Part shown: in pieces, positions 1 to 64,000 of the stretch | Layout of the letters: every line of letters begins with the position of its first letter | How positions within the stretch are numbered: position 1 is the stretch's first letter | Source of the DNA: Candidatus Levyibacteriota bacterium | GTDB taxonomy: Bacteria; Patescibacteriota; Microgenomatia; Levybacterales; UBA12049 | Assembly (NCBI GenBank): GCA_963716145.1 | Contig: OY970292.1 | Location: 76,104 to 140,103 of the forward strand | Direction of reading: 5' to 3' | Length of the DNA stretch: 64,000 nucleotides | Notes under the pieces: model-generated | The model's input: only the letters and a program-made list of their open reading frames with translations | What the model was told of the DNA's origin: nothing | Database searches by the model: none | Program-made: the position numbers and the translations under genes

Positions 1-446
1 TTATTGGAGTACTTCTTTTTTATAATTTTTTGTATTTTATGCATCAATACCAGATTCATGCTAAGCTCCACCAAACTTGGTATAGAAACAATGGTTTTAG
101 CTTACTGATGACAGACCTGGAAAAAACATACGACAAGTATGATCGAATCATTTTAACAAAATCAACGGGAGGGATTTATCCTCTTGTTCTTTTTTACAGC
201 AAATTTGATCCGAAAGTTTATCAGGAGTCAGGATCAACAAGGAATTATGACTATACAGGATTTGGTAAATTCTTTTTTTCCCCGAAAGATTGTCCTTCGA
301 TAAACAAAGATAGAAGATTTCCGGCTGGTAAAAAGATTTATGTTGACAAGGGAGATTGTCCTGATAATCTGAAGATTCCAGAAAAAAATCAAGTATATAT
401 CTTAAGAGAAGATGGGACAAAGGGCTTCAGAATTGTGTATGAATAA
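1..446 (+). CDS. Hypothetical protein, probably the C-terminal fragment of a gene truncated by the window start (reading frame open back to position 3)
   Basis: ORF track 30..446 begins at a TTG; the frame has no stop upstream to the window edge; C-terminal tail has no recognisable motif. Confidence 0.3.
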   Translation, partial: IGVLLFYNFLYFMHQYQIHAKLHQTWYRNNGFSLLMTDLEKTYDKYDRIILTKSTGGIYPLVLFYSKFDPKVYQESGSTRNYDYTGFGKFFFSPKDCPSINKDRRFPAGKKIYVDKGDCPDNLKIPEKNQVYILREDGTKGFRIVYE

Positions 447-481
447 TTTGGTTAAGTACTGTCTTTCTACAATTTATTCTT

Positions 482-2041
482 ATGAAAAAGTTTAAAAAAG
501 CAATTCTTAATAACCATCTGTCTATTGCATTAATTATTATATTATTAATCCCTTCAATCCTTCCGCTTTTTCATAAAGGATTTTTTGTAACAGATGATGG
601 TGAATGGGCGATTATTCGTTTTTCCGCATTCTACGCAGCTCTACGTGATGGACAATTTCCAGTCAGATTTCTTGATAGGTTAAATTTTGGCTATGGTTAT
701 CCGGTCGCAAATTTCTTATACCCCGGCTTTATGTATCTTGGAGTCATACCTTATATTTTAAAAATAGGTCTTGTTTCAACTATTAAAATAATTCTCTCTA
801 TGTCTCTGGTGGGATCTGCGCTTTTTACTTACTTTTGGCTTAAGAAATTTTTTGATAAGACATCATCCCTAGTGGGTGCCCTTTTTTATGCATATGCCCC
901 ATACCATCTGTATGATTTATATGTACGAGGCTCAATTGGGGAGATGCTTGCTCTTATGACCTTACCTTTTATTCTTTGGCAAGTGGAGAGAAAAAGTATT
1001 TTTTGGATATCAACCGGAATAATGCTGCTCATTATTTCGCATAACACTCTCGCCGTTCTATTTTTGGCCTTAATTCTTGGTTATATGACGCTTATCTCAT
1101 TTGTCGCTAAAAAGAAGAGTAATTTTTATTTTTATTTAAAAAGTTTATTTATCGGAGTTGGTTTGGCTGCATTTTTTTGGATGCCTATACTATTTGAATT
1201 AAATTACACTGTTTTTTCATCAACAAAAGTTTCAGATTGGAGTAACTACTTTGCGCCAATTGATCTAATTGGTTACATAACCTACCTAGTTTTATTTTTT
1301 ACAGCATTTTTATTTATCAGCAAAAGAGAATTAGTCAAAAAACATCGTAGGACGGTATTCTTATTTATAGTGGGGATTATTTCCATTTTTCTCTCAAGTT
1401 CAGTTAGCTATTCTTTTTGGAAAGTAATGCCTGCCGGCTTTATCCAATTTCCATTCCGCTTTCTATCAGTTAGCTTATTGTCTGCTGCCTTTCTTGCTGC
1501 ATTCGTCGTATCCCAGCTTAAAAGTGCATACAGAACAATATTTGTTTTCCTTTGTGCAATTTTATTATTCACATCTGCATATAAGAGTATTGTGACAATT
1601 AAATTTTTTGACAAAGGCGATGATTTCTATTCAACCAATGAAGCAACTACTACAGTGAAGGATGAATATATGCCGGTTTGGGTGAAAGAAAAGTCTCAGA
1701 AAAGAGCGGATGTAAAAGTGGAAAATCTAAATAGAAAAGGAAGAATTGAAAATGTTTTTTACAACAATAAAAAAGTTACCTTTACAATAGATTTGCAGGA
1801 GAACTCAGTTATTCAAGTTAATACGATTTATTGGCCAGGATGGAACGCTTTTGTTGATGAAAAATCCATTCCAATTTCATATAATAACCCAAAGGGCTTG
1901 ATGAGAATAAATGTTCCATCAGGTAAACATTTAGTCAAATTGAACTTTGGAGAAACGCCGTTGCGTTTATTTAGCGATTTAATTTCTTTGGCAAGTCTGG
2001 GTATTCTTTTAGTTATTTCTTTAAAAAGAAATCATGAATAG
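482..2041 (+). CDS. Polytopic membrane protein, putative GT-C-type glycosyltransferase (YfhO-like C-terminal WPGW...VD...G.H.V motif); tandem paralog of the next gene
   Basis: 519 aa, many predicted TM helices; N-terminal H.GFF..DD..W motif and C-terminal YWPGWNAFVDE...SGKHLVKLNF resemble the YfhO-family periplasmic end; 8-nt overlap with the next ORF. Confidence 0.5.
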   Translation: MKKFKKAILNNHLSIALIIILLIPSILPLFHKGFFVTDDGEWAIIRFSAFYAALRDGQFPVRFLDRLNFGYGYPVANFLYPGFMYLGVIPYILKIGLVSTIKIILSMSLVGSALFTYFWLKKFFDKTSSLVGALFYAYAPYHLYDLYVRGSIGEMLALMTLPFILWQVERKSIFWISTGIMLLIISHNTLAVLFLALILGYMTLISFVAKKKSNFYFYLKSLFIGVGLAAFFWMPILFELNYTVFSSTKVSDWSNYFAPIDLIGYITYLVLFFTAFLFISKRELVKKHRRTVFLFIVGIISIFLSSSVSYSFWKVMPAGFIQFPFRFLSVSLLSAAFLAAFVVSQLKSAYRTIFVFLCAILLFTSAYKSIVTIKFFDKGDDFYSTNEATTTVKDEYMPVWVKEKSQKRADVKVENLNRKGRIENVFYNNKKVTFTIDLQENSVIQVNTIYWPGWNAFVDEKSIPISYNNPKGLMRINVPSGKHLVKLNFGETPLRLFSDLISLASLGILLVISLKRNHE

Positions 2042-3779
2042 ATTTAAAAAATTTTTACCTTTAATCGTAATTTTAGTACTTTCTTTTTGGGCTTTGAAGC
2101 CCTTATTTAATCCAGGTTTTTTTCCTATCCATGACGATGAGCAGGTAGGTAGATTGTACGATATGCATATTGATGTACGCTCAGGGCATTTGCCTCCCAG
2201 GCTTTCGCAAAATCTGGGCTTCGGATATGATTACCCCCTTTTCAATTTCTATCCATCTTTTATTTACTATGTTGCCGAAATATATCATCTAATTGGCTTT
2301 TCTTATATTGTGTCGATAAAGTTAATGATCGCAAGCGGATTTATTCTTGCGGCATTTGCTATGTATGCCCTCTCAAAAGAATATTTTGGAAAGCTAGCAG
2401 GTATAGTTTCCTCACTTGCTTATACATACGCCTCTTATCACAGCATTGATGTTTATGTGCGTGGAGCATTACCCGAGTTTTGGTCATTTGTTTTTTTACC
2501 GGCAATATTCTGGAGTTTTACAAAGTTGGCTAAAAAACCCGGAGGTTTTTTTACACTACTTTCAGGAATATTTTTGGCATTCTTTGTGTTGACGCATAAT
2601 CTAATTGCCATGATGAGTGCCCCCTTTATTTTGTCGTTTCTTATTTATCTTTATTTTGTTACAAAAGATAAAAATAAATTTGTTTTAACAACAACTTTTT
2701 CAGGAATAATCGGCGTTTGCTTATCAGCGTATTTTTGGCTGCCTGCCATTCTTGAAAAAAAATTCACAATGGTGAGCGTATTAACAACTGAGTTAGCAAG
2801 TTACGCGATACATTTCGTCTTCCCGAGTCAGTTTTGGTATTCCCCATGGGGATATGGGGGATCAACCGCTGGGACAGGAGATGGTCTCTCATTTCAAATT
2901 GGTAAAATATACCTTCTTTGCTTAGTTACAGTTTTTGCATATTCTCTCCTGTTGTTAAAAAAGCAAAGAAAGACGGCAATGCTTTTGTTTTTGCTTCTTG
3001 GTCTTTTTATTCTTTCTCTTTTCATGCAAACAGCACATTCTAAGTTTATTTGGGACGGTCTGCAATCTAGTATGGCCTATATCCAGTTCCCATGGAGGTT
3101 TTTGGTGTTTAGTTTTTTTCTTGCTTCTTTTGCTCTTGGAGCACTTTTTACAACTCCGTTTCCGCTTTATAAAAATAAAAATTTTAACTATTTACAATAT
3201 GTTCTAGCAGCAATGATTGTTTTCGTCATTATTTATAAAGCTGTTGCGATTTTCAATCCGTTAACATATCTCGTCAATGCAAAAGACCAAGATTACGTAA
3301 GTCAAGATGTTATGCGTTGGAAAACAAGCAATATGGCATTTGAATATGTACCAAAAGGCATAGCGACAAAAAAATCAGCAAGAGGCAATACTATTGTTGA
3401 TATAAAACAATCACAAATAGCAAAACGACCACTATCAGTTATTTCCGGAAATATGCAAATAGATGTAACAAAAGATATTCCGCAAAAAAAATCAGCAACA
3501 GTCACTGTTAAAAAAGGTGGAATATTGCAGATCAATGTTTATGCGTTTCCAGGATGGCAAGTATTAGTAGACAATGAAGAAGTGACATATTCTGCCAATA
3601 ATTCTTTGAGATTACTGAGAATTCCTTTAAATGAGGGGAAGCATGTAATTGTTGCTAAATTTAATGACACGTCTGTGAGAATTTTAGGGAATTTGCTTTC
3701 TGCCATAACAGCGTTAGGAATTTTGTTCTTCGGGACTTACTATGTAGTTTTACCAAGAATGAAGGAAATAAAGAAATAG
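2034..3779 (+). CDS. Polytopic membrane protein, putative GT-C-type glycosyltransferase (paralog of 482..2041)
   Basis: 581 aa; shares GFGYDYP / YVRG / C-terminal FPGWQVLVD...GKHVIVAKF motifs with the preceding gene. Confidence 0.5.
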   Translation: MNRFKKFLPLIVILVLSFWALKPLFNPGFFPIHDDEQVGRLYDMHIDVRSGHLPPRLSQNLGFGYDYPLFNFYPSFIYYVAEIYHLIGFSYIVSIKLMIASGFILAAFAMYALSKEYFGKLAGIVSSLAYTYASYHSIDVYVRGALPEFWSFVFLPAIFWSFTKLAKKPGGFFTLLSGIFLAFFVLTHNLIAMMSAPFILSFLIYLYFVTKDKNKFVLTTTFSGIIGVCLSAYFWLPAILEKKFTMVSVLTTELASYAIHFVFPSQFWYSPWGYGGSTAGTGDGLSFQIGKIYLLCLVTVFAYSLLLLKKQRKTAMLLFLLLGLFILSLFMQTAHSKFIWDGLQSSMAYIQFPWRFLVFSFFLASFALGALFTTPFPLYKNKNFNYLQYVLAAMIVFVIIYKAVAIFNPLTYLVNAKDQDYVSQDVMRWKTSNMAFEYVPKGIATKKSARGNTIVDIKQSQIAKRPLSVISGNMQIDVTKDIPQKKSATVTVKKGGILQINVYAFPGWQVLVDNEEVTYSANNSLRLLRIPLNEGKHVIVAKFNDTSVRILGNLLSAITALGILFFGTYYVVLPRMKEIKK

Positions 3780-3799
3780 ACTACAATAGGATAACTATT

Positions 3800-5266
3800 A
3801 TGTTTAAGAATATAGCTTTTAAAAAGTTAATACAAAGTGAATTGGCGTTTTTCACTTCATTGTATGGGTTGGTTCTAGTTATTTTTTTTGGTGCATTTCA
3901 TATAAATTTTTTTGCTGATGATTATTTTTTTCTTAAAATAAGCAGAGCGAATAATATTTTCGATTTTATTAATTTCTATTCACCTATCAGAGATTATTCG
4001 TATAAGCCTTTAGCTAGTGAAACTTTTTATTATATATTGCATTTATTAAATAATAACGTCTTCTTAGGTCATGCGATTATGTTTGTGACTTATTTTGTTG
4101 GCATTTTTTATCTATACAAAGTAATAAATACTTTGACAAATAATAAAAATTTAGCAAAGCTGACAGTTTTTATGTACGGAATTAGCTTTGTTCATGTATT
4201 TCAACTCTATTGGTTCGGAACATACCAGGAGATTGCCCTTTTTTGTTTTTTAACAATATCTTTATACCATTTTATTAGAAAAAAATATTTTTTAAGTGTC
4301 TTATTTTTTGTTTTTGCTTCTTTATGCAAGGAAACGGCAGCTCTTTATACGCCTTTCTTATTTTTATTCGTGTTCTGTAGAGACAAAGGGAAATTAAAAA
4401 TTAGTAATTATTATCACTTGATAATTTTCGTTTTTCTAACAGTCATATTTTGGCTAGTTTATAAAACAAGCTTAGATCATATAACAAGCCTGGATAATTA
4501 TAAGGTAAGTTGGAATTTAAAACTTCTTATAAATAATTCTATGTGGTATGGTCTTTGGGGAATTGGATTTCCAAATTTCATGTCAGACTATTTTAATAGC
4601 ATTTTCTCAAAACCGTCCCCAGTCTTTTGGGATATCATAAAAAGTCACGATATAAAAATGTACTTTGAGCAATTAATAATATATTTACTTCTATTTATGA
4701 GTTCTTTAACGGGATATATAATTTTCAATAAAAAAGAACATAAAAGATATATTTATTTATTAGCTTTTTCTCTTTTTGGTTTTTTACTATTTCTAGGCCC
4801 AATACTTCTTTTTCCGCACAAATGGATGATCAGGTTAACTATGCCCTTAATTTTTGTTAGCCTTTTTCAGGCCTACTTTATTTTTGATTTAACTCGTAAA
4901 AATTTGCTAACCAAAGCAATAGCAGCAATTCTTATTGCCATGTACTTCAGTTGGAACTTTTATGGTATAAAGACGCATGAATCATCCAGCTTATATCTTT
5001 TGGAAAATAATATTTATGTTAGTGCAGGCAAATACTTCTCAATGCACAAAAATCAAATAACAAACAAAAAATATATTTATTTCAAAGATGATGGTAGAAA
5101 TAAAAATAATATTTTTAATAATTCTCAAAAGCTTAAGCTGAGTTTTCATGATCAGAGTTTTCTTGATCATTTTTTTCCCGGTTATAAGATGACGGCTGTT
5201 TATAATTTTGAATCACCTAAAATACCGGCAAATGCATTCATTGTTGACACTAACTTGCTTTTTTAA
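3800..5266 (+). CDS. Polytopic integral membrane protein, possible GT-C glycosyltransferase
   Basis: 488 aa hydrophobic, >10 predicted TM segments; FFADDYFF acidic motif in first loop; sits directly upstream of a DPM-synthase-like GT2. Confidence 0.4.
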   Translation: MFKNIAFKKLIQSELAFFTSLYGLVLVIFFGAFHINFFADDYFFLKISRANNIFDFINFYSPIRDYSYKPLASETFYYILHLLNNNVFLGHAIMFVTYFVGIFYLYKVINTLTNNKNLAKLTVFMYGISFVHVFQLYWFGTYQEIALFCFLTISLYHFIRKKYFLSVLFFVFASLCKETAALYTPFLFLFVFCRDKGKLKISNYYHLIIFVFLTVIFWLVYKTSLDHITSLDNYKVSWNLKLLINNSMWYGLWGIGFPNFMSDYFNSIFSKPSPVFWDIIKSHDIKMYFEQLIIYLLLFMSSLTGYIIFNKKEHKRYIYLLAFSLFGFLLFLGPILLFPHKWMIRLTMPLIFVSLFQAYFIFDLTRKNLLTKAIAAILIAMYFSWNFYGIKTHESSSLYLLENNIYVSAGKYFSMHKNQITNKKYIYFKDDGRNKNNIFNNSQKLKLSFHDQSFLDHFFPGYKMTAVYNFESPKIPANAFIVDTNLLF

Positions 5267-5291
5267 TTAAAGACAACTGAGTTTTGTTATA

Positions 5292-6020
5292 ATGCATTCT
5301 ATGAATAGTAAAATTTCCGAACTTTCAATATTTTTTCCTTTTTGGAACGAACAGGACAATATAGAGAAAACAGTAAGAGACGCCATACCCATTGCTAAAA
5401 AAATTGCCAGAAAATGGGAAATTATTATGGTGGACGATGGATCATCAGACAAAACTCTTGAAATCGCAGAAAGACTGGCAAAAGAGGATGAACGACTGCG
5501 TATTATCTCTCATCAGCCAAATAGAGGGTATGGCGCAGCACTGACTGCCGGATTAACTAATGCCCGGTACAAGTTAATTGTTTTTACTGATGGTGATGGA
5601 CAATTTGATTTTTCAGAAGTAATAAAACTCTTGGATAAAATTGATTCAGCTGATATGGTAATTGGTTATCGGCAGAAAAGAAGAGATCGCAAATTATTCA
5701 AACGATTACTTTTGATGAATCTTCTTAAGGTAGGGGATTTACTTCTCTTTAGATTTTATTTTCGAGATATTGATTGTGGATTCAAGATGTTCAAGAAAGA
5801 AGCAATAGAAAAGTTAACACCACTTCGTTCTGAAGGTGCGATGATCACAACGGAAATTCTCGCAAAAGCCAGAAAGAAGAAATTAAAGATTAAAGAGGTA
5901 GGTGTTACACATTATCCCCGAAAACTCGGTCACCAAACCGGAGCAGAATTTTCAGTTATTGTCCGAGCAGTTCTTGAAAGCTTAATCCTGTGGTACGATT
6001 TACATTATGGAAGAACTTGA
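5292..6020 (+). CDS. GT2 family polyprenol-phosphate glycosyltransferase (dolichol-P-mannose/glucose synthase-like)
   Basis: MVDDGSSDKT...NRGYGAA...FTDGDGQFD motifs typical of DPM1/GtrB-like GT2. Confidence 0.7.
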   Translation: MHSMNSKISELSIFFPFWNEQDNIEKTVRDAIPIAKKIARKWEIIMVDDGSSDKTLEIAERLAKEDERLRIISHQPNRGYGAALTAGLTNARYKLIVFTDGDGQFDFSEVIKLLDKIDSADMVIGYRQKRRDRKLFKRLLLMNLLKVGDLLLFRFYFRDIDCGFKMFKKEAIEKLTPLRSEGAMITTEILAKARKKKLKIKEVGVTHYPRKLGHQTGAEFSVIVRAVLESLILWYDLHYGRT

Positions 6021-7461
6021 TTTAATTAACCTTGGGAAGCAATCAATTAAGGGTGTTTTGGCATTAATTTCCCAAACTTTTATTGTTCAAATAATTTCAG
6101 CTACTGCGTTGGTTATCGTCTTGACCGTACTAACCCCTGCAGAAGTTGGAATTTTTGTCGCAGTTACAGCAATGCGTAGGATTGTAGATTTTTTTACAGA
6201 TTTTGGAATTGGCGCTGCGTTGGTTCAGAAAAAACAAGAATTAACTCTTGGAGATCTGAGAACCAGCTTTACCATCCAAGCAGGAATTACGCTATTAATC
6301 TTTATTGGGACGTTTTTACTGAGGCATCAGATTTCCGGATATCTCAAATTAAACACTCAGGGAGAGAATTTGCTCCTAGCGCTTGTATTTACTGTTTTTA
6401 TATCATCATTTAAAACAATTCCATCAATTCTTCTTGAGCGAAAAATACAGTTCCAAAAATTGATTATACCTCAGATCGCTGAGGCTCTGGTCTATAATGT
6501 TTTGCTAGTGGTATTAGTGCTTAAAGGGTTTCGGGTTGATAGTTATTCGTACGCATTTCTTGTTTCAGGTATTATTGGTCTGCCTTTTTATTATTATGTT
6601 TCCCCTTGGAAAATCGGACTGGGGATTGATAGAAAAGCCCTTCATAACTTGAAGTTTGGATTACAATTCCAAACAAAAAATATTTTAGCAATCATAAAGG
6701 ATGATCTCTTAACAGTGGTATTGATTAAATTTCTCACATTCAGGGAAATAGGATTTATAGGATTTGGTCAAAGGATCGCATTTTTACCTTATAGATATAT
6801 TGTTGATAGCGTGACCAAAGTTACTTTTTCAACGTATTCAAGAATTCAGGAAGATACAAAGGTCTTGAGAAAAGCAATTGAAAAATCTCTCTTTTTTATA
6901 AGTTCACTTATGTTTCCCATACTACTGGGAATTATACTTACTGTTCCTTACTTTATTCAATATTTTCCCAAATGGCACAATAAGTGGGAGCCTGCAATTA
7001 TCAGTATAATATTTTTTTCTCTTAATGCTGCTTTTGCTTCACTTTCCAATATACTTATTAATGTTTTGGACGCAACCGGTAGAATTAAAAAAACTTTATA
7101 TCTTATGATAATTATGACTATTATTACTTGGGCTCTAACCCCGCTTTTTATATTTAACTTCAAATTCGGTTACAACGGAGTCCCTATTGTGTCCTTTATA
7201 GTAACGCTTACAATTGGCTTTTGTGTTTATATGGTTAAGAAAATTGTGGATTTTGACTTCATAAAAAACATTTATAAGGCCTTAGTCTGCTCACTTATAA
7301 TGGGCATTATTATAATCGGTTATTTACAATTTTTTGTAAAAGATTTGCTTACATTGTTCATAGGAATAGCAGTAGGTGCGATAGTATACGGAGTTTGCTT
7401 TTATTTAATCGCAAAAAAAGAATTAATCGAAGCAAAGAACTTGATATTCAAAAAATATTAA
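6007..7461 (+). CDS. Oligosaccharide/polysaccharide flippase (Wzx-like, MOP superfamily)
   Basis: 484 aa, ~12-14 TM helices, overall architecture and G-rich loops of polysaccharide biosynthesis protein family; embedded among GT genes. Confidence 0.55.
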   Translation: MEELDLINLGKQSIKGVLALISQTFIVQIISATALVIVLTVLTPAEVGIFVAVTAMRRIVDFFTDFGIGAALVQKKQELTLGDLRTSFTIQAGITLLIFIGTFLLRHQISGYLKLNTQGENLLLALVFTVFISSFKTIPSILLERKIQFQKLIIPQIAEALVYNVLLVVLVLKGFRVDSYSYAFLVSGIIGLPFYYYVSPWKIGLGIDRKALHNLKFGLQFQTKNILAIIKDDLLTVVLIKFLTFREIGFIGFGQRIAFLPYRYIVDSVTKVTFSTYSRIQEDTKVLRKAIEKSLFFISSLMFPILLGIILTVPYFIQYFPKWHNKWEPAIISIIFFSLNAAFASLSNILINVLDATGRIKKTLYLMIIMTIITWALTPLFIFNFKFGYNGVPIVSFIVTLTIGFCVYMVKKIVDFDFIKNIYKALVCSLIMGIIIIGYLQFFVKDLLTLFIGIAVGAIVYGVCFYLIAKKELIEAKNLIFKKY

Positions 7462-7473
7462 AAATTTATAAAA

Positions 7474-8373
7474 ATGAAAAAAATTTCTATTGTCACGATC
7501 AATTACAACTCGGAAGAAGCTACGAAAAATTTACTTACTTCATTGAAAAAAATAAAAGTTGCTAATTTTAGTTGGGATGTTGTGGTTGTCGATAACGGTT
7601 CAGAGAAAGTTTTTAAAACAAATGAAAAAGCATTTATAATAAGATCGGATATCAACACTGGTTTTACAGGCGGATGCAATATAGGTATTAAAGAAGGGCT
7701 AGGAAGAGGTGCTGATTATATACTTTTAATCAATAATGATACGACTGTTCAGCCTGATTTAATCAAAGACTTGCAAGCAGCATTAGAAAGCGATCCTACA
7801 ATCGGTGTTACGGTCCCCAAAATTTATTTTTCAAAGGGTCAAGAGTTTCATAAAGCTAAATATAAAAAAGAAGAGTTGGGGAGAGTGCTTTGGTTCGCTG
7901 GAGGATATATTGATTGGAAAAATGCTATAAGTGTACATACAGGAATGGATCAGGTAGACAATGGGCAATATGATGAAATTAAAAAAATAGATTTTGCGAC
8001 CGGCTGCTGCATGTTGATAAAAAGAGAAGTATTAGAAAGGGTTGGTTTTTTTGACAAAAGGTACTTTCTTTATTACGAAGATGCAGATTTGAGCCAAAGA
8101 ATCATAAAAGCGGGATTTGAAATTTTTTATATCCCCAGTGCTATTATATATCATGATAACGCACAGTCTTCAGGAGGATCGGGAAGTGGGCTACATGACT
8201 ATTTTCTCACTCGTAACCAAATGCAGTTTGGTATAACATATGCACCAATTAAGACCAAAATTGCATTGCTCCGGCAAAGTTTGCGATTACTAATAATAGG
8301 AAGAGAATATCAAAAGAAGGGAATTAGAGATTTTTATTTAAGAAGATTCGGAAAAGGGACTTACTTTAAGTAA
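7474..8373 (+). CDS. GT2 family glycosyltransferase
   Basis: N-terminal SIVTINYN...VVVVDNGS and DxD-type region; GT-A fold hallmarks. Confidence 0.7.
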   Translation: MKKISIVTINYNSEEATKNLLTSLKKIKVANFSWDVVVVDNGSEKVFKTNEKAFIIRSDINTGFTGGCNIGIKEGLGRGADYILLINNDTTVQPDLIKDLQAALESDPTIGVTVPKIYFSKGQEFHKAKYKKEELGRVLWFAGGYIDWKNAISVHTGMDQVDNGQYDEIKKIDFATGCCMLIKREVLERVGFFDKRYFLYYEDADLSQRIIKAGFEIFYIPSAIIYHDNAQSSGGSGSGLHDYFLTRNQMQFGITYAPIKTKIALLRQSLRLLIIGREYQKKGIRDFYLRRFGKGTYFK

Positions 8374-8381
8374 CTATTATT

Positions 8382-10358
8382 ATGATTGGTGCATTTTCGA
8401 TTCTGGATATAAAATTTTGGCTATATTTTTTATATTATATTTTTGCGGTATTTGTTTCAGCATATATTCCAGGAAGCCTTCTCCTGCGTACATTAAAGGT
8501 AGATAAGTTTTCGAAAATTATAATATCTTTAGTACTTGGTATCGTTATATGGGGATACCAGGGATATATTTTTGGATATATAGGTTTACGTTTCCTATCG
8601 TATATATATCTTAGCAGTGTATTTATTTTTTGGATACATGGTAAGAGGAAAAATAAGTGGAGTTTCATTCCTACGCTCGGGATAAACAAATCTAATTTGT
8701 TCTCCGCAGCAATTATTTTTGTTGGGACCTTAGTTCAATTATTGACTATCTGGTTTAATGGGGTATATCTGCAAAAAGGGTTATACTTTTGCTGTGGCAT
8801 AGATACCGTATATCATCTTGCTTTGACAGGAGAAGCCGTAAGGCATTTTCCACCTCTAGATCCCGGGTCTGTTAATGCGATCGTAAAAAACTATCACTAT
8901 TTTTCAAACGTTATAATTGCGGAGTGGGTACGCGTATTCAATTTACCATTAACTGCTACATATTTTCAGTATTCAACCGTCCTTTTTTCAATCCTCATGG
9001 GGTTAACGGCAGTAGTTTTTGGACGAGTATATGGAATGAAAAAAAGATATATCAATTGGTTGCTATTTTTTCTTTATTTTAGTGGAAGTGCAACATATAT
9101 TCTTATATTACTTTTTCAGCATAGGATTGATATTGGCGCAACAGTTCTACATGAGGCAACTATTTTATGGTTAAGCCCTCCACGAGTATATGCAATTGTA
9201 GTTTTTTTAACTGGTATGTCGCTAATATATTATTGGATTAAAGGAAAAAATATCCATATTGGTTTAATTGCTGCCATACTATTAGCCTCATTGATAAGTA
9301 TAAAAGTTTATTTCGGTATCTTTATCCTAGCTGGGTATATGTTTCTTAATATCTACTATTTATATAAAAAAGATTTAAAATCCATAATTCCTTCACTTAT
9401 TGCGATTGTTGTAGCACTTTTATTATATCTCCCGGTAAATAGTGGAGCCGGCGGGTTATTTTTTACTGGGTTTTGGAGAGTAGAAAATTTTATCTCTTTT
9501 CCGGCCTTAGGTCTTTCACATATGGAGCTGGCAAGATTGGTATATCTAGAACATCACAATTGGCTACGCGTAGCTCAATATGAAGGGATGTATATAGCTT
9601 TATATTTTTTCGCAGTGTTTGGAACATTGTTATTTTCTTTCTGCCAAACAGGAGAATCAATGAGAAAAATTCCAAAGGAGGCTCACATTTTTCTCATAGG
9701 TGGGATTACGGTGTCTCTCATTGCCGGTTTATTTTTTGTTCAACGTTTTGGAGCGTCTAATAGTTCTCAATTTATCATAACAGTGATAGGCATTCTACCC
9801 ATATATGCTGCTTTAGCCTATGATCATTGGATACAAAAGATAAAAGCAGCTTTTATTAGAAGATTTATCATACTTATTGTTATTTTTGTTACTATACCAC
9901 GTATTGCACATGATGTGAATTCAAGAATTCAGCAGTTTACCCATCTGTCCGGTTATACTTTTTCAAATCAGGAAATTGCTGCTACCTCTTTTTTAAGAGA
10001 AGCTCCTAATGGTATCGTGCTCACCCCTTTGTATAATTGTTTGTACATTCATATGCTCAGTAATAAGTTCGTATATGCTTGCAATGATGCTAATGTTTTA
10101 ACCGATCATTTAGATGCAAATGAGGCTAACAAAAAAATAGCAGATATTAATAAAATATTTACCTACGAACAGCCTTCTTCAGTTAGTGCTGCTTTACTTT
10201 CTAAAAATATCCGATATATTTATATTCGAGGCGGAAGCGATCTTATTAGTACAAATTCTGCTTTTTTTCTTCCCATAATCTACAAAAATAATGAAATAAA
10301 AATAAGAGAGGTTTCAAAAAAGAAAATAAATGAATATAATAAATTACATCTCAATTGA
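8382..10358 (+). CDS. Large polytopic membrane protein (putative GT-C glycosyltransferase or polymerase)
   Basis: 658 aa, ~14 hydrophobic segments with a C-terminal soluble domain; no catalytic motif recognised. Confidence 0.4.
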   Translation: MIGAFSILDIKFWLYFLYYIFAVFVSAYIPGSLLLRTLKVDKFSKIIISLVLGIVIWGYQGYIFGYIGLRFLSYIYLSSVFIFWIHGKRKNKWSFIPTLGINKSNLFSAAIIFVGTLVQLLTIWFNGVYLQKGLYFCCGIDTVYHLALTGEAVRHFPPLDPGSVNAIVKNYHYFSNVIIAEWVRVFNLPLTATYFQYSTVLFSILMGLTAVVFGRVYGMKKRYINWLLFFLYFSGSATYILILLFQHRIDIGATVLHEATILWLSPPRVYAIVVFLTGMSLIYYWIKGKNIHIGLIAAILLASLISIKVYFGIFILAGYMFLNIYYLYKKDLKSIIPSLIAIVVALLLYLPVNSGAGGLFFTGFWRVENFISFPALGLSHMELARLVYLEHHNWLRVAQYEGMYIALYFFAVFGTLLFSFCQTGESMRKIPKEAHIFLIGGITVSLIAGLFFVQRFGASNSSQFIITVIGILPIYAALAYDHWIQKIKAAFIRRFIILIVIFVTIPRIAHDVNSRIQQFTHLSGYTFSNQEIAATSFLREAPNGIVLTPLYNCLYIHMLSNKFVYACNDANVLTDHLDANEANKKIADINKIFTYEQPSSVSAALLSKNIRYIYIRGGSDLISTNSAFFLPIIYKNNEIKIREVSKKKINEYNKLHLN

Positions 10359-10418
10359 CAGAGTAATGGAATCGTAGCTGCCATTTAAATAGATAGATAT
10401 TTATATGATAGTTTCATT

Positions 10419-11168
10419 ATGAATAAAATTTCAGCAATTATACTTACCAAAAATTCAGAAGACTTAATAGCAGATTGCATAGATTCTGTTTCTTTTTGTG
10501 ATGAAATTATCGTAGTGGATGATTCTTCAACTGACAGGACGCCCGATCTGGCGAAGCATCTGGGAGCAAGAGTGTTTAATTATAAATCTAATAGTTTTGC
10601 AGAAAAGCGAAATTTTGGACTGGGAAAAGCAAAATATAAATGGGTTTTGTATATAGATGATGACGAACGGATTTCCGGAGAACTTAAAAAAAATATTATG
10701 GAAGTTGCCGAAAAACAGAAAGATGAATTCGATGCATATAGATTAAAAAGAAAAAATTTTTATTTAGGCAAACACGAATGGCCAAGCATTGAGAAAATGG
10801 AACGGTTATTTAAAAAAAACTCTTTGGAAAAATGGGAGGGTAAGCTTCACGAGACACCCGTTGCAAAGGGTGAAATAGGAGAATTAGAAGGGTTTATAAA
10901 TCACTATACTCATCAGGATTTAACAAAAATGGTTAATAAGACAATTGAGTGGTCGAGGGTTGAAGCAGAGCTTCGTTTTAAGGCAAATCATCCGAAAATG
11001 TCAGAATGGAGATTTTTTAGGGTAATGCTAACAGCATTTTATGATTCATATGTAAAGCAGAAAGGTTACAAAGTCCGAACCGCAGGTTTGGTGGAAAGCT
11101 TGTATCAGTCATTTAGCATATTTATTACCTACGCAAGACTTTGGGAATTACAGAATAAAAAAAAATGA
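10419..11168 (+). CDS. GT2 family glycosyltransferase (WaaE/KdtX-like)
   Basis: AIILTKNSEDLIADCIDSV...IIVVDDSSTDRT motif. Confidence 0.65.
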   Translation: MNKISAIILTKNSEDLIADCIDSVSFCDEIIVVDDSSTDRTPDLAKHLGARVFNYKSNSFAEKRNFGLGKAKYKWVLYIDDDERISGELKKNIMEVAEKQKDEFDAYRLKRKNFYLGKHEWPSIEKMERLFKKNSLEKWEGKLHETPVAKGEIGELEGFINHYTHQDLTKMVNKTIEWSRVEAELRFKANHPKMSEWRFFRVMLTAFYDSYVKQKGYKVRTAGLVESLYQSFSIFITYARLWELQNKKK

Positions 11169-11234
11169 CGGCCCAGCCCCTCTGATTAATAGGTTTATAT
11201 ATGCAAGTAGCACAAAAATTGATAGAATTGATCT

Positions 11235-12305
11235 ATGCGAATAGGAATATACGATCCTTATTTGGACGATCTGGGAGGGGGGGAAAAATACATGATGACT
11301 GTTGCCGCGTATCTTTCTCAGACTCACGAGGTTACAGTATTTTGGGACGATAAAGATGATTTGGGCAAACTCTCTGAGAGATTCTTATTAGATCTAGGTA
11401 AAGTAAAAATAGAAAAAAATATTTTTTCTTCTAAAGTAAGTCTTTTGGAAAGACTATTTAAGACAAGAAATTATGATGCTATTTTTGTATTGACGGATGG
11501 CAGTATTCCTTTTATATTTTCGAAAAAACTCTTCATTCATGTGCAGCAGCCATTATTATCAGCTAGCAACATATCTTGGAAGAATAAATTAAAACTCTCA
11601 AGAGTCACAAGTGTTTTTTATAACTCCAAATTTACCAAATCATTTAACGACAAAATATTTCCCAACACAAAAAATACAGTAATTTATCCGCCTGTTGAAA
11701 TTTTGGCCAAAAATTTAGCAAAAGAAAATATTATCCTTCATGTTGGCAAATTTAGGGTTGCCAATGTAAATAGTGAAGATTACAAAAAGCAGCAGATAAT
11801 GGCTGATGCATTCAAAGCAATGGTTGATAAAGGTCTTAAGAACTGGAAACTTATAATCGCGACGAGTATTAATGATGAAAGTGATCCCCGGTTTAGAAAC
11901 ATGATAGATAGTGGTAAGAATTATCCCATCAAATTTTTGGTGAACAAAAATAATATCGAGTTGTGGGATATATACAGCAAAGCAAAAATTTACTGGCACG
12001 CCTCCGGCTTTGGCGAGGATTTGGAGAACCACCCTGAGTACGCTGAGCATTTTGGAATTTCAACAGTTGAGGCAATGGGAGCAGGCGCTGTTCCCGTAGT
12101 AATAAACGCAGGAGGACAGAAGGAAATAATCACAGACAAGAATGACGGGTTTTTGTGGAATAGTCTTGATGAACTGACGGAAAAAACAAAGTTACTAATA
12201 AATGACAAGGATCTATGGGAAAAAATGTCAGAGGCGGCTAGATCGCGCGCAAAAGACTTTGGTACTGAAAAATTTGGTGGAGCTATTGAGGCAATGTTGA
12301 AATGA
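11235..12305 (+). CDS. GT4 family glycosyltransferase
   Basis: C-terminal EHFGISTVEAMGAGAVPVV...GG..E motif of GT-B/GT4 enzymes. Confidence 0.6.
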   Translation: MRIGIYDPYLDDLGGGEKYMMTVAAYLSQTHEVTVFWDDKDDLGKLSERFLLDLGKVKIEKNIFSSKVSLLERLFKTRNYDAIFVLTDGSIPFIFSKKLFIHVQQPLLSASNISWKNKLKLSRVTSVFYNSKFTKSFNDKIFPNTKNTVIYPPVEILAKNLAKENIILHVGKFRVANVNSEDYKKQQIMADAFKAMVDKGLKNWKLIIATSINDESDPRFRNMIDSGKNYPIKFLVNKNNIELWDIYSKAKIYWHASGFGEDLENHPEYAEHFGISTVEAMGAGAVPVVINAGGQKEIITDKNDGFLWNSLDELTEKTKLLINDKDLWEKMSEAARSRAKDFGTEKFGGAIEAMLK

Positions 12306-14620
12306 AGAAAATCTTACCTATCATTTTTCTTGCAATAATTATAGTTATTTTTTTCTCACTCTTACTTTTTAAGAATCGGCTTCCAATTCCAGCAGACACG
12401 ATTGTCGGCTTGTATCATCCATTCAGAGATTTATACGCGAAAGATTATCCAAATGGAATTGCTTTTAAAAATTTTCTAGTTACTGATCCAGTACGTCAGC
12501 AATATCCATGGAAAAATTTGACGATGAATATCGAAAAACGCTTTGAGTTGCCTCTTTGGAATCCGTATAATTTTGCCGGGACACCTCTTCTGGCCAATTT
12601 TCAATCAGCAGCTTTTTATCCCTTAAATCTTATTTTTTTGGTACTACCTTTCTCTATTGGTTGGAGTGGCTTAGTCTTGCTGCAGCCGTTATTGGCAGGA
12701 GTTTTTCTATATTTATATCTAAATAATCTAAAGATCAGTCGTTATTCTAGCATTTTTGGAGCGGTTAGTTTTGCGTTTTGTGGATTCTCGGTTGCATGGC
12801 TTGAGTGGGGAACCGTATCACACACCGCAATATGGTTACCTTTAGTACTTTTGTCGATAGATAAAATTATGCATAACTCAACTGACTCAAAAATTTCAAA
12901 TTTCAAATTTCAAATTTCAAATAAACAAATAAGTGTTAAGAAAAATTTAGTTTGGGCACTATTATTTTTATTTTCTCTTACCTCATCTTTTTTTGCAGGG
13001 CATTTGCAGATATTCTTTTATTTAATTATTGCATCATTTTCTTACTTCTTATTTCGTTGGTTTCAAGAGGGGAGAAATAAAAAAACTTTAATTATATTCT
13101 TAATTCTCATCTCTTTATTCTTAATACTGACAATTATTCAATGGTTGCCTACTCTACAATTTATTTTTCAAAGTGCGCGCGGAGTAGACCAAAATTGGCA
13201 AAAGGAAGGATGGTTCATTCCTTGGCAGAATCTTGCTCAATTTGTAGCGCCTGATTTTTTTGGTAACCCCACAACGCTTAACTATTGGGGAGTTTGGAAT
13301 TACGCTGAATTCATAGGATATATAGGGATAGTGCCATTAATAATGGCGGCTTGTGCATTTTTTCAAAGACGAGAAAAATTGATTATTTTTTTTGGCTCAA
13401 TCTTTTTTCTATCTCTTTTATTTTCCTTGCCCACTTTTTTTGCAATGATTCCTTTCCAGCTCCAAATCCCATTCATATCAACTGCTCAACCTACCCGACT
13501 TTTATTTTTAACAGACTTTTCGCTTGCAGTTCTGGCAGCCCTGGGAATTGATGCGTTGATGAGTTATAACAAAAGGAGGCAAATAATTTATCCACTATTA
13601 TTGGTTGGTCTTATCCTTGTTGGTTTATGGGTTTTTGTTTTTGCAGGCGCAAATTTATTGCACTCTATATCCTTGGAAAATTTAAATACCGCAAAGCGCA
13701 ATCTTTATTTCCCAACGATTATCTTTGTTGTTACAGCAGTCCTACTTTTTTCCTACGTTTCCTTAAAAAATAAAGCATATAGGTCGCTAATTTTAGTTTT
13801 GCTATTAATATTTACAGTTGGCGATCTTCTTCGGTTTACATATAAATTTACTCCCTTTACTCCTCAAAAATATCTTTATCCTAATACAAAAGCTATCGAT
13901 TTTTTGCAAAAACAAAAAGGACAATTCCGTATCATGACAACGGATGACAGAATTTTGCCCCCAAATTTCTCCATAATGTATCAGTTGCAGACACTTGACG
14001 GCTATGACCCTTTATATCTGTTAAGATACGGAGAATTAGTTACGGCGTCAGAGAGGGGAAGACCGGATATAAAACCTCCATTTGGTTTTAATAGAATAGT
14101 TACTCCACATAATTTTGAATCCAACCTGGTGGATTTGATGAATGTCCGTTTTGTTCTGAGTTTGTCTGAGATAAAATCCCCAAAATTGGAAAAGGTTTTT
14201 GAAGAAGGGCAGACAAAAATTTATAAAAATAATTCCGCTTTTCAAAGAGCTTTTTTGGTAAAAAAGATAATAGCTGTTTCCGGTAAACAAAATGCAATTA
14301 ATACACTATTTAATAGTGAAATTGATTTGAAGCAAACTGCGATAGTTGAAAATTGGAATAATAAAAAAACTGACTTTGCTCAAGGATCAGTAAGTATTGT
14401 AGAATACAAAGAGAATAATATTAGTGTTTTGGTTCAAAGTAGACAAGAAGCATTTTTAGTTCTGGTGGATACTTTCTATCCGACCTGGAGTGCACAAGTT
14501 TGTATGTCCGATGACAGTAGTTGTAAAGAGGCAAAAATTTATCTGACCGACTATAATTTCCGCGGGATAGTAATTCCAAAAGGAGTACACAAGGTAATAT
14601 TTAAGAACTCATTATTATGA
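12302..14620 (+). CDS. YfhO-family polytopic membrane protein (GT-C-type glycosyltransferase); carries an in-frame AAATTTC x4 array
   Basis: 772 aa; C-terminal DTFYPTWSA...GIVIPKGVHKVIFK is the characteristic YfhO end; ATGA overlap with flanking genes. Confidence 0.6.
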   Translation: MKKILPIIFLAIIIVIFFSLLLFKNRLPIPADTIVGLYHPFRDLYAKDYPNGIAFKNFLVTDPVRQQYPWKNLTMNIEKRFELPLWNPYNFAGTPLLANFQSAAFYPLNLIFLVLPFSIGWSGLVLLQPLLAGVFLYLYLNNLKISRYSSIFGAVSFAFCGFSVAWLEWGTVSHTAIWLPLVLLSIDKIMHNSTDSKISNFKFQISNKQISVKKNLVWALLFLFSLTSSFFAGHLQIFFYLIIASFSYFLFRWFQEGRNKKTLIIFLILISLFLILTIIQWLPTLQFIFQSARGVDQNWQKEGWFIPWQNLAQFVAPDFFGNPTTLNYWGVWNYAEFIGYIGIVPLIMAACAFFQRREKLIIFFGSIFFLSLLFSLPTFFAMIPFQLQIPFISTAQPTRLLFLTDFSLAVLAALGIDALMSYNKRRQIIYPLLLVGLILVGLWVFVFAGANLLHSISLENLNTAKRNLYFPTIIFVVTAVLLFSYVSLKNKAYRSLILVLLLIFTVGDLLRFTYKFTPFTPQKYLYPNTKAIDFLQKQKGQFRIMTTDDRILPPNFSIMYQLQTLDGYDPLYLLRYGELVTASERGRPDIKPPFGFNRIVTPHNFESNLVDLMNVRFVLSLSEIKSPKLEKVFEEGQTKIYKNNSAFQRAFLVKKIIAVSGKQNAINTLFNSEIDLKQTAIVENWNNKKTDFAQGSVSIVEYKENNISVLVQSRQEAFLVLVDTFYPTWSAQVCMSDDSSCKEAKIYLTDYNFRGIVIPKGVHKVIFKNSLL
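12889..12922. repeat. Perfect tandem heptanucleotide array (AAATTTC)x4, in frame inside the YfhO-family gene (encodes ...KISNFKFQISNK...)
   Basis: aaatttc at 12891-12897, 12898-12904, 12905-12911, 12912-12918, then partial aaat. Confidence 0.9.
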
Positions 14621-15570
14621 ATCTAAGCATTGTTATACCAAATTATAACGGGGAAAAATTGTTACAAAAAAACTTACCTCTCATTATTGAAGCGGTTAAA
14701 GATTATAAAGAAGGTAAAATTGAAATAATAATTCCGGATGACCCCTCAACCGACAATTCCAGAGAATTTATAAAGGAATTTATCGTGAGTATTAAGCAAA
14801 AAAATATAACAGGATTAACAATCAGTAATGACAAAAAAAACAAAGCTGGCTTTAGTAGAAATGTTAACAGGGGGGTTGGTATCTCAACTGGGGATATTCT
14901 AATCTTACTCAATTCAGACGTTTATCCTCATAAAGATTTTCTTGAACCGCTCCTCAAACACTTTGAAGAAGGAGAAGTTTTTGCTGTTGGATGTTTGGAC
15001 GAAAGTATTGAGAATGGTAGTAAAATTCTTCGCGGCCGGGGATTGGGGAGTTTTAAGCGCGGCTTTTTAGTTCATAGAGCAGGAAGTATTGATAAGGAAA
15101 ACACTTTGTGGGCAAGTGGGGGGAGCGGAGCGTTCAGGAAAAGTATCTGGGAGACTTTAGGTGGATTTGATCCATTGTTTGACCCATTTTATTGGGAAGA
15201 TATTGATCTTTCCTATAGAGCATTAAAGTCAGGATACAAAATCAGGTTTGAGCCAAAGAGTATTGTCATCCATGAGCATGAAAAAGGTACAGTAAAAGAA
15301 ATGTTTGAGGATGATTATGTCAAAAATATTTCTTACAGAAATCAATTTATTTTTACTTGGAAAAATATAACAGATTCTGACCTATTCATATTACACGTTG
15401 TCTGGCTGCCCTACCATCTGTTAAGAGCGCTGATTAGCGGAGATTGGCAATTTTTTAACGGGCTCTTTATGGCATTGGTAAATTTTGGTAGAATACACAA
15501 ATCAAGACAATTGGTTAAAAAATTATTTATCAAAACAGATTATCAAGTATTGAAAGACTACAAAGAATGA
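14617..15570 (+). CDS. GT2 family glycosyltransferase
   Basis: LSIVIPNYNGEKLL...IIIPDDPSTDNS; GT-A hallmarks. Confidence 0.7.
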   Translation: MNLSIVIPNYNGEKLLQKNLPLIIEAVKDYKEGKIEIIIPDDPSTDNSREFIKEFIVSIKQKNITGLTISNDKKNKAGFSRNVNRGVGISTGDILILLNSDVYPHKDFLEPLLKHFEEGEVFAVGCLDESIENGSKILRGRGLGSFKRGFLVHRAGSIDKENTLWASGGSGAFRKSIWETLGGFDPLFDPFYWEDIDLSYRALKSGYKIRFEPKSIVIHEHEKGTVKEMFEDDYVKNISYRNQFIFTWKNITDSDLFILHVVWLPYHLLRALISGDWQFFNGLFMALVNFGRIHKSRQLVKKLFIKTDYQVLKDYKE

Positions 15571-16292
15571 AATTATCCATAATTATTCCTGTTTTTAATG
15601 AGGAAAACACAATTGTTCCTGTTCTTGAAAAAGTGGAAAAGCTTATAATTCCCGGGGTTAGTAAGGAAATAATCGTAGTGGACGATGGATCGACCGATGG
15701 TTCTGCATCGGTAATTTCAAATTTCAAATCTCAAATTTCAAATAATAAAAATTATAAGTTTATTTATCATAAAAAAAATCAAGGAAAAGGAGCTGCTGTT
15801 ATATCCGGTATTAGAAACGCGACCGGGGATTATATTACTATTCAGGATGCGGATCTTGAATATGACCCATCCTACTTCACATCACTTATTGTTCCAATCA
15901 AAAAAGGCCAGGGATTAGTGGTTTACGGTACCCGGCTTAAGAGACTGCCTCATCTTTTTAACGAAGAAAGCCACGGCCTTTTCCTTTTGCATTATTTAGG
16001 GAATAGGTCTTTAAGTTTTATAACCAGTGTTTTGTACGGTCAATGGATAACCGATATGGAAACTTGTTACAAAATCTTTCCACGAGAGGCTGTTAAAGGT
16101 ATGAAGTTAAATGCAAAAGGTTTTGAGTTTGAACCTGAAATTACGGCAAAGCTGCTTAAGAAAAAATTCAAGATTGTCGAACTGCCGATATCTACTGTCC
16201 CTCGGGGTTATAACGAAGGTAAAAAACTACACACAGTTAGAGACGGAGCAAAAGCGCTTTGGTCACTGGTTAAATATCGGTTTGTTGATTAA
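15567..16292 (+). CDS. GT2 polyprenol-phosphate glycosyltransferase (DPM synthase-like); carries an in-frame AAATTTC array
   Basis: LSIIIPVFNEE...VVDDGSTDGS...IQDADLEYDP motifs. Confidence 0.7.
   Translation: MKLSIIIPVFNEENTIVPVLEKVEKLIIPGVSKEIIVVDDGSTDGSASVISNFKSQISNNKNYKFIYHKKNQGKGAAVISGIRNATGDYITIQDADLEYDPSYFTSLIVPIKKGQGLVVYGTRLKRLPHLFNEESHGLFLLHYLGNRSLSFITSVLYGQWITDMETCYKIFPREAVKGMKLNAKGFEFEPEITAKLLKKKFKIVELPISTVPRGYNEGKKLHTVRDGAKALWSLVKYRFVD
15713..15744. repeat. Tandem heptanucleotide array (AATTTCA)x4, one variant unit aatctca, in frame in the DPM-synthase-like GT2
   Basis: units at 15713-15719, 15720-15726, 15727-15733 (variant), 15734-15740; encodes ISNFKSQISNN. Confidence 0.9.
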
Positions 16293-16301
16293 AATAAAAG
16301 A

Positions 16302-17798
16302 ATGAGCATGCATATTTTTGAGAAAATTAAGTTAAATCTTCCGCTTCTTCTTTCTTTGTTTTTTATTTTTATAATTTCCTTATGGTTAAGGTTAGCTTTT
16401 CTGGATACAAATTTATTTTTTGGTCCAGAGCAGGGTAGGGATTTTTTAGTAATTAAAGAACTTGTTTTACAGCATAGATTGACACTAATTGGACCAAAAA
16501 CGGATATAGCCGGCATCTTTCACGGTCCGGTATTTTACTACTTTACAGCTATACCATTTGCAATGAGTCAAGGCGACCCTCTTTTTTCGGCAAAGTTTTT
16601 AATTGTAGTTAATTGTATAACAGTATTTTTTATCTATCTTTTGGGTGCACGTCTTCACAACCGTTCCACCGGTCTTGTAGCAGCAATTTTATTTGCTTTC
16701 TCTTTCAACGCAATTGTTTACGCGCGTTGGCTTTCAAATCCTCCATTATCTATTCCGTTGGTCACAATGGCAATGTTTTTCTTAATAGATTTTCTTAAAG
16801 GAAATAAAAAAAGCTTATTGGGCTATTCAATTTGCTTGGGCTTGCTTGGTCAAGTGGAATTCTTAAATATTTTATTTTTTGTAGCTATTACATTATGTGT
16901 TATTTTTGTATTTTTTAAACGTTTTAGAAAAACATCAGCTGTTTTTTTACTCATCAATTTTCTTATTGTTTCACTTTTGTGCGTTGGTTCATATATCTTA
17001 TTTGATATAAGGCATCAGTTCCTTATTACGAATAATATATTAAATCTTCTCAGGGGACAAACAGGGTTTCATATTTCTTTATTGTCTGCATTGCAAAAAA
17101 GTAGTTTAGAGTTTTTTAATTCATTTACGGTAACTGTTTTGCCTTTTAGAGGACCTTGGAGTTTTTTGCTTTTATTTTTTGCTGCGGGACTACTTCTTAT
17201 TCGCGCCAAAAAGCAGAAAGAGTATGTTCTAGTAATATTATGGTTATTTATTCCGGTGTTTTTACTTATCATTCTGCGCCATGATGTTCTAGAGCAATTT
17301 TTTGTCGCACTTATCCCTGCTTTTATTCTTGTCACGGCATTGGCGATTGAATCAGTATTGAAAAAAGCTCCACCGCTTGGAATCATTATCGTCATTCTAG
17401 TGATCAGTATGCAGCTAATTGCTTGGAAAAATACAATTCCGCAAAACAAAAATATTTTTTTTCAGACACCACAACCGGATCTTCGCTACTCCGATGTATT
17501 GAAAACAATAGATCGAATCTACCAAGAATCAGGTCAAAAATCATTTGCTGTTCAGGCATATACCATTCCCTATTGGAATCAACAGGCTTGGGAATATCTA
17601 TTCTGGAGTTATGGTGCGAAAAAATACGCAAGATTACCTATCAGTCAAAAAGACACTAAAAAATTGTTTGTTATCATTCAAGATGATTCAGATTCCAAGT
17701 ATCAACAAGATTGGCTTAAAAACACTGTAAGTAAATGGGGATCAGTGACGCAGACTTTTCGTTACGGCGTCTTGACTACGCGGGAATTGCAATTATAG
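16302..17798 (+). CDS. Polytopic membrane protein, putative GT-C glycosyltransferase (paralog family with 22010.. and 23566..)
   Basis: 498 aa; shared RD...LTLIGP....G.F.GP.FY motif with two downstream paralogs. Confidence 0.4.
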   Translation: MSMHIFEKIKLNLPLLLSLFFIFIISLWLRLAFLDTNLFFGPEQGRDFLVIKELVLQHRLTLIGPKTDIAGIFHGPVFYYFTAIPFAMSQGDPLFSAKFLIVVNCITVFFIYLLGARLHNRSTGLVAAILFAFSFNAIVYARWLSNPPLSIPLVTMAMFFLIDFLKGNKKSLLGYSICLGLLGQVEFLNILFFVAITLCVIFVFFKRFRKTSAVFLLINFLIVSLLCVGSYILFDIRHQFLITNNILNLLRGQTGFHISLLSALQKSSLEFFNSFTVTVLPFRGPWSFLLLFFAAGLLLIRAKKQKEYVLVILWLFIPVFLLIILRHDVLEQFFVALIPAFILVTALAIESVLKKAPPLGIIIVILVISMQLIAWKNTIPQNKNIFFQTPQPDLRYSDVLKTIDRIYQESGQKSFAVQAYTIPYWNQQAWEYLFWSYGAKKYARLPISQKDTKKLFVIIQDDSDSKYQQDWLKNTVSKWGSVTQTFRYGVLTTRELQL

Positions 17799-17816
17799 TG
17801 TTGAAGTTGGATAAAA

Positions 17817-19502
17817 ATGAAAAAGCTTTTTAATACAAAGATTATATTAGCTATTGTAGTTCTAATTGCGGCATTTTTACGCTTTTATCAACTTGGAGTA
17901 AATCCGCCCTCATTAACCTGGGATGAGGTGGCATGGGGATACAATGCCTATTCGATAGGGGTTGACGGACGTGATGAATTCGGAAGATTGCTGCCATATG
18001 ACTATCTTGAATCCTTCGGAGATTTTAAACCTCCAATGTATGCATATTTAAGCGTGATTCCCGTTAAGATTTTTGGTCTTAATGAATTTGCAACCCGCTT
18101 TGCCTCAGCGTTTTTTGGAACCTTAACGGTATTAATTACTTATTTTTTGGTGAAAGCTTTGTTCTCATTAAATCCGAAACAAACTCAAAATTCAAAAAAT
18201 TCATTGGGAATTGGGAATTGGGAATTGGGAATCCCAATAGTAGCAACAATATTCTTGGCAATCTCACCGTGGCACATTATGCTCTCCAGAGCTGCTTTTG
18301 AAGCAAATGTCGCAACCTTCTTTTTAGTTTTCGGAGTTACAAGTTTTCTTTATTGGATAAAGGAAAAAAATACATTTCTCATATTCTCAGTACTGTCGTT
18401 TGCTTTCTCACTTTATACATTTAATTCTGCCCGCGTAGTAGCTCCGCTTTTGGTTAGTATGTTGGTTGCGGGATTTTGGAAAACATTGTGGCAAAGGAAA
18501 AATGCTGTTATCGTAGCAGGGATTATCGGATTTTTGCTTGTTGCACCCCTTGTCCCCTTCTTGCTATCTCCACAGGCAGGATTGAGATATAAAGAGGTAA
18601 ATATTTTTTCTGATCCGCAAATTGTAGAAAAGGCTAATCAGCAAATCACCAATGATAATAACGTCTGGTGGTCAAAGATTATCCATAATCGGCGCGTAGG
18701 ATATGGATTATCTTATTTGCAACATTATTTAGATAACTTTTCCCCTGACTTTCTGTTTATAAAGGGGGACGGAAATCCCAAATTTTCCACGCAAGAAGTC
18801 GGACAAATGTATATTTGGTCATTACCATTTTTTATCTTAGGCGTACTTTTTCTATTTAAAAAGAGAGAAGGATATTGGTGGATAGTTCCTGCTTGGTTAT
18901 TGCTCGGTATTGTTCCCGCGGCAGTAGCGCGTGAGACTCCTCATGCTTTAAGGACTGAGGGGACATTGCCTACATTTCAAATACTTGAGGCTTATGGTTT
19001 TATAGGAACTCTCTTCTTTCTTAAGGAGCATTTCAGAAGGAAGATTCTTACTTTCACCTGCGCAATCTTCGGGATAATATATATGTTGAATTTTGTTTAT
19101 TTTCTTCATGGTTATTATGTTCATTATGCATGGAAATGGTCAGGTGAATGGCAGTATGGTTATAAAGATTCGATCACTTTTGTTAAAGATAATGAACAGC
19201 AATTTGATAAAATTTTCGTAACAGACTCTCTAGGAAGACCGTATGTTTATTACCTATTTTATCTACATATTTCTCCTGAAACTTTCAGAAATAATGTAAA
19301 AGTAGAACGTGATGCATTCGGATTTGTAAAAGTAAAAGAAGTTGGAAAATTTTCTTTTGAGAGTAATATTAGCGGAAGCAAGCTTAAAGGTGAGAAAGTT
19401 TTATATATTAGTGATATGAAAAATATTCCTCAAAAGGCAAAAGTTCTAAAAACGTTTTATCTCAAAAACGGAAGCCCAATATTAATTGCATACAGTATGT
19501 AA
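17817..19502 (+). CDS. PMT/ArnT-like GT-C glycosyltransferase (GT39/GT83-like); carries an in-frame TTGGGAA x4 array
   Basis: 561 aa; N-terminal loop WDEVAWGYNAYS with DE motif, ~12 TM helices, large C-terminal domain. Confidence 0.5.
   Translation: MKKLFNTKIILAIVVLIAAFLRFYQLGVNPPSLTWDEVAWGYNAYSIGVDGRDEFGRLLPYDYLESFGDFKPPMYAYLSVIPVKIFGLNEFATRFASAFFGTLTVLITYFLVKALFSLNPKQTQNSKNSLGIGNWELGIPIVATIFLAISPWHIMLSRAAFEANVATFFLVFGVTSFLYWIKEKNTFLIFSVLSFAFSLYTFNSARVVAPLLVSMLVAGFWKTLWQRKNAVIVAGIIGFLLVAPLVPFLLSPQAGLRYKEVNIFSDPQIVEKANQQITNDNNVWWSKIIHNRRVGYGLSYLQHYLDNFSPDFLFIKGDGNPKFSTQEVGQMYIWSLPFFILGVLFLFKKREGYWWIVPAWLLLGIVPAAVARETPHALRTEGTLPTFQILEAYGFIGTLFFLKEHFRRKILTFTCAIFGIIYMLNFVYFLHGYYVHYAWKWSGEWQYGYKDSITFVKDNEQQFDKIFVTDSLGRPYVYYLFYLHISPETFRNNVKVERDAFGFVKVKEVGKFSFESNISGSKLKGEKVLYISDMKNIPQKAKVLKTFYLKNGSPILIAYSM
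18204..18245. repeat. Perfect tandem heptanucleotide array (TTGGGAA)x4 ending in the palindrome ATTGGGAATCCCAAT, in frame in the PMT-like gene
   Basis: units 18204-18210, 18211-18217, 18218-18224, 18225-18231; encodes LGIGNWELGI. Confidence 0.9.
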
Positions 19503-19503
19503 C

Positions 19504-21141
19504 ATGAAAAAAAAGGTCGGAATATTATTACTTGCTATTTTAGCTTTAGCGTTTATATTAAGATTTTGGGATTTAGGCAAAGTTCCAATATCGCCAGATT
19601 GGGATGAGGCAGCACTTGGTTATAATGCATATTCGATTATTCAAACAGGAAGAGATGAATATGGTAAATTTTTCCCGGTTATTTTTAGATCCTTTGATGA
19701 TTATAAACCTGGGCTATATACATACCTCGTAATACCATCGGTGTATATATTTGGCCTAAATACCTTCGCTGTACGTTTACCTTCGGCAGTATTAGGCGTA
19801 TTTGCTGTTTTGGCAACGTTTTATCTAGTACGTGAATTATTTAAGCGTGATGAATACGCGCTAATTGCAGCTTTGCTATTGGCAATTTCCCCTTGGCATC
19901 TCCAATTTTCCAGGGTTGGTTTTGAGGCCAATATAGGGGACGCATTGAATATCTTTGCAGCGTTATTTTTTATTAAAGGATTAAAAAAGCCTTGGTTTTT
20001 GACACTGTGTACTCTTTGCGCGGCTCTTTCTTTACATGCTTATCAATCTGAAAAAGTTTTCACTCCGCTTTTTATGCTTTTGTTAATCGCGGTATACTTT
20101 AAGGATTTAATTAAAATAGACAGGAAGAAGTTTATCGCCGCGATTCTTGTAGGCATGGTTGTGACATTACCGTTGATAAATGCGATTATTTCGGATAAAA
20201 ATGTTTTACTCAGAGCAAAAGGTACAAGCATTTTTCAAGATCAAGACTGGTTACTCAAAGATCAGATAGCTACCTTGCAGCATTCGGTTACTCAAGGAGA
20301 TAAGCTAGGCTTACTGCTTGATAATAGGAGGGTTTTATATCTAAAAACAGTTATAGCTGGATATTTAGTGCATTTTAATCCGAATTGGTTGTTAATAAAA
20401 AATGATATCGGCCGGCATCACGCTCCTGACATGGGATTAATATATATATGGGAATTCCCTCTTATTTTGATAGGTATTTACTCTCTGCTTTTTCATAAAT
20501 TTGATAAAAAAACAAAACTATTTATTTTCGGATGGTTTTTGCTTGTTCCGGTACCTGCATCTATTACAACTGAACTTCCTCATCCAGTGAGAACTTTAAA
20601 TTTCCTACCAACATGGCAAGTATTTACCATGCTTGGTCTTGTGACCGCGTACGGTCTTTGGAAGAATATAAAAAATAACGTATTCAGAATTATCCTAGCT
20701 GTATCTTTTCTGGGGGCTGTATTTCTTAACTTTTTTTATTATCTTAATCAGTATTTTGTTCAACAAAATTATTATTATGCGAGTGATTGGCAATATGGTT
20801 ATGAGTCAGCAATTAAGACTATACAGGAAGAAAAAAAGAATTATAAAAAAGTGATTGTTTCGGATCATGCACCCATGGATAAATCATATATATTTTTCTT
20901 GTTTTATCTTAAATATCCACCTGCAATTTATCAATTAGTGGGTGCGAAAAGTTCAGGTAATTTTGCTGCCCATCACGAATTTGATAAATACGAATTCCGA
21001 CTGATAAATTGGGATAACGAAAAAAAAAGCCCGGACATACTCTACATTGGAACACCAAAAGATTTTCCTGAGAAAGTAAAAGTTAAAAAAACTATCCCAT
21101 ATCCTGATGGAAAGCCCGCGATTAAAATAGTAGAAGGATAA
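19504..21141 (+). CDS. PMT/ArnT-like GT-C glycosyltransferase (tandem paralog of 17817..19502)
   Basis: WDEAALGYNAYS motif; ATG at 19504 immediately follows upstream stop (ORF track starts at 19486). Confidence 0.5.
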   Translation: MKKKVGILLLAILALAFILRFWDLGKVPISPDWDEAALGYNAYSIIQTGRDEYGKFFPVIFRSFDDYKPGLYTYLVIPSVYIFGLNTFAVRLPSAVLGVFAVLATFYLVRELFKRDEYALIAALLLAISPWHLQFSRVGFEANIGDALNIFAALFFIKGLKKPWFLTLCTLCAALSLHAYQSEKVFTPLFMLLLIAVYFKDLIKIDRKKFIAAILVGMVVTLPLINAIISDKNVLLRAKGTSIFQDQDWLLKDQIATLQHSVTQGDKLGLLLDNRRVLYLKTVIAGYLVHFNPNWLLIKNDIGRHHAPDMGLIYIWEFPLILIGIYSLLFHKFDKKTKLFIFGWFLLVPVPASITTELPHPVRTLNFLPTWQVFTMLGLVTAYGLWKNIKNNVFRIILAVSFLGAVFLNFFYYLNQYFVQQNYYYASDWQYGYESAIKTIQEEKKNYKKVIVSDHAPMDKSYIFFLFYLKYPPAIYQLVGAKSSGNFAAHHEFDKYEFRLINWDNEKKSPDILYIGTPKDFPEKVKVKKTIPYPDGKPAIKIVEG

Positions 21142-21146
21142 TAATT

Positions 21147-22013
21147 ATGAAAAAGCTGACAGTTGCTTTGGCGACATACAATGAGGAAAGTAATTTATCC
21201 GAGTGTCTTGAGTCTGTAAAAGACTTGGCTAATGAAATCGTTATCGTAGATGGTTCATCAACAGACAGGACTATAGAGATTGCCAGGAAGTTTGATTCAA
21301 AAATAGTTATTACAAACAATCCGCCAATTTTTCATATCAATAAGCAAAAAGCATTGGATTTAGCAACTAATGAGTGGATACTCCAGCTCGATGCCGATGA
21401 GCGCGTAAGTCCGAAATTGGCTCAGGAAATAAAAAAAGTTATTGATATGTCCGATGAGGAATTAAAAGATTATCAGCAAAATCTTCCAAGCAAAAAATTA
21501 TTTCTCAGGCACCAGAAGTTACTTGAAGAAAGAGATGGGAGAATTGGGGCATCAGACGGTCCGTATGTCGCATTTTTTATTCCTCGTCTGAATTACTTTC
21601 TGGGAAGATATTTAAGACATGGCGGCGTTTATCCTGATGGAGTGATAAGGCTTGTAAAAAGGGGATTTGCTCATTTTCCAAGTATTGATGTGCACGAGCA
21701 AATGGCGGTAGATGGACGCGTGGGATGGATTAATAATCCTCTTAATCATAAAGATTCTCCGACATTTGGGCGGTATTTGCAGCGCAATAGCCGATATATT
21801 GATTTAATCACAAAAAAGCTGGAGAAAGAGAATGCCAAAAAAGATATAAAAACCTCGGCTAGTTATCTTGTATTCAAACCACTCTCCTGGTTTTTCATTA
21901 CACAAGTGCGGCATAAAGGTGTTCTGGACGGATATCAAGGGGTAATTTTTTCATTCTTTTCAGCATTGCGATTTCCCAGAGCATACTTAAGATATATAAG
22001 AAAGTCAGAATGA
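21147..22013 (+). CDS. GT2 family glycosyltransferase
   Basis: LTVALATYNEESNL...IVIVDGSSTDRT. Confidence 0.65.
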   Translation: MKKLTVALATYNEESNLSECLESVKDLANEIVIVDGSSTDRTIEIARKFDSKIVITNNPPIFHINKQKALDLATNEWILQLDADERVSPKLAQEIKKVIDMSDEELKDYQQNLPSKKLFLRHQKLLEERDGRIGASDGPYVAFFIPRLNYFLGRYLRHGGVYPDGVIRLVKRGFAHFPSIDVHEQMAVDGRVGWINNPLNHKDSPTFGRYLQRNSRYIDLITKKLEKENAKKDIKTSASYLVFKPLSWFFITQVRHKGVLDGYQGVIFSFFSALRFPRAYLRYIRKSE

Positions 22014-23569
22014 AGAAGATAAGCAAAATGCACCACAAGATCAAAATTTTTCTTGAGAAACCAATTGCAATTTTTATCGCAACAGCAATGCTTTCCTTAG
22101 TGCCCACAATAGCCATCTTCTATAAGATAGCGACAGGAGATATCTCTTTTTGGTATGATCCCGCACGGGATTTGCTTTCATCTTTGGTAAATTTGCAAAA
22201 GCTCACCTTGATTGGTCCACCCTCAGGTATACCAGGAGTATTCTATGGTCCTTATTGGATTTGGCTTTTGAGTTTTGGGCAAATTTTTTCGCAAGACCCC
22301 CGAGTGATCACTTTTATTGTATTAACAATTCCCTATTTAATTATTTTCCCTTTTATTCTTACGCGTTTTTCTAAAATAATAAGCTGGCACACACTTGCTA
22401 TATTGTGGATCTTCTTTTTATTGACGTCTCAAAAGTATTTTACCGATCTTTGGAATCCTCATCCGGCTCTTCTTTTCATTCTGCTTAGCGTTTACTTGCT
22501 TTTTATCAAAACAAACGAGAGGTCTTTCAAAAATTTTCTAATCACTTTTTTTGCAGGAGCTGCAGCGGGTCTTGTTATGAACTTTCAACTATCTTTTGGA
22601 ATAGGAATGCTGTGCGGATTGAGTCTTTATTTAGTGGGAGAAAGTATAGTGTATTTTGTTACCGCCAAAAATAAGTTGGCGGTAATACTACAAGGAATAA
22701 GTACGATTGCCTGTTTTGTTCTTGGATGTTTAATATCTTTTACTCCTTTTTTAGTTTTTGAAGTCCGGCATCAATTTTTACAAACAAAAACACTTATCAA
22801 TGCATTTACTCATTTTGGTGCCGTTGTTGGGCTTACAGGCTTAACAAAACCTCAAGTACTACAAGTTTTTTTCAGCCAAATTAGCGAGATTTTACTGATG
22901 CCAATTGTTCCCGCCATGATATTTTTTATCATGATAATTCTCTTTTACGCCTATTCTTACCGAAAGAGAAGTGATCAGGCAAAAATTAAGGAAATAAAGT
23001 TGATAGCTATATTGGTCGCGATTACATCTGGGATTATGTATCTTTATCTTACTGCAAAAAATCCTATATGGGATTATCATTTTATCGGTTTTGAGCCACT
23101 CATTTTATTATTTCTGGGAATTTTTATTGATAAAACCAAAGTTCTAAAAATTATTATGACAGTATGGATTATAGTGTTAGTAGCTAACTATACTTTTGTT
23201 TTTATTAAAGGATTTGGACATGACCCAAAGCATATAGAAGGTAATCTAGCGGCAGAAGAAGTAGTAGTAAAAAGAATTCAACAAGTAAGTAATAATAAAG
23301 AGTACGCAGTTTTTGCATATAGCCCATCCATTTATATATATGAGTATTCTTATCTTTTTAAGTGGCTATATAAGAAGGATGTTTCATTTGATCCTGGCCA
23401 AGTTAAATCGGGTTCGTCTCTGGTGTATGTAATTATTCCTAACTCAGAAAAAAATATGTATAATAGCTATATTGAGTATAGAACACCGAGTAAGCAATAT
23501 AAAACAGCAAAAAGTTGGAAAATGAGTGATGGCACAATTATTGTCCAGCGTGTAAAAATAACCAAATGA
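22010..23569 (+). CDS. Polytopic membrane protein, putative GT-C glycosyltransferase (paralog of 16302..17798)
   Basis: 519 aa; LTLIGPPSGIPGVFYGPYWIW motif shared with paralogs. Confidence 0.4.
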   Translation: MKKISKMHHKIKIFLEKPIAIFIATAMLSLVPTIAIFYKIATGDISFWYDPARDLLSSLVNLQKLTLIGPPSGIPGVFYGPYWIWLLSFGQIFSQDPRVITFIVLTIPYLIIFPFILTRFSKIISWHTLAILWIFFLLTSQKYFTDLWNPHPALLFILLSVYLLFIKTNERSFKNFLITFFAGAAAGLVMNFQLSFGIGMLCGLSLYLVGESIVYFVTAKNKLAVILQGISTIACFVLGCLISFTPFLVFEVRHQFLQTKTLINAFTHFGAVVGLTGLTKPQVLQVFFSQISEILLMPIVPAMIFFIMIILFYAYSYRKRSDQAKIKEIKLIAILVAITSGIMYLYLTAKNPIWDYHFIGFEPLILLFLGIFIDKTKVLKIIMTVWIIVLVANYTFVFIKGFGHDPKHIEGNLAAEEVVVKRIQQVSNNKEYAVFAYSPSIYIYEYSYLFKWLYKKDVSFDPGQVKSGSSLVYVIIPNSEKNMYNSYIEYRTPSKQYKTAKSWKMSDGTIIVQRVKITK

Positions 23570-25188
23570 AACAGAAAAAAATTGATAAATTAAAATTCAA
23601 AGAAAATAGCAAAACTAAAGACAAACGCGAAAGTTTTTTACAAAAAGTTTTTAGACAGAAATTCCTCATAGCCATTCTATTAATTCTTTTCCTAGCCACC
23701 TTTCTCCGATTTTATAATTTTCAGGAGCGGTGGGGCATAGGGGATGACAGCACTCGTGATATTGCTATAGCTAGAGAAGCAATAGATCGTCATGAGCTAC
23801 CCATGATTGGTTCATTTAGTTCTGCGGGTCCTTTTGCCTTTGGGCCACTTTTCTATTGGGTTCTTATGGCAAGTTACGTCATATTTCCTTTTTGGTTTAC
23901 AGCACCAATAATATTGACTGTTTTGACTAGTATCGCAACAGTTGGAGTATTGATAGTCTGCGGTTATTTAATTGGTGGTAAAAGATTGGCAATACTTATG
24001 GGTGTACTTGCCACAACTGCTCCTCAGTTGGTTGCCCGTTCTATCGCTATTGGTCAGCATTCATATGTCGCTATTTCAACTGCTTGCCTCTTTCTGTTTT
24101 TTATTCTCTACTGGAAAAGGAAAAATTCAATATACGCTTTTCTGATGGGATTGGCACTTGGGTCAGCATTAAGTTTCCATTATCAGACAATTAATCTTTT
24201 AATTTTCTTTGCGGCAGTTTTCTTTATTCCAAAGGTAAGTCTGGTAAAAAGAATTGCTGGCCTTATCAGTATGGGCGCTGGCTTTCTTATCCCTTCACTC
24301 CCTCTTATCATTTGGGATAGCCAACAGCAGTGGGCGAATTTGCGAAACATTCTGGATTATTTATTGGTAGCACAATATCGTTTATATGTTCCCAACAGTT
24401 GGAAACTTTTCCTTTTCAAGTATCTTCCCTCATACTGGTCGTTTGTTGTCGGCGGTTACGCCACAAGCGCTTTATTTCTTATGATAGTGACGTTTATTGT
24501 GGTTGGTGTATCTGCTATCAAGAGAAAAATTTCAGGTATTATGCTGGCGTTTGGTATAATTTTTGCTATTTTGTTAATGGTTAATAAATTTTATAAAGGG
24601 GAGCGTTCAGAAGGCTATCTTATCTATCTATCACCGTTTATTATTCTTTTTACGGCATGGAGTATAGATATGCTACTTCAGGCAACAGGTAAAAAAATTT
24701 ATGTAAGACTAGGACAGCTTACCGGTGTAATTGTTCTTCTAATTATACTTATAGGAAATTTTTTGCAGATAAAACACTATGAAGAAAGTAAAAATATAAA
24801 ACATGAACTTGATACAACAATAAGCTTTCTTATCAAGAAATATCCGGACACAAAATTTGTTATATATGATTATCGAAATAGAGCAGGAGCAGTAAGTCAG
24901 CCTTTGGGTCTTTTTTTGAAATTGCAAGACAAGACAGATCCTAAGGGGATGCCAATAGGATTTAGCTGTGGAGGTGCGGATTGTCCGCAGAAGCTTCCTG
25001 TAATAGCTGCGCTTGCCAGTCGGCCTATTGTAGATATGCGTAGCGTTGTGGATCGTGATAAAAAGTCAGGTAATTGGGTGAAAGTAAATCAGGAAAATAT
25101 GTATGATGATCTGATTGGTTGGTCAAAAAAACATGAGTTAAAAGCTACATTTTCTCCCCAGGATTATATTTTACAGAAATTTAAGTAA
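23566..25188 (+). CDS. Polytopic membrane protein, putative GT-C glycosyltransferase (paralog)
   Basis: 540 aa; GDDSTRD...MIGSFSSAGPFAFGPLFYW motif shared with 16302/22010. Confidence 0.4.
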   Translation: MKQKKIDKLKFKENSKTKDKRESFLQKVFRQKFLIAILLILFLATFLRFYNFQERWGIGDDSTRDIAIAREAIDRHELPMIGSFSSAGPFAFGPLFYWVLMASYVIFPFWFTAPIILTVLTSIATVGVLIVCGYLIGGKRLAILMGVLATTAPQLVARSIAIGQHSYVAISTACLFLFFILYWKRKNSIYAFLMGLALGSALSFHYQTINLLIFFAAVFFIPKVSLVKRIAGLISMGAGFLIPSLPLIIWDSQQQWANLRNILDYLLVAQYRLYVPNSWKLFLFKYLPSYWSFVVGGYATSALFLMIVTFIVVGVSAIKRKISGIMLAFGIIFAILLMVNKFYKGERSEGYLIYLSPFIILFTAWSIDMLLQATGKKIYVRLGQLTGVIVLLIILIGNFLQIKHYEESKNIKHELDTTISFLIKKYPDTKFVIYDYRNRAGAVSQPLGLFLKLQDKTDPKGMPIGFSCGGADCPQKLPVIAALASRPIVDMRSVVDRDKKSGNWVKVNQENMYDDLIGWSKKHELKATFSPQDYILQKFK

Positions 25189-25254
25189 TTATCCGTATCA
25201 CAATCAATTCCGTATTTAGTTACAATGCTGAGGATATTTTGCTAGAATAAAGCT

Positions 25255-25800
25255 ATGAGAATCGGAATCGACATATCGCAAACAGCTTATGAGAACACAG
25301 GAGTTGCCAACTATACAAAAAGTTGGGTTGAGGGTTTGTTGAGAGTTGATCAAGAAAATGAGTATATTCTTTTTTTCTCATCTCTGAGAAAAAAAATTCC
25401 CTCATTTGCCAAAGATTTATCAAGGCAGAAAAACTCAAAAGTCAAAATAAAAACATTTAAATATCCCCCGACTCTTCTCGACATGTTCTGGAATAGGCTA
25501 CATATTATGCCAATTGAGGATTTGATAGGACAGGTTGATGTTTTCATCTCGTCCGATTGGACTCAGCCGCCGACAAAACGGGCAAAAAAGGTGACAATAC
25601 TTTATGACCTGATCGTTTATAGATATCCTGAAGAAACAGATATTAAAATTGTTCACACGCAAAGAAGAAGATTGAATTGGGTTAAAAAAGAATGTGATGT
25701 TATTTTTTGTATCTCTGAATCAACAAAACAAGATGCAAGGGACATACTGGCGATTGAAGAGAACCGTTTAAAAGTTGTTTATCCCGGAATTCAGCTATGA
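25255..25800 (+). pseudogene. Truncated GT4 glycosyltransferase, N-terminal Rossmann half only (possible duplication remnant)
   Basis: 181 aa resembling the N-terminal half of neighbouring GT4s (MRIGID...NEYILF) and ending at the mid-protein YPGI linker; the next gene is a complete GT4. Confidence 0.4.
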
Positions 25801-26945
25801 TTATTGGAATTGATGGTAATGAAGCAAACGTTAAAAAACGTGTAGGTATCAGTGAGTACGCGTTTGAGTTGTTGCGACAATTTTCAAAAATTAATTTTCA
25901 AAACTCAAAGTTCACAATTTATTTGAAGGATGATCCAGTCAGCGATATGCCCGCTGAAAGTGAGGGTTGGAAGTACAGAATTATTAAACCAGGCAAATTG
26001 TGGACTCAGTGGAGATTACCACTTGATTTGTATTTAAGAAAGAGCAGGCCTGATGTATTTTTCTCTCCCTCTCATTATGCTCCGCGTTTTTCTCCCGTCC
26101 CGACAGTTATTTCAATTATGGATTTATCCTATCTTTATTTTCCTGAAATGTTTAATAGGGCTGATTTATTACAACTTCGTAATTGGACAGCCTATTCAGT
26201 AAAAAATGCCAAAAAGATCCTGACAATCAGTAAATCGAGCAAAAATGATATAATTAATTCATACAAAGTACCTGCGGAGAGAATAATTGTAACTTATCCG
26301 GGCATAAAACAATCGGCGTCTCTCTCACAGCACATTTATGTTATGAATCAATTAAAAGCAAGATACAAAATTTCAGATAACTATATTTTATTTGTTGGGA
26401 CACTTCAGCCGAGGAAAAATATTGAAAGGTTGATTGAGGCATTTGCCCTGATGCTGAAAAATGCGGATCTAAACGCTGAAAAACGCCAAAATTTGCAATT
26501 GGTTATTGTAGGGAAGAAAGGATGGTTATATGAAAAAATTCTGGCAGCACCCAAAAAATTTGAAATAGAAGATAAGGTAAAATTTTTAGAAAACGTAAAC
26601 GACGACGAGCTTGCAATTTTTTATAAACATGCATTATGCTTTGTTTTGCCAAGCCTATATGAGGGGTTTGGGTTGCCTGTTCTAGAGGCAATGCAGGCAG
26701 GATGCCCGGTTATAACAAGTGATGTTTCAAGCCTCCCTGAAGCAGGAGGAGATGCATGTATTTATATAGATCCCGAAGACGCGGGCGACATTGCGGACAA
26801 AATATGGAAACTCATCACAACTGAGAAACTAAGACACGAATTGATAGAAAAAGGGAAAAAGCAGGTTAAGAAATTTAGCTGGGAAAAAACTGCTAGAGAA
26901 ACCTTATCTGTTTTGGAAGAAATTGCCCAAAATAAAAATATATGA
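25797..26945 (+). CDS. GT4 family glycosyltransferase
   Basis: PSLYEGFGLPVLEAMQAGCPVITSDVSSLPEAGGDA C-terminal motif. Confidence 0.7.
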   Translation: MIIGIDGNEANVKKRVGISEYAFELLRQFSKINFQNSKFTIYLKDDPVSDMPAESEGWKYRIIKPGKLWTQWRLPLDLYLRKSRPDVFFSPSHYAPRFSPVPTVISIMDLSYLYFPEMFNRADLLQLRNWTAYSVKNAKKILTISKSSKNDIINSYKVPAERIIVTYPGIKQSASLSQHIYVMNQLKARYKISDNYILFVGTLQPRKNIERLIEAFALMLKNADLNAEKRQNLQLVIVGKKGWLYEKILAAPKKFEIEDKVKFLENVNDDELAIFYKHALCFVLPSLYEGFGLPVLEAMQAGCPVITSDVSSLPEAGGDACIYIDPEDAGDIADKIWKLITTEKLRHELIEKGKKQVKKFSWEKTARETLSVLEEIAQNKNI

Positions 26946-27535
26946 GAGATAAAAGCGGTAAAGAATTATCAGCATCTGAAGTCTTATTTAAAGGTACGAG
27001 CCGGGTAAGTACTGTTCTTTTGGAATTTGAAGTCTTTTTGCTTCATATTATCGGCTTTGTTCCGTTTCACACTGTCAGAAGGTTTTTTTACAGAATTGCA
27101 GGAATGAAAATCGGTTCAGGTTCGGCAATTCACATGGGTGCGCGTTTTTATAATCCGGCAAATATTTCGATTGGAAAAGATTCAATAATTGGTGAGGGAG
27201 TTATTTTGGATGGAAGAAACACATTAACAATTGGCAATCATGTAGATTTAGCTACGGATGTTATGGTTTATAATGCCTGGCATGATGTCGAAGATCCTAA
27301 TTTCAGTGCACTAAATGAACCAGTAGAAATTAACGACTATGTCTTTATTGGACCAAGAGCGATTGTATTACCGGGAGTAAAAATAGGAAAGGGTGCAGTT
27401 GTAGCTGCAGGATCTGTTGTAACAAAAGATGTGAGTCAATACGAAATCGTAGGGGGAGTTCCTGCAAAACTAATTAAAGAAAGAGGTTTAAAGGAGTTGA
27501 GCTATAAGCTAGGTAGGGCTGCGTGGTTTAGGTAA
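26942..27535 (+). CDS. Hexapeptide-repeat (LbH) sugar O-acetyltransferase
   Basis: Tandem [LIV]GxxxxI hexapeptide repeats: IGKDSIIGEGVILDG...IGPRAIVLPGVKIGKGAVVAAGSVV. Confidence 0.65.
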   Translation: MRDKSGKELSASEVLFKGTSRVSTVLLEFEVFLLHIIGFVPFHTVRRFFYRIAGMKIGSGSAIHMGARFYNPANISIGKDSIIGEGVILDGRNTLTIGNHVDLATDVMVYNAWHDVEDPNFSALNEPVEINDYVFIGPRAIVLPGVKIGKGAVVAAGSVVTKDVSQYEIVGGVPAKLIKERGLKELSYKLGRAAWFR

Positions 27536-27553
27536 ATTGATCCCGCAATTAAT

Positions 27554-28432
27554 ATGCAATTGTCTATTATCTTACTTAATTACAACAAGTCACATCTAAC
27601 CATAAATTGTTTAGAGTCGCTATACAACCAATATTGGAATGAATTTGAAAATGATATATTTGAAACAATAGTAGTTGATAACGCATCGGAAAAAAAAGAA
27701 TTACAGGTGCTTTTAGAAAAAATTAAAATGAATAAATATAAAAGTCTAAAACTTATTAAGAACAATGAAAATCTCGGGTTTAGTAAGGGCTGCAATCTGG
27801 GCGCAGAGAAAGCAATAGGAAAATATTTATTTTTTTTAAACAACGATACAATAGTTAGGGATAAAGGAATAGTCGGAATGATAGAATGTATGGAAAAAGA
27901 TACAGATGTATCAATTCTTGGCGGACAATTAAGAAATGTTGATGGAGAAAAGCAAGCATCAACGGGCAAATTTTACACGCTATTTAATACATTCTTGCTT
28001 TTAATAGGGATGCAGAAAATTGGGATTTTGGATAAAAGCCCCAAAAAAATTGCAGAAGTGGATTGGGTAAAGGGAGCACTCCTTATGGTAAGAAAAGATT
28101 TGTTTGGAAAGCTTTTAGGGTTTGATGAGAAAATTTTTATGTACATTGAGGATATGGAATTTTGCTACAGGGCTAAAAAACTTGGTTTTAAAACATATTT
28201 TTATCCTGATATTGCAGTCATGCATCAGGATCAGGGTAGCTCAAACCGTACTTTTGCGATTGTTCAAATTTACAAAGGACTTTTGTATTTTTACAAAAAG
28301 CACAGGAGCTATCCGGAATACATGATGGTTAAGTTAATGCTTTACACAAAAGCAGGTTTTGCTATTATAATAGGGTCTCTAACGGGAGATAAATACCTTA
28401 CATCAACTTTCAGAAAGGCAATTCAATTTTAA
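27554..28432 (+). CDS. GT2 family glycosyltransferase
   Basis: LSIILLNYNKSHLT...VVDNAS and GT-A core. Confidence 0.7.
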   Translation: MQLSIILLNYNKSHLTINCLESLYNQYWNEFENDIFETIVVDNASEKKELQVLLEKIKMNKYKSLKLIKNNENLGFSKGCNLGAEKAIGKYLFFLNNDTIVRDKGIVGMIECMEKDTDVSILGGQLRNVDGEKQASTGKFYTLFNTFLLLIGMQKIGILDKSPKKIAEVDWVKGALLMVRKDLFGKLLGFDEKIFMYIEDMEFCYRAKKLGFKTYFYPDIAVMHQDQGSSNRTFAIVQIYKGLLYFYKKHRSYPEYMMVKLMLYTKAGFAIIIGSLTGDKYLTSTFRKAIQF

Positions 28433-28433
28433 T

Positions 28434-31400
28434 ATGAAGTTAGTCAAATGGTTAGGTCAAAATATTTTTCTTGTTTTTACATTATTTCTTCTCGCTTTCA
28501 TTCCCCTTTTCCCAAAAATTCCTTTACTTGGCGTAACTCATGTTAATGTTTACATTAGAGCTGAGGATTTTATAATTTTATTTTTCGTTTTGTTTTATTT
28601 GTTTCAGGTTGTACGGCGTAAACAAACTATAAGAACCCCGCTTACTATCGCAATTTTGGCCTTCTGGACTGCCGGATTTATATCCACACTTTTAGGAGTG
28701 CTTTTTATTTTTCCGTATCTTAAAGACCCCAACATTACGGGAGATCCGAGGATATATGCACGAAACGCTTTTCTTTTTTATGGAAGACACATTGAGTACA
28801 TGTCTTTGTTTTTTATCGCTTACGCAGGAATTAAAAATAAGAAAAGTATAAAATTTATAGCACCTGTAATTATTGGCGTATTTTTGGTTGCAGTATTGTA
28901 TGGTTATGGGCAGCGTTTTATACCTCAAAAATTTCCGGCATTTTCAACTATGAATGAGGAATTTGCCAAAGGAATTCCTCTTGTTCTTGACGCTGCAGGA
29001 AGGCTTCAGTCAACTTTTGCCGGACACTACGATTTTTCTGCTTACCTTGTGATGATGATTCCATTGGTTGGAAGCCTGATATTTGGTTATAAAAAATGGT
29101 TTGTCCGCCTAGGCCTCGTAACAATTGATTTACTCGCATTTGTTGCTCTTCTTATGACTCAGTCCAGAACATCCTTTTTGATGTATCTTTTGGCAGTTAT
29201 TTTTATGCTAATTCTTCAGAAGCAAAAGAAATGGATTATTCCAGTAATCATTGTCAGCTTCGTTCTTCTTAGAACATTTACGGGTCTTTACGCGCGGTAT
29301 TCAGCAACTTTTTCATCTGTGAACCGTATAGTTGACGCAAGAACGGGAAAGGTTGTGGGTTATGGTGATAGCGTAAACGGAAAGTTTGTTATCAATAATA
29401 TTCAACCCAGCGGTCACGATCTGTATGCCGGATCACTTTCAACAAGCGGTAAGAAAATCGGTAGTACAAAAGATATAACCATCAAGACCCAAAAGGGAAA
29501 CGCAAAGAACATTGATGTGCAAAATCTACAAGGAGATTTTATCATCCAAAAAGCAAGCGCGCTGGATGCGTCAATTACCACACGTCTTCAGGCGGAATGG
29601 CCCAACGCCATCAAGGCTTTCCAAAGAAATATCTTGTTTGGCAGCGGGTATTCATCAATCACTTTGGCTACGGACGGAAACTATTTTAGGTTCTTAGGGG
29701 AAACAGGGCTTTTAGGTTTTGGGATATTTGGTTTAATTTTTCTAATCTACGCAATTTATGCAGCAAAAATTATTCCATCGGTTGAAGATTCATTATCGCG
29801 AAGCCTTGTGATAGGAGTATCGGCCGGGATATTTGGTTTGGGGCTTAACGCAACACTTATTGATGTTTTTGAGGCTTCAAAAATTGCCTATGTACTTTGG
29901 TTACTTGTCGGGATATCAGTCGGGATTTTGGACCAGTATCGCAAAAAATCAATAAATATTCTTGAGGAGATAAAAAGTGCATTAACTTCAGTGCCGGCGA
30001 TAATAATTTATCTGATTTCAGCATCTCTTATTTTCTTCTGGAGAATGTTAAATAATTTTTTTGTGGCGGACGATTTTACATGGCTACGTTGGGTGGACTG
30101 TAGTTCTCTGATAGAAAAAGGAGTTACTAATTGCTCTTCTAAAATAAATGTATTAGCCAATTTCTTTACCAACTCAGGTGATTTTTTCTACCGACCCGGT
30201 ATGAAAGCCTATTTCTATTTTCTCTATAACAGCCAATTCGGGGGTACGAGTCCGGTTATTTATCATCTTTTTTCTCTAGGTCTGCATACAGCTTGTTCTA
30301 TGCTTGTTTTTTTAATCTCCAGAAGATTGTTAAAAGATAAGCTTTTTGCATTCTTGGCTGCACTCGTTTTCCTACTTCTCACATCTCACTCGGAAACAGT
30401 GTATTGGATTTCAGCAGTAGGTCATTTATTTGCATCATTTTTCACGCTCCTTGCAGTGTGGTTTTATATGAAATGGGTAGCGAGCAGAAAAATCTTTTAT
30501 CTTATTCTTTCAATAATCTTTACTTTTTTTGCTCCTTTATTTCACGAGTATGGCGTAATAGCACCTGTGCTGGTAGTGTTATATGGGATAATTTCCTCAA
30601 AGTACGTTGAGAAAAAAGAGAAATCTGGTCTTAAACATTACATTTTTTATGCTCTGCCCATTTTAGTTTATTTTTTCTTAAAAATTACTTCTCACAGTTT
30701 TTGGTCGGCAGGTGATTACCGTTATAATCTTTTCAAATTACCCTTCAACATCTTCGGAAATTTGGTTGGTTTTGCAGGTTTTGTGTTTACAGGCAACCCA
30801 TTTATCGCTTGGTACCAGATTATAAGGGACAATGCCAAAAATAATTTATTTATTGCTGCTATCTGCATGGCAGTTGTTGTTGCGCTCGCAGTATTTACAT
30901 ACAAGAAAATAAATAAAGGATTTAAAAAATCTGATAAAGAGATAATACTAATTAGTATTGTTCTTTTTGTCACTCCGCTTTTGCCCTTTCTTCCGCTTGG
31001 AAATATAGCTCCTAGATACGCGTATCTCGCGTCATTTGGAGCAATATTATTCATGATCTTCATATTGCAGAAAATATATTATTATTTATACTCCTCCAAT
31101 AAATATTTCGCCTGGCTTGCGATTCTATTAATACCAGCTATTTTTATTGTGATTCAGGTGTCCCAGCTGCAAAAAGAAAACAAGGATTGGCAGTATGCAG
31201 GCGCAATAACTAATAGCTTTATGCAATATATGGATAATGGTTACGATTACTTAAGATTGGGAGAAATTAAAAAGCCTGTATTTTATTTTGTGAATGTACC
31301 GCAGCGTTATAAATCAGCTTGGGTTTTTCCTGTTGGGATTAACGACGCTATGTGGTTCCGCTATAAAGACAGTGATTATATTACCTATACACCACAATCG

Positions 31401-31493
31401 CTTGATGAAGCACGTTTATTAGCCTCGGGTCACCGTAATGCTCGAATATTTATTTTTGACGAAGTTGGGAATATCCGCATAATCAAGAAATGA
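28434..31493 (+). CDS. Large membrane protein with N-terminal O-antigen ligase/polymerase-like (Wzy_C) domain fused to a second polytopic domain
   Basis: 1019 aa; LMTQSRTSFLMYLLAV segment typical of the Wzy_C/O-antigen ligase family, then a soluble loop, then ~12 further TM helices. Confidence 0.45.
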   Translation: MKLVKWLGQNIFLVFTLFLLAFIPLFPKIPLLGVTHVNVYIRAEDFIILFFVLFYLFQVVRRKQTIRTPLTIAILAFWTAGFISTLLGVLFIFPYLKDPNITGDPRIYARNAFLFYGRHIEYMSLFFIAYAGIKNKKSIKFIAPVIIGVFLVAVLYGYGQRFIPQKFPAFSTMNEEFAKGIPLVLDAAGRLQSTFAGHYDFSAYLVMMIPLVGSLIFGYKKWFVRLGLVTIDLLAFVALLMTQSRTSFLMYLLAVIFMLILQKQKKWIIPVIIVSFVLLRTFTGLYARYSATFSSVNRIVDARTGKVVGYGDSVNGKFVINNIQPSGHDLYAGSLSTSGKKIGSTKDITIKTQKGNAKNIDVQNLQGDFIIQKASALDASITTRLQAEWPNAIKAFQRNILFGSGYSSITLATDGNYFRFLGETGLLGFGIFGLIFLIYAIYAAKIIPSVEDSLSRSLVIGVSAGIFGLGLNATLIDVFEASKIAYVLWLLVGISVGILDQYRKKSINILEEIKSALTSVPAIIIYLISASLIFFWRMLNNFFVADDFTWLRWVDCSSLIEKGVTNCSSKINVLANFFTNSGDFFYRPGMKAYFYFLYNSQFGGTSPVIYHLFSLGLHTACSMLVFLISRRLLKDKLFAFLAALVFLLLTSHSETVYWISAVGHLFASFFTLLAVWFYMKWVASRKIFYLILSIIFTFFAPLFHEYGVIAPVLVVLYGIISSKYVEKKEKSGLKHYIFYALPILVYFFLKITSHSFWSAGDYRYNLFKLPFNIFGNLVGFAGFVFTGNPFIAWYQIIRDNAKNNLFIAAICMAVVVALAVFTYKKINKGFKKSDKEIILISIVLFVTPLLPFLPLGNIAPRYAYLASFGAILFMIFILQKIYYYLYSSNKYFAWLAILLIPAIFIVIQVSQLQKENKDWQYAGAITNSFMQYMDNGYDYLRLGEIKKPVFYFVNVPQRYKSAWVFPVGINDAMWFRYKDSDYITYTPQSLDEARLLASGHRNARIFIFDEVGNIRIIKK

Positions 31494-32938
31494 AAAAAAC
31501 CGGAAAATTATACTCCATACTTTTAGCGGTGATTCTCTTGGTAGGATTTGCTGTAAGGCTATACCGGTTCAATAATCCAATTGCAGATTGGCACAGTTGG
31601 CGTCAGGCAGACACATCAGCAGTTTCCAGGAATTTTGTTAAAAATAGTTTTGACGTACTTCACCCAAGATTTGATGATCTTTCAAATGTTCCATCAGGGC
31701 TTGATAATCCTCAGGGATACCGGTTTGTAGAATTTCCAATTTATAACATTAAGCAAGCATTTCTTTTCAAAACACTTGGGCTATTTACGCTTGAAGAATG
31801 GGGTAGATTGATAAGTATTTTTGCATACGTTTGTAGCTCTCTTTTTTTATATCTTTTGGTATCCCGTCATAGTAATAAGACTATTGGCTTGTTAAGCGCG
31901 TTTTTTTACACTTTTATCCCCTACAATATTTATTATGGCAGAACAATTTTGCCCGATCCATTGATGGTTACTGCGTCACTTGGGGGAATTTATTTTTTTG
32001 ATTTATGGTTAGAAAATTTCAAATCCAGGAGCAAAAATTATTTATTTTTTATTTTAGCAACCATTTTTACAGCCTGCGCATTATTGGTCAAGCCTTACGC
32101 TTTATTTTTTACGCTGCCGATGATTGTATTGGTTTGGCAAAAGTGGGGAATAGGATTTTTAAAAAAATGGCAGCTGTGGATTTTTGCCATTCTTTCTGTA
32201 CTTCCTCTTATTTGGTGGAGAAATTGGATTACCCAATACCCGGCCGGAATTCCCGCTAACGAATGGCTTCTCAATGGAAACGGGATACGTTTCAGACCGG
32301 CTTTTTTCCGCTGGATTTTTTATGAAAGGATTACAAAGTTAATAAGCGGATACCTGGGAGTAATTATTTTGGCAGTTGGTATTTGGAAAATAAAAAAACA
32401 AAAAGAATGGATGTTTTTTGTTTCATTTTTGTTAAGTTCGTTATTGTACGTAATTGTTTTTGCAACAGGGAATGTGCAGCACGATTATTATCAGATACTT
32501 ATTATGCCAAGCCTGTCGATATTTTTCGCAATAGGAAGTTACTATTTGTACATACTAAATTTAAAAAAGCAACCGGTTGGGAAAATAGTTTTGGCGATAA
32601 GTCTTATAAGTCTTTTCTGGTTTGGGTGGAGTCAGGTAAAGGATTATTTTAATATTAATAATCAGTCAATTATTACGGCAGGTAAGGCAGTTGATAAACT
32701 TACTCCAAAAGATGCAAAGGTTATCGCAAATTATAATGGCGATACCTCATTTCTTTATCAAACTAACAGACAGGGTTGGGCAAGTCTGCAAAATCCACTT
32801 CCTGAAATGGTCCAAAAAGGAGCGGACTATCTGGTTCTTCTTAATCCGACAGAAAAAGATATGGATTTTGGCAAGCCCTACCAAATCGTTACGCGCACTC
32901 GAGAATATATTATTTTTGATTTACACAAAAGCCCATGA
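31490..32938 (+). CDS. ArnT/PMT-like GT-C glycosyltransferase
   Basis: 482 aa polytopic; N-terminal loop DWHSWRQADTSAVSRNF typical of phospholipid-carrier-dependent glycosyltransferases. Confidence 0.45.
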   Translation: MKKTGKLYSILLAVILLVGFAVRLYRFNNPIADWHSWRQADTSAVSRNFVKNSFDVLHPRFDDLSNVPSGLDNPQGYRFVEFPIYNIKQAFLFKTLGLFTLEEWGRLISIFAYVCSSLFLYLLVSRHSNKTIGLLSAFFYTFIPYNIYYGRTILPDPLMVTASLGGIYFFDLWLENFKSRSKNYLFFILATIFTACALLVKPYALFFTLPMIVLVWQKWGIGFLKKWQLWIFAILSVLPLIWWRNWITQYPAGIPANEWLLNGNGIRFRPAFFRWIFYERITKLISGYLGVIILAVGIWKIKKQKEWMFFVSFLLSSLLYVIVFATGNVQHDYYQILIMPSLSIFFAIGSYYLYILNLKKQPVGKIVLAISLISLFWFGWSQVKDYFNINNQSIITAGKAVDKLTPKDAKVIANYNGDTSFLYQTNRQGWASLQNPLPEMVQKGADYLVLLNPTEKDMDFGKPYQIVTRTREYIIFDLHKSP

Positions 32939-33567
32939 AGATTTTGATGGTTAGCTCCTTTCTCCCGTATCCGCTTTTTTCGGGAGGGCAGGTCAGGCTT
33001 TTTAATCTTATTAAGGAATTGTCAGCGCGTCACGAGATAACATTAATTTGTGAGAAACGTGAGAATCAAACCGCTGAGGATGAAAATGAGCTCGGGAAAA
33101 TCTGTAAAAAAATTATAACAGTTAAAAGGAAGAAGCAATGGTCAATGAGAAATATATTGAAAACTGCATTCTCTTCAAATTCATTTTTGGTTACAGGCCA
33201 CACCAACATAGAAATGCAAAATAAAATAAAAGAAGAACTAGAAAGAGAAAAGTACGATTTAATTCATGTGGAAACTTATTATATAATGCAAAATTTACCC
33301 TCTGCATTATCAATTCCTGTAGTTTTGGCGGAACACAACATAGAGTATCAGGTTTACAAGAAGTATGTTGACCAAGGATCGCTATTTTTAAAACCTTTGC
33401 TTTCTTTGGATGTTGCAAAAATACAGAAAGAGGAGGAAAGTTTTTGGAAAAAAGCTGATAAATTAATTGCAGTTTCAGGGGATGATAAAAACGCGATGGA
33501 GAAAAAGGGGCTTATGCCCGTTATTGTTGCGAATGGGGTGGACACTGAGAAATTTAGTTTTAAACTA

Positions 33568-33597
33568 GAATTAAGAATTAAGAAGCAAGAATTAAGG
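33568..33597. repeat. Tandem heptanucleotide array (GAATTAA)x4, one variant gaagcaa, in frame in the frameshifted GT4
   Basis: units 33568-33574, 33575-33581, 33582-33588 (variant), 33589-33595, then gg; encodes LELRIKKQELR. Confidence 0.9.
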
Positions 33598-33680
33598 CGA
33601 ATTTTGTTTATTGGTGATTTTAAGTGGTTGCAAAATAGAGACGCTGTGAAGTTTATAGTTGAGGAGATATGGCCCAAAAT

Positions 33681-33715
33681 AATTTCAAATTTCAAATTTC
33701 AAATTTCAAATTCTC
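33681..33715. repeat. Tandem heptanucleotide array (AATTTCA)x4 plus variant aattctc, in frame in the same GT4
   Basis: units 33681-33687, 33688-33694, 33695-33701, 33702-33708, 33709-33715 (variant); encodes ISNFKFQISNSQ. Confidence 0.9.
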
Positions 33716-34140
33716 AATTAAAATTGTGGATTGTTGGGAGAGAGATTCCGGACTCTATAAAAAACTTAACAAATGATCAAGATATCATTTTTGATGAAGA
33801 AGGATCAGCTAGGCCAACGGAAGAATTATTCCAGGAGGCTGATATTCTTTTTGGCTCCGATCAGAATAGGCGGAGGGACTAGTTATAAAATACTTGAGAG
33901 CATGAGCAGTGGTACGCCCGTCGTAACTACAGAACTTAGCGCAAGTGTAATTGATGCAAAGGATAGCATAAATATTATGGTAGGCAAAAATGCTCAAGAG
34001 CTATCTGAAAAAACATTAAAGCTTCTTTCTGATAAAAGACTTTATCAAGCAGTGGCAAAAAATGGGCGGAGCTTGATTGAAGAAAAATACACATGGAGAA
34101 AAATCGCCAATGAGCTGGATAAAGTTTATAAAAGTCTGAT

Positions 34141-35058
34141 ATGAACAAAGTTGATTTATCAATTGTTATCCTAAATTACAACACCAAGCAGTTGACACTT
34201 GATGCTATTTCATCAATTGAAAAGAACTATCCGGATGAAGTTAAATCTGAGAAATACGAAGTGATAGTTGCGGATAATGCTTCACCGGATGACTCGCATA
34301 AAGCGTTCGAAGAGTATAAAAAGAAAAGTAAAATTAAATCTTTTCACGTCGTTGATAACGGTGGGAATATTGGGTTCTCCAAAGGCAATAATAACGGCTT
34401 AAAATATTCTCAGGGACGGTATGTTTTATTTCTGAATCCCGACACGGTAGTTTATCCCAAAACATTGGACAAAATGGTTGAGTTTATGGATACACATCTT
34501 GGCGCCGGAGCTGCAACCTGCAAAGTCGAGATCCCTGCGGGTGGAATTGATGATGCATCTCATCGGGGATTCCCAACTCCCTGGAACGCCTTAACTCACT
34601 TTTCAGGTTTTGAAAAGTTATTTCCAAAAAGTCGAATATTCGCAGGATATACTCAAGGATTTAAAGATATGAATAGCGTGCATGAGGTTGATGCCATATC
34701 GGGAGCTTTCTTATTTGTTCGGCGGGAAGTTGGGGAGCAGATCGGCTGGTGGGATGAAGAATACTTTTTTTATGGAGAAGATATCCAGTTTTGTTACAAC
34801 ATTAAAAAAGCAGGATATAAAATCTATTATGTGCCAGATGTCAGCATTCTTCACTACGGAGGCGTGTCAAGCGGTATTAAAAAGCAATCCCACCACATAA
34901 CCACAGCAGATAAAGAGCACCGAAAAATTATGCAGAGTCATCGTTTTGCCGCGATGCGGATTTTTTACAAAAAAAATTATCAGAAAAGATACCCCAAGTT
35001 TGTTAGTTGGATTGTAAACAAAGGAATTGACAGCCTACATAAAAAGCATTCGTCTTAG
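34141..35058 (+). CDS. GT2 family glycosyltransferase
   Basis: LSIVILNYNTKQLT...VADNASPDDS. Confidence 0.7.
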   Translation: MNKVDLSIVILNYNTKQLTLDAISSIEKNYPDEVKSEKYEVIVADNASPDDSHKAFEEYKKKSKIKSFHVVDNGGNIGFSKGNNNGLKYSQGRYVLFLNPDTVVYPKTLDKMVEFMDTHLGAGAATCKVEIPAGGIDDASHRGFPTPWNALTHFSGFEKLFPKSRIFAGYTQGFKDMNSVHEVDAISGAFLFVRREVGEQIGWWDEEYFFYGEDIQFCYNIKKAGYKIYYVPDVSILHYGGVSSGIKKQSHHITTADKEHRKIMQSHRFAAMRIFYKKNYQKRYPKFVSWIVNKGIDSLHKKHSS

Positions 35059-35079
35059 CCTCTGTGTTATACTTAAAGC

Positions 35080-36195
35080 ATGAAAATTGGCATTGATGCA
35101 AGGCTTTGGAGCGAAACTGGAGTTGGGAGATATATCCGCAATTTGGTAAAGGAACTTCAAGTATTGGACAAGAAGAATGAGTATGTTTTGTTTGTCAGAA
35201 AGGCAGATTACGATAAGGTTAAATTTCAAATTTCAAATGATAAATTCCATATCAGAATTGCGGATATCCGTTGGCACACAATTGACGAGCAGCTGAAGCT
35301 TCCTCATATACTAGATAAAGAAAATGTGGACTTGGTTCATTTTCCTTATTTTTCTGTTCCTGTGGGTTACAAAAAGCCTTTCGTTATGACAATTCATGAT
35401 TTGATTCTTAATCATTTCCCGACAGGTAAAGCCTCCAAGCTCCCTCTGTATTTATATCAATTAAAGCGTCTTGGCTATGATTATGTAGTAAAAAAAGCAG
35501 TGAAGAGAGCGCAAAAAATTATCGTTCCCCTCAATGCTGTCAGAGATGATTTGGTAGCAACACTTGGAGTCAAAGAAGAAAAAGTTGCTGTAACGTATGA
35601 AGGCTTTGATGAAAAAATAATCAGTAAAGATAAGTCATCGATTGATGATACTAAATATTTTTTGTATGTTGGGAACGCATATCCACACAAGAATATCGAA
35701 AGACTAATAAAAGCCTTTTCCCTTTTTAGAAAAGAACAAAATGCAGAAGTACATTTGCTGTTGGTTGGCAAGGACGACTATTTTTATAAAAAACTTTCAG
35801 AAAAAATAAGGAAAGAAAATTATTCTGGAATTTTGATAAGGAACAATGTAAAAGATTATGAGCTTGCAAATTATTATAATAACGCTATAGCGCTCATTTC
35901 CCCCTCTCTTATGGAAGGATTTGGACTTCCGGTGCTTGAAGCAATGGCATCATCATGTGCCGTACTTGCGTCAGATATTCCCTCACTCAGAGAAGTGTGC
36001 GAAGGTGCGGCGTTATACTTTAATCCGCATTCTATTACAGAGATAAAAGATAAAATGAATCTTATTTTTAATACTGACAAAGAAACTCTAGAAAAATTAA
36101 TAAATAAAGGATTAGATCGTTCTCAGCAATTTTCCTGGAAAAAAATGGCAGAACAAACACTGAAAGTTTATGAAAGTTGCTTTAGTTTACGATAG
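35080..36195 (+). CDS. GT4 family glycosyltransferase; carries short AAATTTC x2 array
   Basis: MKIGIDARLW N-term and SPSLMEGFGLPVLEAMASSCAVLASDIPSLREV C-term. Confidence 0.7.
   Translation: MKIGIDARLWSETGVGRYIRNLVKELQVLDKKNEYVLFVRKADYDKVKFQISNDKFHIRIADIRWHTIDEQLKLPHILDKENVDLVHFPYFSVPVGYKKPFVMTIHDLILNHFPTGKASKLPLYLYQLKRLGYDYVVKKAVKRAQKIIVPLNAVRDDLVATLGVKEEKVAVTYEGFDEKIISKDKSSIDDTKYFLYVGNAYPHKNIERLIKAFSLFRKEQNAEVHLLLVGKDDYFYKKLSEKIRKENYSGILIRNNVKDYELANYYNNAIALISPSLMEGFGLPVLEAMASSCAVLASDIPSLREVCEGAALYFNPHSITEIKDKMNLIFNTDKETLEKLINKGLDRSQQFSWKKMAEQTLKVYESCFSLR
35221..35238. repeat. Short tandem array (AAATTTC)x2 plus partial, in frame in GT4 35080..36195
   Basis: units 35221-35227, 35228-35234, then aaatgat; encodes KFQISND. 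Confidence 0.8.
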
Positions 36196-37258
36196 GATCA
36201 ATAAATGGGGCGGTGCTGAGAGGCTTCTCCTTGCGCTTCATGAATTATTCCCTGAAGCGTCTCTTTATACATCCGTTTATGATAAGGAAAAAGCTCTTTG
36301 GGCAGAAGTTTTTGATATTAGAACTTCTTTTCTGCAAAACATTCCATTTGCCTCAACAAATCATGAACTTCTTGCAGCGTTTATGCCTTTGGCATTTGAA
36401 AGTTTTACTTTTGACGAGTATGATTTGGTGATCTCACTAACTAGTGAGGCAGCAAAAGGAATTATCACAAAACCCGGTACAATACATATTTGTTATTGCC
36501 TAACCCCTACCCGGTATTTGTGGAGCGGTTATGACGAATACTTCAAGAGTGATAGTCTCAAAATTATGTCAAAACCTATTGTTTCAGGTCTTCGCAGGTG
36601 GGATATAGCAGCGAGCAGACGGCCAGATGCCTTTATCGCGATATCCAAGGAAGTTCAAAAAAGAATTAAAAAATATTATGGAAGAGAATCTGATTTGGTT
36701 TATCCGCCAGTGACATTGAGCGCAAGAGCGCAAGAGCGCAAGAGCGCAACGAAGGAAGGAGAATATTTTCTAGTTGTGTCACGTTTGTCAAAGTTTACGG
36801 GATATAAGAGAGTTGACTTGGTTATTGAAGCTGTCAATGAACTTAAAATTCCTTTGAAAATTATTGGGGATGGAAGCTTGAGAAAAGAACTGGAACAAAT
36901 GGCAGGACCGACAATCGAATTTATAGGAAATGTTAATGATGATGAATTGGGTGGATATTACAAAAACTGCAAAGCATTGATCTTTCCGGGGAAAGAGGAC
37001 TTGGGGTTGGTAATGATTGAGGCACAAATGTTTGGAAAACCGGTTATTGCTTACAAGGAAGGTGGAGCTGTAGAATTGGTGATTGAGGCCAAGACGGGAA
37101 TATTTTTCCAGCAGCAAACAAAAAAATCATTAATTGAAGCGCTACAGAAATTTGAAAAAACCAAATTTGATTCAAAAGCCTGCAGAAAAAATGCAGAAAA
37201 ATTTAGCATGGATAAATTTAAGCAAAATTTCTTGTCGGTTGTGAATAAATTGATTTGA
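36170..37258 (+). CDS. GT4 family glycosyltransferase; carries GAGCGCAA x4 array
   Basis: MKVALVYDRINKWGGAERLL N-term, FPGKEDLGLVMIEAQMFGKPVIAYKEGG C-term; 26-nt overlap with upstream gene. Confidence 0.65.
   Translation: MKVALVYDRINKWGGAERLLLALHELFPEASLYTSVYDKEKALWAEVFDIRTSFLQNIPFASTNHELLAAFMPLAFESFTFDEYDLVISLTSEAAKGIITKPGTIHICYCLTPTRYLWSGYDEYFKSDSLKIMSKPIVSGLRRWDIAASRRPDAFIAISKEVQKRIKKYYGRESDLVYPPVTLSARAQERKSATKEGEYFLVVSRLSKFTGYKRVDLVIEAVNELKIPLKIIGDGSLRKELEQMAGPTIEFIGNVNDDELGGYYKNCKALIFPGKEDLGLVMIEAQMFGKPVIAYKEGGAVELVIEAKTGIFFQQQTKKSLIEALQKFEKTKFDSKACRKNAEKFSMDKFKQNFLSVVNKLI
36718..36749. repeat. Perfect tandem octanucleotide array (GAGCGCAA)x4, in frame in GT4 36170..37258
   Basis: units 36718-36725, 36726-36733, 36734-36741, 36742-36749; encodes SARAQERKSAT. 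Confidence 0.9.
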
Positions 37259-37276
37259 TATTATAATGAAGATTGT

Positions 37277-38359
37277 ATGAAAATTGTAGTTTTTGCCGGA
37301 GGAGTCGGTACAAGGCTCTGGCCGCTTTCAAGAAAAAATACTCCCAAGCAGTTTGGAAAAATTATAGGGAATGAGTCTACGCTACAACAAACCGTAAGCC
37401 GGTTAACTGTTGAATTTAAATCAGAAGATATTTATATAGCAACAGGCAAGCAGTATAAGGATGTAGTTATGAAGCAGCTTCCCAATATCCCAAAGGAAAA
37501 TTTTATTTTTGAACCAATGATGCGGGACGTTGGGCCTGCGATTGGCTTGTCGTCCTTTATTCTTGAGAAGAAATTCCCAAATGAACCCATCGCAATTCTT
37601 TGGAGTGACCATATGGTCAAAAACGAAGAAGCGTTCAGGCATGTCCTGCGTCTTGCCGAGAAGAAGATTGTTTCCAAAGAAACTGAATTTGTCTTTATAG
37701 GACAAAAACCCCGTTTTCCCAATCAAAACTGCGGCTGGATCCAGCTCGGTGAAGAAAGTGAAAGCAGTAATGGTGCAAGTGTTTATGAATTTAAAAGACT
37801 TTGTTATCGGCCAAAGCCAGAGGAGGCTGATAAATTTTTTAATGACAAGAACTATGTTTGGAATTTGGGATATTTTGTGACTACACCCAAATATCTTACA
37901 ACACTTTTCAAAAAGTATACTCCTGATATGTCAAAGCTTCTATCAGAAGTTCAAAATGATTACGGATCAGACAAATATGAAAAAACACTTGAAGATATTT
38001 ATCCAAAACTTGAAAAAATCAGTTTTGATGATGCTATTCTGGTCAAACTTTCTCCAAACAACCTTAAAGTTATTGCGACCGATCTTGGCTGGAGCGATGT
38101 GGGGGCATGGGACGCATTGAAGGAGGCCCTGGAAACACATAAAGAGGAAAATGTAACCCGGGGAAATATAGAATTGGAAGATACAAAGGACGTTTTAATG
38201 TTCAATTATGAAGAAAAGCTATGTATCGGTATTGATTTGTCGGAAATGGTTGTAATTAATACAGAGGATGTTTTGCTAGTGTGTCCCAAAGGTTCAATTC
38301 CTAAAATAAAAAAGTTCGTTGAAAATTTAACCGGAACTGACCACGAGCATTTAATATAA
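37277..38359 (+). CDS. Mannose-1-phosphate guanylyltransferase (GDP-mannose pyrophosphorylase)
   Basis: MKIVVFAGGVGTRLWPLSRKNTPKQF nucleotidyl-transferase signature. Confidence 0.6.
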   Translation: MKIVVFAGGVGTRLWPLSRKNTPKQFGKIIGNESTLQQTVSRLTVEFKSEDIYIATGKQYKDVVMKQLPNIPKENFIFEPMMRDVGPAIGLSSFILEKKFPNEPIAILWSDHMVKNEEAFRHVLRLAEKKIVSKETEFVFIGQKPRFPNQNCGWIQLGEESESSNGASVYEFKRLCYRPKPEEADKFFNDKNYVWNLGYFVTTPKYLTTLFKKYTPDMSKLLSEVQNDYGSDKYEKTLEDIYPKLEKISFDDAILVKLSPNNLKVIATDLGWSDVGAWDALKEALETHKEENVTRGNIELEDTKDVLMFNYEEKLCIGIDLSEMVVINTEDVLLVCPKGSIPKIKKFVENLTGTDHEHLI

Positions 38360-38362
38360 ATA

Positions 38363-39031
38363 ATGCCAAACAAAGAGACACAAAAAAATACATGGTACGA
38401 TTTTGCCAAACGAGTATTGGATATTTTTTTTTCTGCAATTATTCTTATGTTCTTCTCCCCAATTATTGTGATTGTTGCCATATTAATTAAAATAGAAACA
38501 CCTGGCCCCATTCTTGCTGATACTCCTGAGAGGGTAGGAAAAGATGGTGAATTGTTTTATCCCTATAAATTCAGATCAATGATTGTTAACGCCTACCAGC
38601 TTTTAAAGACAGACCCTAAGCTCAGGAAGGCCTATGAGGAGCAGCAAAAAGGGGGAAACTATAAAATAAAAAATGATCCAAGGATTACAAAAGTCGGTAA
38701 ATTTATAAGAAAGCATTCGCTTGATGAAATTCCTCAGCTCTTAAATGTGCTTAAGGGTGAAATGAGCCTGGTTGGTCCTCGTCCATACTATCCTGAGGAG
38801 CTTGAGAAGCAGCAGCAAAGATATCCCCAAACCAAGAATTCGGTTAAAGAGGTGTTGTCGGTAAAACCGGGGATTACGGGCCGTTGGCAGGTGTCGGGCA
38901 GAAGCGAAGTGAATTTTGACAAGAGAATCCAAATGGATGCAACTTATGCAAAGCGGCGTTCTGTTTTTTATGATCTCTTGATTATAGCTAAGACCCCATG
39001 GGCGATGATTTCAGGCCGCGGTGCCCTCTAA
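38363..39031 (+). CDS. Initiating sugar phosphotransferase (undecaprenyl-phosphate glycosyl-1-phosphate transferase, small Bac_transf type)
   Basis: KRVLDIFFS...YKFRSM...DEIPQLLNVLKGEMSLVGPRP motifs of the bacterial sugar transferase family. Confidence 0.7.
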   Translation: MPNKETQKNTWYDFAKRVLDIFFSAIILMFFSPIIVIVAILIKIETPGPILADTPERVGKDGELFYPYKFRSMIVNAYQLLKTDPKLRKAYEEQQKGGNYKIKNDPRITKVGKFIRKHSLDEIPQLLNVLKGEMSLVGPRPYYPEELEKQQQRYPQTKNSVKEVLSVKPGITGRWQVSGRSEVNFDKRIQMDATYAKRRSVFYDLLIIAKTPWAMISGRGAL

Positions 39032-39071
39032 GTGCTGTTTTATGAAACATATTTACCTTACCCTTGTCAAG

Positions 39072-39110
39072 TTGACATTTTTGGGCAAATTTTCGTAAGA
39101 TATATAAATG
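39072..39110 (+). promoter_or_regulatory. Candidate sigma70-type promoter TTGACA-18-TAAGAT ending at the ATG of the 39108 ORF (possible leaderless transcript)
   Basis: ttgaca at 39072-39077, taagat at 39096-39101, atg at 39108; motif tttttggg...atatataaatgg shared with the mraZ upstream region. Confidence 0.35.
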
Positions 39111-41132
39111 GGTGGATTTGATAAGATTGAGTTAACGCCAAAAAGTCCACCGCTCGCCTCGCAGCGAAGCGGGCCTGCCTCAAGTGTGAGTCAAGGCGGT
39201 TCTATTAAGAGTGACAAAAAGGAAAAAGGCAACCAGGATTTTGCCAAGGCAGAAACCAACAACTCATTTATGACCAACAGGAAAAAAAGAAAATTCAAGA
39301 TGGGCAAGCGCTATCCGATTGCGCTTTCGATTGTTGCTTTTATTCTTCTATTGATTGGAATTCCAGCCTATGCTACTTACAAATCCGGTCTGAAGACCTA
39401 CCGGGAAGCAAAGCTTGTTTCAGCTGCTATCAAAAACCAAAATGTTGAATTGGCTGGAGCAGAAATTGATAAAACCCAAAAATATCTGGCTGAGACCCAG
39501 AGAAATTTTCATTTTTTAATTCCTCTCAAATTTGTTCCTTTGGTTAACTGGTATTATAATGATGCGGATCACATGCTCAATGCCGGTAAGCACGGACTTG
39601 ACGCCGCAACTATAGCAGTTGATTCAATTAAGCCTTACGCTGACGTTTTGGGGCTTAAAGGGCAGGGTACTGCGACAGGTTCTACGGAAGACAGGATCAA
39701 AACAGCTGTTTTGACAATTGGAAAAATAACCCCTCAAATTGATAAGATTTCGGGAAAACTTGATCTGATAAAAAAAGAGATGGATGAGGTAGATCCAAAG
39801 CATTACCCGACTTTGATTTTCGGAAATAAAGTTCAAACGCAGATTGCAAATGTGCGAACTCTTACCGATGACGGGGCTACATTTGTGAGCGACGCCAAAC
39901 CCTTGGTTAAAGTTCTGCCTTCTCTACTTGGAGAGAACGAAGAAAAGAAATACTTGGTATTATTTCAAAATGACAAGGAACTCCGTCCGACGGGTGGATT
40001 TTTAACGGGTTACGCGATTATAAAAATTGATAAAGGGATAATAAAGCTTGACAAGTCAGAAGATATTTATGTTCTTGATGATTCTATTCCAAATAAGAAA
40101 AGAGCACCAGCCCCAATACTCAAATATTTGCCAAAAGTCTCGGTGCTGAATCTTAGAGACAGTAATCTATCTCCGGATTTTATTGAGTCAATGAAGACAT
40201 TTAAATCTATGTATGATACCTCAACGCAGAAAGTTGAGGTAGACGGAATTGTTGCAATTGATACGAACGTGCTTGTAAACACTATTAAAATACTTGATGA
40301 CAGCGTGACTGCAGGTGGAGTTACCTTTAATACCAAAAACGATCCCCGCTGTGATTGCCCGTCGGTTATTTACGCGCTTGAAGACAATATTTCGCGTCCC
40401 GTTAATTATGTCAAAACTGACAGAAAGGGTTTGCTTGGTGATCTTTTGGGAGCAATCATGAATAAAGCACTTACCTCCAGTCCTAAAATCTATTGGGGGC
40501 CGCTTTTCCAGTCATTTATCCAGGGAACCAACGAGAAGCATATACTGGCTTATCTGTATGATGAGGAGGCGCAAAAAGGGATAGAAGGACTTAACGCTGC
40601 GGGCAAGATCCGGGAATTTGAAGGAGATTATTTGCATATTAATGAGACTAGTTTTTCAGGCGCCAAGGTAAATATATTTATGCAGGAGGAAGTTGAAAAT
40701 AATTACACCGTTAAAGACGGTAATATCACCAAGACAGTGACTATAAAGTACAAAAATCCATTTCCCCCATCTGATTGTAATCTTGAGCGGGGAGGACTCT
40801 GTCTTAACGCTGAATATAGAGATTGGTTCAGGATTTATGTGCCAAAGGGGAGCGAGCTGATCGATAGCAAGGGCTCCCAAGTTAAGCTTACAAGCTCAGA
40901 AGATCTAGGTAAAACTGTGTTTGAAGGATTTTTGACAGTCAGACCAAAAGGTACCAAAACTTTCACAATAACTTACAAGCTGCCTTTTAAACTGAAAAGC
41001 GGCTCCCCTCTTCCTGCTCTTATCCAGAAGCAGCCGGGAACAAACGGTAATATATACACTAACATTGTGAACGGAAAAACAGTTGAAACATTTCCTCTAC
41101 TGACTGATAAAGAGCTCAAGCTTAAGATTTAA
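39108..41132 (+). CDS. Hypothetical membrane-anchored extracytoplasmic protein (central FQNDKELRPTGGF motif, possibly DUF4012-like); alternative starts at 39270/39300
   Basis: 674 aa; basic stretch then a TM helix (IALSIVAFILLLIG) then a large soluble domain; first 55 codons are GC-rich and may be 5' leader rather than coding. Confidence 0.4.
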   Translation: MGGFDKIELTPKSPPLASQRSGPASSVSQGGSIKSDKKEKGNQDFAKAETNNSFMTNRKKRKFKMGKRYPIALSIVAFILLLIGIPAYATYKSGLKTYREAKLVSAAIKNQNVELAGAEIDKTQKYLAETQRNFHFLIPLKFVPLVNWYYNDADHMLNAGKHGLDAATIAVDSIKPYADVLGLKGQGTATGSTEDRIKTAVLTIGKITPQIDKISGKLDLIKKEMDEVDPKHYPTLIFGNKVQTQIANVRTLTDDGATFVSDAKPLVKVLPSLLGENEEKKYLVLFQNDKELRPTGGFLTGYAIIKIDKGIIKLDKSEDIYVLDDSIPNKKRAPAPILKYLPKVSVLNLRDSNLSPDFIESMKTFKSMYDTSTQKVEVDGIVAIDTNVLVNTIKILDDSVTAGGVTFNTKNDPRCDCPSVIYALEDNISRPVNYVKTDRKGLLGDLLGAIMNKALTSSPKIYWGPLFQSFIQGTNEKHILAYLYDEEAQKGIEGLNAAGKIREFEGDYLHINETSFSGAKVNIFMQEEVENNYTVKDGNITKTVTIKYKNPFPPSDCNLERGGLCLNAEYRDWFRIYVPKGSELIDSKGSQVKLTSSEDLGKTVFEGFLTVRPKGTKTFTITYKLPFKLKSGSPLPALIQKQPGTNGNIYTNIVNGKTVETFPLLTDKELKLKI

Positions 41133-41137
41133 ATCTT

Positions 41138-41701
41138 ATGAGGAATTTTAAGACAGAAGGAATTATCATCAAAAGGCGCAATTATAAAGATTCAGACCGC
41201 ACCTTAACTGTTCTGACTAAGACGCATGGAAAGATCTATGTAAGGGCCGCAGGAGTCCGCAAGATCACAAGTCGTCGAGCGGGCCACATAGAGCTTCTCA
41301 ACCACTCTATTCTTACTCTTTATCAAGGTAATGCTTCTCCTGTTCTAACCGAGGCCGCGACCATTAATAATTTCTCAGGGGTTAAAAATGATTTAGCAAA
41401 TATGGGACTTGCCTTCCACCTTTGTGAGTTGGTAGACGGGCTTTGTCCTGAAAATCAGGAAAATATACGCGCTTTCTTTCTTCTGAAAGAGACATTGGAT
41501 AAGTTATGCAGCACAGAAAATAAAAAAACAATTGTCAATGAATTTGAAGTACAGCTTTTAACAATTCTTGGATACTCAATTAAAGCCAATTTTGTAACTG
41601 CCCCGGAACCCGACCAAACAGGACTCGATAGGCAGAGTTTTATAGAAAACATCTTGGAGCGCAAGCTCAAAAGTCGCAACATCTTCGCAAAACTGCAATA
41701 A
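41138..41701 (+). CDS. recO: DNA repair protein RecO
   Basis: N-terminal OB-fold pattern EGIIIKRRNYKDSDRTLTVLTKTHGKIYVRAAG, length 187 aa. Confidence 0.55.
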   Translation: MRNFKTEGIIIKRRNYKDSDRTLTVLTKTHGKIYVRAAGVRKITSRRAGHIELLNHSILTLYQGNASPVLTEAATINNFSGVKNDLANMGLAFHLCELVDGLCPENQENIRAFFLLKETLDKLCSTENKKTIVNEFEVQLLTILGYSIKANFVTAPEPDQTGLDRQSFIENILERKLKSRNIFAKLQ

Positions 41702-41738
41702 ATCACAACGCCTTTCTCCTTTTTGCTATAATACCCAT

Positions 41739-43091
41739 ATGAGTGATAATTTGATGGAGAAGATCGTAGCGCTTTGCAAGAGGCGGGGATTTATTTTTCA
41801 GGGTTCTGAAATTTATGGTGGGTTAGGAGGAACTTGGGATTACGGACCTGCTGGGGCCTCACTTAAGAAGAATATCATAGATTTATGGTGGAAGGAAATG
41901 GTGCAATTTCGCGACGATGTTGTAGGAGTTGATGCCGCAATTATGATGAATCCTAAAGCTTGGGAAGCCTCAGGGCATGTGGAAGCGTTTACAGATCCGC
42001 TGGTCGAATGTAAGGTTTGTCACAAACGTTTTAGGGCTGATAAACCAGAAGAAATAGAAGCTCACACGAATAGTCATTTAAAAGGAAAAGATTATAAAGA
42101 TTTTATAGATTATGACAAAGTTGGACAAGACAAGCGATACACAGAGCCCATGAATTTCAACCTATTGGTAAAGTCCTATTTAGGAGTAGTGGAAGGAAAA
42201 CAATCTGAAATTTACTTGAGAGGCGAAATCACAAATGGTGTGCATGTAAATTTTAAAAATGTCATGGACTCAACTAGGGTTAAAATACCTTTTGGAATCG
42301 CGCAAGTCGGCAAAGCTTTCCGCAACGAAATAACGCCGGGAAATTTTGTATTCCGCTCCCGCGAATTTGAGCAAATGGAAGTGCAATATTATATTAAGCC
42401 TCAGGAAGCAGAAGGAAAGAAATGGTTTGAATATTGGAAGAAAAATAGAATGGAATGGTATTTGTCGCTTGGAATGAAAAAAGAGAATCTTAGATTCAGA
42501 GATCATGAGCCAAAGGAGCGCGCACATTATGCAAAAATGGCAACAGATATTGAGTATAAGTCTCCCTGGGGATGGCAGGAGTTCATGGGGATTCATCACA
42601 GAGGAGATTGGGATTTGTCTCGTCATCAAAAGTATAGCGGTCAGGACTTGAGCGTTCTTGATCAAGAAACCGGTAAAAGATTCATTCCGTGGGATATTGA
42701 AACGTCAGCAGGAGTAACGCGTTCTTTACTATTTATCTTGGTTGACGCATATCGTGAGGAGAGCAATAGGATTTGGTTGCAGTTAAATCCAAAAATTGCT
42801 CCTTACAAAGTTGCTATTTTCCCCCTTCTTGCAAACAAATCTGATTTGGTTGCTAAAGCAAAAGGGATTTTTGATAACCTTAAAGAAGATTTCATGGTTG
42901 CATTTGATGATAGGGGTAACATTGGTAAGCGCTATTTAGCGCAGGATGAGATTGGTACGCCTTGGTGTGTTACAGTCGATTTCCAAACCCTTGAGGATGA
43001 TACAGTAACTATCAGGTATCGGGATACCACCAAGCAGGAGCGAATGGCGATAAAAGATTTGGCAAGTTATTTTCAAAAGAAACTTGCTTGA
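41739..43091 (+). CDS. glyQS: Glycine--tRNA ligase (single-chain alpha2 type)
   Basis: IVALCKRRGFIFQGSEIYGGLGGTWDYGPAG... class II aaRS motifs; 450 aa; TATAAT-like box at 41722-41727. Confidence 0.85.
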   Translation: MSDNLMEKIVALCKRRGFIFQGSEIYGGLGGTWDYGPAGASLKKNIIDLWWKEMVQFRDDVVGVDAAIMMNPKAWEASGHVEAFTDPLVECKVCHKRFRADKPEEIEAHTNSHLKGKDYKDFIDYDKVGQDKRYTEPMNFNLLVKSYLGVVEGKQSEIYLRGEITNGVHVNFKNVMDSTRVKIPFGIAQVGKAFRNEITPGNFVFRSREFEQMEVQYYIKPQEAEGKKWFEYWKKNRMEWYLSLGMKKENLRFRDHEPKERAHYAKMATDIEYKSPWGWQEFMGIHHRGDWDLSRHQKYSGQDLSVLDQETGKRFIPWDIETSAGVTRSLLFILVDAYREESNRIWLQLNPKIAPYKVAIFPLLANKSDLVAKAKGIFDNLKEDFMVAFDDRGNIGKRYLAQDEIGTPWCVTVDFQTLEDDTVTIRYRDTTKQERMAIKDLASYFQKKLA

Positions 43092-43107
43092 CCACGTCAA
43101 ACGCGGC

Positions 43108-43137
43108 TTGACAGCAGGAATTAAATTAAAGTATTAT
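43108..43137 (+). promoter_or_regulatory. Candidate promoter TTGACA-18-TATTAT upstream of 43146 ORF
   Basis: ttgaca 43108-43113, tattat 43132-43137, ATG at 43146. Confidence 0.4.
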
Positions 43138-43145
43138 TTAACAAG

Positions 43146-43646
43146 ATGAATTGGTTCAAAAAAAGAAATAATCAAATTATTGCGGGAGTAGTAATTGTTC
43201 TACTTCTTGTAAGTGGATTTTTAATTTTTGGCGGTAAATCCAAATCAAAAGCTCCAGAAACTATCCAGGATCAGTCAGTTCAAAATATTTCGGCTGAAGA
43301 GCTAGGTCTAACGATAACAGCAAAACCTGACAATAAGGCAGTAAAATTTGCTATCTCAAAAGCATCAAGTATAAAATCTATTGAGTATGAAGTTACGTAC
43401 GAAGCTGATTCCACAGCAGCTGAGCAAAGCGAGGGTGGGGAACCTAGGGTGCAGAGAGGGATCACAGGAGACGCAAAGATAGATTCCGGAAAAGGCAGTT
43501 ATGAATCCGATTGGCTCGATCTGGGAAGTTGTTCAAAAAATGTTTGCCGATACGATTCAGGGGTTGAGTCGGTTAACCTTACTCTAAAAATTGTCAAAAA
43601 TGATGGAAAAATTTATCAAGCGGAAAAATCCCTCGACTTAAAGTAA
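43146..43646 (+). CDS. Hypothetical protein with N-terminal membrane anchor
   Basis: 166 aa; TM helix IIAGVVIVLLLVSGFLIFG followed by soluble domain; no family recognised. Confidence 0.35.
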   Translation: MNWFKKRNNQIIAGVVIVLLLVSGFLIFGGKSKSKAPETIQDQSVQNISAEELGLTITAKPDNKAVKFAISKASSIKSIEYEVTYEADSTAAEQSEGGEPRVQRGITGDAKIDSGKGSYESDWLDLGSCSKNVCRYDSGVESVNLTLKIVKNDGKIYQAEKSLDLK

Positions 43647-43744
43647 ATCTTCATAATAAAACTCTCTTACGCATTTCTTACAATTAGAACGCTACATTTT
43701 GTAGTTACTCTTGCTCCTGTACACTACGACATCCCAAAATCATG

Positions 43745-43821
43745 TTGACAAGGTGAATTTTTGGGTCCAGAATATATAAATAGGTAAAAGTAGGAAAAAG
43801 TAGGTCGTCTGCAAAGCAGAC
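43745..43821 (+). promoter_or_regulatory. mraZ upstream control region: TTGACA box, three TAGG direct repeats at 10-bp phasing (MraZ-box-like) and a 6-bp-stem hairpin
   Basis: ttgaca 43745-43750; aaaTAGG/taaaagTAGG/aaaaagTAGG at 43775-43804; gtctgcaaagcagac inverted repeat 43807-43821; ATG of mraZ at 43865. Confidence 0.45.
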
Positions 43822-43864
43822 TTCATAGTTTAGAAATTAGAAATAAAATTAGAGAGGCAGGAAT

Positions 43865-44302
43865 ATGTTAATTGGACAGTATGAAAGTAAAATTGGTGAA
43901 AAACATCAAGCAGCATTACCTAAAAAATTCAGGGAGATTCTTGGTGACCGATTAATTATTACAAAGGGGTTTGAAAATTGCTTGATTGTAGTGTCAGTCG
44001 ACAATTGGAAAACTCTTCTGGAAGGAACGGAGGGAAAACCGTTTACGAGTAAAGCAACGCGTGAATTGCAAAGGTTTTTATTGGGAAACGCGACAGACAT
44101 AACGCTTGACAGTAAAGGAAGATTTGTAATACCTGAATATTTAAGAGAATTCGCAAGCATAAAAACTGAAGTAGTCATAGCCGGAATTGAGAGATTTATC
44201 GAGATCTGGGACAAAGGTAAATGGGAAGATCAGCAAAAGGAATTGAGTAAAAACATTGAATCAATCGCAGAAAGGCTGTCCGAAGGAAAGAGTGAATCAT
44301 GA
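43865..44302 (+). CDS. mraZ: Transcriptional regulator MraZ
   Basis: MLIGQYESKIGEKHQAALPKKFREIL and second repeat RFVIPEYLREFA typical of duplicated MraZ/SpoVT-AbrB-like halves; first gene of dcw cluster. Confidence 0.8.
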   Translation: MLIGQYESKIGEKHQAALPKKFREILGDRLIITKGFENCLIVVSVDNWKTLLEGTEGKPFTSKATRELQRFLLGNATDITLDSKGRFVIPEYLREFASIKTEVVIAGIERFIEIWDKGKWEDQQKELSKNIESIAERLSEGKSES

Positions 44303-44323
44303 ATAAAGAATTAAGAATTAAGG
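44301..44323. repeat. GAATTAA-type array (gaataaa gaattaa gaattaa gg) starting inside and just after the mraZ stop codon, intergenic mraZ-rsmH
   Basis: mraZ TGA at 44300-44302; units 44301-44307, 44308-44314, 44315-44321. Confidence 0.85.
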
Positions 44324-44371
44324 GAAATTAAACCATAATTCATACTTCATAATTCTTGATTCTAAAAAAAG

Positions 44372-45271
44372 ATGGGTAATACATATCACACGACAGTACT
44401 TTTAGAAGAAACAGTAGATGGTTTAAATGTTAAAGAAGGGAAGAAATATATCGACGCTACATTGGGAGGAGGAGGACACAGTTTTGAGATTTTGAAGCGC
44501 GGAGGGAGAGTATTGGGTTTGGATGCAGATCAAGATGCGCTTGATTTTGTTCAGGAAGAATTAAGAATTAAGAATCAAGAATTAAGGTTTGAAAAGAAAA
44601 ATTTAACCTTAGCAAAGGGAAATTTTAAGGACATTGATAAAATTGCAACAGAATTTGGATTTGAAAAAGTTTTTGGCATTGTTTTTGATCTTGGGGTCTC
44701 GAGCCACCAGCTAGACACTGTGGAAAGAGGGTTTAGTTTTCAAAGCACTGGCCCTTTAGACATGCGGATGGATCGAGATCTTAGCGTCAAAGCTGCGGAT
44801 TTGGTAAATATCCTAACGAAAGGAGAGCTTTATGAGTTATTTAATAAACTGGGTGAGGAGCATTTTGCTCACGCCATATCAGAAAGTATTGTTAGCAGTC
44901 GCCGAGTAAGTCCAATTAAGACGACATCAGAATTGGTAGAAATTGTAAGAAGCGCCGTGCCAAGACTGAAACATAATATTAATCCGGCGACTAAAGTATT
45001 TCAAGCGCTGAGAATTGCGATAAACGATGAGTTTAATAACTTGAAGGAAGCTCTACCAAAAGCACTGGAGTTATTGGATGCACATGGAAGATTAGCCGTA
45101 ATCGCGTTTCATTCACTTGAGGATAGAATAATAAAAAATCAATTTAAAGAATTTGCTGAAATGGGACAGGGAGTCATTATTACAAAAAAACCGATTAGTC
45201 CAAGTTTTGCTGAAATTGAAGGAAACAGGCGCTCAAGAAGCGCAAAATTAAGAATTATTGAAAAGATATAA
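44372..45271 (+). CDS. rsmH: 16S rRNA (cytosine1402-N4)-methyltransferase RsmH; contains in-frame GAATTAA x4 insertion
   Basis: YHTTVLLEETVDGL...DATLGGGGHS...FDLGVSSHQLD...RGFSF signature; follows mraZ. Confidence 0.85.
   Translation: MGNTYHTTVLLEETVDGLNVKEGKKYIDATLGGGGHSFEILKRGGRVLGLDADQDALDFVQEELRIKNQELRFEKKNLTLAKGNFKDIDKIATEFGFEKVFGIVFDLGVSSHQLDTVERGFSFQSTGPLDMRMDRDLSVKAADLVNILTKGELYELFNKLGEEHFAHAISESIVSSRRVSPIKTTSELVEIVRSAVPRLKHNINPATKVFQALRIAINDEFNNLKEALPKALELLDAHGRLAVIAFHSLEDRIIKNQFKEFAEMGQGVIITKKPISPSFAEIEGNRRSRSAKLRIIEKI
44558..44587. repeat. Tandem heptanucleotide array (GAATTAA)x4, one variant gaatcaa, in frame inside rsmH (encodes EELRIKNQELR, apparent ~10-aa loop insertion)
   Basis: units 44558-44564, 44565-44571, 44572-44578 (variant), 44579-44585, then gg. 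Confidence 0.9.
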
Positions 45272-45283
45272 ACTTTTAAAAAT

Positions 45284-45568
45284 ATGAGAAGACCGAGTCA
45301 ATTAATTTTTCTTATTTTTCTGGTTATAGTTGCCTTGGGCATTGTGCGGGTTACTATTGAAAATAGTATTTCAACAACCGGGATTGAATTGGTGAGGCTT
45401 CAAGATAAGTTGTCTGCATATAAAAAAGACAATGAACTGCTTTCGGAAAAATATTTGGAGAACTCATCCCTCCTTAGTATTTCGGCCAAAGCCCGACAAA
45501 AAGGATTCGTGGATTCAAAGAATCAGGTTTATTTATCAGCCCCGTTGCCATTGGCACTCAAGCAATAA
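45284..45568 (+). CDS. ftsL: Small membrane protein, FtsL-like cell division protein
   Basis: 94 aa, single N-terminal TM helix then coiled-coil-like region; positioned between rsmH and ftsI as in dcw clusters. Confidence 0.4.
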   Translation: MRRPSQLIFLIFLVIVALGIVRVTIENSISTTGIELVRLQDKLSAYKKDNELLSEKYLENSSLLSISAKARQKGFVDSKNQVYLSAPLPLALKQ

Positions 45569-45591
45569 GAGCTTTTTGATACAATTAATGT

Positions 45592-47283
45592 ATGAGCTTA
45601 CGTTACAGAATTAGTTTATTGCTTTTTATCATATTTTTTTTCCTAATTACGGCTAGGCTTTTTTATTGGCAAATAGTGCGGGCATCTGAGCTTCAGTTGC
45701 TCGGACAGGCTCAATACGGAAGGCAAATTAACTTACCTGCAACACGCGGGGAAATAAAAACATCCGACAATTTTACAATCGTTGCCAATAAACTCTCTTT
45801 CATTGCTTTTGCCAATCCGAAAGAAATAAAAGATAAGGTAGGTTTGGCTGAAAAATTGGGCTCTCTTCTTGATACTGATCCCGCTTCAATCAGCGCACAG
45901 CTTGCGCTTAACCGTTATTGGGTGCCGCTTAAATCAGATGTTGTAGTTGAAGAAAAGGAGAAAATAGAACCATTAAAATTGCCCGGAGTTGGGTTTCAGG
46001 AGGGAACAACACGCTTTTACCCGGAGGCATCATTGTCAGCAAAGCTTTTGGGTTTCGTGGGCAGAGATGAAAATGGGGGAGATAAGGGGTATTTTGGTCT
46101 GGAGGGATATTATGACAGGCAGTTAAGAGGAAAAGCCGGTCAGGCAGTAGTGATACACGACGCGACAGGCCGCCCAATACTTTCCAAGCTGGATGGAAAT
46201 ACCGGAAAAACTGATGGACGGAGTTTAGTTTTAAATATTGACCGTACGATTCAGTTTATGCTTGACAATACGCTTAAAGATGGAATCGAACAATATGGTG
46301 CCTCAGGCGGTATGGCAGCAGTAATGAATCCCAAAACTGGAGGAATTATTGCAATGTCATCTTTTCCGACTTATGACCCTAGGCATTATGAGGAGTATTC
46401 GGATGATCTTTATAGAAACCCATTCCTCTCCGATACTTATGAGCCCGGATCTACATTTAAGCCTCTTATTATGGCAGCAGCAATTGACGCCAATCTTATA
46501 AAGCCCGAGACAAAGTGTCCTATTTGTGCAGGTCCTGTTTCAATTGGGGGTTATGAGATAGAGACGTGGAATAAGAAATATAATGCCAATGAGTCCATGA
46601 CTGATGTTATTGTGCACTCTGATAATACAGGGATGGTATTTGTGGGAAAATCTTTGGGCTTAGACCGTATGGTCTCATATCTCGAAAAGTTTGGCATAGG
46701 AGATTTGACGGGAATTGATCTTCAGGGAGAGGTGGTTCCCAACGTACGGGAAAAACAGAACTGGTATCCAATTGATCTGGCAACAGCGAGTTTTGGGCAA
46801 GGAATTACAGTAACACCGATTGAGCTTCTCACTGCTTTTTCTTCAATTGCAAACGAGGGAAAAAGAATGGAGCCGCATGTTGTTTCCAAAATTATCACAC
46901 CTGAAGGCGACACTATCCAAATTCCGCCCAAAGTTTTGGGGCAGCCGGTATCAGCGCGGGCTGCTCATGTGATGACTGAAATGATGGTGAATGCAGTTGA
47001 TAATGGTGAGGCAAAATTTGCAAAAGCTTTAACCAAAACTAATGGTTATAGAATTGCCGGTAAAACGGGGACTGCTCAAATTCCGGTTGCCGGGCACTAT
47101 GACCCAACCAAAACAATTGCCTCCTTCATCGGTTTTGCGCCGGCCGATGATCCCAAATTTCTGATGTTGGTTATTATTGATCGGCCAACTAGTTCAATTT
47201 ATGGAGCTGAAACAGCAGCGCCGGTCTTTTTCAAAGTTGCGAAAAATATATTAACTTACTACGGCATCCCGCCGAGTGAGTAA
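45592..47283 (+). CDS. ftsI: Penicillin-binding protein (FtsI/PBP2-type transpeptidase)
   Basis: N-terminal TM, PBP dimerisation region, transpeptidase motifs STFKP (SxxK), SDN-like HSDNTG, KTGTA. Confidence 0.8.
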   Translation: MSLRYRISLLLFIIFFFLITARLFYWQIVRASELQLLGQAQYGRQINLPATRGEIKTSDNFTIVANKLSFIAFANPKEIKDKVGLAEKLGSLLDTDPASISAQLALNRYWVPLKSDVVVEEKEKIEPLKLPGVGFQEGTTRFYPEASLSAKLLGFVGRDENGGDKGYFGLEGYYDRQLRGKAGQAVVIHDATGRPILSKLDGNTGKTDGRSLVLNIDRTIQFMLDNTLKDGIEQYGASGGMAAVMNPKTGGIIAMSSFPTYDPRHYEEYSDDLYRNPFLSDTYEPGSTFKPLIMAAAIDANLIKPETKCPICAGPVSIGGYEIETWNKKYNANESMTDVIVHSDNTGMVFVGKSLGLDRMVSYLEKFGIGDLTGIDLQGEVVPNVREKQNWYPIDLATASFGQGITVTPIELLTAFSSIANEGKRMEPHVVSKIITPEGDTIQIPPKVLGQPVSARAAHVMTEMMVNAVDNGEAKFAKALTKTNGYRIAGKTGTAQIPVAGHYDPTKTIASFIGFAPADDPKFLMLVIIDRPTSSIYGAETAAPVFFKVAKNILTYYGIPPSE

Positions 47284-47300
47284 TTAAATGAATTTAAATA

Positions 47301-48356
47301 TTAGTTATTTCTAAATCTATAGCCTGTCCCTATTACTGTTTCTATAATATCTATCCCGAGCTTACTGCGTATCCGTCCTATGTGAATATCTACGGCTTTT
47401 TCCTTAGCCTCACCAGCCATTACACTGTCTTGTAACTGAGAACGGCTTAATATTAATCCCGGATTATCATGCAGTCTCAAAATAACTGTGTGCTCAGCTA
47501 TTGTAAGATTGCCTTCGTCATTATTTTGTTTAAACAGTAAGCTATAACGGTAAATTTTGGTATTATTTGGTAGTACTATTGCTTCAGCTGCTATATCATC
47601 AACTTCTCCTAATCTGAAACCAAGTCCCAGCTCAGTAATAATGGTTATGGGATTTTCAGGATCCGGTTCAATTTTGTCACGCAGTTCACCTATACGAACG
47701 TCAATAGTATTCATACTTACAGAATCGAAATATTCTGGAGACCAAGCTTTTCTACCAATCTCCTCACGCGATACTACTCTGCCAACATTGTCAGATAATA
47801 CCATTAGTACATCATGCTCTTTTGGAGGAAGGGTAAATTTTTCACCACGAACAAACAATTCGCGGCTATGGCGGAAGAATTTAATTTCACCAGGTAATTT
47901 TACTGCATCTGATTCATCATGTTCACCTAGTCTATATCCTAAGCCTTTTTCCGTAAAAATAATTGTCGGACTTTGCGGATCCGGTTCAATTTTGTCACGC
48001 AGTTTTTTTATAGCCACCCCTAAAGAACTTTTAGACATAAAACCCTCAGGCCAGGCTACTTCAAGCAGCCTGTCTCTGCTTACAGCCCTACCTCTTCTTC
48101 CTAGTAGTTCCCTAAGCAAGCTGATATCTGTTTTTGATAATTTTTTTCTTTCACCATCTACATAAGCTGTTCCTTCAAGGGGAACATAGCTGACTCTATC
48201 TTTTAAAAGTTCAATTCTTGCCGGTTTTCCCTGTTCTGACTGGGGTTCACCCCTTGAAAAATCCACGATTAATAGTGGTTCGCTTCTATGTGTTGACGTA
48301 GGTATAATTCCTGATTCGACATTTGGCGTTACTCTGGTCACTCGTTCAAAATACAT
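47301..48356 (-). CDS. Standalone DNA-binding protein with three tandem OmpR/PhoB-type winged-helix (Trans_reg_C) domains, no receiver domain
   Basis: Three repeats of the pattern ...L...E..LL..L....G..VSR..L....W........L...I..LR.K......P..I.T..G.GYRL (residues ~60-145, ~160-250, ~270-350). Confidence 0.55.
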   Translation of the reverse strand: MYFERVTRVTPNVESGIIPTSTHRSEPLLIVDFSRGEPQSEQGKPARIELLKDRVSYVPLEGTAYVDGERKKLSKTDISLLRELLGRRGRAVSRDRLLEVAWPEGFMSKSSLGVAIKKLRDKIEPDPQSPTIIFTEKGLGYRLGEHDESDAVKLPGEIKFFRHSRELFVRGEKFTLPPKEHDVLMVLSDNVGRVVSREEIGRKAWSPEYFDSVSMNTIDVRIGELRDKIEPDPENPITIITELGLGFRLGEVDDIAAEAIVLPNNTKIYRYSLLFKQNNDEGNLTIAEHTVILRLHDNPGLILSRSQLQDSVMAGEAKEKAVDIHIGRIRSKLGIDIIETVIGTGYRFRNN

Positions 48357-48396
48357 AAGAGGGATTTTATCCTATAACCAATTCTAAATCAATATT

Positions 48397-48723
48397 TTAG
48401 ATGATTTTTGATCCGTTGGGGACTTTGGATTTGGGCTTGAGCGGCTGAAGTTTGTCACCGGTAGCAAGAAGCATTCCTTGTGACTCTTCCCCCATAAGTT
48501 TTCGGGGTTCAAGGTTTATAACAAATATAAATTGTTTATTTATCAAGTCAGCCGGTTTGTGATGTAGCTTAATTCCTGAGAGTATATTGCGCGTTCCTTC
48601 ATCTCCAAAATTTACGGTTAATCTCAATAATTTATCTGATCCTTCTTTTTCTACACATTCCATAACGGTTCCGACACGCAAATCAAGTTTGGCAAAATCA
48701 TCAAATTGTACAATTGGTTTCAT
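48397..48723 (-). CDS. tRNA-binding domain protein (CsaA/Myf-like, EMAP-type OB fold)
   Basis: FAKLDLRVGTV...EKEGSDKLL...VNFGDE...ILSGI...INLEPRKLMGEESQGMLLA motif of the tRNA_bind domain. Confidence 0.6.
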   Translation of the reverse strand: MKPIVQFDDFAKLDLRVGTVMECVEKEGSDKLLRLTVNFGDEGTRNILSGIKLHHKPADLINKQFIFVINLEPRKLMGEESQGMLLATGDKLQPLKPKSKVPNGSKII

Positions 48724-48765
48724 TTAGATATTTTAACACAAAATTTAGAATTATGTCCTTGATTT

Positions 48766-50043
48766 TTGCTATACTATCGGTACAGCAATATGTGGCAAAA
48801 AACAAAAAATCAATATCATCTGGGGCAAGCGCTACTTGCAAATATTATTTACATGTTTCCATCCAGAAAACTTAAAATAATTGGAGTCACGGGAACAGAT
48901 GGAAAAACAACTACTGCAACCCTCATTCATCATATTTTAATAAACTCGGGACATAAAGCTTCTCTTATCACCACGGTCGGCGCCGTAATAAATGATAAAT
49001 TTTCGGATATTGGCTTTCATGTTACAACTCCCGGGCGGTTCGCGCTGCAGTCGTATCTGAAAAGATCAAAAAAACAAGGCTCTGAATATATTGTGCTTGA
49101 ACTGACTTCTCATGCGCTTGATCAATACCGTGCTTTTGGAATCCCAATTGAGGTTGGTGTTCTGACCAATGTCAGTAACGAGCATCTGGATTATCATAAA
49201 ACTTATGAAAAGTATGTGGCTGCGAAATTAAAATTGCTCAAAAAGGCAAAAATTGCAATTGTAAATAAGGACGATAAGTCGTATAAGTTTGCAAAAGTCT
49301 CTTTAAAAAATAAGAGAATAATAACTTATGGAATGAAAAAAGACGCTGATGTTAATCCGCACAATTTTCCATTCAAAACAAAATTAATTGGCAAGTTTAA
49401 TCTCTATAATTCTCTAGCTGCTATTTCAGTGCTTCAGCAAATGCACGTAGCTGAAGAAGATATAAAGAAGGGTATTTTAAGTTTTATGCTACCGGCAGGC
49501 AGACAGGAGATAATTTATGATAAAGAATTTACAGTAATTAATGATTTTGCTCATACGCCAAATTCTTTTTTAAGCGTTCTTCCTGAAATAAAGAAACTCA
49601 CCAAACGCAAGCTAATTCATGTTTTTGGAGCTGCGGGAAAAAGAGATAAATATAAAAGAGCGGAAATGGGTAAAATATCCTCGGACTATGCGGATGTTAT
49701 TATTCTCACAGCTGAAGATCCGAGAAACGAAATAATTGAGGAGATTAACAGGCAGATAATGTCGGGAATTACAGATGCCGAGTTTGGGATCGTAAATTAC
49801 GAAGCACTCAAAAATAGAGAAGTGTATCTGGACACAAAAAACAAATATGTTATCTCAATTCCTGACAGGAGAGACGCGATTAATTTTGCGATTGAAATTG
49901 TCCAAAAGGGTGATTTAGTTTTACTAACCGGCAAGGGTCATGAAAAATCTATAGACTATGGAAAAGGGGAGGAGCCATGGAATGAGAAGGAAACGGCATG
50001 GCAAGCAATTGAAAGGAATAAAGAATCAAGAATCAAGAATTAA
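48766..50043 (+). CDS. murE: Mur ligase family protein, MurE-like (P-loop GVTGTDGKTTT, DNPR-like EDPR motif) lacking the N-terminal UDP-binding domain; probable ATG start at 48790; stop codon lies inside a GAATTAA-type array
   Basis: Central and C-terminal Mur ligase domains present; P-loop only ~40 residues from the N-terminus (about 110 in E. coli MurE); TAEDPRNE motif. Confidence 0.55.
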   Translation: MLYYRYSNMWQKTKNQYHLGQALLANIIYMFPSRKLKIIGVTGTDGKTTTATLIHHILINSGHKASLITTVGAVINDKFSDIGFHVTTPGRFALQSYLKRSKKQGSEYIVLELTSHALDQYRAFGIPIEVGVLTNVSNEHLDYHKTYEKYVAAKLKLLKKAKIAIVNKDDKSYKFAKVSLKNKRIITYGMKKDADVNPHNFPFKTKLIGKFNLYNSLAAISVLQQMHVAEEDIKKGILSFMLPAGRQEIIYDKEFTVINDFAHTPNSFLSVLPEIKKLTKRKLIHVFGAAGKRDKYKRAEMGKISSDYADVIILTAEDPRNEIIEEINRQIMSGITDAEFGIVNYEALKNREVYLDTKNKYVISIPDRRDAINFAIEIVQKGDLVLLTGKGHEKSIDYGKGEEPWNEKETAWQAIERNKESRIKN

Positions 50044-50045
50044 GG
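50016..50045. repeat. GAATTAA-type array (gaataaa gaatcaa gaatcaa gaattaa gg) forming the last codons and TAA stop of the murE-like gene
   Basis: units 50016-50022, 50023-50029, 50030-50036, 50037-50043; stop TAA 50041-50043 is inside the last unit. Confidence 0.9.
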
Positions 50046-50049
50046 AAAC

Positions 50050-50697
50050 ATGAAAATTTATAAATTTAGTAAATTTAAATCAAATAATAAAATAGCTAGT
50101 GGTATTTCGACTAAAGATTTTGGATCAATGAAAAATGAAGATAATTCAATAAACGGGAAAAATCTGGAAATATTTTTGAAATCTTTAGGCTCGGGTGAGA
50201 ATGTAGTCCGCATGAGGCAAATACATAGTGGAAATGTTGAGGTGGTAACAAACAATGTAAAATCTCCAATTGAAAACACAGATGGTTTGATAACGGATAA
50301 AAAAAATGTTTCACTCTGTGTTCTAACTGCTGACTGCCTGCCGATTGTGTTTTATGATATCCAAAAACAAGTCATAGGAATTGCTCATGGAGGAAGAAAA
50401 GGACTACAATCTGGGATCATAGAAAACATTGTAGAAAAATTTAAAAATGATTTTAAAAGCGATTCAGCTGATATTATTGCTGGAGTAGGTCCGGGGATTG
50501 AGAAAAAATGCTACGAAGTTGATGGAGAACTTATAGATATTAGAAAATGGGCCAATGATTTATTACTTAAGGAGGGAATTAAGAGGGAGAATATAGAGAA
50601 TTTAGAAATATGTACAAAATGCGATTCGGAAGAGTTCTATTCCTATCGAGGAGGAGATAGCTATAATCGGTTTGCTACAGTTATAAGTTTGGTATGA
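50050..50697 (+). CDS. pgeF: Peptidoglycan editing factor PgeF/YfiH (DUF152 purine nucleoside phosphorylase/laccase-like)
   Basis: HSGNVEVV...TADCLPIVFYD...AHGGRKGL conserved His/Cys/His residues. Confidence 0.6.
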   Translation: MKIYKFSKFKSNNKIASGISTKDFGSMKNEDNSINGKNLEIFLKSLGSGENVVRMRQIHSGNVEVVTNNVKSPIENTDGLITDKKNVSLCVLTADCLPIVFYDIQKQVIGIAHGGRKGLQSGIIENIVEKFKNDFKSDSADIIAGVGPGIEKKCYEVDGELIDIRKWANDLLLKEGIKRENIENLEICTKCDSEEFYSYRGGDSYNRFATVISLV

Positions 50698-52109
50698 AAA
50701 AATTAAATGTTCATTTTGTCGGAATAAAAGGTGTCGGTATGACTCCTCTTGCGATTATTGCCAAAGAAGCAGGATTCTATGTAACAGGGTCTGATATAGG
50801 GGCTGAGTTTATTACAGATGAGGCTTTAAAAAAAGCGGGAATTAATCCTGTTGTGGGATTTTCAAAAGAAAATATTCAAAATCCAGATTTAGTAATTATA
50901 ACGGGAGCTCATGGAGGATATGATAATGTCGAAGCAAAAGAAGCACTGGAAAAAAAAATAAAAGTTATTACACAAGGCGAAGCGGTCGGTCTATTTATGA
51001 ATGGGGATATTTTTGGAAAACAATTTATTGGAGTATCTGTTGCGGGAACTCATGGAAAAACAACCACAACTGCAATGATTGCGACTATTTTTAAGGAAAA
51101 CCAGCTAGACCCTTCTTTTGTAATAGGAACAGGTGACGTTGGGTCTCTAGAGGCTCCTGGACATTTGGGAACAGGTAAATATTTCATAGCAGAAGCTGAT
51201 GAATACGCGACTGAGCCGAAATATAACAAAAAACCAAAATTGCTTTGGCAGTTTCCAAAAATTGCAATAATTACCAACATAGAATTTGATCATCCTGATA
51301 TATTTGAATCGATTGAGGAAGTAAGGAATACCTTTTTAACTTTTTATAATCAGCTGGCAAAGGATTCTGTATTGGTGGCTTGCGGGGACGATCCTGAAAT
51401 TAAAAGCCTGCTGAGTGAATATGCCGGAGCAAAGATTACATATGGATTTAATCACAGCAGTGATTATGTTCTTGAAAACGTGCGTATTAATGGTGAGCAT
51501 ATGTTTTTTAGAGTCAGCTCAAAAGACATGATTCTTTCGGACTTTATGCTCAAAGTGGTTGGGGAGCATAATGCATTAAACGCTTTGGCAGCAATAGTTG
51601 TGTCATTGGAAGCAGGCTTATCTATAGAGAAAATAAAGCAGGGACTACTTACTTTTACCGGTTCAAAAAGAAGACTTGAATTTATCGGAGATCTCATAAG
51701 TGGTGCAAAAACATATGATGATTATGCTCATCATCCGACAGAAATAAAAAAAACTCTTCAAGCTCTAAGATCACAGTATCCGAAAAAGAAAATCATTGCT
51801 ATTTTCCAGCCTCATACTTATTCCAGAACAAAAAAGTTATTCGATGAATTTATTAAATCATTTAATGCAGTTGATACTGTGGTATTAACAGAAATCTATC
51901 CTTCACTTCGGGAATTGCCAGACTTAAGTGTTTCATCAGAGCTTTTGTCAGAGAGAATGAAAAACCAGCATAAAGATGTGATTTACCAGAAGACAATTGC
52001 GGATGTGGTAAAATACATCAACGAAAAAAGGCTGCGCTCAGATGTCGTGTTAGTCACGATGGGAGCGGGAGATGTGTATAAAATTCATTCAGAATTAAAA
52101 TTTGTGTAA
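50694..52109 (+). CDS. murC: UDP-N-acetylmuramate--L-alanine ligase MurC
   Basis: HFVGIKGVGMTPLA N-term, GTHGKTTTTAMIA P-loop, C-terminal Mur ligase domain. Confidence 0.8.
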   Translation: MKKLNVHFVGIKGVGMTPLAIIAKEAGFYVTGSDIGAEFITDEALKKAGINPVVGFSKENIQNPDLVIITGAHGGYDNVEAKEALEKKIKVITQGEAVGLFMNGDIFGKQFIGVSVAGTHGKTTTTAMIATIFKENQLDPSFVIGTGDVGSLEAPGHLGTGKYFIAEADEYATEPKYNKKPKLLWQFPKIAIITNIEFDHPDIFESIEEVRNTFLTFYNQLAKDSVLVACGDDPEIKSLLSEYAGAKITYGFNHSSDYVLENVRINGEHMFFRVSSKDMILSDFMLKVVGEHNALNALAAIVVSLEAGLSIEKIKQGLLTFTGSKRRLEFIGDLISGAKTYDDYAHHPTEIKKTLQALRSQYPKKKIIAIFQPHTYSRTKKLFDEFIKSFNAVDTVVLTEIYPSLRELPDLSVSSELLSERMKNQHKDVIYQKTIADVVKYINEKRLRSDVVLVTMGAGDVYKIHSELKFV

Positions 52110-52111
52110 AT

Positions 52112-53440
52112 ATGGATAAATTTGTAATAAAAGGGGGGAAAAAATTGGAAGGGCAGGTTACTGTATCGGGTGCAAAAAACGCTGCGTTAAAAGCATTGGT
52201 TGCTGCTTGCTTGACTGATGAAAAAGTAAAAATCCATAATGTTCCCTTGATCTCCGATTTTTTCGTAATGATAGACATAATGAAAGAGCTGGGAGCAAAG
52301 GTAAAGCTTGAGGGGCATACGGTTACGGTAGAAATGAAGAAGTTTTCCGATTTTTCGATTCCACTTGATAAAGCAGTGCTCGCCCGAACTTCATCTATGT
52401 TTATTGCCCCTCTTTTGATACGTCTTCATGAGGCGATTATTCCAAATCCCGGTGGGTGCAGACTGGGAGCAAGACCAATTGATAGAACAATCGATGGAAT
52501 AAAAAAAATGAACGCCAGTATTACATACAACAGTGAGGATGGATATTTTCATGCAAAGACAAAAGGTTTAAAAGCAGTCACATACAATTTCCCCAAAAGT
52601 ACCCACACGGGAACAGAAACTATGATATTGGCAGCCGTATTGGCAGATGGTACAACGGTTTTGAATAATGCTGCTGAAGAACCGGAAATTGACAATATTA
52701 TTGAACTCCTCAACGCGATGGGCGCGCGAGTTTTGCGTACAGCAAAGCGGCAAATCACCATAATCGGAGTTGATAAGCTTCATGGCACTGAGTTCACAAT
52801 AAGTCCCGACAGAATTGAAGTTGCAACTTTTGCGATAGCAGCAATTATAACTGGTGGTGAAATTTTTGTAAAAGACGCGCAGAACGCAAATATTTCTGCA
52901 TTTTTAGAAAAATTAAAAGAAACCGGTGCAGGATACGAAATAAAAGAAAACGGAATTAGATTTTACGCGAGCAAGACTCTTAATGCAGTAGATGTTACAA
53001 CGGGAATTCACCCCGGATTTTTGACTGATTGGCAAGCACCGTGGGGAGTTCTGATGACACAGGCAAAAGGAGAATCCATAATTCATGAGACGGTTTTTGA
53101 AAATAAACTCGGTTATGTTGATGATCTTGAAAGAATGGGAGCTACGGTCAAGCTTTTTAATCCTGCTGTAAAAAATCCTGAGAAAGTTTATAATTTTAAT
53201 CTGGAAGATGATGAGCCCGATAATTTCCATGCGGTTAAAATTACTGGCCCTACAAAGCTTCACAACGCGGTCATGACAACGCTTGATATAAGAGCCGGAG
53301 CTGCAGTTGTCTTAGCTGCTCTGGTCGCAAAAGGAACATCAACTATTTTTGGGATCGAGAAACTAGACCGCGGTTATGAAGATTTTGAAAAAAGGCTAAA
53401 TGCACTTGGCGCGAATATTAAAAGAATATCCGGGGAATAA
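52112..53440 (+). CDS. murA: UDP-N-acetylglucosamine 1-carboxyvinyltransferase MurA
   Basis: MDKFVIKGGKKLEGQVTVSGAKNAALK...; catalytic Cys region NPGGCRLGARPID; 442 aa. Confidence 0.85.
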   Translation: MDKFVIKGGKKLEGQVTVSGAKNAALKALVAACLTDEKVKIHNVPLISDFFVMIDIMKELGAKVKLEGHTVTVEMKKFSDFSIPLDKAVLARTSSMFIAPLLIRLHEAIIPNPGGCRLGARPIDRTIDGIKKMNASITYNSEDGYFHAKTKGLKAVTYNFPKSTHTGTETMILAAVLADGTTVLNNAAEEPEIDNIIELLNAMGARVLRTAKRQITIIGVDKLHGTEFTISPDRIEVATFAIAAIITGGEIFVKDAQNANISAFLEKLKETGAGYEIKENGIRFYASKTLNAVDVTTGIHPGFLTDWQAPWGVLMTQAKGESIIHETVFENKLGYVDDLERMGATVKLFNPAVKNPEKVYNFNLEDDEPDNFHAVKITGPTKLHNAVMTTLDIRAGAAVVLAALVAKGTSTIFGIEKLDRGYEDFEKRLNALGANIKRISGE

Positions 53441-53442
53441 TT

Positions 53443-54195
53443 ATGCAGCAGAACAGTCATCTTGGAGCGATTATTTTAGCAGCAGGCCGGGGGAGTCGCA
53501 TGAACTCCGCTAAAACCAATAAGGTTGCTATGGTATTGGCTGATAAGCCTTTAATTCAACACAGCGTAAATCTTCTTGAAGAAATGAAGATTCAGCAAAT
53601 TATTGTGGTTGTGGGTTTTGCCAAGGATTCGGTTAAGAACGTTTTAAAAAACTCCTCAGTTGTGTTCGCGGAGCAAAAAAAGCAATTGGGTACCGCCGAT
53701 GCGCTTGGGTCTGCTCTAGCCAAACTTAATTCCTACATAACAGATATTTTGGTTATTCAAGGGGATGACTCTCATTTTTATACACAAGAAGTAATTTCCA
53801 AATTGATTGATTTGCATCGTTCTAAAAAAACGAGTATAACCTTTTTGACAATTGAATCAACAAACCAATTTGGCTTGGGGCGAATCGTTAGGGATAAAAA
53901 AGGAAAAGTTACTGCGATAGTTGAAGAAAAAGACGCATCCGAAGCAGTACGGAAAATAAAAGAAGTAAATCCCGCATGTTATATATTTAAAGTCAGTTTT
54001 CTTAAAAAATATTTGTCAAAAATTGAAAAAAGCAAGATTTCCGGTGAATATTATTTAACTAGTCTTATTGATATTGCCATAAAAAATAAAGAGGAAATGT
54101 ATACTTTTAATGCGGGTAAAATGCTTTGGAGAGGTATAAATACAAAAGAAGAATTACAAGAAGCCGAGAAGCTGCACCTCAAGTTAGTTGAATAA
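53443..54195 (+). CDS. Sugar nucleotidyltransferase resembling the GlmU N-terminal uridylyltransferase domain (no acetyltransferase LbH domain)
   Basis: GAIILAAGRGSRMNS...AEQKKQLGTADALGSA parallels GlmU LAAGKGTRM...AEQLGTGHA; 250 aa. Confidence 0.5.
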   Translation: MQQNSHLGAIILAAGRGSRMNSAKTNKVAMVLADKPLIQHSVNLLEEMKIQQIIVVVGFAKDSVKNVLKNSSVVFAEQKKQLGTADALGSALAKLNSYITDILVIQGDDSHFYTQEVISKLIDLHRSKKTSITFLTIESTNQFGLGRIVRDKKGKVTAIVEEKDASEAVRKIKEVNPACYIFKVSFLKKYLSKIEKSKISGEYYLTSLIDIAIKNKEEMYTFNAGKMLWRGINTKEELQEAEKLHLKLVE

Positions 54196-54223
54196 GTATT
54201 CATTCGTGCTATAATAAGTTTTC

Positions 54224-55228
54224 ATGGAGCGTTTATTGGGACTTATTATTTCATCATTTTTTGTAACGGCCATCCTCTTGGTACCTTTTATTGATTTCCT
54301 TTATAGAGTTAAATTGCGCCGGGTTCACCAGGCAACACGGGATATGTTCAACAAAAGGACACCGCTGTTTGATAAATTTAATTCCTGGAAAGTTGGTACT
54401 CCGTTTGGCGGAGGCCTTCTCATAGTTCTTGTTGTGACAGTTTGCACCTTTTGGGCCTATGGAATTTTTAGCACCAAATTTTTGCCATGGGAAATATTTG
54501 TTTTGTTTTTTGGATTTATAAGCTTTGGTCTACTTGGTTTTCTCGATGATTTTAAAAAATTAGTTGGGGGTAAGCAGAATTTATTTGGACTGCGTTTCAG
54601 ACACAAATTTATTATTCAGTGGATTTTGGCGCTGATTATCGCTTTTGTTTTTTATGCGCAGCTTCATTATGATTTTGTGTATATTCACGGTTTTGGCAAA
54701 TTATTTTTGGGAGTTTTTTTTGTTCCTTTTGCCGCTTTTGTAATAGTGTCATTTGTTAACGCATTTAATATAACAGATGGATTGGATGGGCTGGCATCAG
54801 GATTACTTCTTATTTGTTTGGTCGCTTTTTTGGTGATCAATTCGGCAAGTCTTGATGAGTCTCTGGGAATTTTTCTTTCTGTGCTTATTGGGAGTATTAC
54901 TGCCTTTTTGTATTTTAATATTTATAAAGCCAGATTGTGGCTTGGTGATGTAGGGTCTCTCTCTCTGGGAGCGGTACTTGCGATTACAGGACTTTTAACA
55001 GGAAGAGTTTTGGCCCTTATGATAATTGGAGGGATTTTTGTTGCGGAAGTCTCCTTTTCTCTTATTCAGCTTTTGGGAAAGAAGTTTCTCGGGCGAAAGG
55101 TTCTTTCTGCTGCGCCAATGCATCTATTTCTCCAAAATAGAGGATGGGAAGAACCAAAAATTGTTATGAGGCTATGGTTAATCGGATTCATTCTTGCTAT
55201 TTTGGGTATTTTTATTTCCTTCATTTAA
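54224..55228 (+). CDS. mraY: Phospho-N-acetylmuramoyl-pentapeptide transferase MraY
   Basis: NAFNITDGLDGLASG and DVGSLSLGA motifs; ~10 TM helices. Confidence 0.85.
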   Translation: MERLLGLIISSFFVTAILLVPFIDFLYRVKLRRVHQATRDMFNKRTPLFDKFNSWKVGTPFGGGLLIVLVVTVCTFWAYGIFSTKFLPWEIFVLFFGFISFGLLGFLDDFKKLVGGKQNLFGLRFRHKFIIQWILALIIAFVFYAQLHYDFVYIHGFGKLFLGVFFVPFAAFVIVSFVNAFNITDGLDGLASGLLLICLVAFLVINSASLDESLGIFLSVLIGSITAFLYFNIYKARLWLGDVGSLSLGAVLAITGLLTGRVLALMIIGGIFVAEVSFSLIQLLGKKFLGRKVLSAAPMHLFLQNRGWEEPKIVMRLWLIGFILAILGIFISFI

Positions 55229-55232
55229 GTTC

Positions 55233-56321
55233 ATGAAAAGACTTGATCTGCCGCTTCTTGTAATCATAGTTGTTTTAACTCTATTCGGGCTTCTTATGGT
55301 GTATGATGCTTCTTCTATTATCGCGTTTGAAGTTTTTGGCGATAAATATCACTACATCAAAGACCAGCTTGTCTGGGTGCTTCTGGGTTTTACCGCGCTT
55401 TTCATTTTTTATCACTTTGATTACCGGAAATTATATAATCTTGCGCTGCCGCTGCTTCTTGTTGCTTTGACGCTTTTAATTTTGGTATTTATGCCGTCAA
55501 TCGGGTCCTCGGCAAAAGGCGCAGCCCGCTGGATAAATATATTTTCCTTTCGGCTTCAGCCTGCTGAATTTGTAAAGCTTGCCTTGGCAATTTATTTGAG
55601 CGCATGGTTTTCTCATAAAGAAAAAGGTAGATTTCTGGCTTTTTCGCTTTTACTTGGTGCAGTGATGCTTCTCATAATGCTTCAGCCGGATTTGGAAGCC
55701 GCATCAATTATATTGGCAGAGGCGGTTATAATGTATTTTCTTTCAGGCGGAAGTGTATTTTATTTTATAGTGGGCAGTCCGGTTGTCGCGTTAGTAGGGT
55801 TTCTTCTGATAAAACTAGAGCCGTATAGAGCAGCTCGCCTAACGAGTTTTTTAACCCTTAGTCAAGGTGGGGATTTGGGGAAAGCCCTCGCGGGACCGCA
55901 GCTATATCACATAAAGCAAGCCCTAATTGCGATTGGATCTGGGGGGTTATTTGGTCTTGGAATCGGTAATTCTATTCAGAAATACGCATATCTTCCTGAG
56001 AATGTGACTGATTCAATTTTTCCGATTATTGCGGAGGAGTTTGGTTTTATCGGGTCGACGATTTTGATAATGTTATTTGCGGCCTTGGTTTGGCGCGGAT
56101 TCTCAGTAGCCGGAAGAGCTCGGGATAAATTTGGTAAGCTTCTGGCAGGCGGGATAATTTCTTTTGTGGGAATACAAATAATCATTAATCTCGGTGCCAT
56201 GACTGCACTTTTCCCGCTTACTGGCGTTCCTCTTCCCTTTATTTCTTTTGGGGGCTCGGCTTTGGTTGTAGACCTCGCGGCAATGGGAATACTCTTAAAT
56301 ATCTCCAAACAAGCTGACTAA
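55233..56321 (+). CDS. ftsW: Peptidoglycan glycosyltransferase FtsW (SEDS family)
   Basis: SEDS motifs (QPAEFVK, ...GLLMVYDASS...); ATG at 55233 five nt after mraY stop (ORF track starts 55194). Confidence 0.8.
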   Translation: MKRLDLPLLVIIVVLTLFGLLMVYDASSIIAFEVFGDKYHYIKDQLVWVLLGFTALFIFYHFDYRKLYNLALPLLLVALTLLILVFMPSIGSSAKGAARWINIFSFRLQPAEFVKLALAIYLSAWFSHKEKGRFLAFSLLLGAVMLLIMLQPDLEAASIILAEAVIMYFLSGGSVFYFIVGSPVVALVGFLLIKLEPYRAARLTSFLTLSQGGDLGKALAGPQLYHIKQALIAIGSGGLFGLGIGNSIQKYAYLPENVTDSIFPIIAEEFGFIGSTILIMLFAALVWRGFSVAGRARDKFGKLLAGGIISFVGIQIIINLGAMTALFPLTGVPLPFISFGGSALVVDLAAMGILLNISKQAD

Positions 56322-56346
56322 TCCTCAGGTTTGATATACTATAGCT

Positions 56347-57492
56347 ATGAAGCTTTTGATTGTTGCGGGAGGCGGGGGACATTTTGCACCGGCCTTGGCG
56401 GTTATTGAAAAACTCCCAAAAGATGTTGAGGTTTTGGTGGTTGGGCGAAAGTATGTGTTTGAAGGCGATCGATCGCTTTCTCTTGAATACCAAACAGCAA
56501 CAAAGCTCAATATTCCCTTCCAGTCACTTACAACAGGCAGATTGCAGCGGAAATTCACCCGCTATACAATTAATTCCCTTTTAAAAATCCCTATTGGTCT
56601 TTCTCAAGCAACAAATATTCTTGCCAAGTTTAAGCCGGATGTTGTTCTGTCATTTGGTGGGTATGTCTCAGTTCCTATCACTCTGGCCGCATCGATTCTT
56701 CGTATTCCGCTGGTTATTCATGAGCAGACCCTGGAAGCAGGAGTATCAAATAAATTGGTTTCGAAATTCGCGAAAAAGATTTGTATTTCATGGGAAGATT
56801 CAAAAAAGTTTTTTCCGCAGAAAAAAACCGTGCTGACCGGCAATCCTTTGAGAAAGGAATTTGAAATGGGTGACTTGAGAACAGATGAATTTAAAAAATC
56901 TCCATCCCCTGCTATTCGGGTTGAACCAACTATTTATGTTACCGGTGGAAGTTCCGGTTCCCACGCGATAAATGTTTTGATTGAGGGCTGTGTTGAAAAG
57001 CTCTTACAAAAGTACAATGTAATTCACCAAGTAGGGGAGGCAAGTAAATACAAAGACTTCGAAAGGCTTTCTGAATTAAGGGACAGTTTGTCACAAGAGC
57101 TAAAATCCGGATATACTTTGGTGAAATTTATTGAGCCTTCAAAAGTTGCTGATTTTTTAAACGCTTCAGACCTGGTGATTGCTCGGGCTGGAATGAATAC
57201 GGTAACTGAGCTTATCTATTTTGCAAAACCCAGTATTTTGATTCCACTCCCCTACGGACAGCATCAGGAGCAGCTAAAAAACGCTATTTTTATGAAAAAA
57301 CTTGGCTTGGCCCAAATCGCAGAGCAAAATGAGCTTACCCCGGAAAAGCTATCTATATTAATTGATCAGATGTTTGATAACATTGAGAAGTACACAGAAC
57401 ACGCAATTGACGGCAAAAAATTAATAGATAAGAAAGCAGCCGAAAAAATAATTGAGGTAGTAAAAGATGCGGCAGACACAAAGAAAAATTAA
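56347..57492 (+). CDS. murG: UDP-GlcNAc:lipid I GlcNAc transferase MurG
   Basis: LIVAGGGGHFAPALAV N-term glycine loop, GT28 C-terminal domain. Confidence 0.8.
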   Translation: MKLLIVAGGGGHFAPALAVIEKLPKDVEVLVVGRKYVFEGDRSLSLEYQTATKLNIPFQSLTTGRLQRKFTRYTINSLLKIPIGLSQATNILAKFKPDVVLSFGGYVSVPITLAASILRIPLVIHEQTLEAGVSNKLVSKFAKKICISWEDSKKFFPQKKTVLTGNPLRKEFEMGDLRTDEFKKSPSPAIRVEPTIYVTGGSSGSHAINVLIEGCVEKLLQKYNVIHQVGEASKYKDFERLSELRDSLSQELKSGYTLVKFIEPSKVADFLNASDLVIARAGMNTVTELIYFAKPSILIPLPYGQHQEQLKNAIFMKKLGLAQIAEQNELTPEKLSILIDQMFDNIEKYTEHAIDGKKLIDKKAAEKIIEVVKDAADTKKN

Positions 57493-57901
57493 AAGAAATA
57501 AAAAAAAGAAAATACTTAACATTTTCTTGATAACTATTGCTTTAGCGTTATTAGTGGGAGCTTTCGTTTTTGTTTACATTGCGACAGCGAATAGGCCCTT
57601 ATTCATCAGTCCCCTTCCTCCAAACTACAAGATTAACGCAAGTAATGATAAAGGCACCAATACGGACCTTCTTAAAAATAGCTTAAAAGAAAAAAATATA
57701 GAATTTAGCGAAGTTGTGACCAGCAGTAATTATTATACGATCCGTTTGAAGGATAAATCGGAAATAATCTTTTCAAGGGAAAAAGATATAAAAGCACAAA
57801 TAGCCTCTTTACAATTTATACTCGCAAGGCTTACAATGGAAGGTAAGCTGTTCACGCAGCTTGATTTGCGTTATGACAAACCGGTTATCAGACTTAAATA
57901 A
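57467..57901 (+). CDS. Small membrane-anchored protein, possible minimal FtsQ/DivIB-like (POTRA-type) division protein
   Basis: 144 aa; basic N-term, one TM helix, short beta-rich domain; sits in the ftsQ position between murG and ftsA. Confidence 0.3.
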   Translation: MRQTQRKIKRNKKKKILNIFLITIALALLVGAFVFVYIATANRPLFISPLPPNYKINASNDKGTNTDLLKNSLKEKNIEFSEVVTSSNYYTIRLKDKSEIIFSREKDIKAQIASLQFILARLTMEGKLFTQLDLRYDKPVIRLK

Positions 57902-57903
57902 TT

Positions 57904-59205
57904 ATGAGTGATGGAAGAATAATTGTCGGCATAGATGTAGGAACTTACAAAATTGTTACGGTTATTGCCAAAGTCGTCGAAAACACAATAAATGTGTTAG
58001 GCGCTTCAGAAGTTAAATCCCTGGGTATCCGCAAAGGACAAGTTGTGGATATAGAGGAAGCGGTTGGTGCTATTAATACTTCTCTTGAAGCAGCAGAGAG
58101 AATGGCCGGTTATTCAGCCTCACGTGTCCTTGTCTCCTTGGGTGGATCGCAAATTGAGTGCCAGAACTCTAGAGGAGTTGTGGCTGTTTCAACCCCAGAG
58201 GGTGAGATAAGCGCATCAGATCTCGGACGGGTGATTGACGCGGCAAAAGCAGTTTCTATGCCTTCAACCCGTGAAATAATTCATGTGCTTCCTCGCAGCT
58301 TTATAGTTGATGGACAAGAGGGGATCAAAGATCCTATCGGAATGAGCGGAACAAGACTTGAAGTAGATACTCATATCGTCACCGCAAACAGCGTTTCTAT
58401 CAGAAATCTTGAAAAAGCATTTTCAGAAGTTGGGGTGGATATTGATAGTTTTGCTTTTTCAGGCTATGCAAGTTCTCTGGCTGTACTTTCAGACACTGAG
58501 AGGGAGCTGGGAGTTATTTTGGTTGATATAGGAGCCGGTACTACTGATATCTCAATTTATGTTGAGGGAGCAGTTGCCTATTCATCCGTTCTGGCAATTG
58601 GCGCGCGTCATGTAACCAATGATTTGGCTATTGGGTTAAGATTATCAATCGAAAGCGCAGAAAAGATCAAATTGTTCCTTTCTCAAGATCCTTCAAGGCG
58701 TGTATTGAAAGCAGTGGATGAAGAAGGTGAGGAAAAAGAAAAAGAGGGGCGCCCAAGTGATGAAATAGATCTCAGTTCTTTGAATTTGTCAGAAGATATA
58801 AAGAAGGTATCCCAAAAAACATTGGTTGACGGGATAATCAAGCCACGTCTTAACGAGATTTGCGCCATGATTGGTCTTGAAATTAAAAAAAGCGGATTTG
58901 GCGGACAGACTCCGGCCGGAATTGTGCTCACGGGGGGAGGAGCGTTAACTGTAGGGATAAAAGAAGCAGCAAGACGAACTCTTGCGATGCCTGTGCGAAT
59001 TGGGCTTCCGACAAATATCAAAGGAATTACTGATGAAGTCCAGCATCCTGCTTTTTCAACAGCCATCGGGCTTATTGAATACGGTATGAAGAATACATCT
59101 ACGAGAGCAACATCATTCAAATTTTCAATGCCGGGTAACTTGGGCTTCGGAGCATCCAAAATGCTGAAGAAGGTTGTAAATCTGATCAAATCATTTATCC
59201 CCTAA
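57904..59205 (+). CDS. ftsA: Cell division protein FtsA
   Basis: IVGIDVGTYKI actin-fold N-term; DIGAGTTD; C-terminal amphipathic tail; directly upstream of ftsZ region. Confidence 0.85.
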   Translation: MSDGRIIVGIDVGTYKIVTVIAKVVENTINVLGASEVKSLGIRKGQVVDIEEAVGAINTSLEAAERMAGYSASRVLVSLGGSQIECQNSRGVVAVSTPEGEISASDLGRVIDAAKAVSMPSTREIIHVLPRSFIVDGQEGIKDPIGMSGTRLEVDTHIVTANSVSIRNLEKAFSEVGVDIDSFAFSGYASSLAVLSDTERELGVILVDIGAGTTDISIYVEGAVAYSSVLAIGARHVTNDLAIGLRLSIESAEKIKLFLSQDPSRRVLKAVDEEGEEKEKEGRPSDEIDLSSLNLSEDIKKVSQKTLVDGIIKPRLNEICAMIGLEIKKSGFGGQTPAGIVLTGGGALTVGIKEAARRTLAMPVRIGLPTNIKGITDEVQHPAFSTAIGLIEYGMKNTSTRATSFKFSMPGNLGFGASKMLKKVVNLIKSFIP

Positions 59206-59212
59206 TTTTCCT

Positions 59213-60133
59213 CTATTTTAAATAAAACGCAGCAATAAGAGGTATATAGAATAATGCGAAAATAATGCTGAGAAGAACTGCCATGGCAACTTTTTCCGGG
59301 TGGGATTTCAGTATTGTTGCGTAAGAGACCATATTTGCGGCTAGAGGGACTATGCTCATCAGAATTATTACTTTATAAAGTGATGAATCAAAAATTTTGA
59401 TTGTGGATGCATCAAGAAACAGTATTGCAATAGCTACAAGAGGCCAGAGTATAAATTTGGCCAGAAAAGAAACCACTATAAATTTAAAATCAATTTTATA
59501 ATCTCTAACATCAGACAATCCCATGCCAACAAGCATCATCCCTAGAATAGTGTATGCACCGGTGAAATTATTGGCTGCGTCAAAATAAAATTTTCCCAAG
59601 TGAATTGCCAAGAGATTAACAATTACACCCAGAACAAAAGCATGAAGAATTGGAAGCCTCAGCACTTTAATCAAACTTTCTTTAGCAGTGTGATTTCCTT
59701 TGGCACCGATGTAGTATCCTACAGATGTTGCATATAAATTAGTGGCAAGAATTACTCCTGCCACCGGTCCGATTATATTATTTCCAAAAAGAGCTATCGC
59801 AACAGGAAGACCGAAGTATCCGGTATTTCCTGTTCCGGTTAGGAAGGAGAGCATATTGCGGGTTGAATCTTTATAGAAAAAATCTGCAATAATATAAGCA
59901 AGAATAGATATTATTAGGCAAAGCAGAAAAAACAATACCGGAAGTGAGATTGTAGTGATATTGATTTTGGTATTTACTACTCCTGTAAAAACAACGACAG
60001 GAACGATAATATCAATAAGAAGAGTTGCGATTGACTCCTTATCAATTTTTAGAAATCTCCCCCCCACATAGCCTAAAAGAACGAATACATAGAGGGGAAT
60101 TAGTTTTAGCAAGAGCGTAAAAAAGATTTCCAT
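59213..60133 (-). CDS. AEC-family membrane transporter (auxin efflux carrier/malate permease-like)
   Basis: 306 aa, 10 TM, N-terminal LIPLYVFVLLGYVGGRFLKIDKESI...LIDIIVPV pattern of Mem_trans family. Confidence 0.55.
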   Translation of the reverse strand: MEIFFTLLLKLIPLYVFVLLGYVGGRFLKIDKESIATLLIDIIVPVVVFTGVVNTKINITTISLPVLFFLLCLIISILAYIIADFFYKDSTRNMLSFLTGTGNTGYFGLPVAIALFGNNIIGPVAGVILATNLYATSVGYYIGAKGNHTAKESLIKVLRLPILHAFVLGVIVNLLAIHLGKFYFDAANNFTGAYTILGMMLVGMGLSDVRDYKIDFKFIVVSFLAKFILWPLVAIAILFLDASTIKIFDSSLYKVIILMSIVPLAANMVSYATILKSHPEKVAMAVLLSIIFALFYIPLIAAFYLK

Positions 60134-60223
60134 TAGTTATTTGATTATATCATTTAACCCAATTTTCCCGTATTGCATTTATTTTTTACATCTGGTAGGA
60201 TTTGGGAAAGTACTACACTATAT

Positions 60224-61372
60224 ATGCTAATAAGACCTCAATCAACCAATTTTGCCAAAATAAGAGTTGTCGGCGTGGGCGGTGCAGGATGCAACGCAAT
60301 CGGCTCGATGATTGAGCATGGAGGCATCACAGGTGTTGATTTCGTAGCCATCAATACAGACGCGCAGGCTTTACTTCTTAACAAAGCAGATACAAAAGTT
60401 CAGATCGGCGAGAATATCACCAAAGGCTTGGGATCAGGTGGAGATCCTGAGAATGGCAGATTGGCAGCTGAGGAATCGGAAGAAAAGATCAAGCACATGC
60501 TTGAGGGTTCTGACATGGTTTTCCTGACAGCCGGTATGGGTGGAGGCACAGGAACAGGCGCAACTCCGATTGTCGCCAAAATCGCAAAAGACTTGGGTGC
60601 TCTTACAGTAGTGGTAGTCACCAAACCATTTCTTTTTGAAGGCACAAGACGGATGGTGACAGCTGAGGAAGGCCTTGAGAATCTCAAAGATAAGGCAGAT
60701 ACTCTTATAGTTATCCCAAACCAGCGGATTCTTGATGTTGTGGATCGCAAGCTATCACTTCTTGACGCATTCAAAGTAGCTGATTCAGTCCTGACACAAG
60801 GCGTTCAGGGAATTTCTGAGATCATCACCTTGCCAGGTCTTATCAATGTTGATTTTGCGGATGTCAGAACTATCATGTCTGACGCCGGATCATCCCTTAT
60901 GGGTATAGGCTCAGGAGTTGGTGAAAATAGGGCTCAGACAGCAGCAAGAGCGGCAATTTCAAGTCCCCTACTTGAGATCTCAATGGACGGAGCACGCGGC
61001 GTATTGTTTAACATAGTCGGTGGGCAGGATCTGACGATGACTGAGGTTGATGAAGCAGCCAAGATCATCTCCAATGCAGCTGATCCTGATGCCAATATCA
61101 TCTTCGGAGCGACTATTGATGAGGCTATGCATGATCAGATCAGGATCACAGTCGTGGCGACAGGCTTTGATCAGGCCAAACAACGCTTGCAGCAATTTGT
61201 AGTCCAACAGCCTGAACCTGAGGTGGTACAGTCCAACGTAGTTGCAGCCGGAAATCAGCCGGATGGTTCAGAGTCAACTGAGCAGCAGACTGTTGATCAG
61301 CAGCAAGCCAAAAAAGACGAAAACCCCGAAGACGACTGGGACATCCCCGCATTTCTACGGCAGAGGAACTGA
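60224..61372 (+). CDS. ftsZ: Cell division GTPase FtsZ
   Basis: [23 protein letters not shown] tubulin signature, C-terminal DIPAFLRQ peptide; ATG at 60224 preferred over upstream TTG/ATG at 60173. Confidence 0.9.
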
Positions 61373-61430
61373 TCTCTTCTTTAATATAGCAAATATTACA
61401 TGAATTCATTAATAAATACTGTTCACTGAT

Positions 61431-61685
61431 TTATTTTTCTCTTTTTCCCCATTGCCATTTTGGTTTTTCGCCTGTTCTGTAGGCGATGTAAATAAATACA
61501 GCGGTTAATAAAATCATCGGGATAAAATATGAATACATTGTATTTTGAGATGATGGGTTATCATCAATGCCAAAGGCAAGAAATATCACGAGTACGCTGT
61601 ATATAAATGTTACCAGCCATCCTTGCCAAGTAGATGGAGTCCATCCCCATCCATAAATTTTTCTCTTAAACCATATGCTTTTCAT
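61431..61685 (-). CDS. Hypothetical small membrane protein (Trp-rich N-term, two TM helices)
   Basis: 84 aa; ATGA overlap with the upstream tag gene suggests co-translation; no family recognised. Confidence 0.3.
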   Translation of the reverse strand: MKSIWFKRKIYGWGWTPSTWQGWLVTFIYSVLVIFLAFGIDDNPSSQNTMYSYFIPMILLTAVFIYIAYRTGEKPKWQWGKREK

Positions 61686-62257
61686 AGTTCCATTGTATCA
61701 GAATAACGGAAGCAGGTTATTTGGTGGTCGTTGGTGAGGCCAGTTGCCTGCATGAGTGCGTAGCAGATAGTGGAGCCAACGAATTTGAATCCACGTTTCT
61801 TTAATTCTTTACTCATTCTGTCTGAGATTTCAGTTGTCGCGGGGATTTGGTTTATATTTTTCCATTTATTTTTAATGGGTTTATTTCCGACAAAACTCCA
61901 GATAAATTTATCAAAGCTCCCGAATTCTTTTTGGATTTCCAGAAAAGCTATTGCATTACTGACAGCTGAGTTTACTTTGAGTCGATTTCTGATTATTCCC
62001 GGATCATTTAGAAGTTTAGCGATTTTAGCTAATTTGTAGTTAGCAACAGTTTGAGGATCAAAGCCGTCAAAGGCTTTTCTGTAGCTCTCACGTTTGTTCA
62101 GAATGGTAGACCAGTTCAAGCCAGCCTGAGCTCCCTCCAGAATAAGAAATTCAAAAAGTTTGACGTCGTTGTGCTCCGGTACTCCCCATTCTTTATCATG
62201 ATATTCAATCATCAGAGGACTATCCCCGCCCCAAGCACAACGTTTTGACGCGTTCAT
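61682..62257 (-). CDS. tag: DNA-3-methyladenine glycosylase I
   Basis: RCAWGGDSPLMIEYHDKEWGVPEHNDVKLFEFLILEGAQAGLNW...KRGFKFVGSTICYALMQATGLTNDH matches Tag along full length. Confidence 0.8.
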   Translation of the reverse strand: MNASKRCAWGGDSPLMIEYHDKEWGVPEHNDVKLFEFLILEGAQAGLNWSTILNKRESYRKAFDGFDPQTVANYKLAKIAKLLNDPGIIRNRLKVNSAVSNAIAFLEIQKEFGSFDKFIWSFVGNKPIKNKWKNINQIPATTEISDRMSKELKKRGFKFVGSTICYALMQATGLTNDHQITCFRYSDTMEL

Positions 62258-62308
62258 TGTTCAATTATAACAGCTTGCGCAGTCGATTCTGCGTGGTACA
62301 ATATTTAT

Positions 62309-62869
62309 ATGAAACGATTGGCTGTAATTCTGATATTTATCGCATTCTTAATATTTCCCAAGCAGATATTTGCCCATTCTGAAAAAGTGCAGGAGGTCGG
62401 GCATTATAAAGTCGATATTTCACACTCTCCATTGTCTCCATTTGTTGGGGAGAAAGTGACAGTGTCATTCTATATTGAAGATGAAAATGGATCGCCTGCC
62501 GCAGATTTAAAAGGTACGATACTCATCAAAGAAACAAATGTTAATAAATATGTTGGCCAGGACTCTAAGATAGAAAACAAAGTATTACATAAAGAAAATG
62601 CAACAACTGACACAAGCGGCAGTGTCGCGGTAGAATATGAATTTAAAAAAGAAGGTTTATACGATTTTGAATTTGTGTGGGGAAAAGATGCTGAGCGGGA
62701 AAGCGCTGGTGTCGAAATTCAGGCAAGGGAACCAACATCGTTTTTTCTTCCGCAAGAAATTAAAAAAAGGATTTGGTTTTTTGTGGGAATTGCAATTGTC
62801 GGTATAGTGATCGGAGCAATTGGTACTTTTGTTTTATTAGCTACAACTCTACATCCCAAGGGAGATTAA
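62309..62869 (+). CDS. Hypothetical exported protein with signal peptide and C-terminal TM anchor
   Basis: 186 aa; N-terminal signal-like helix ending ...FAHSE, C-terminal IWFFVGIAIVGIVIGAIGTFVLL helix. Confidence 0.35.
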   Translation: MKRLAVILIFIAFLIFPKQIFAHSEKVQEVGHYKVDISHSPLSPFVGEKVTVSFYIEDENGSPAADLKGTILIKETNVNKYVGQDSKIENKVLHKENATTDTSGSVAVEYEFKKEGLYDFEFVWGKDAERESAGVEIQAREPTSFFLPQEIKKRIWFFVGIAIVGIVIGAIGTFVLLATTLHPKGD

Positions 62870-62911
62870 GGTAAAGTTGACGTTGGTATTTTTGTTTGCT
62901 AAAATCCCACC

Positions 62912-63541
62912 ATGGCTGTAGAAGATTTTAAGAGTAGACCGGATCCTGAAGAGCCAGAAGCTGGCAGAAATGGGTCAGAGAAAACACCGATTTCTCCATC
63001 AGTAGTCGGACTTTACATCAGTTTCGGAAAAGATATGCCAATGGTGCGAAGGGAGCATGTTGCTGCTTTTGCACGAATAGGTCTTGAGGATGACCGTTAT
63101 GCTGTTGGGATTGAAAATGGTACATACTCAAATCACAGAATTCCTGAACCATGGCGCAATATTACAATTATTTCCCAAGAAGGAATAGCAGAAGCAAATG
63201 CAGAGCTCATAGCTCAAGGCGGAAAATCCTTTGAAGACTCTGAAGCCCGGAGAAATGTGGTGGTAGCAGGGATTACCCCTGAACAGTTAAACGCTTTGGC
63301 AGAAGGGAATCAGAGTATTTGGCTCGGCCCCGTAGAAATACAAGTAATGAAACTAGCTCCTCCATGTAATGTTCCAACTAAGCAGTATGAAAAGCCCGGC
63401 TTTGGATCCGTTTTTGAGGGTAGAGGAGGAGTAAGGGGAATGATAGTAAATTCAGGTACAATAATTGAGGGTGATGATGTGAGGCTTAGGCCTCCAATAT
63501 CAAAGCCAAAATTGATACAGTACCCTTTTGGTAATGAATAG
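62912..63541 (+). CDS. MOSC-domain protein (YcbX/YiiM-like)
   Basis: GDDRYAVG, RRNVVVAGI, conserved Cys in LAPPCNVPT typical of the MOSC beta-barrel domain. Confidence 0.6.
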   Translation: MAVEDFKSRPDPEEPEAGRNGSEKTPISPSVVGLYISFGKDMPMVRREHVAAFARIGLEDDRYAVGIENGTYSNHRIPEPWRNITIISQEGIAEANAELIAQGGKSFEDSEARRNVVVAGITPEQLNALAEGNQSIWLGPVEIQVMKLAPPCNVPTKQYEKPGFGSVFEGRGGVRGMIVNSGTIIEGDDVRLRPPISKPKLIQYPFGNE

Positions 63542-63559
63542 AAAATTTTGCGTAAAGAT

Positions 63560-64000
63560 TTATTCCGTGCCCTCAGTCCAGGAGGAGAGGTATTTTGACT
63601 GTTCAGAAGTTAATTTGTCTATCTCAATCCCCATTGATTTAAGTTTCAGCGACGCGACATGAACATCAAGATCATGAGGGAGTACATAAACTTTATTTTC
63701 CAGCTTTCCTTTGTGTTCAATAATCCACTCAGCTGCCAGAGCTTGATTGGCAAAACTCATATCCATGACTTCGGCTGGATGCCCTTCTGCTGCTGCCAAA
63801 TTTACAAGTCTTCCCTCCCCTGCCACGTAAATCTTTTTCCCGGACTTTAAAACATACTCATCAAGCTGGTGCCTTATACGTCTTTTGGATTTTTTGGCTC
63901 CTTCAAGGCCTTTCATGTCGATTTCTATGTCAAAATGGCCTGAGTTGGCGACAATCGCGCCATCTTTCATATTTAGCATATGCTCAAGCGAGATAACATG
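63560..64000 (-). CDS. ahcY: Adenosylhomocysteinase, C-terminal part (gene continues beyond window end)
   Basis: [19 protein letters not shown]...[16 protein letters not shown]...[14 protein letters not shown] matches the AhcY C-terminal NAD domain and tail. Confidence 0.75.

What the first reader, a model, noticed from the sequence alone, without database searches (positions are those of the whole stretch)
18204..18245. TTGGGAA x4 array in a PMT-like GT-C gene terminates in a perfect 15-bp palindrome
The array (18204-18231) runs into ATTGGGAATCCCAAT (18224-18238), a perfect inverted repeat. The array may have expanded from one arm of a pre-existing palindrome or hairpin, which would point to a replication-slippage or hairpin-primed origin. 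It is in frame and encodes NWELGIGNWELGI.
Basis: seen in the sequence. Interest (0 to 1): 0.55.

Follow-up and report, generated by a model that had tools for sequence, protein, structure and literature searches.

The report
In-frame heptamer microsatellite in glycosyltransferase gene
The TTGGGAA x4 run is one copy of a family of four-unit, seven-base tandem repeats that are scattered in frame through the genes of Levybacteria (tiny uncultured bacteria). It is an old, tolerated insertion in a floppy protein loop, not a fresh expansion from a hairpin.

Summary
The array is real. It is a perfect (TTGGGAA)x4 at 18204-18231, with periodicity over 18203-18232. It sits in frame in a GT-C (PMT/PMT_2) glycosyltransferase gene of a Levybacteria (CPR) genome.

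The "perfect 15-bp palindrome" is really two 7-nt arms around an unpaired central A. The encoded peptide is LGIGNWELGI.

The array is not a local novelty:
- The window holds at least 10 heptamer arrays.
- In 1.49 Mb of Levybacteria DNA, 7 is almost the only tandem-repeat period: 118 arrays, 72 of them with 4.x copies, and 87% inside ORFs with none breaking the frame.
- At this codon position, 12 or more other species and the tandem paralogue carry a four-unit (TTGGAAA)4 array. One species has a clean 21-bp (3-unit) gap instead.

The window allele is a G-variant that spread to all four units. This created the only canonical G-quadruplex motif in the 64 kb. It also lengthened the complementarity with the conserved Ile-Pro-Ile codons downstream.

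Arrays in general do not end in inverted repeats, and the hairpin is not unusually stable. So the hairpin-origin idea is not supported, while slippage filtered by reading frame is.

The closest known things are the heptameric SSR classes: GGGAATC repeats of Xanthomonas/Nostoc, cyanobacterial STRR and Beggiatoa TAACTGA. I rate this a new member of a known kind, of moderate interest.

The parts
17817..19502 (+). GT-C glycosyltransferase gene (PMT/PMT_2, GT39-like), 561 aa, host of the array
   Evidence: ORF. Pfam hits above gathering scores. 4296 homologues, the named ones annotated as glycosyltransferase family 39 of Levybacteria/Patescibacteria. AF2 model has pTM 0.86, with best PDB matches AglB, STT3, PglB, ArnT and Pmt4. 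W35-D36-E37 is invariant in alignment A1.
18203..18232 (+). Perfect heptanucleotide array, (TTGGGAA)x4 at 18204-18231; encodes L130-I139 (LGIGNWELGI)
   Evidence: It lies in the only internal low-confidence stretch of the model (residues 119-134, pLDDT <50) and runs into the N-terminus of helix 135-148.
18224..18238 (.). Inverted repeat ATTGGGA-A-TCCCAAT (7+1+7): last array unit plus the Ile-Pro-Ile codons ATC CCA ATA
   Evidence: Sequence and reverse complement. Fold energy -7.6 kcal/mol, z = -1.48. Orthologue comparison.
18206..18229 (+). GGGAATTGGGAATTGGGAATTGGG, the only canonical G-quadruplex motif (G3 N1-7 x4) on either strand of the 64-kb window
   Evidence: Regex scan. ViennaRNA with G-quadruplex terms still prefers the hairpins (-10.2 kcal/mol).
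18170..18202 (+). Decayed remnants of two further heptamer arrays in the same loop: one AAATCCG unit, then about 3 CAAAATT-like units, encoding NPKQTQNSKNS
   Evidence: By comparison with L050 and L208, which carry (AAATCCG)4, a degenerate CAAAATT array and (TTRGAAA)4 in the same order, and with P0094 at protein level.
19486..21141 (+). Tandem paralogue (PMT_2); no array at the equivalent loop in this genome
   Evidence: In other genomes this paralogue family carries (TTGGAAA)~4 at the same loop (L052, L066, L016, L055).
12891..12922 (+). AAATTTC x4.6, perfect, in frame in the YfhO-family gene 12302-14620
   Evidence: Absent at the orthologous site of L001. The Logan contig of the same strain ends inside it.
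15713..15743 (+). AATTTCA x4.4 (91% matches), in frame in the GT2 gene 15567-16292
   Evidence: The same loop carries heptamer arrays with related units in L015, L031, L011, L024, L048 and L002.
33567..33596 (+). AGAATTA x4.3, in frame in the GT4 gene; the unit that would give an in-frame TAA reads CAA instead
33681..33717 (+). AATTTCA x5.1, in frame in the same GT4 gene
35221..35238 (+). AAATTTC x2.6 in the GT4 gene 35080-36195
36718..36749 (+). GAGCGCAA x4.0, a perfect octamer array in frame in the GT4/GT1 gene 36170-37258; the only long non-heptamer array
44301..44355 (+). Two short heptamer arrays (GAATTAA x3.1, CATAATT x3.1) filling the mraZ-rsmH spacer
44556..44586 (+). AAGAATT x4.4, in frame in rsmH; the in-frame TAA position reads CAA
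50016..50044 (+). GAATCAA/AAGAATT x4.1 at the 3' end of the Mur ligase gene; its last unit supplies the TAA stop codon

Best explanation
The array is one locus of a lineage-wide family of heptanucleotide microsatellites in Levybacteria. It is an old insertion into a permissive, disordered loop between two transmembrane helices of a GT-C glycosyltransferase.

How it works (inferred):
- Seven-base units misalign during replication or repair (slipped-strand mispairing, or template switching within the array).
- Because 7 is not a multiple of 3, only changes of three units (21 bp = 7 codons) survive in a coding sequence. The locus is therefore held at four units, or one.
- Repeated misalignment or conversion inside the array spreads single-base variants to all units.
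- In this genome an A->G variant (TTGGAAA -> TTGGGAA), already present in one unit of the sister species, took over all four units.
- The palindrome and the G-quadruplex motif are by-products of that unit change next to the conserved Ile-Pro-Ile codons.

The array most likely has no dedicated function beyond adding about 7-10 tolerated residues to the loop.

Shown: the anatomy, family membership, orthologous four-unit arrays, the 21-bp indel, and the concerted unit changes.
Inferred: slippage as the molecular process, and neutrality.
For: 1. Period-7 specificity. In 81 sequences (1.49 Mb), TRF finds 118 arrays of >=3 copies with period 7, against 1 (period 6), 9 (period 8) and 14 (period 9). 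For perfect matched runs of >=13 nt, period 7 has 59 and periods 4-12 other than 7 have 2 together.
2. 103 of 118 arrays lie inside open frames of >=150 codons without interrupting them. Copy classes are 3.x 21, 4.x 72, 5.x 20, 6.x 0, 7.x 4, 8.x 1.
3. In AAGAATT arrays inside genes, the unit that would give an in-frame TAA is mutated to CAA. At a gene end, the same TAA serves as the stop codon.
4. Same site, same length. The array has four units in the window, L001, L084, L209/L210, L207, L208, L050 and L054, and in the paralogue copies L052, L066, L016 and L055.
5. L212 differs from L207 by exactly 21 bp, leaving one unit, while the genes are 80.6% identical.
6. Concerted variants occur within arrays.
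7. The loop is hypervariable (alignment A1; loop lengths 18-73 aa) and has pLDDT <50.
8. No Rfam family matches anywhere in the window.
9. Over-representation of heptameric SSRs in prokaryotes and a four-unit preference are already described (PMC4692102; PMC4679880, citing Mrazek 2007).
Against: - L084, L209 and L054 share an identical 30-bp (TTGGAAA)4TT, although their four-fold-degenerate sites are saturated (identity 0.23-0.34). Pure neutrality plus within-genome homogenisation does not explain why the same unit is kept across deep lineages.
- The four-unit preference also appears in the roughly 12 intergenic arrays and in mostly intergenic Xanthomonas repeats (PMC4692102), so frame selection alone may not set the size.
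- Plain slippage does not explain why only period 7 occurs.
- Insert sizes relative to the 22-aa standard loop are +5 to +9 aa, not a clean +7.
- No population data were available to show slippage happening.
Confidence: 0.6

Rival explanations
1. Contingency locus. The heptamer tract makes the glycosyltransferase phase-variable. Gain or loss of one unit shifts the frame and switches the enzyme (and a surface glycan) off; a second slip restores it. Passing through out-of-frame states and back would also explain how variants spread while the consensus stays at four units.
For: - The unit length is not a multiple of 3 and the tract is inside an ORF of a surface-glycan enzyme.
- Many arrays in the window lie in glycosyltransferase genes.
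- Units are homogenised without a net change in length.
Against: - There are only four units, whereas neuO has 3-53.
- The tract is at codon 130 of 561, not near the 5' end.
- None of the 103 coding arrays is out of frame.
- Copy number is fixed at 4 (or 1) in every species examined. In contrast, 65.6% of neuO genomes are phase-OFF (PMC13001214).
- Arrays also sit in rsmH, in transmembrane helices and at gene ends.
- Two assemblies of the same strain are identical at this array.
Confidence: 0.15
2. Selected nucleic-acid element. The four-unit heptamer module is a functional DNA or RNA motif. It could be a G-quadruplex or hairpin in this allele, or a binding site for a protein that reads tandem heptamers. 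It would be kept by selection and perhaps spread by a dedicated insertion or templating process.
For: - An identical (TTGGAAA)4TT persists across lineages whose synonymous sites are saturated.
- The exact 30-bp module occurs in >120 unrelated metagenome contigs of GC 0.23-0.67, including just upstream of prepilin-type N-terminal motifs.
- There is a four-unit preference in both coding and non-coding arrays, as in Xanthomonas and Nostoc (PMC4692102).
- Families share a unit within the window: AAATTTC at 4 loci and AAGAATT at 4-5 loci.
- The window allele is the only canonical G4 motif in 64 kb.
- About 40% of Xanthomonas GGGAATC repeats occur as convergent inverted pairs (PMC4692102).
Against: - 116 of 118 Levybacteria arrays have no G3 or C3 run, so G4 cannot be the general reason for four units.
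- Hairpin stability is ordinary (z = -1.48), and the G4 is not the predicted ground state.
- Inverted repeats are not enriched at array ends.
- The unit has drifted in several lineages without loss of the gene (L050, L208, L001, L207). The array has been deleted (L212) or overwritten by other inserts (L082, L211, P0047).
Confidence: 0.17
3. A pre-existing hairpin or palindrome at this site stalled or primed synthesis, and one arm was amplified into the array.
For: - The array abuts an inverted copy of its own unit.
- In TTGGAAA alleles followed by CCAAT, the junction is again 7+1+7: ATTGGAA-A-TTCCAAT in L207 and the outer arms of L082.
- The arm differs in step with the unit in the window (GGGA/TCCC versus GGAA/TTCC).
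- L082 carries a nested hairpin at the site.
Against: - Arrays of the same unit and length exist without the arm (L054, L016, L055).
- The arm is made of conserved Pro-Ile codons.
- Complementarity is broken in 5 of 8 relatives with the CCAAT flank.
- Inverted repeats are not enriched at the ends of 118 arrays.
- The covariation is a single event, with a chance probability of about 0.16.
- No expansion occurred in this lineage.
Confidence: 0.06

Closest known systems
G-rich heptameric SSRs of Xanthomonas and Nostoc, (GGGAATC)n / (GGGANTN)n (Rehm et al. 2015, PMC4692102)
   Same: - Tandem heptamers dispersed over the genome.
[quoted passage not shown]
- The window unit GGGAATT fits (GGGANTN), and the last unit is literally GGGAATC.
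- Four G3 tracts give a canonical G4 motif.
- Association with an inverted copy: 70-75 convergent pairs per Xanthomonas genome.
- Some repeats overlap stop codons.
   Different: - In Xanthomonas, 89-93% of the repeats are intergenic and they are under-represented in ORFs. Here 87% lie inside ORFs, in frame.
- Here the G-rich unit is the exception (2 of 118). The typical unit is about 20% GC and cannot form G4, yet the four-unit preference persists.
- Here orthologous arrays are conserved across species. The Xanthomonas repeats are not found at the same genes in two species.
Heptameric long SSRs of prokaryotes in general (Mrazek et al. 2007, as summarised in PMC4679880 and PMC4692102), cyanobacterial STRR heptamers, and TAACTGA repeats of Beggiatoaceae (PMC4679880)
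   Same: - Period 7 is the dominant long-SSR class.
- Copy numbers are low (2-6).
- Many loci in one genome share a unit.
- The mechanism is unknown. One proposal is that about 7 nt is the stretch contacted by the polymerase.
   Different: - Those repeats are mainly intergenic, often just upstream of start codons.
- One or a few units dominate a genome. Here there are 57 different units in 103 coding arrays.
- The arrays here are translated.
- I found no paper describing this in CPR/Patescibacteria in the library searched.
neuO poly-heptanucleotide tract of E. coli K1 (PMC13001214)
   Same: A heptanucleotide tandem repeat inside the ORF of a surface-glycan-modifying enzyme. The protein is full length only when the unit count fits the frame (multiples of 3), and each three units add a 7-residue peptide repeat.
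   Different: - neuO has 3-53 units at the 5' end.
- It varies between and within strains, and most genomes are phase-OFF.
- Here there are four units, mid-gene, invariant in number across species, with no OFF allele seen.
Borg amino-acid tandem repeats (PMC9879509)
   Same: Perfect nucleotide tandem repeats inside ORFs that create disordered protein segments and turn over fast.
   Different: Borg repeat units inside ORFs are multiples of 3, are longer, and have many copies. Here the unit is 7 nt, so frame is kept only by the copy number.

Membership tests
Heptameric dispersed SSR class (LSSR / STRR / GGGAATC-type) | Head-to-tail copies of a 7-nt unit | tested here: met
   TRF reports 18203-18232, period 7, 4.3 copies, 100% matches. 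An exact scan agrees.
Heptameric dispersed SSR class (LSSR / STRR / GGGAATC-type) | Genome- or lineage-wide excess of period 7 over other periods | tested here: met
   118 arrays with period 7, against 1-14 for periods 4-18. Matched runs of >=13 nt: 59 for period 7, against 2 for all other periods together.
Heptameric dispersed SSR class (LSSR / STRR / GGGAATC-type) | Several loci in one genome share the unit | tested here: inconclusive
   AAATTTC (4 loci) and AAGAATT (4-5 loci) do share units in the window. ATTGGGA occurs only once in the 64 kb, and the rest of the 1.14-Mb genome was not available.
Heptameric dispersed SSR class (LSSR / STRR / GGGAATC-type) | Preference for about four units | tested here: met
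   72 of 118 arrays have 4.x copies. At this locus the count is exactly four in >=12 species.
Heptameric dispersed SSR class (LSSR / STRR / GGGAATC-type) | Mostly intergenic location | tested here: not met
   103 of 118 arrays are inside open frames of >=150 codons. 91% of the DNA is in such frames, so coding DNA is not avoided.
G-quadruplex-forming repeat (Rehm 2015) | Four or more G3 tracts with short loops | tested here: met
   GGGAATTGGGAATTGGGAATTGGG at 18206-18229, the only such motif in the window.
G-quadruplex-forming repeat (Rehm 2015) | Quadruplex actually forms (CD, melting) | not testable with these tools
   ViennaRNA with G-quadruplex terms predicts hairpins as the minimum (-10.2 kcal/mol). 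No biophysics was possible.
Phase-variable contingency locus (SSR frameshift switch) | SSR with a unit not divisible by 3 inside an ORF or promoter | tested here: met
Phase-variable contingency locus (SSR frameshift switch) | Copy number varies between or within strains, including out-of-frame alleles | tested here: not met
   The count is four units in all species with DNA in hand, and one unit in L212. No out-of-frame array was found among 103. The same strain in a second assembly is identical, and cluster members have the same length. Read-level variation could not be examined.
Phase-variable contingency locus (SSR frameshift switch) | Tract long enough for a high slippage rate, usually near the 5' end | tested here: not met
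   Four units, at codons 130-139 of 561.
GT-C glycosyltransferase, GT39 / PMT_2 family (host gene) | Pfam PMT/PMT_2 match above the curated threshold | tested here: met
   PF02366 scores 27.7 (cutoff 22.7) and PF13231 scores 26.3 (cutoff 26.1). The matches stop at residue 117, just before the array.
GT-C glycosyltransferase, GT39 / PMT_2 family (host gene) | Acidic DE motif in the first extracytoplasmic loop, and a GT-C fold | tested here: met
   W35, D36 and E37 are invariant in A1. Foldseek probability is 1.00 to AglB, STT3, PglB, ArnT and Pmt4.
Hairpin- or quasipalindrome-driven repeat | Inverted repeat consistently attached to arrays and more stable than chance | tested here: not met
   Flank-swap controls give the same distribution. 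z = -1.48. The junction is perfect in 3 relatives and broken in 5.

The most novel reading that the evidence does not exclude
Four-unit heptamer modules (about 30 bp) may be produced or maintained by a dedicated, so far unknown mechanism, rather than by ordinary slippage. Candidates are a machine with a 7-nt step, a templated insertion process, or a protein or RNA that reads four tandem heptamers.

This would explain:
- why only period 7 occurs;
- why four units are preferred whatever the G content or coding status;
- why an identical (TTGGAAA)4TT is kept at one codon position across Levybacteria lineages with saturated synonymous sites;
- why the same module turns up in many unrelated bacteria.

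Levybacteria would then be a natural system in which such modules are written into, and tolerated inside, protein-coding genes.
Probability: 0.2. Interest if true: 0.75.

Novelty: new member of a known kind. Interest (0 to 1): 0.4.

Why it matters
For this locus alone, little. It is a tolerated 10-codon stretch in a disordered loop, and the palindrome is incidental.

The wider pattern is more useful:
- A CPR lineage with about 80 heptamer arrays per Mb, almost all translated and in frame.
- Arrays held at four units at orthologous positions across species.
- Arrays that evolve in concert.

This gives a clean natural data set for an old open question: why 7-nt units, and why four copies, dominate long SSRs in prokaryotes. 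It also shows that the published G-quadruplex explanation for the four-unit preference cannot be general, because 116 of 118 arrays here lack G or C tracts.

Practically, these arrays break k=31 assemblies (seen). They also add lineage-specific 7-residue inserts that can confuse alignment and annotation of CPR proteins.

Tried and rejected
- **Known RNA element.** An Rfam scan of the whole window gave no match.
- **General link between arrays and inverted repeats.** Two tests with flank-swapped controls found no enrichment.
- **Hairpin or G4 as a strong structure.** The DNA hairpin has z = -1.48. The G4 is not the predicted minimum.
- **Copy-number variants of this array.** The 90% cluster holds only an identical-length protein. 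The look-up of P0121 failed. The second assembly of the strain (L086) is 99.988% identical and carries the same array.
- **Frameshifted genes at arrays as a sign of phase variation.** None was found. The roughly 15 arrays outside long ORFs fill short spacers or overlap stop or start codons. The one split gene in the window (32935-34144) changes frame about 150 bp downstream of its array.
- **A strict +21-bp quantum relative to array-free loops.** Array-bearing loops are +5 to +9 aa relative to the 22-aa standard. The quantum is clean only for the L207/L212 pair.
- **Assembly artefact (de Bruijn collapse to about k).** I considered this because lengths cluster near 31 bp and the Logan contig breaks at a 32-bp array. 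I rejected it as the general cause because the same lengths occur in contigs from k141 MEGAHIT, SPAdes and other assemblies, and because the arrays are in frame in conserved genes.
- **-1 frameshift slippery site.** AAATTTC fits X XXY YYZ, but this does not apply to TTGGGAA or to most other units.
- **Single versus multiple origin of the array.** An NJ tree with the loop masked scatters array-bearing proteins over three clades plus P0022 on its own. They nevertheless share distinctive flanks (NSKxSL ... IPIVAA), so the question is left open.
Full report
**1. The observation**

Positions 18204-18231 are four perfect head-to-tail copies of TTGGGAA. The 7-nt periodicity runs from 18203 to 18232 (TRF: period 7, 4.3 copies, 100% matches).

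The window has three perfect period-7 arrays of three or more copies. None appeared in 100 order-3 Markov simulations.

The array lies in the ORF 17817-19502. This ORF matches Pfam PMT and PMT_2 above their gathering scores. It has thousands of homologues, and the named ones are annotated as glycosyltransferase family 39 of Levybacteria/Patescibacteria. It folds as a GT-C enzyme: pTM is 0.86, and the best solved matches are AglB, STT3, PglB, ArnT and Pmt4.

Two details of the finding need correction:
- ATTGGGAATCCCAAT is not a perfect palindrome. Its reverse complement differs at the centre. It is two 7-nt arms around one unpaired A.
- The array encodes L130-I139, LGIGNWELGI, within ...NSLGIGNWELGIPIV.... 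It does not encode NWELGIGNWELGI.

**2. The array is one of a family**

The window contains at least ten heptamer arrays and one octamer array:
- AAATTTC at 12891, 15713, 33681 and 35221.
- AAGAATT-type at 33567, 44301, 44556 and 50016.
- CATAATT at 44334.
- The octamer GAGCGCAA x4 at 36718.

I fetched 80 orthologous loci from GTDB species representatives, all Levybacteria-like MAGs, 1.42 Mb in total. Across these loci plus the window:
- TRF finds 118 arrays of three or more copies with period 7, against 1 for period 6, 9 for period 8 and 14 for period 9.
- For perfect matched runs of 13 nt or more, period 7 has 59 cases and all other periods from 4 to 12 together have 2.
- That is about 79 arrays per Mb.
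- 72 of the 118 have 4.x copies, none has 6.x and four have 7.x. Lengths peak at 29-35 bp.
- 103 of 118 lie inside open frames of at least 150 codons and none interrupts its frame. Since 91% of the DNA is in such frames, coding DNA is not avoided.
- Arrays whose perfect form would contain an in-frame TAA carry CAA at exactly that unit (33567, 44556). At the end of the Mur ligase gene, the same TAA serves as the stop codon.

**3. The locus in relatives**

In an alignment of 24 homologues, the array falls in a hypervariable loop between ...TYFLVKRIF and ALLSALFLAISPWH. Most orthologues have a 22-residue standard version of this segment, but loop lengths range from 18 to 73 residues. In the structure model, residues 119-134 are the only internal stretch with pLDDT below 50. 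The second half of the array peptide forms the start of helix 135-148.

At the DNA level, the same codon position carries a four-unit array in many species:
- L084, L209/L210 and L054: perfect (TTGGAAA)4TT.
- L207: TTGGAGA TTGGAAA TTCGAAA TTGGAAA.
- L208: TTAGAAA TTAGAAA TTGGAAA TTAGAAA.
- L050: TTAGAAA x2, then TTTGAAA x2.
- L001, the 86%-identical sister species: TTGGAAA TTGGGAA TTGGAAA ATGGAAG.

The tandem paralogue family carries the same array at the same loop in L052, L066, L016 and L055, although the window's own paralogue (19486-21141) does not. Eight of the ten arrays of this unit family (nine with unit AAATTGG or AAAATGG, plus the window's own AATTGGG) sit in this loop.

L212 differs from L207 by a clean 21-bp gap that leaves one unit, while the genes are 80.6% identical. 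In other relatives the array has been overwritten by different small inserts (L082, L211, P0047, P0077). Upstream of the array, the window keeps remnants of two further arrays (AAATCCG and CAAAATT). These are intact in L050 and L208.

**4. What happened in this genome**

Nothing expanded. The window and L001 have arrays of identical length. What differs is the unit.

All four window units carry G at position 5. In L001 only the second unit does. Three independent A->G hits at the same unit position are very unlikely. The same kind of spread is seen in L208 (3 of 4 units) and L050 (2+2). The array therefore evolves in concert, by misalignment or conversion among units, without a net change of length.

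The unit change has two side effects:
- It creates GGGAATTGGGAATTGGGAATTGGG, the only canonical G-quadruplex motif on either strand of the 64 kb.
- Together with ATC instead of ATT for the following isoleucine, it makes the junction ATTGGGA-A-TCCCAAT.

**5. The palindrome**

The right arm is the conserved Ile-Pro-Ile that opens the next helix.

| Junction state | Where seen |
|---|---|
| 7+1+7, ATTGGAA-A-TTCCAAT (TTGGAAA allele followed by CCAAT) | L207; outer arms of L082 |
| 5+1+5 (followed by CCAG) | L084, L209, L052, L066 |
| Broken by unit or flank changes | L208, L050, L001, L211, L212 |
| No palindrome | L054, L016, L055 |

The window's matching change (unit A->G with ATT->ATC) is a single event, and ATC is used for 16% of Ile codons. 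Over all 118 arrays, inverted repeats at array ends are as frequent as in flank-swapped controls. The DNA hairpin is -7.6 kcal/mol with z = -1.48. With G-quadruplex terms switched on, the RNA fold still prefers hairpins at -10.2 kcal/mol.

I conclude that the palindrome is a by-product of the unit sequence next to the Pro-Ile codons, and not the seed of the array. A quasipalindrome template-switch correction could have produced the ATT->ATC change, but that is only an inference.

**6. Mechanism**

The best-supported reading is slipped-strand misalignment of 7-nt units filtered by the reading frame. Only three-unit steps survive in a gene, so the states are 1, 4 and 7 units. This fits four observations:
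- the 21-bp indel;
- the empty 6.x class and the small 7.x class;
- the absence of frame-breaking arrays;
- the treatment of in-frame stop codons.

It leaves three things open:
- Why only period 7 occurs.
- Why four units are also typical of the few intergenic arrays here and of the mostly intergenic Xanthomonas repeats.
- Why L084, L209 and L054 keep an identical 30-bp array when their four-fold-degenerate sites are saturated (identity 0.23-0.34).

These came from contigs of GC 0.23-0.67, and many carry the exact (TTGGAAA)4TT. Two lie just upstream of prepilin-type N-terminal motifs. These points keep alive a rival reading in which the four-unit module is itself selected, or is generated by a dedicated process.

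**7. Comparison with known classes**

Heptameric SSRs are reported as the most over-represented long SSR class in many prokaryotes. One suggestion is that about 7 nt is the stretch contacted by the polymerase (Mrazek 2007, as summarised in PMC4679880 and PMC4692102).

- Xanthomonas and Nostoc carry about 180 dispersed (GGGAATC)n/(GGGANTN)n repeats. [quoted passage not shown] However, 89-93% of them are intergenic (PMC4692102).
- Beggiatoaceae and cyanobacteria carry TAACTGA and STRR heptamers, again mostly intergenic (PMC4679880).
- The window unit GGGAATT fits the (GGGANTN) definition.

The Levybacteria arrays differ in four ways. They are overwhelmingly intragenic and translated. They use many AT-rich units (57 in 103 coding arrays, mean unit GC 0.20). 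They are conserved at orthologous codon positions. They keep the four-unit preference without G tracts.

The neuO tract of E. coli K1 shows the divisible-by-three rule for a heptamer inside a glycan-modifying enzyme. But it is long, lies at the 5' end, is highly variable and is mostly OFF in genomes (PMC13001214). None of that is seen here.

I found no paper on heptamer repeats in CPR bacteria in the library searched. That is a statement about that library only.

**8. Verdict**

- The hairpin-origin and recent-expansion ideas are not supported.
- The locus is a new member, in a new lineage and in an unusual coding context, of the known heptameric SSR class.
- Interest is moderate and comes from the lineage-wide pattern, not from this array or its palindrome.

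Noticed in passing
window 12891-12922, 15713-15743, 33567-33596, 33681-33717, 35221-35238, 44301-44355, 44556-44586, 50016-50044: Nine further heptamer arrays of about 30 bp, mostly in frame in YfhO, GT2, GT4, rsmH and Mur ligase genes. AAATTTC recurs at four loci and AAGAATT-type units at four.
   Followed up: yes
window 33567-33596 and 44556-44586; 50016-50044: In AAGAATT arrays inside genes, the single imperfect unit is exactly where a perfect array would put TAA in frame (it reads CAA). At the end of the Mur ligase gene, the array's TAA is the stop codon.
   Followed up: partly
window 36718-36749: Perfect octamer array GAGCGCAA x4.0, GC-rich, in frame in the GT4/GT1 gene 36170-37258. It is the only long tandem array with a period other than 7 in 1.49 Mb.
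   Followed up: no
window 32935-33882 and 33773-34144: A GT4 glycosyltransferase appears split into two overlapping ORFs in different frames. The frame change is near 33860, about 150 bp downstream of the heptamer array, so it is not caused by the array. It could be a pseudogene, a sequencing error or a programmed shift.
   Followed up: partly
L086 (Logan ERR11593400 contig), equivalent to window 12895-29502: A second assembly of the same strain (99.988% identity, 2 mismatches in 16.6 kb) ends inside the 32-bp perfect array at 12891-12922. This fits a k=31 graph break at a tandem repeat.
   Followed up: partly
L035 10283-10459, L211 138-1802 loop, P0077, P0087, P0005, L015, L006: The same GT39 loop also collects other small inserts in some species. 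These are GC-rich palindromic elements translated as ...SLRGEQRRSNL..., ...LRQAQGKLSRG... and ...SPPRSRFATSRGWP... They appear to be a second class of small insertion tolerated at this site.
   Followed up: no
L015 3312-3345, L130 (two arrays in opposite orientation about 25 bp apart): AATTTCC arrays (peptide ISNFQFP) are the reverse complement of GGAAATT arrays (peptide EIGNWKL), so the same duplex unit is translatable in both orientations. L130 carries the two orientations as a convergent pair.
   Followed up: partly
L105 8283-8307, L160 (reverse strand) 3861-3892: In unrelated, higher-GC metagenome contigs, (TTGGAAA)~4 lies immediately upstream of prepilin-type N-terminal motifs (FTLIELLIV..., FTLIEIMIAV...). 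The exact 30-bp (TTGGAAA)4TT recurs in many unrelated contigs.
   Followed up: no
Loci L004, L033, L044, L002, L021, L056, L076, L067 (GT39 C-terminal loop); L005, L033, L039, L054, L055, L066, L076 (GT2 '..NGYW' loop); L011, L015, L024, L027, L056 (transmembrane helices): Several other protein positions are shared array sites across species, with different but often one-step-related units. Some arrays encode parts of transmembrane helices, for example LFAICYLLFA and KYLILNTFYLIL.
   Followed up: partly
window 1-43000: An unusually long, almost entirely plus-strand block of glycosyltransferase and glycan-assembly genes (several PMT_2 paralogues, YfhO, GT2, GT4, Wzy_C-like), followed by the mraZ-rsmH-mur division/cell-wall cluster. 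No Rfam match anywhere in the 64 kb.
   Followed up: no

What the first reader, a model, noticed from the sequence alone, without database searches (positions are those of the whole stretch)
33568..50045. GAATTAA heptamer arrays recur in a GT4 gene, in rsmH, just downstream of the mraZ stop and across the murE stop codon
Four arrays of the form [gaataaa][gaattaa/gaatcaa]n gg occur at 33568-33597 (GT4), 44301-44323 (mraZ stop/intergenic), 44558-44587 (inside rsmH, where alignment with canonical RsmH suggests a ~10-aa loop insertion EELRIKNQEL) and 50016-50045 (C-terminus and TAA stop of the murE-like gene). Each ends with ...gaattaaGG. At murE the stop codon is inside the last repeat unit, so a change of one unit would extend or shorten the C-terminal tail. 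Housekeeping dcw genes are not expected phase-variation targets, which favours a dispersed-insertion explanation.
Basis: partly seen in the sequence, partly recalled or inferred. Interest (0 to 1): 0.7.

Follow-up and report, generated by a model that had tools for sequence, protein, structure and literature searches.

The report
Seven-base repeat arrays inside housekeeping genes
The GAATTAA arrays are real, and they belong to a known but unexplained class of seven-base tandem repeats, here sitting in tolerant protein loops and gene junctions of a Levybacteria (CPR) genome; the rsmH site has held such an array across much of the lineage, so it is not a recent insertion.

Summary
The window holds six arrays of the form [GAATNAA]x4+GG. 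Five are on the + strand. The sixth is inverted and forms a hairpin with the array at the mraZ stop. There are also six other arrays of about 30 nt (AAATTTC, ATTGGGA and the octamer GAGCGCAA) in glycosyltransferase genes. Period 7 is specifically over-represented, with a distinct peak near 4.5 copies.

Orthologues show that these are not species-specific insertions. The rsmH site carries a heptamer array in most Levybacteria, with at least eight different units that differ by one to three bases copied into every unit. Half of 120 RsmH relatives show the matching 7-residue periodicity, against 0.8% of control windows. Arrays replace sequence of equal length, decay by substitution, and come and go at the mraZ and murE junctions. 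Near-identical strains of a related species differ by exactly four units at one intergenic array and by whole hairpin-cassette swaps.

In-ORF copies carry exactly the substitutions that remove the in-frame TAA. The same units lie between genes, next to start codons, in unrelated phages.

Verdict: this is a CPR member of the heptanucleotide long-SSR class (cyanobacterial STRR, Xanthomonas GGGAATC, TAACTGA repeats). It is best explained by slippage or conversion turnover at tolerant sites. Function is unproven. I found no evidence for phase variation.

The parts
33568..33597 (+). GAATTAA-type array (4 units + GG) in the inter-domain linker of a GT4 glycosyltransferase. It encodes ELRIKKQELR. Unit 3 is GAAGCAA.
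44294..44323 (+). GAATCAT GAATAAA GAATTAA GAATTAA GG. This is the 5' arm of the mraZ-rsmH hairpin. The mraZ TGA stop lies at 44300-44302, inside the array.
44324..44332 (+). 9-nt loop (GAAATTAAA) between the two inverted arrays.
44333..44363 (-). Inverted copy of the array. Its reverse complement reads A GAATCAA GAATTAT GAAGTAT GAATTAT GG. It is the 3' arm of the hairpin and ends 8 nt before the rsmH ATG. Positions 44350-44366 are also 16/17 complementary to the rsmH array.
44558..44587 (+). GAATTAA GAATTAA GAATCAA GAATTAA GG in rsmH, codons 63-72 (ELRIKNQELR). This is the conserved heptamer-array site of Levybacteria RsmH.
50016..50045 (+). GAATAAA GAATCAA GAATCAA GAATTAA GG. It encodes the murE C-terminal tail, and the TAA stop is the last three bases of unit 4. 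The terminal TTAAGG acts as an SD-like element 4 nt before the ATG of the next gene (50050).
12891..12922 (+). Perfect AAATTTC x4.6 (32 nt) in a YfhO-like membrane protein gene.
15713..15743 (+). AATTTCA x4.4 (one mismatch) in a GT2 gene. It takes the place of the helix after the DDGSTD motif, with only +3 aa relative to a paralogue.
18203..18232 (+). Perfect ATTGGGA (=GAATTGG) x4.3 in a PMT-like GT-C gene. It lies inside an 18-aa loop that is absent from the adjacent paralogue.
33681..33717 (+). AATTTCA x5 (37 nt) in the same GT4 gene as the 33568 array. It is in frame and does not cause the ORF break.
35221..35238 (+). AAATTTC x2.6, followed by about 21 nt of decayed units. The orthologous site in L228 has a perfect x5.3 array of the same total length.
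36718..36749 (+). Octamer GAGCGCAA x4.0 (32 nt) in the GT4 inter-domain linker. The orthologous site in L228 holds a heptamer array (AATAAGC x5.7).

Best explanation
The GAATTAA arrays are members of a family of short heptanucleotide tandem repeats, about 4.3 units or 30 nt long. They are the Levybacteria/CPR counterpart of the long simple sequence repeats known as cyanobacterial STRR, Xanthomonas GGGAATC and Beggiatoaceae TAACTGA repeats.

Shown:
- Period 7 is specifically enriched, with a discrete class near 31 nt.
- Arrays sit only at gene junctions and in variable loops or linkers.
- The same sites stay repetitive across species while the unit changes in all copies at once (concerted evolution).
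- Arrays replace sequence rather than simply adding to it. They decay by substitution and are gained or lost between relatives.
- Intergenic copies change copy number and are swapped between near-identical strains.
- In-ORF copies deviate from the unit exactly where a TAA would fall in frame.

Inferred:
- Slipped-strand misalignment and short-patch conversion during replication or repair create, homogenise and occasionally copy these arrays.
- Purifying selection on the host genes confines them to tolerant positions and fixes their length there.
- At junctions the (GAATTAA)n sequence supplies a stop in all three frames plus an A/U-rich leader ending in an SD-like AAGG, or one arm of a hairpin. 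It may be retained for that reason. In ORFs the arrays are most likely passengers.
For: - Period-7 excess and a bimodal copy-number distribution. The ~4.5-copy class has 11 arrays in 285 kb of CPR loci and 6 in 155 kb of Omnitrophota/NC10 loci, against 1 in 1.85 Mb of other loci. Other periods decay monotonically.
- rsmH site. DNA arrays with the units GAATYAA, AAGTTAA, GATTWAA, AGAATTC, AAAATCA, AAATTKC, AAGTATC and AAATTCA lie at the same codons. At least 3 of 5 consecutive i/i+7 identities occur in 50% of 120 RsmH relatives against 0.8% of 840 control windows. Periods 5, 6, 8 and 9 give 2.5-7%.
- Concerted change. L009 reads GAATTCA x3 where the window reads GAATTAA/GAATCAA, in the same codon phase.
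- Replacement and decay.
- The junction arrays at the mraZ and murE ends are present, different or absent in relatives.
- Strain-level change. L005 and L084 are 99.4-99.8% identical, yet differ by a 28-nt (4-unit) indel in a GATTAAA array and by two cassette swaps at heptamer features.
- Stop-removing substitutions.
- Identical units are shared by 17% of within-locus array pairs against 0.7% of between-locus pairs.
- Phage contigs have (GAATTAA)n or (AAATTTC)n arrays between genes, abutting or within about 20 nt of the downstream start codon. In L172, L182 and L184 an obvious SD lies in between.
- Literature. Heptamers are the most abundant long SSR class. The mode is four units in Xanthomonas, and inverted pairs occur there. 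TAACTGA repeats overlap stop codons and sit upstream of start codons (PMC4692102, PMC4679880).
Against: - Plain stepwise slippage predicts a monotonic length distribution, not a peak near 31 nt.
- It does not by itself explain why unrelated sites share one unit, or why all six GAATNAA arrays end in GG.
- A +/-1-unit slip in a coding array is a frameshift, so homogenisation without a length change needs a conversion-like step that has not been demonstrated.
- Within the 71-72% identity subclade the rsmH array is more conserved than its flanks. It is 30/30 identical in L003, and the only two changes in L228 are synonymous. That could mean constraint rather than neutrality.
- No length variant was seen in the window's own species. 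Only one sample is available.
Confidence: 0.6

Rival explanations
1. The arrays are recognition sites for a trans-acting factor that reads about four heptads. This could be a DNA-binding protein that binds contiguous 7-bp heptads (as the omega ribbon-helix-helix repressor does), or an RNA-binding protein or the ribosome, such as S1, Csp or CsrA. Such a factor would couple expression of the glycan genes and the dcw (cell-division and cell-wall) genes.
For: - The length class is discrete at about 4.5 units, and the octamer array also totals 32 nt.
- One unit is shared by several sites per genome.
- All six copies end in GG.
- The rsmH array is conserved 30/30 between genomes with 72% RsmH identity.
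- In phages the arrays abut or lie within about 20 nt of the downstream start codon, with an SD in between in L172, L182 and L184.
- MacGregor proposed such binders for TAACTGA repeats.
Against: - Units differ between sites of one genome. In L002, rsmH has AAGTTAA while the intergenic array is GAATTAA. L005 has GATTWAA, AATTGAG and ATAAGGG. The window has four different units.
- Junction arrays are absent from the closest relative, L226.
- Arrays decay without replacement.
- No candidate binder is conserved next to them. The three-domain wHTH protein has a homologue in L004 (29%), and L226 has a shorter Trans_reg_C gene at the same position that I did not compare. None turned up in L005, L009, L227 or L228.
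Confidence: 0.15
2. A discrete cassette of about 30 nt is copied between sites by a templated process. This could be ectopic short-patch conversion, or a product made from an oligonucleotide or cDNA template. It would overwrite existing sequence of the same length. In effect it would be a very small mobile element.
For: - All six copies share the 30-31-nt [GAATNAA]4GG architecture.
- Arrays replace sequence rather than inserting into it.
- L005 and L084 differ by exactly four units, and hairpin cassettes are swapped whole in 99.5%-identical backgrounds.
- There is a length peak near 31 nt.
- Identical 28-mers occur in unrelated phages of GC 0.26-0.62.
Against: - There are no conserved flanks or target-site duplications.
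- Arbitrary control heptamers also form 4-unit arrays in viral contigs (5 and 28 contigs), so identity across taxa does not require transfer.
- Stepwise unit drift at one site fits evolution in place better.
- Within the dcw-flanking stretches available, the only mobile-element gene seen near the arrays is a DDE transposase pair in L226. No reverse transcriptase or transposase was found in the window.
Confidence: 0.15
3. The arrays are phase-variable contingency loci. Gain or loss of one unit would switch the GT4, rsmH or murE tail on or off.
For: - Heptamer SSRs drive phase variation of HMW adhesins in Haemophilus influenzae (papers listed).
- Several arrays lie in glycosyltransferase genes.
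- Intergenic arrays vary in copy number between strains.
Against: - The GAATNAA arrays are interrupted.
- All arrays that could be checked are identical in the independent assembly.
- Every rsmH gene seen in about 30 DNA loci is in frame.
- The GT4 ORF break maps to a homopolymer, not to an array.
Confidence: 0.05
4. The repeat is selected at the protein level. A heptad-periodic amphipathic helix such as ELRIKNQELR would be what matters, and the DNA periodicity would be a by-product.
For: L228 keeps ELRIKNQELR while two synonymous changes break the DNA repeat. The peptide is conserved across the subclade with 71-72% identity.
Against: - The same DNA unit occurs in non-coding positions and across stop codons.
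- The peptides at the rsmH site are unrelated between clades (ELRIKNQ, KFKIQNS, DLRFKIK, NFKFQIS, KIKNQKS) and share only the 21-nt periodicity.
- Perfect DNA repeats are not required to encode a 10-residue helix.
Confidence: 0.04

Closest known systems
Heptanucleotide long simple sequence repeats (Mrazek et al. 2007, as summarised in PMC4679880 and PMC4692102), including cyanobacterial STRR sequences
   Same: Tandem 7-nt units. Period 7 is over-represented relative to other periods. One unit is dispersed over many loci of a genome. Function is unknown, and polymerase slippage has been proposed as the cause.
   Different: Those are described as mainly intergenic, and units that are multiples of three are the ones expected in coding regions. 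Here 8 of the 12 arrays lie in frame inside ORFs, including the conserved enzyme RsmH, and one site is conserved across a candidate phylum.
Xanthomonas GGGAATC and Nostoc GGGGA(C/T)T repeats (Rehm et al. 2015, PMC4692102)
   Same: Most arrays have four units. Some occur as inverted pairs that can form stem-loops. Length and sequence vary between close relatives at the same intergenic positions. The window also has a GGGAATT-type array (18203-18232).
   Different: Those are G-rich, can form quadruplexes, and are intergenic. The GAATTAA and AAATTTC units cannot form G4 structures.
TAACTGA direct repeats of Beggiatoaceae, Cyanobacteria and Bacteroidetes (MacGregor 2015, PMC4679880)
   Same: Two to six units. 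They often overlap the stop codon of the upstream gene and lie just before the next start codon. The forward orientation has stops in all three frames. A few copies lie inside ORFs at peripheral positions, including the end of MurG.
   Different: The unit is different. In BOGUAY they often replace a recognisable SD, whereas here the array ends in an SD-like AAGG. Conservation of one coding site across species, with unit turnover, was not reported there.
SSR contingency loci, for example the 7-bp repeats upstream of the H. influenzae hmw genes
   Same: Heptamer tandem repeats whose copy number changes by slippage.
   Different: Those are long, perfect and hypervariable between isolates, and they act as on/off or volume switches. 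The window's arrays are short, partly interrupted and invariant in the data available.
Heptad operators of the omega repressor of pSM19035 (from my own knowledge; not tested here)
   Same: Contiguous 7-bp units in direct or inverted orientation. About four are needed for stable cooperative binding.
   Different: Those lie in promoter regions of a plasmid next to the gene of the ribbon-helix-helix protein. No ribbon-helix-helix gene or promoter context was found here.

Membership tests
Heptanucleotide long SSR / STRR-type dispersed repeats | Head-to-tail tandem copies of a 7-nt unit | tested here: met
   TRF and my own scan find 4.1-4.6 copies at each site.
Heptanucleotide long SSR / STRR-type dispersed repeats | Period 7 over-represented relative to neighbouring periods | tested here: met
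   In the window there are 7 arrays of period 7, against 0-2 for periods 5, 6 and 8-12. In CPR loci the ~4.5-copy class exists only for period 7.
Heptanucleotide long SSR / STRR-type dispersed repeats | The same unit at several unlinked loci of one genome | tested here: met
   There are six GAATNAA sites and four AAATTTC sites. Identical units occur in 17% of within-locus pairs against 0.7% of between-locus pairs.
Heptanucleotide long SSR / STRR-type dispersed repeats | Predominantly intergenic location | tested here: not met
   Eight of the 12 arrays in the window are inside ORFs. Only one 64-kb window was examined, and it is almost entirely coding.
Heptanucleotide long SSR / STRR-type dispersed repeats | Copy-number or sequence variation between close relatives | tested here: inconclusive
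   Seen in a related species (L005 versus L084: a 28-nt indel and cassette swaps). Not seen in the window's species, for which only one sample exists.
TAACTGA-type junction repeats (MacGregor 2015) | The array overlaps the upstream stop codon and lies within a few nucleotides of the downstream start | tested here: met
   The murE-end array contains the TAA, and the next ATG is 4 nt after the array. The mraZ TGA lies inside the 44294 array.
TAACTGA-type junction repeats (MacGregor 2015) | The unit is TAACTGA | tested here: not met
   The units here are GAATTAA and AAATTTC. TAACTGA-related units were seen only in other loci (L228 mraZ end; L207, L210, L218).
SSR phase-variation (contingency) locus | Length polymorphism that shifts the reading frame or promoter spacing | tested here: not met
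   Array lengths are identical in the independent assembly. The GT4 frameshift is at a T homopolymer. All rsmH orthologues are in frame.
REP/REPIN or MITE-like intergenic hairpin elements | Dispersed imperfect palindromes that form hairpins | tested here: inconclusive
   The mraZ-rsmH pair folds (-17.3 kcal/mol, z = -3.1). Analogous hairpins exist in L002, L005 and L084, but not in L003 or L004. The four in-ORF GAATNAA copies are single and not palindromic.
REP/REPIN or MITE-like intergenic hairpin elements | An associated RAYT/IS200-type transposase, or terminal inverted repeats with a target-site duplication | tested here: not met
   Pfam scans of the window's ORFs found no transposase. There are no conserved flanks. 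The rest of the genome was not available.
MraZ operator boxes | Direct repeats with about 10-nt spacing upstream of mraZ | tested here: not met
   The heptamer arrays have 7-nt spacing and lie downstream of mraZ. A separate 10-nt-period repeat at 43775-43804, following a promoter-like site, fits the operator instead.
Known RNA families (Rfam) | A match at the gathering threshold | tested here: not met
   There are 0 matches in the whole window.
Heptad operator bound by the omega ribbon-helix-helix (RHH) repressor | A cognate ribbon-helix-helix protein and a promoter location | not testable with these tools
   The Pfam scans of the window listed no ribbon-helix-helix family. Binding cannot be tested computationally.

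The most novel reading that the evidence does not exclude
Heptamer arrays of about 31 nt are a length-defined element shared by CPR bacteria, Omnitrophota and many phages. On this reading they are written over existing sequence at tolerant sites by a templated or conversion mechanism, or are read by a conserved factor that measures four heptads. The rsmH site would then be a maintained site rather than a tolerated microsatellite. This would give the 35-year-old puzzle of heptanucleotide repeats a mechanistic handle.
Probability: 0.15. Interest if true: 0.75.

Novelty: new member of a known kind. Interest (0 to 1): 0.45.

Why it matters
Heptanucleotide tandem repeats have been known since the cyanobacterial STRR sequences, and heptamers are the most abundant long SSR class in bacteria. 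Even so, neither their origin nor their function is understood.

This case adds three things:
- Such arrays can live in frame inside conserved housekeeping enzymes.
- One codon-level site in RsmH has stayed repetitive across a candidate phylum while its unit turned over in concert.
- Array length clusters tightly near 31 nt in CPR, Omnitrophota and phage sequences.

These are quantitative constraints that any model of slippage, conversion or factor binding has to meet. In practice, the arrays also break k=31 assemblies, and they could be mistaken for insertions or phase-variation sites in annotations of CPR genomes.

Tried and rejected
- Assembly artefact. Rejected, because independent Illumina-based Logan contigs reproduce the arrays. 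The two perfect 32-nt AAATTTC arrays only break k=31 contigs.
- Heptamer-driven frameshift in the GT4 gene. Rejected, because the break is a T5/T4 homopolymer difference.
- Unit abundance as the cause of unit sharing. Rejected, because GAATTAA and AAATTTC rank only about 240-1000 among 7-mers outside the arrays.
- MraZ operator. Rejected on spacing and position.
- Known RNA family. None was found.
- The three-domain OmpR-type wHTH protein (47301-48356, - strand) as the array binder. Not pursued, because a homologue was found in L004 (29% identity) and possibly L226, but not in L005, L009, L227 or L228.
- Strand asymmetry of hairpin stability, used to distinguish an RNA role from a DNA role. 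Uninformative for the window, because the hairpin has no G-U pairs.
- GAATTAA as a special cross-taxon unit. Rejected, because arbitrary control heptamers also form 4-unit arrays in viral contigs.
- Length variants among proteins at least 90% identical. None could be assessed, because the clusters are singletons.
- Intrinsic terminator at the mraZ-rsmH hairpin. No U-tract follows it, and the terminator scan found none.

Full report
**1. Observation**

Shuffled sequence does not reproduce them. There are 8 matches to GAATTAAGAATTAAGG (up to 2 mismatches) against 0.22 expected, and 9 matches to a second pattern against 0.03 expected.

The array after mraZ is really 30 nt long (44294-44323: GAATCAT GAATAAA GAATTAA GAATTAA GG). 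The TGA stop of mraZ lies inside it.

A sixth copy lies inverted at 44333-44363. Its reverse complement reads A GAATCAA GAATTAT GAAGTAT GAATTAT GG. The two copies form a hairpin of -17.3 kcal/mol (z = -3.1) that ends 8 nt before the rsmH start codon.

All six copies share the architecture [GAATNAA]x4 followed by GG.

Pfam confirms the host genes: MraZ, RsmH, a Mur ligase and a GT4 glycosyltransferase.

**2. The arrays are part of something larger in the window**

Tandem Repeats Finder and my own scan find further arrays of 30-37 nt:
- AAATTTC at 12891 (YfhO-like gene), 15713 (GT2), 33681 and 35221 (GT4 genes).
- ATTGGGA (=GAATTGG) at 18203 (PMT-like gene).
- The octamer GAGCGCAA x4 at 36718 (GT4).

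Period 7 gives 7 arrays. Periods 5, 6 and 8-12 give 0-2 each.

Neither GAATTAA nor AAATTTC is an especially common 7-mer outside the arrays, ranking about 240-1000. Recurrence of one unit at several sites is therefore not a composition effect.

**3. The arrays are not an artefact, and they do not cause the GT4 frameshift**

The window comes from a 1.14-Mb contig. Three short-read Logan contigs of run ERR11593400 are 99.96-99.99% identical to it. They reproduce the arrays at 15713, 18203, 35221, 36718, 44294, 44333, 44558 and 50016 exactly. The k=31 contigs end inside the two perfect 32-nt AAATTTC arrays, as expected for such repeats.

The split of the GT4 gene (32935-33882 and 33773-34144) is caused by a T5 versus T4 difference near 33848, not by a heptamer array.

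**4. Orthologues**

The organism is a Candidatus Levybacteria (CPR/Microgenomates) bacterium.

*The rsmH site.* In RsmH, the CPR sequences carry about 7 extra residues between the DxD motif and the GNF motif, relative to Bacillus and Omnitrophota. This holds whether or not they have an array. So the loop is old.

At the DNA level the same codons hold a heptamer array in most relatives, with different units:

| Locus | Unit at the rsmH site |
|---|---|
| L003 | identical 30-mer to the window |
| L006 | GAATYAA |
| L002 | AAGTTAA |
| L005, L084, L085, L086 | GATTWAA |
| L009, L090 | AGAATTC |
| L093 | AAAATCA |
| L113 | AAATTKC |
| L226 | AAATTCA (perfect x4.7) |
| L011 (Curtissbacteria) | AAGTATC |

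Where the codon phase can be followed (L009), the change from GAATTAA to GAATTCA is present in every unit. That is concerted evolution.

A protein-level census supports this. Of 120 RsmH relatives (61-100% identity), 50% have at least 3 of 5 consecutive i/i+7 identities at this site. The figure is 0.8% for 840 control windows in the same proteins, and 2.5-7% for periods 5, 6, 8 and 9 at the same site.

The peptides fall into cyclic families: ELRIKNQ, KFKIQNS, DLRFKIK, NFKFQIS, NFQFPIS and KIKNQKS. NFKFQIS corresponds to AAATTTC, the unit that occupies glycosyltransferase genes in the window. Loops of 28-29 residues lack the periodicity, while loops of 32-37 residues have it.

*Other sites behave the same way.*
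- The murE 3' end has arrays in L004 (GAATTAA/GAAGTAG), L005 (AATTGAG) and L227 (GATTAAA x2.5), but none in L011, L226 or L228.
- The mraZ-rsmH spacer has heptamer hairpins in L002, L005 and L084. It has single arrays in L004, L227 and L228, and nothing in L003 or L226.
- L009 has an AGAATTC array inside murE, where the window has unrelated sequence of almost equal length (+1 aa).
- The GT2 array stands in for a helix of a paralogue (+3 aa).
- At the GT4 site 35221, L228 has a perfect x5.3 array. The window has x2.6 followed by about 21 nt of decayed units, with no length difference.
- At the GT4 site 36718, the window's octamer array corresponds to a heptamer array (AATAAGC) in L228.
- Only the PMT-like array lies in a clear insertion relative to a paralogue.

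**5. Dynamics between near-identical strains**

L005 and L084 are 99.4-99.8% identical over 20 kb (L085 is 99.94% identical to L005). Their large differences all lie at heptamer features:
- A GATTAAA array after ftsI has 6.4 units in one strain and 2.4 in the other, a difference of exactly 28 nt.
- The heptamer hairpin between mraZ and rsmH is replaced by a different one.
- The ftsL-ftsI spacer is replaced by a cassette that begins with a GATTAAA-like array.
- The rsmH arrays differ by one base that converts one unit variant into the other.

**6. Selection on the coding copies**

(GAATTAA)n contains a TAA in every reading frame once per 21 nt.
- In rsmH and in GT4, the unit whose TAA would be in frame reads GAATCAA or GAAGCAA.
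- In murE, unit 1 reads GAATAAA, and the in-frame TAA of unit 4 is the actual stop codon.
- In mraZ the stop falls in units 1-2.

So the deviations from the unit are the ones needed to keep the ORFs open.

In L228 the peptide ELRIKNQELR is kept, while two synonymous changes interrupt the DNA repeat.

**7. A discrete length class and wider distribution**

Across loci chosen only because they encode RsmH, period-7 arrays show a second peak at about 4.5 copies (about 31 nt). There are 11 such arrays in 285 kb of CPR loci, 6 in 155 kb of Omnitrophota/NC10 loci, and 1 in 1.85 Mb of other bacteria. No other period shows this peak.

Arrays in the same locus share an identical consensus unit in 17% of pairs, against 0.7% between loci.

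Exact (GAATTAA)4 occurs in 23 IMG/VR contigs and (AAATTTC)4 in 5, over a GC range of 0.26 to 0.62. The arrays lie between genes, abutting or within about 20 nt of the next start codon. In L172, L182 and L184 an obvious SD sits in between. The junctions are:
- between head-protease and decoration genes;
- between head-tail adaptor genes;
- before tail-fibre, tape-measure and excisionase genes.

Control heptamers chosen arbitrarily also give 5 and 28 contigs. One of them belongs to a family of CAGTRAT/TAACTGA-type hairpins that fill nearly every intergenic space of some GC-rich contigs. Four-unit heptamer arrays are thus a widespread phenomenon, and GAATTAA is not a special unit.

**8. What is known**

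Mrazek et al. (2007), as summarised in PMC4679880 and PMC4692102, found heptanucleotides to be the most abundant long SSR class in many prokaryotes, and suggested polymerase slippage as the cause.

Rehm et al. (PMC4692102) described about 185 GGGAATC arrays in Xanthomonas. Most have four units, some form inverted pairs, and they vary between close relatives.

MacGregor (PMC4679880) described TAACTGA repeats with these properties:
- they overlap upstream stop codons;
- they sit just before start codons;
- they have stops in all three frames;
- a few copies lie at the periphery of ORFs, including the end of MurG.

MacGregor proposed S1, Csp or CsrA as possible binders.

No later work on function turned up in the library.

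**9. Interpretation**

The arrays are a CPR member of this class. The evidence fits a microsatellite-like life cycle at tolerant positions:
- birth;
- homogenisation by slipped misalignment or short-patch conversion;
- occasional copy-number change;
- interruption and decay.

Purifying selection on the host genes would fix the length and remove stops.

At gene junctions the sequence offers a three-frame stop, an A/U-rich leader ending in an SD-like AAGG, or a hairpin arm. It may be retained for that reason.

Three observations are not explained by simple slippage: the 31-nt length peak, the sharing of one unit and of the terminal GG among unrelated sites, and homogenisation without a length change in coding DNA. 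These keep two rivals alive, a factor that reads four heptads and a copied 30-nt cassette.

Phase variation, protein-level selection alone, an MraZ operator, a known RNA family and an assembly artefact are each disfavoured by specific tests.

**10. Verdict**

The idea of a recent lineage-specific insertion in rsmH and murE does not hold.

Novelty: a new member of a known but unexplained kind. The conserved coding site, the concerted turnover of its unit and the length class are the new points.

Interest: 0.45.

Noticed in passing
window 43745-43804: A promoter-like site (TTGACA, 17-nt spacer, CAGAAT) is followed at once by three direct repeats with a 10-nt period (TATAAATAGG TAAAAGTAGG AAAAAGTAGG), 60 nt upstream of mraZ. 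This looks like a Pmra promoter with MraZ operator boxes. It is distinct from the heptamer arrays.
   Followed up: partly
window 47301-48356 (- strand): A 351-aa protein with three tandem OmpR/PhoB-type winged-helix (Trans_reg_C) domains and no receiver domain. It is encoded antisense inside the dcw cluster, between ftsI and murE. A homologue was found in L004 (29% identity), and L226 has a shorter Trans_reg_C gene at the same position that I did not compare.
   Followed up: partly
window ~33848 and ~38506: There are two homopolymer differences from the short-read contig L082. T5 versus T4 breaks the GT4 gene in the window. C4 versus C3 breaks the Bac_transf (initiating sugar transferase) gene in the Logan contig. 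These are either sequencing errors or real on/off heterogeneity in glycan genes.
   Followed up: partly
window 44350-44366 versus 44568-44584: The 3' arm of the mraZ-rsmH hairpin is 16/17 complementary to the rsmH array 200 nt downstream. The stretch just before the rsmH start codon could therefore pair with either array.
   Followed up: no
window 1-39100: About 39 kb of uninterrupted + strand glycan-biosynthesis genes. They include many GT2 and GT4 genes, at least five PMT-, YfhO- or PTPS-related GT-C paralogues, a Wzx-like flippase, a 1019-aa Wzy_C protein, a hexapeptide acyltransferase, an NDP-sugar pyrophosphorylase and Bac_transf.
   Followed up: partly
L005 9870-10010 and 11170-11268, versus L084: In genomes 99.4-99.8% identical, two intergenic cassettes (the mraZ-rsmH spacer and the ftsL-ftsI spacer) are replaced wholesale by unrelated sequence built from other heptamer repeats.
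   Followed up: partly
L207, L210, L218 (IMG/VR contigs, GC ~0.6): Many of the intergenic spaces sampled carry a long hairpin whose arms are arrays of CAGTRAT and ACTGRYY/TAACTGA heptamers around an AAGGCAAAA loop. In several the hairpin lies directly upstream of an SD and ATG. This architecture is much denser than that described for TAACTGA repeats.
   Followed up: partly
L057 55-140, 3890-4040, 13060-13200 (Omnitrophota): Nested hairpins whose arms combine two heptamer families (ATCGTTN and TTTACGG), repeated at three sites within 20 kb. Predicted folding energies are -35 to -56 kcal/mol.
   Followed up: partly
L002 5549-5568 and L044 ~17180-17225: GC-rich palindromes made of CCTG/CAGG tetramer repeats (CCTGCCTGCCGGCAGGCAGG) lie next to heptamer arrays in a Levybacteria contig and in an Omnitrophota contig.
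   Followed up: no
L003, L004, L005, L010 (record titles): Contigs that are syntenic with the Levybacteria dcw region, and that have 52-72% RsmH identity to the window, are deposited under Lysobacterales, Limnocylindrales or Gammaproteobacteria MAG names. These are probably binning or labelling errors.
   Followed up: no

What the first reader, a model, noticed from the sequence alone, without database searches (positions are those of the whole stretch)
36718..36749. GC-rich octamer array (GAGCGCAA)x4 inside an AT-rich GT4 gene
A perfect 32-bp array with an 8-bp unit (also not a multiple of 3) lies in gene 36170..37258 and encodes SARAQERKSAT. Its GC content contrasts strongly with the AT-rich surrounding sequence. 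It has the same copy number (4) and in-frame status as the heptamer arrays. This hints at a common generating mechanism rather than unit-specific slippage.
Basis: seen in the sequence. Interest (0 to 1): 0.55.

Follow-up and report, generated by a model that had tools for sequence, protein, structure and literature searches.

The report
Octamer repeat switch in glycosyltransferase hinge
A perfect four-copy 8-base repeat encodes the floppy hinge of a sugar-transferring enzyme in a Levybacteria (candidate phyla radiation) genome; it is a rare 8-base member of a phylum-wide class of about 32-base, mostly 7-base slippage repeats, and whole-unit changes in these repeats switch the same enzyme on or off between near-identical strains.

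Summary
(GAGCGCAA)x4 is perfect at 36718-36749, none is expected by chance, and it lies in frame in a GT4 glycosyltransferase gene (36170..37258).

It encodes residues 183-194. These contain the only low-confidence stretch of the AlphaFold model (186-193), in the hinge between the two Rossmann domains.

In 80 Levybacteria orthologues the same hinge is full of tandem arrays. Nearly all have 7-nt units, and one other has an 8-nt unit.
- Over 919 kb, perfect period-7 arrays of at least 2.5 copies number 82, against 0.3 expected.
- Other periods are at expectation. The only period-8 arrays of four or more copies are these two hinge arrays.
- Array length is focal: median 32 nt.

The closest GTDB orthologue carries a decayed octamer array at the same place.

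Two pairs of near-identical assemblies differ by exactly one or two heptamer units in this hinge. In each pair one gene is intact and the other is split.

Best reading: a slippage-made coding microsatellite. It is ON at 1, 4 or 7 units and OFF otherwise, which makes it a contingency-type switch. Variation of the octamer itself was not seen, and I did not test whether switching is adaptive. Why 7 nt and about 32 nt are preferred remains unexplained.

The parts
36718..36749 (+). (GAGCGCAA)x4 perfect tandem array; encodes S184-A193 plus parts of L183 and T194
36170..37258 (+). GT4-type (GT-B fold) glycosyltransferase gene, 362 aa, in frame through the array
   Evidence: Pfam PF00534/PF13692. AlphaFold model mean pLDDT 89. 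Foldseek best matches are GT4 retaining transferases HepE, tll1591, MshA and BshA. E276-x7-E284 is invariant in alignment A1.
36170..36709 (+). N-terminal Rossmann-like domain (residues 1-180, ends at the conserved YPP)
   Evidence: alignment A1; model
36710..36763 (+). hypervariable inter-domain hinge (54 nt, V181-E198) that holds the array; residues 186-193 are the only segment with pLDDT below 50
36764..37255 (+). C-terminal Rossmann domain (starts at the conserved YFLVVSR); out of frame if the array gains or loses 1 or 2 units
12891..12922 (+). same class: (AAATTTC)x4.6, perfect, in a YfhO-like membrane protein gene
15713..15743 (+). same class: (AATTTCA)x4.4 in a GT2 gene
18203..18232 (+). 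same class: (ATTGGGA)x4.3, perfect, in a PMT-like GT-C gene
33567..33596 (+). same class: (AGAATTA)x4.3 in the hinge of paralogous GT4 32935..34144
33681..33717 (+). same class: (AATTTCA)x5.1 in a 13-aa loop (between IWP.I and KLW) of paralogous GT4 32935..34144. Orthologues carry arrays of other units at the same place.
35221..35238 (+). same class, short: (AAATTTC)x2.6 in GT4 35080..36195. The L114 orthologue has (AAAGTTC)x4.7 at the same position.
44556..44586 (+). same class: (AAGAATT)x4.4, 91% matches, in MraW/RsmH
50016..50044 (+). same class: (GAATCAA)x4.1 spanning the stop codon of a Mur ligase gene

Best explanation
The array is a long-unit coding microsatellite. Replication slippage made it, and recently re-homogenised it, in the structurally unconstrained hinge between the two Rossmann domains of a GT4 glycosyltransferase. 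The gene lies in a roughly 40-kb surface-glycan gene island of a Candidatus Levyibacteriota (Patescibacteria) genome.

With 4 units the gene is in frame, and the repeat simply encodes about 11 residues of disordered linker. Because the unit is 8 nt, gaining or losing one or two units shifts the frame. The product is then an N-domain-only protein of 195-217 aa. Only 1, 4 and 7 units are ON, and the 1-unit hinge would be shorter than any observed. The array is therefore a low-copy, contingency-type ON/OFF switch.

It is the rare 8-nt member of a phylum-wide class of about 32-nt arrays, almost all with 7-nt units. These occupy the same permissive sites: hinges, loops, gene ends and gene junctions.

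Shown:
- the array, its frame and its disordered-hinge location;
- the class and its statistics;
- whole-unit ON/OFF polymorphism in heptamer arrays of the orthologous hinge.

Inferred:
- that the octamer itself slips at a useful rate;
- that switching is selected rather than merely tolerated.
For: Array, frame and peptide.

Hinge location: hypervariable alignment columns between the invariant YPP and YFLVVSR. The only pLDDT<50 segment is residues 186-193.

Class membership:
- Hinge DNA of 80 orthologues is dominated by period-7 arrays of many different units, plus one other octamer, L033 (GGTACAAA)x4.25.
- Perfect arrays of at least 2.5 copies in 919 kb: period 7 gives 82 against 0.3 expected. 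The only period-8 arrays of 4 or more copies are these two hinge arrays. Periods 4-6 and 9-12 are at expectation.
- Length is median 32 nt, IQR 30-34.

Slippage and turnover:
- L002 (75% aa identity) has a 54-nt hinge of the same length. It carries a decayed period-8 array with consensus AGCGCAAA (TRF; lag-8 autocorrelation P=5e-5). The window's perfect copy therefore implies recent homogenisation.
- The syntenic relative L114 has arrays at the same positions in four orthologous genes, but with different units.
- In the paralogue's loop the units are AAACTCA, AAAATCA, AAAGTCA and AAGATCA, each homogenised within its own lineage.

ON/OFF alleles:
- L134 against L133: 5606 nt identical except a 14-nt (2-unit) indel in the hinge array. 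One gene is intact at 361 aa; the other is split into 201-aa and 172-aa ORFs.
- L057 against L129: 3479 nt with 4 SNPs plus one 7-nt unit indel. One gene is intact at 363 aa; the other is split into 198-aa and 162-aa ORFs.
- Paralogue L040 is out of frame by exactly one unit.
- L131 and L132 are split at an array-bearing hinge in two samples.

Frame arithmetic for the octamer.

Precedents: hepta- and octanucleotide SSRs as candidate phase-variation tracts in H. influenzae (PMC2651432). Heptamers as the most over-represented long SSR class, attributed to polymerase slippage (Mrazek et al. 2007 as cited in PMC4692102 and PMC4679880).
Against: No length variation of the octamer itself was seen. 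The only other assembly of this organism has the same 4 copies. A flank-anchored search of JGI metagenomes found nothing.

Four units is a short tract, and many arrays of the class are stable:
- 17 contigs of one species are identical in all arrays.
- L010 and L026 keep the same array length across about 5% divergence.
- L039 and L043 keep both arrays, in degenerate form, at about 72% identity.

Arrays also occur in MraW, at the end of a Mur ligase gene and in short intergenic spacers. They are therefore not confined to genes where switching makes sense.

I found the ON/OFF pairs by looking for truncated proteins, so they give no unbiased rate. They may also be two assemblies of one sample.

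Of six ON/OFF protein pairs within 90% clusters, three are not array-mediated.
Confidence: 0.6

Rival explanations
1. Neutral filler. The array is a slippage-born microsatellite that persists only because the hinge tolerates any in-frame sequence. Frameshift alleles are ordinary deleterious or pseudogenising mutations, not a switch. The array has no role beyond providing linker length.
For: The hinge is the least constrained part of the protein. Its length ranges from 39 to 210 nt, with unrelated sequences. Arrays of the class also sit in housekeeping genes, gene ends and spacers. Many arrays are length-stable and decay by point substitution. Non-array frameshifts occur in the same hinge.
Against: Arrays are kept or regenerated at the same sites across the phylum, with lineage-specific homogenised units. 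That needs repeated slippage through out-of-frame intermediates. In two near-identical pairs the unit indel is the only difference, or one of five. In-frame unit sizes (3, 6, 9) are not enriched at all, although they should dominate among neutrally tolerated coding repeats.
Confidence: 0.3
2. A dedicated, non-slippage generator with a length ruler of about 32 nt writes short arrays of a 7-8-nt template at permissive sites. Candidates are a template-repeating polymerase or a repair pathway. The octamer is one of its products.
For: Period specificity is extreme and length is sharply focal: median 32 nt, with 67 of 97 arrays at 4-5 copies. The same length holds for 8-nt units (32 and 34 nt) and for arrays outside reading frames.
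Against: The observed mutational steps are single or double whole-unit indels, as expected from slippage. No candidate enzyme was identified. A focal length can arise from length-dependent expansion and contraction bias together with the frame filter.
Confidence: 0.05
3. In-frame insertion of a GC-rich hairpin-forming selfish element, like Rickettsia palindromic elements, rather than a locally grown repeat.
For: The unit is GC-rich in an AT-rich gene. It can form GCGC/GCGC mini-hairpins (DNA z = -2.4). Other orthologues carry GC-rich palindromes in the same hinge, for example L020, L035, L046 and L051.
Against: It is a pure tandem array of 32 nt, with no other copy in the window. L002 shows the same period-8 structure in decayed, AT-richer form at the same place. 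The seed TTGAGCGC (Leu-Ser-Ala) resembles the L-[SG]-A-[RE] start of the hinge in several orthologues.
Confidence: 0.03
4. Assembly or sequencing artefact, for example a longer array collapsed by a k-mer assembler.
For: All perfect arrays in the window are 30-32 nt, close to k=31. The window differs from the Logan contig by two homopolymer indels.
Against: The k=31 Logan contig runs straight through a 32-nt array, which is impossible for 5 or more copies. The same focal length is seen in MAGs made with MEGAHIT k141 and SPAdes. The gene is in frame.
Confidence: 0.02

Closest known systems
SSR contingency loci in surface-glycan glycosyltransferase genes of host-adapted bacteria. In H. influenzae, tetranucleotide SSRs dominate and hepta- and octanucleotide SSRs are candidates (PMC2651432). 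My own knowledge adds the gene examples lic2A, lgtC and lex2A and poly-G tracts in Neisseria and Campylobacter.
   Same: An intragenic tandem repeat whose unit is not a multiple of 3. Slipped-strand mispairing changes unit number and shifts the frame, turning a glycosyltransferase ON or OFF. Several glycan genes in one cluster carry such tracts.
   Different: The organism is an environmental candidate-phyla-radiation bacterium. Units are 7-8 nt, not 1-5. There are only about 4-5 copies, against typically 6-40. The tract sits mid-gene in the inter-domain hinge, not near the 5' end. No switching rate or phenotype is known, and variation of this particular tract was not observed.
Long SSRs (units of 5-11 nt) with heptanucleotide over-representation in prokaryotes (Mrazek et al. 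2007, as cited in PMC4692102 and PMC4679880)
   Same: Strong, period-specific excess of 7-nt tandem arrays. The proposed cause is polymerase slippage tied to the length of DNA held at the active site. Here 8-nt arrays are a minor companion class.
   Different: Those arrays are mostly intergenic, and units that are multiples of three are said to dominate in coding regions. Here the arrays are overwhelmingly inside ORFs, in frame, at conserved permissive sites, with a narrow focal length.
Intergenic heptamer repeat families: cyanobacterial tandem heptanucleotides, Beggiatoaceae TAACTGA (PMC4679880), Xanthomonas/Nostoc GGGNATC (PMC4692102)
   Same: Short tandem heptamer arrays of 2-6 or more copies, scattered over a genome and lineage-specific.
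   Different: Those families use one or a few fixed units genome-wide and lie between genes. Here dozens of different units occur, each local, mostly coding.
Rickettsia palindromic elements (in-frame selfish insertions in protein genes; my own knowledge)
   Same: Extra sequence tolerated in frame, in surface-exposed or disordered parts of otherwise conserved proteins.
   Different: Those elements are 100-150-bp dispersed palindromic elements. This is a 32-nt local tandem repeat with no other copy in the window.

Membership tests
SSR-mediated phase-variable (contingency) locus | Tandem repeat tract within an ORF or promoter whose unit length is not a multiple of three | tested here: met
   8-nt unit x4 inside ORF 36170..37258
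SSR-mediated phase-variable (contingency) locus | Change of unit number switches the reading frame ON or OFF | tested here: met
   In-silico 0-8 units: ON at 1, 4 and 7; otherwise truncated products of 195-217 aa
SSR-mediated phase-variable (contingency) locus | Tract-length polymorphism of this tract among cells or strains of the same species | tested here: inconclusive
   Only one other assembly of this organism exists, and it has the same 4 copies. The flank-anchored metagenome scan gave 0 hits. No reads are available.
SSR-mediated phase-variable (contingency) locus | Natural ON and OFF alleles that differ by whole units (tested in orthologous and paralogous tracts of the same class) | tested here: met
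   L134/L133: 14-nt indel is the only difference in 5606 nt. L057/L129: 7-nt indel plus 4 SNPs in 3479 nt. L040 is out of frame by one unit. The pairs were ascertained through truncated proteins.
SSR-mediated phase-variable (contingency) locus | High-frequency, reversible switching with a selectable phenotype | not testable with these tools
   Needs reads, cultures or time series. Consensus sequences of 17 contigs of a related species show no change.
Long SSR (unit 5-11 nt) class | Near-perfect tandem array far longer than chance, with a 5-11-nt unit | tested here: met
   Score 64, 0 expected. Class statistics.
Levybacteria array class of about 32 nt (defined here) | Coding-strand array of 28-36 nt at a permissive site (hinge, loop or terminus) of an envelope or glycan gene | tested here: met
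   32 nt, hinge, pLDDT<50
Levybacteria array class of about 32 nt (defined here) | 7-nt unit | tested here: not met
   The unit is 8 nt. Only one other 8-nt case (L033) was found among 80 orthologous hinges.
CAZy GT4-type GT-B glycosyltransferase (the host gene) | Glycos_transf_1 C-terminal domain above the Pfam threshold, a two-Rossmann GT-B fold and an E-x7-E motif | tested here: met
   PF00534 at 95.5 bits against a cut-off of 26.4. Model pTM 0.86 with GT4 structures as best matches. E276 and E284 are invariant.
In-frame palindromic selfish element (Rickettsia-palindromic-element-like) | Dispersed multi-copy element with a long palindrome | tested here: not met
   No other copy in the window. 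Only 4-bp GCGC stems.

The most novel reading that the evidence does not exclude
Levybacteria, and perhaps other Patescibacteria, maintain a conserved switch module. It is an array of about 32 nt with 7-8-nt units, kept by selection in the inter-domain hinges and loops of many glycan-synthesis genes. Surface glycosylation is then combinatorially phase-variable in these ultra-small episymbionts. Frameshifts at the hinge may not simply kill the enzyme. They may convert a fused GT-B into two separately translated half-enzymes: stable split versions exist (P0252 and P0255 types), and L131 has a stop-then-ATG junction. The strict 7-nt period and the focal length would reflect a lineage-specific replication or repair property.
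Probability: 0.2. Interest if true: 0.75.

Novelty: new member of a known kind. Interest (0 to 1): 0.5.

Why it matters
Phase variation through repeat slippage is textbook for host-adapted pathogens. My searches of the held literature found no report of it in candidate-phyla-radiation bacteria. Their surface glycans probably govern attachment to host cells and exposure to phages.

The data show a phylum-wide and statistically extreme excess of 7-nt coding arrays, with rare 8-nt ones, at conserved permissive sites of glycosylation genes. They also show clean ON/OFF alleles between near-identical genomes.

This gives two things:
- a concrete, read-level testable hypothesis for surface variation in uncultured ultra-small bacteria;
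- a natural data set for the old question of why heptamers dominate long bacterial microsatellites.

There is also a practical point for annotation. Split GT4 genes in these MAGs may be switch states rather than errors.

Tried and rejected
1. Copy-number variants of this exact locus. The flank-anchored pattern with a variable gap found 0 hits in JGI metagenomes. The exact protein occurs only in one run plus the source genome.

2. Other GAGCGCAA arrays. There are none in the window. In metagenomes, 32 contigs carry them, mostly GC-rich unrelated organisms. Two low-GC, phage-like contigs (L094, L101) carry at least 10-12 copies in a small ORF. None of this links to the GT4 locus.

3. The split GT4 at 32935..34144 as a heptamer-slippage OFF state. 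Rejected: the Logan contig shows that the break is a T5/T4 homopolymer difference at 33848.

4. L021 as an OFF allele. Rejected: it is a 1-nt indel 15 nt downstream of the array, on a low-coverage contig.

5. k=31 collapse artefact. Rejected.

6. A-AAT-TTC as a ribosomal slippery heptamer. Rejected: most units, including GAGCGCAA, do not fit X XXY YYZ.

7. The reading-frame filter as the sole cause of the length of about 4.5 units. Weakened by junction and intergenic arrays of similar length.

8. Literature searches for heptamer or tandem repeats in Patescibacteria or Levybacteria found nothing relevant.

9. Enrichment of arrays in glycan genes over other genes could not be tested, because nearly all DNA in hand is the glycan island.

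Full report
**Observation.** Positions 36718-36749 read GAGCGCAA four times without a mismatch, and the flanking bases (T before, C after) do not extend the repeat. TRF gives period 8, 4.0 copies, 100% matches and score 64. A two-unit probe with up to two mismatches finds only this array, and finds nothing in 100 dinucleotide-preserving shuffles. The array lies in ORF 36170..37258 (+, 362 aa) and encodes ...YPPVTL-SARAQERKSAT-KEGEYFLVVSR.... The unit is 62.5% GC in a region of 37% GC. An independent k=31 assembly of run ERR11593400 (L001) is 99.95% identical to the window over 6.6 kb and carries the same four copies. An array of five or more copies would have created a k-mer cycle and broken that contig.

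**Host gene and position in the protein.**
- The product matches Pfam Glycos_transf_1 (3.4e-27) and Glyco_trans_1_4.
- An AlphaFold model built on 36 homologues has mean pLDDT 89 and pTM 0.86.
- Its best PDB matches are GT4 retaining glycosyltransferases of the GT-B fold: HepE, tll1591, MshA, BshA and PglA.
- E276-x7-E284 is invariant.
- In the alignment the array falls in the only hypervariable block, between the conserved YPP and YFLVVSR.
- In the model the only segment with pLDDT below 50 is residues 186-193, inside the array-encoded peptide.

The array therefore encodes the disordered hinge between the two Rossmann domains.

**Genomic context.** The first roughly 41 kb of the window is a glycan and envelope island. 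It holds GT2, GT4 and PMT-like GT-C genes, YfhO, a Wzy_C protein, a flippase, a sugar nucleotidyltransferase, an initiating sugar transferase and DUF4012. RecO, a tRNA synthetase and the mraZ-mraW-ftsI-mur cluster follow. Relatives identify the source as Candidatus Levyibacteriota, in the Patescibacteria.

**The array belongs to a phylum-wide class.** I extracted the hinge DNA from 80 orthologous loci in GTDB genomes.
- Most hinges consist of short tandem arrays with 7-nt units of many kinds, such as AAATACG, GCAAATG, CAGGGAT, GTATCAA, AATCAAG, AAATCTC, AAGTCCG and CAGATAT.
- One hinge (L033) has another octamer, (GGTACAAA)x4.25.
- Over 919 kb (loci plus window), perfect arrays of at least 2.5 copies number 82 for period 7, against 0.3 expected from a first-order Markov model.
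- Period 8 has only these two arrays of four or more copies and is otherwise at expectation. Periods 4-6 and 9-12 are at expectation.
- Ninety-seven TRF period-7 arrays have a median length of 32 nt (IQR 30-34), and 67 have 4-5 copies.
- Of 133 period-7 or period-8 arrays, 117 lie inside intact ORFs on the coding strand. Typical positions are GT4 hinges, a 13-aa loop of a paralogous GT4, and a loop of PMT-like proteins.
- The window has eight such arrays.
- The class is not restricted to glycan genes. It also occurs in MraW, across the stop codon of a Mur ligase gene, and in short spacers at gene junctions.

**Evolutionary behaviour.**
- The closest GTDB orthologue, L002 (75% aa identity), has a hinge of the same length, 54 nt. 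It carries a decayed period-8 array with consensus AGCGCAAA (TRF 75% matches). The lag-8 autocorrelation is 0.59 (P=5e-5), and 34 of 54 positions match the window.
- L115 has the same length with no periodicity left.
- The closest relative overall, L114 (about 80% aa identity, syntenic), has an 81-nt hinge built of heptamers.

The octamer array is therefore old in one sub-lineage. Its perfection in the window implies recent homogenisation by unit turnover. This is concerted evolution.

The same pattern appears elsewhere. L114 carries arrays at the same positions as the window in four orthologous genes, but with different units. In the paralogue's loop the units AAACTCA, AAAATCA, AAAGTCA and AAGATCA are each homogenised in their own lineage, while the loop stays 13 aa long.

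Many arrays are nonetheless length-stable:
- 17 contigs of one species are identical in all arrays.
- L010 and L026 keep their array through about 5% divergence.
- L039 and L043 retain both arrays in degenerate form at about 72% identity.

**Direct evidence for whole-unit slippage and ON/OFF alleles.** A search with the N-terminal domain alone returned many ORFs of 184-212 aa that stop in the hinge, on contigs of 3-570 kb. Several fall in the same 90% clusters as full-length proteins.
- L134 (NCBI JAHFKD010000012.1, intact 361 aa) and L133 (ENA ERZ27279942) are identical over 5606 nt except for a 14-nt indel. This is two heptamer units of the hinge array. It splits the L133 gene into 201-aa and 172-aa ORFs.
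- L057 (JAKALN010000023.1, intact 363 aa) and L129 (ENA ERZ27237587) differ over 3479 nt by four SNPs and one 7-nt unit of the hinge array. The L129 gene is split into 198-aa and 162-aa ORFs.
- L131 and L132, from two samples, are split at an array-bearing hinge. The junction reads TAA-AA-ATG, a stop followed by a start.
- The paralogue in L040 is out of frame by exactly one unit, 26 nt against 31-33 nt in orthologues.
- Three other ON/OFF protein pairs are not array-mediated.

I found these cases by looking for truncated products, so they do not give a rate. Each pair could also be two assemblies of one population.

**What this means for the octamer.** In-silico unit changes show ON states at 1, 4 and 7 units. 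All other states give N-domain-only products of 195-217 aa. The 1-unit hinge would be 30 nt, below the minimum of 39 nt seen in 80 orthologues. Four units is therefore the shortest plausible ON state. This explains 'four copies and in frame' for 7- and 8-nt units alike without a special generator. Junction and intergenic arrays are also about 27-36 nt long, so an intrinsic focal length may exist as well. Single-stranded, the array can form two GCGC/GCGC mini-hairpins (DNA z = -2.4), which could stabilise slipped intermediates. The GC-rich unit plausibly grew from the Leu-Ser-Ala codons (TTGAGCGC) that open the hinge in several orthologues. That last point is an inference.

**Comparison with what is known.**
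- Heptanucleotides are reported as the most over-represented long SSR class in many bacteria. This has been attributed to the length of DNA held by the polymerase (Mrazek et al. 2007, as cited in PMC4692102 and PMC4679880). Those arrays are mainly intergenic.
- Hepta- and octanucleotide tracts, including intragenic ones with frameshifts, are listed as candidate phase-variation tracts in H. influenzae (PMC2651432).
- My literature searches found nothing on such repeats in Patescibacteria.

The octamer works like a contingency-locus tract. Membership is only partly established. The tract, its frame logic and ON/OFF alleles in sister tracts are shown. Variation of this tract, its rate and any phenotype are not.

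**Verdict.** This is a real, non-random coding microsatellite in a disordered hinge. It is most likely a low-copy slippage switch for a glycan-synthesis enzyme (confidence 0.6). The main rival is a neutral, tolerated filler (0.3). I rate it a new member of a known kind, in a lineage where this was not known. The unexplained features are the strict 7-nt period, the focal length of about 32 nt, and the wholesale replacement of the hinge between 99.4%-identical genes (L119/L120).

Noticed in passing
window 33848 and 38506 (against L001): The window and the Logan contig of the same organism differ by two homopolymer indels. T5 against T4 at 33848 splits GT4 32935..34144 in the window only. C4 against C3 at 38506 truncates the Bac_transf gene in the Logan contig only. 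These are probably sequencing or polishing errors, one in each assembly.
   Followed up: partly
L119 242-1312 against L120 2596-3699: Two strains have GT4 genes that are 99.4% identical outside the hinge, yet their hinge sequences are completely unrelated (51 against 84 nt) and the flanks are identical right up to the hinge. The replacement is precise and its mechanism is unknown.
   Followed up: partly
hinges of L020, L035, L046, L051, L028, L068 (coordinates); peptides RHPERSEGS and ARRAGPP in alignment A1: GC-rich palindromic or hairpin inserts lie in frame in the same hinge of AT-rich orthologues. In L051 a 16-nt perfect palindrome interrupts an (AAAATTC)n array. This is reminiscent of in-frame selfish palindromic elements.
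   Followed up: no
proteins P0167, P0180, P0186, P0187, P0208, P0252, P0255: One subfamily of this GT4 always ends 2-6 residues after the YPP/FPP motif (184-190 aa), on contigs up to 569 kb. All three members of the P0252 cluster are 184 aa. The gene may be stably split into two polypeptides at the hinge.
   Followed up: partly
L094 5001-5099 and L101 1-83: Low-GC, phage-like metagenome contigs (carrying deformylase-like and QueD-like genes) hold at least 10-12 copies of the same GAGCGCAA unit inside a small ORF (ERKSARAQ repeats). Both contigs end in the array.
   Followed up: partly
window 44301-44355; L045 8906-8937; L029 5203-5236; L064 9015-9048; L023 7082-7114; L073 7141-7167; L005 4280-4306: Heptamer arrays of about 4-5 units sit exactly at gene junctions, spanning a stop codon, filling the spacer or directly preceding the next start codon. 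Examples are Bac_transf to DUF4012, GT4 to NTP-transferase, and MraZ to MraW. They could affect translational coupling or spacing.
   Followed up: partly
window 12891-12922, 15713-15743, 33681-33717, 35221-35238: The same unit (rotations of AAATTTC) recurs at four loci in different genes. Two arrays share an identical 31-mer, which is why the k=31 Logan contig breaks at 33684.
   Followed up: partly
window 25255-25800: A 181-aa ORF with only the N-terminal GT4 domain (Glyco_transf_4) lies directly upstream of a full-length GT4 (25797..26945). It may be a remnant or a split gene.
   Followed up: no
919 kb of Levybacteria loci plus the window: Tandem repeats with in-frame unit sizes (3, 6, 9 nt) show no excess at all, while 7-nt units are enriched more than 200-fold. 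This is the opposite of what is usually reported for coding regions.
   Followed up: yes
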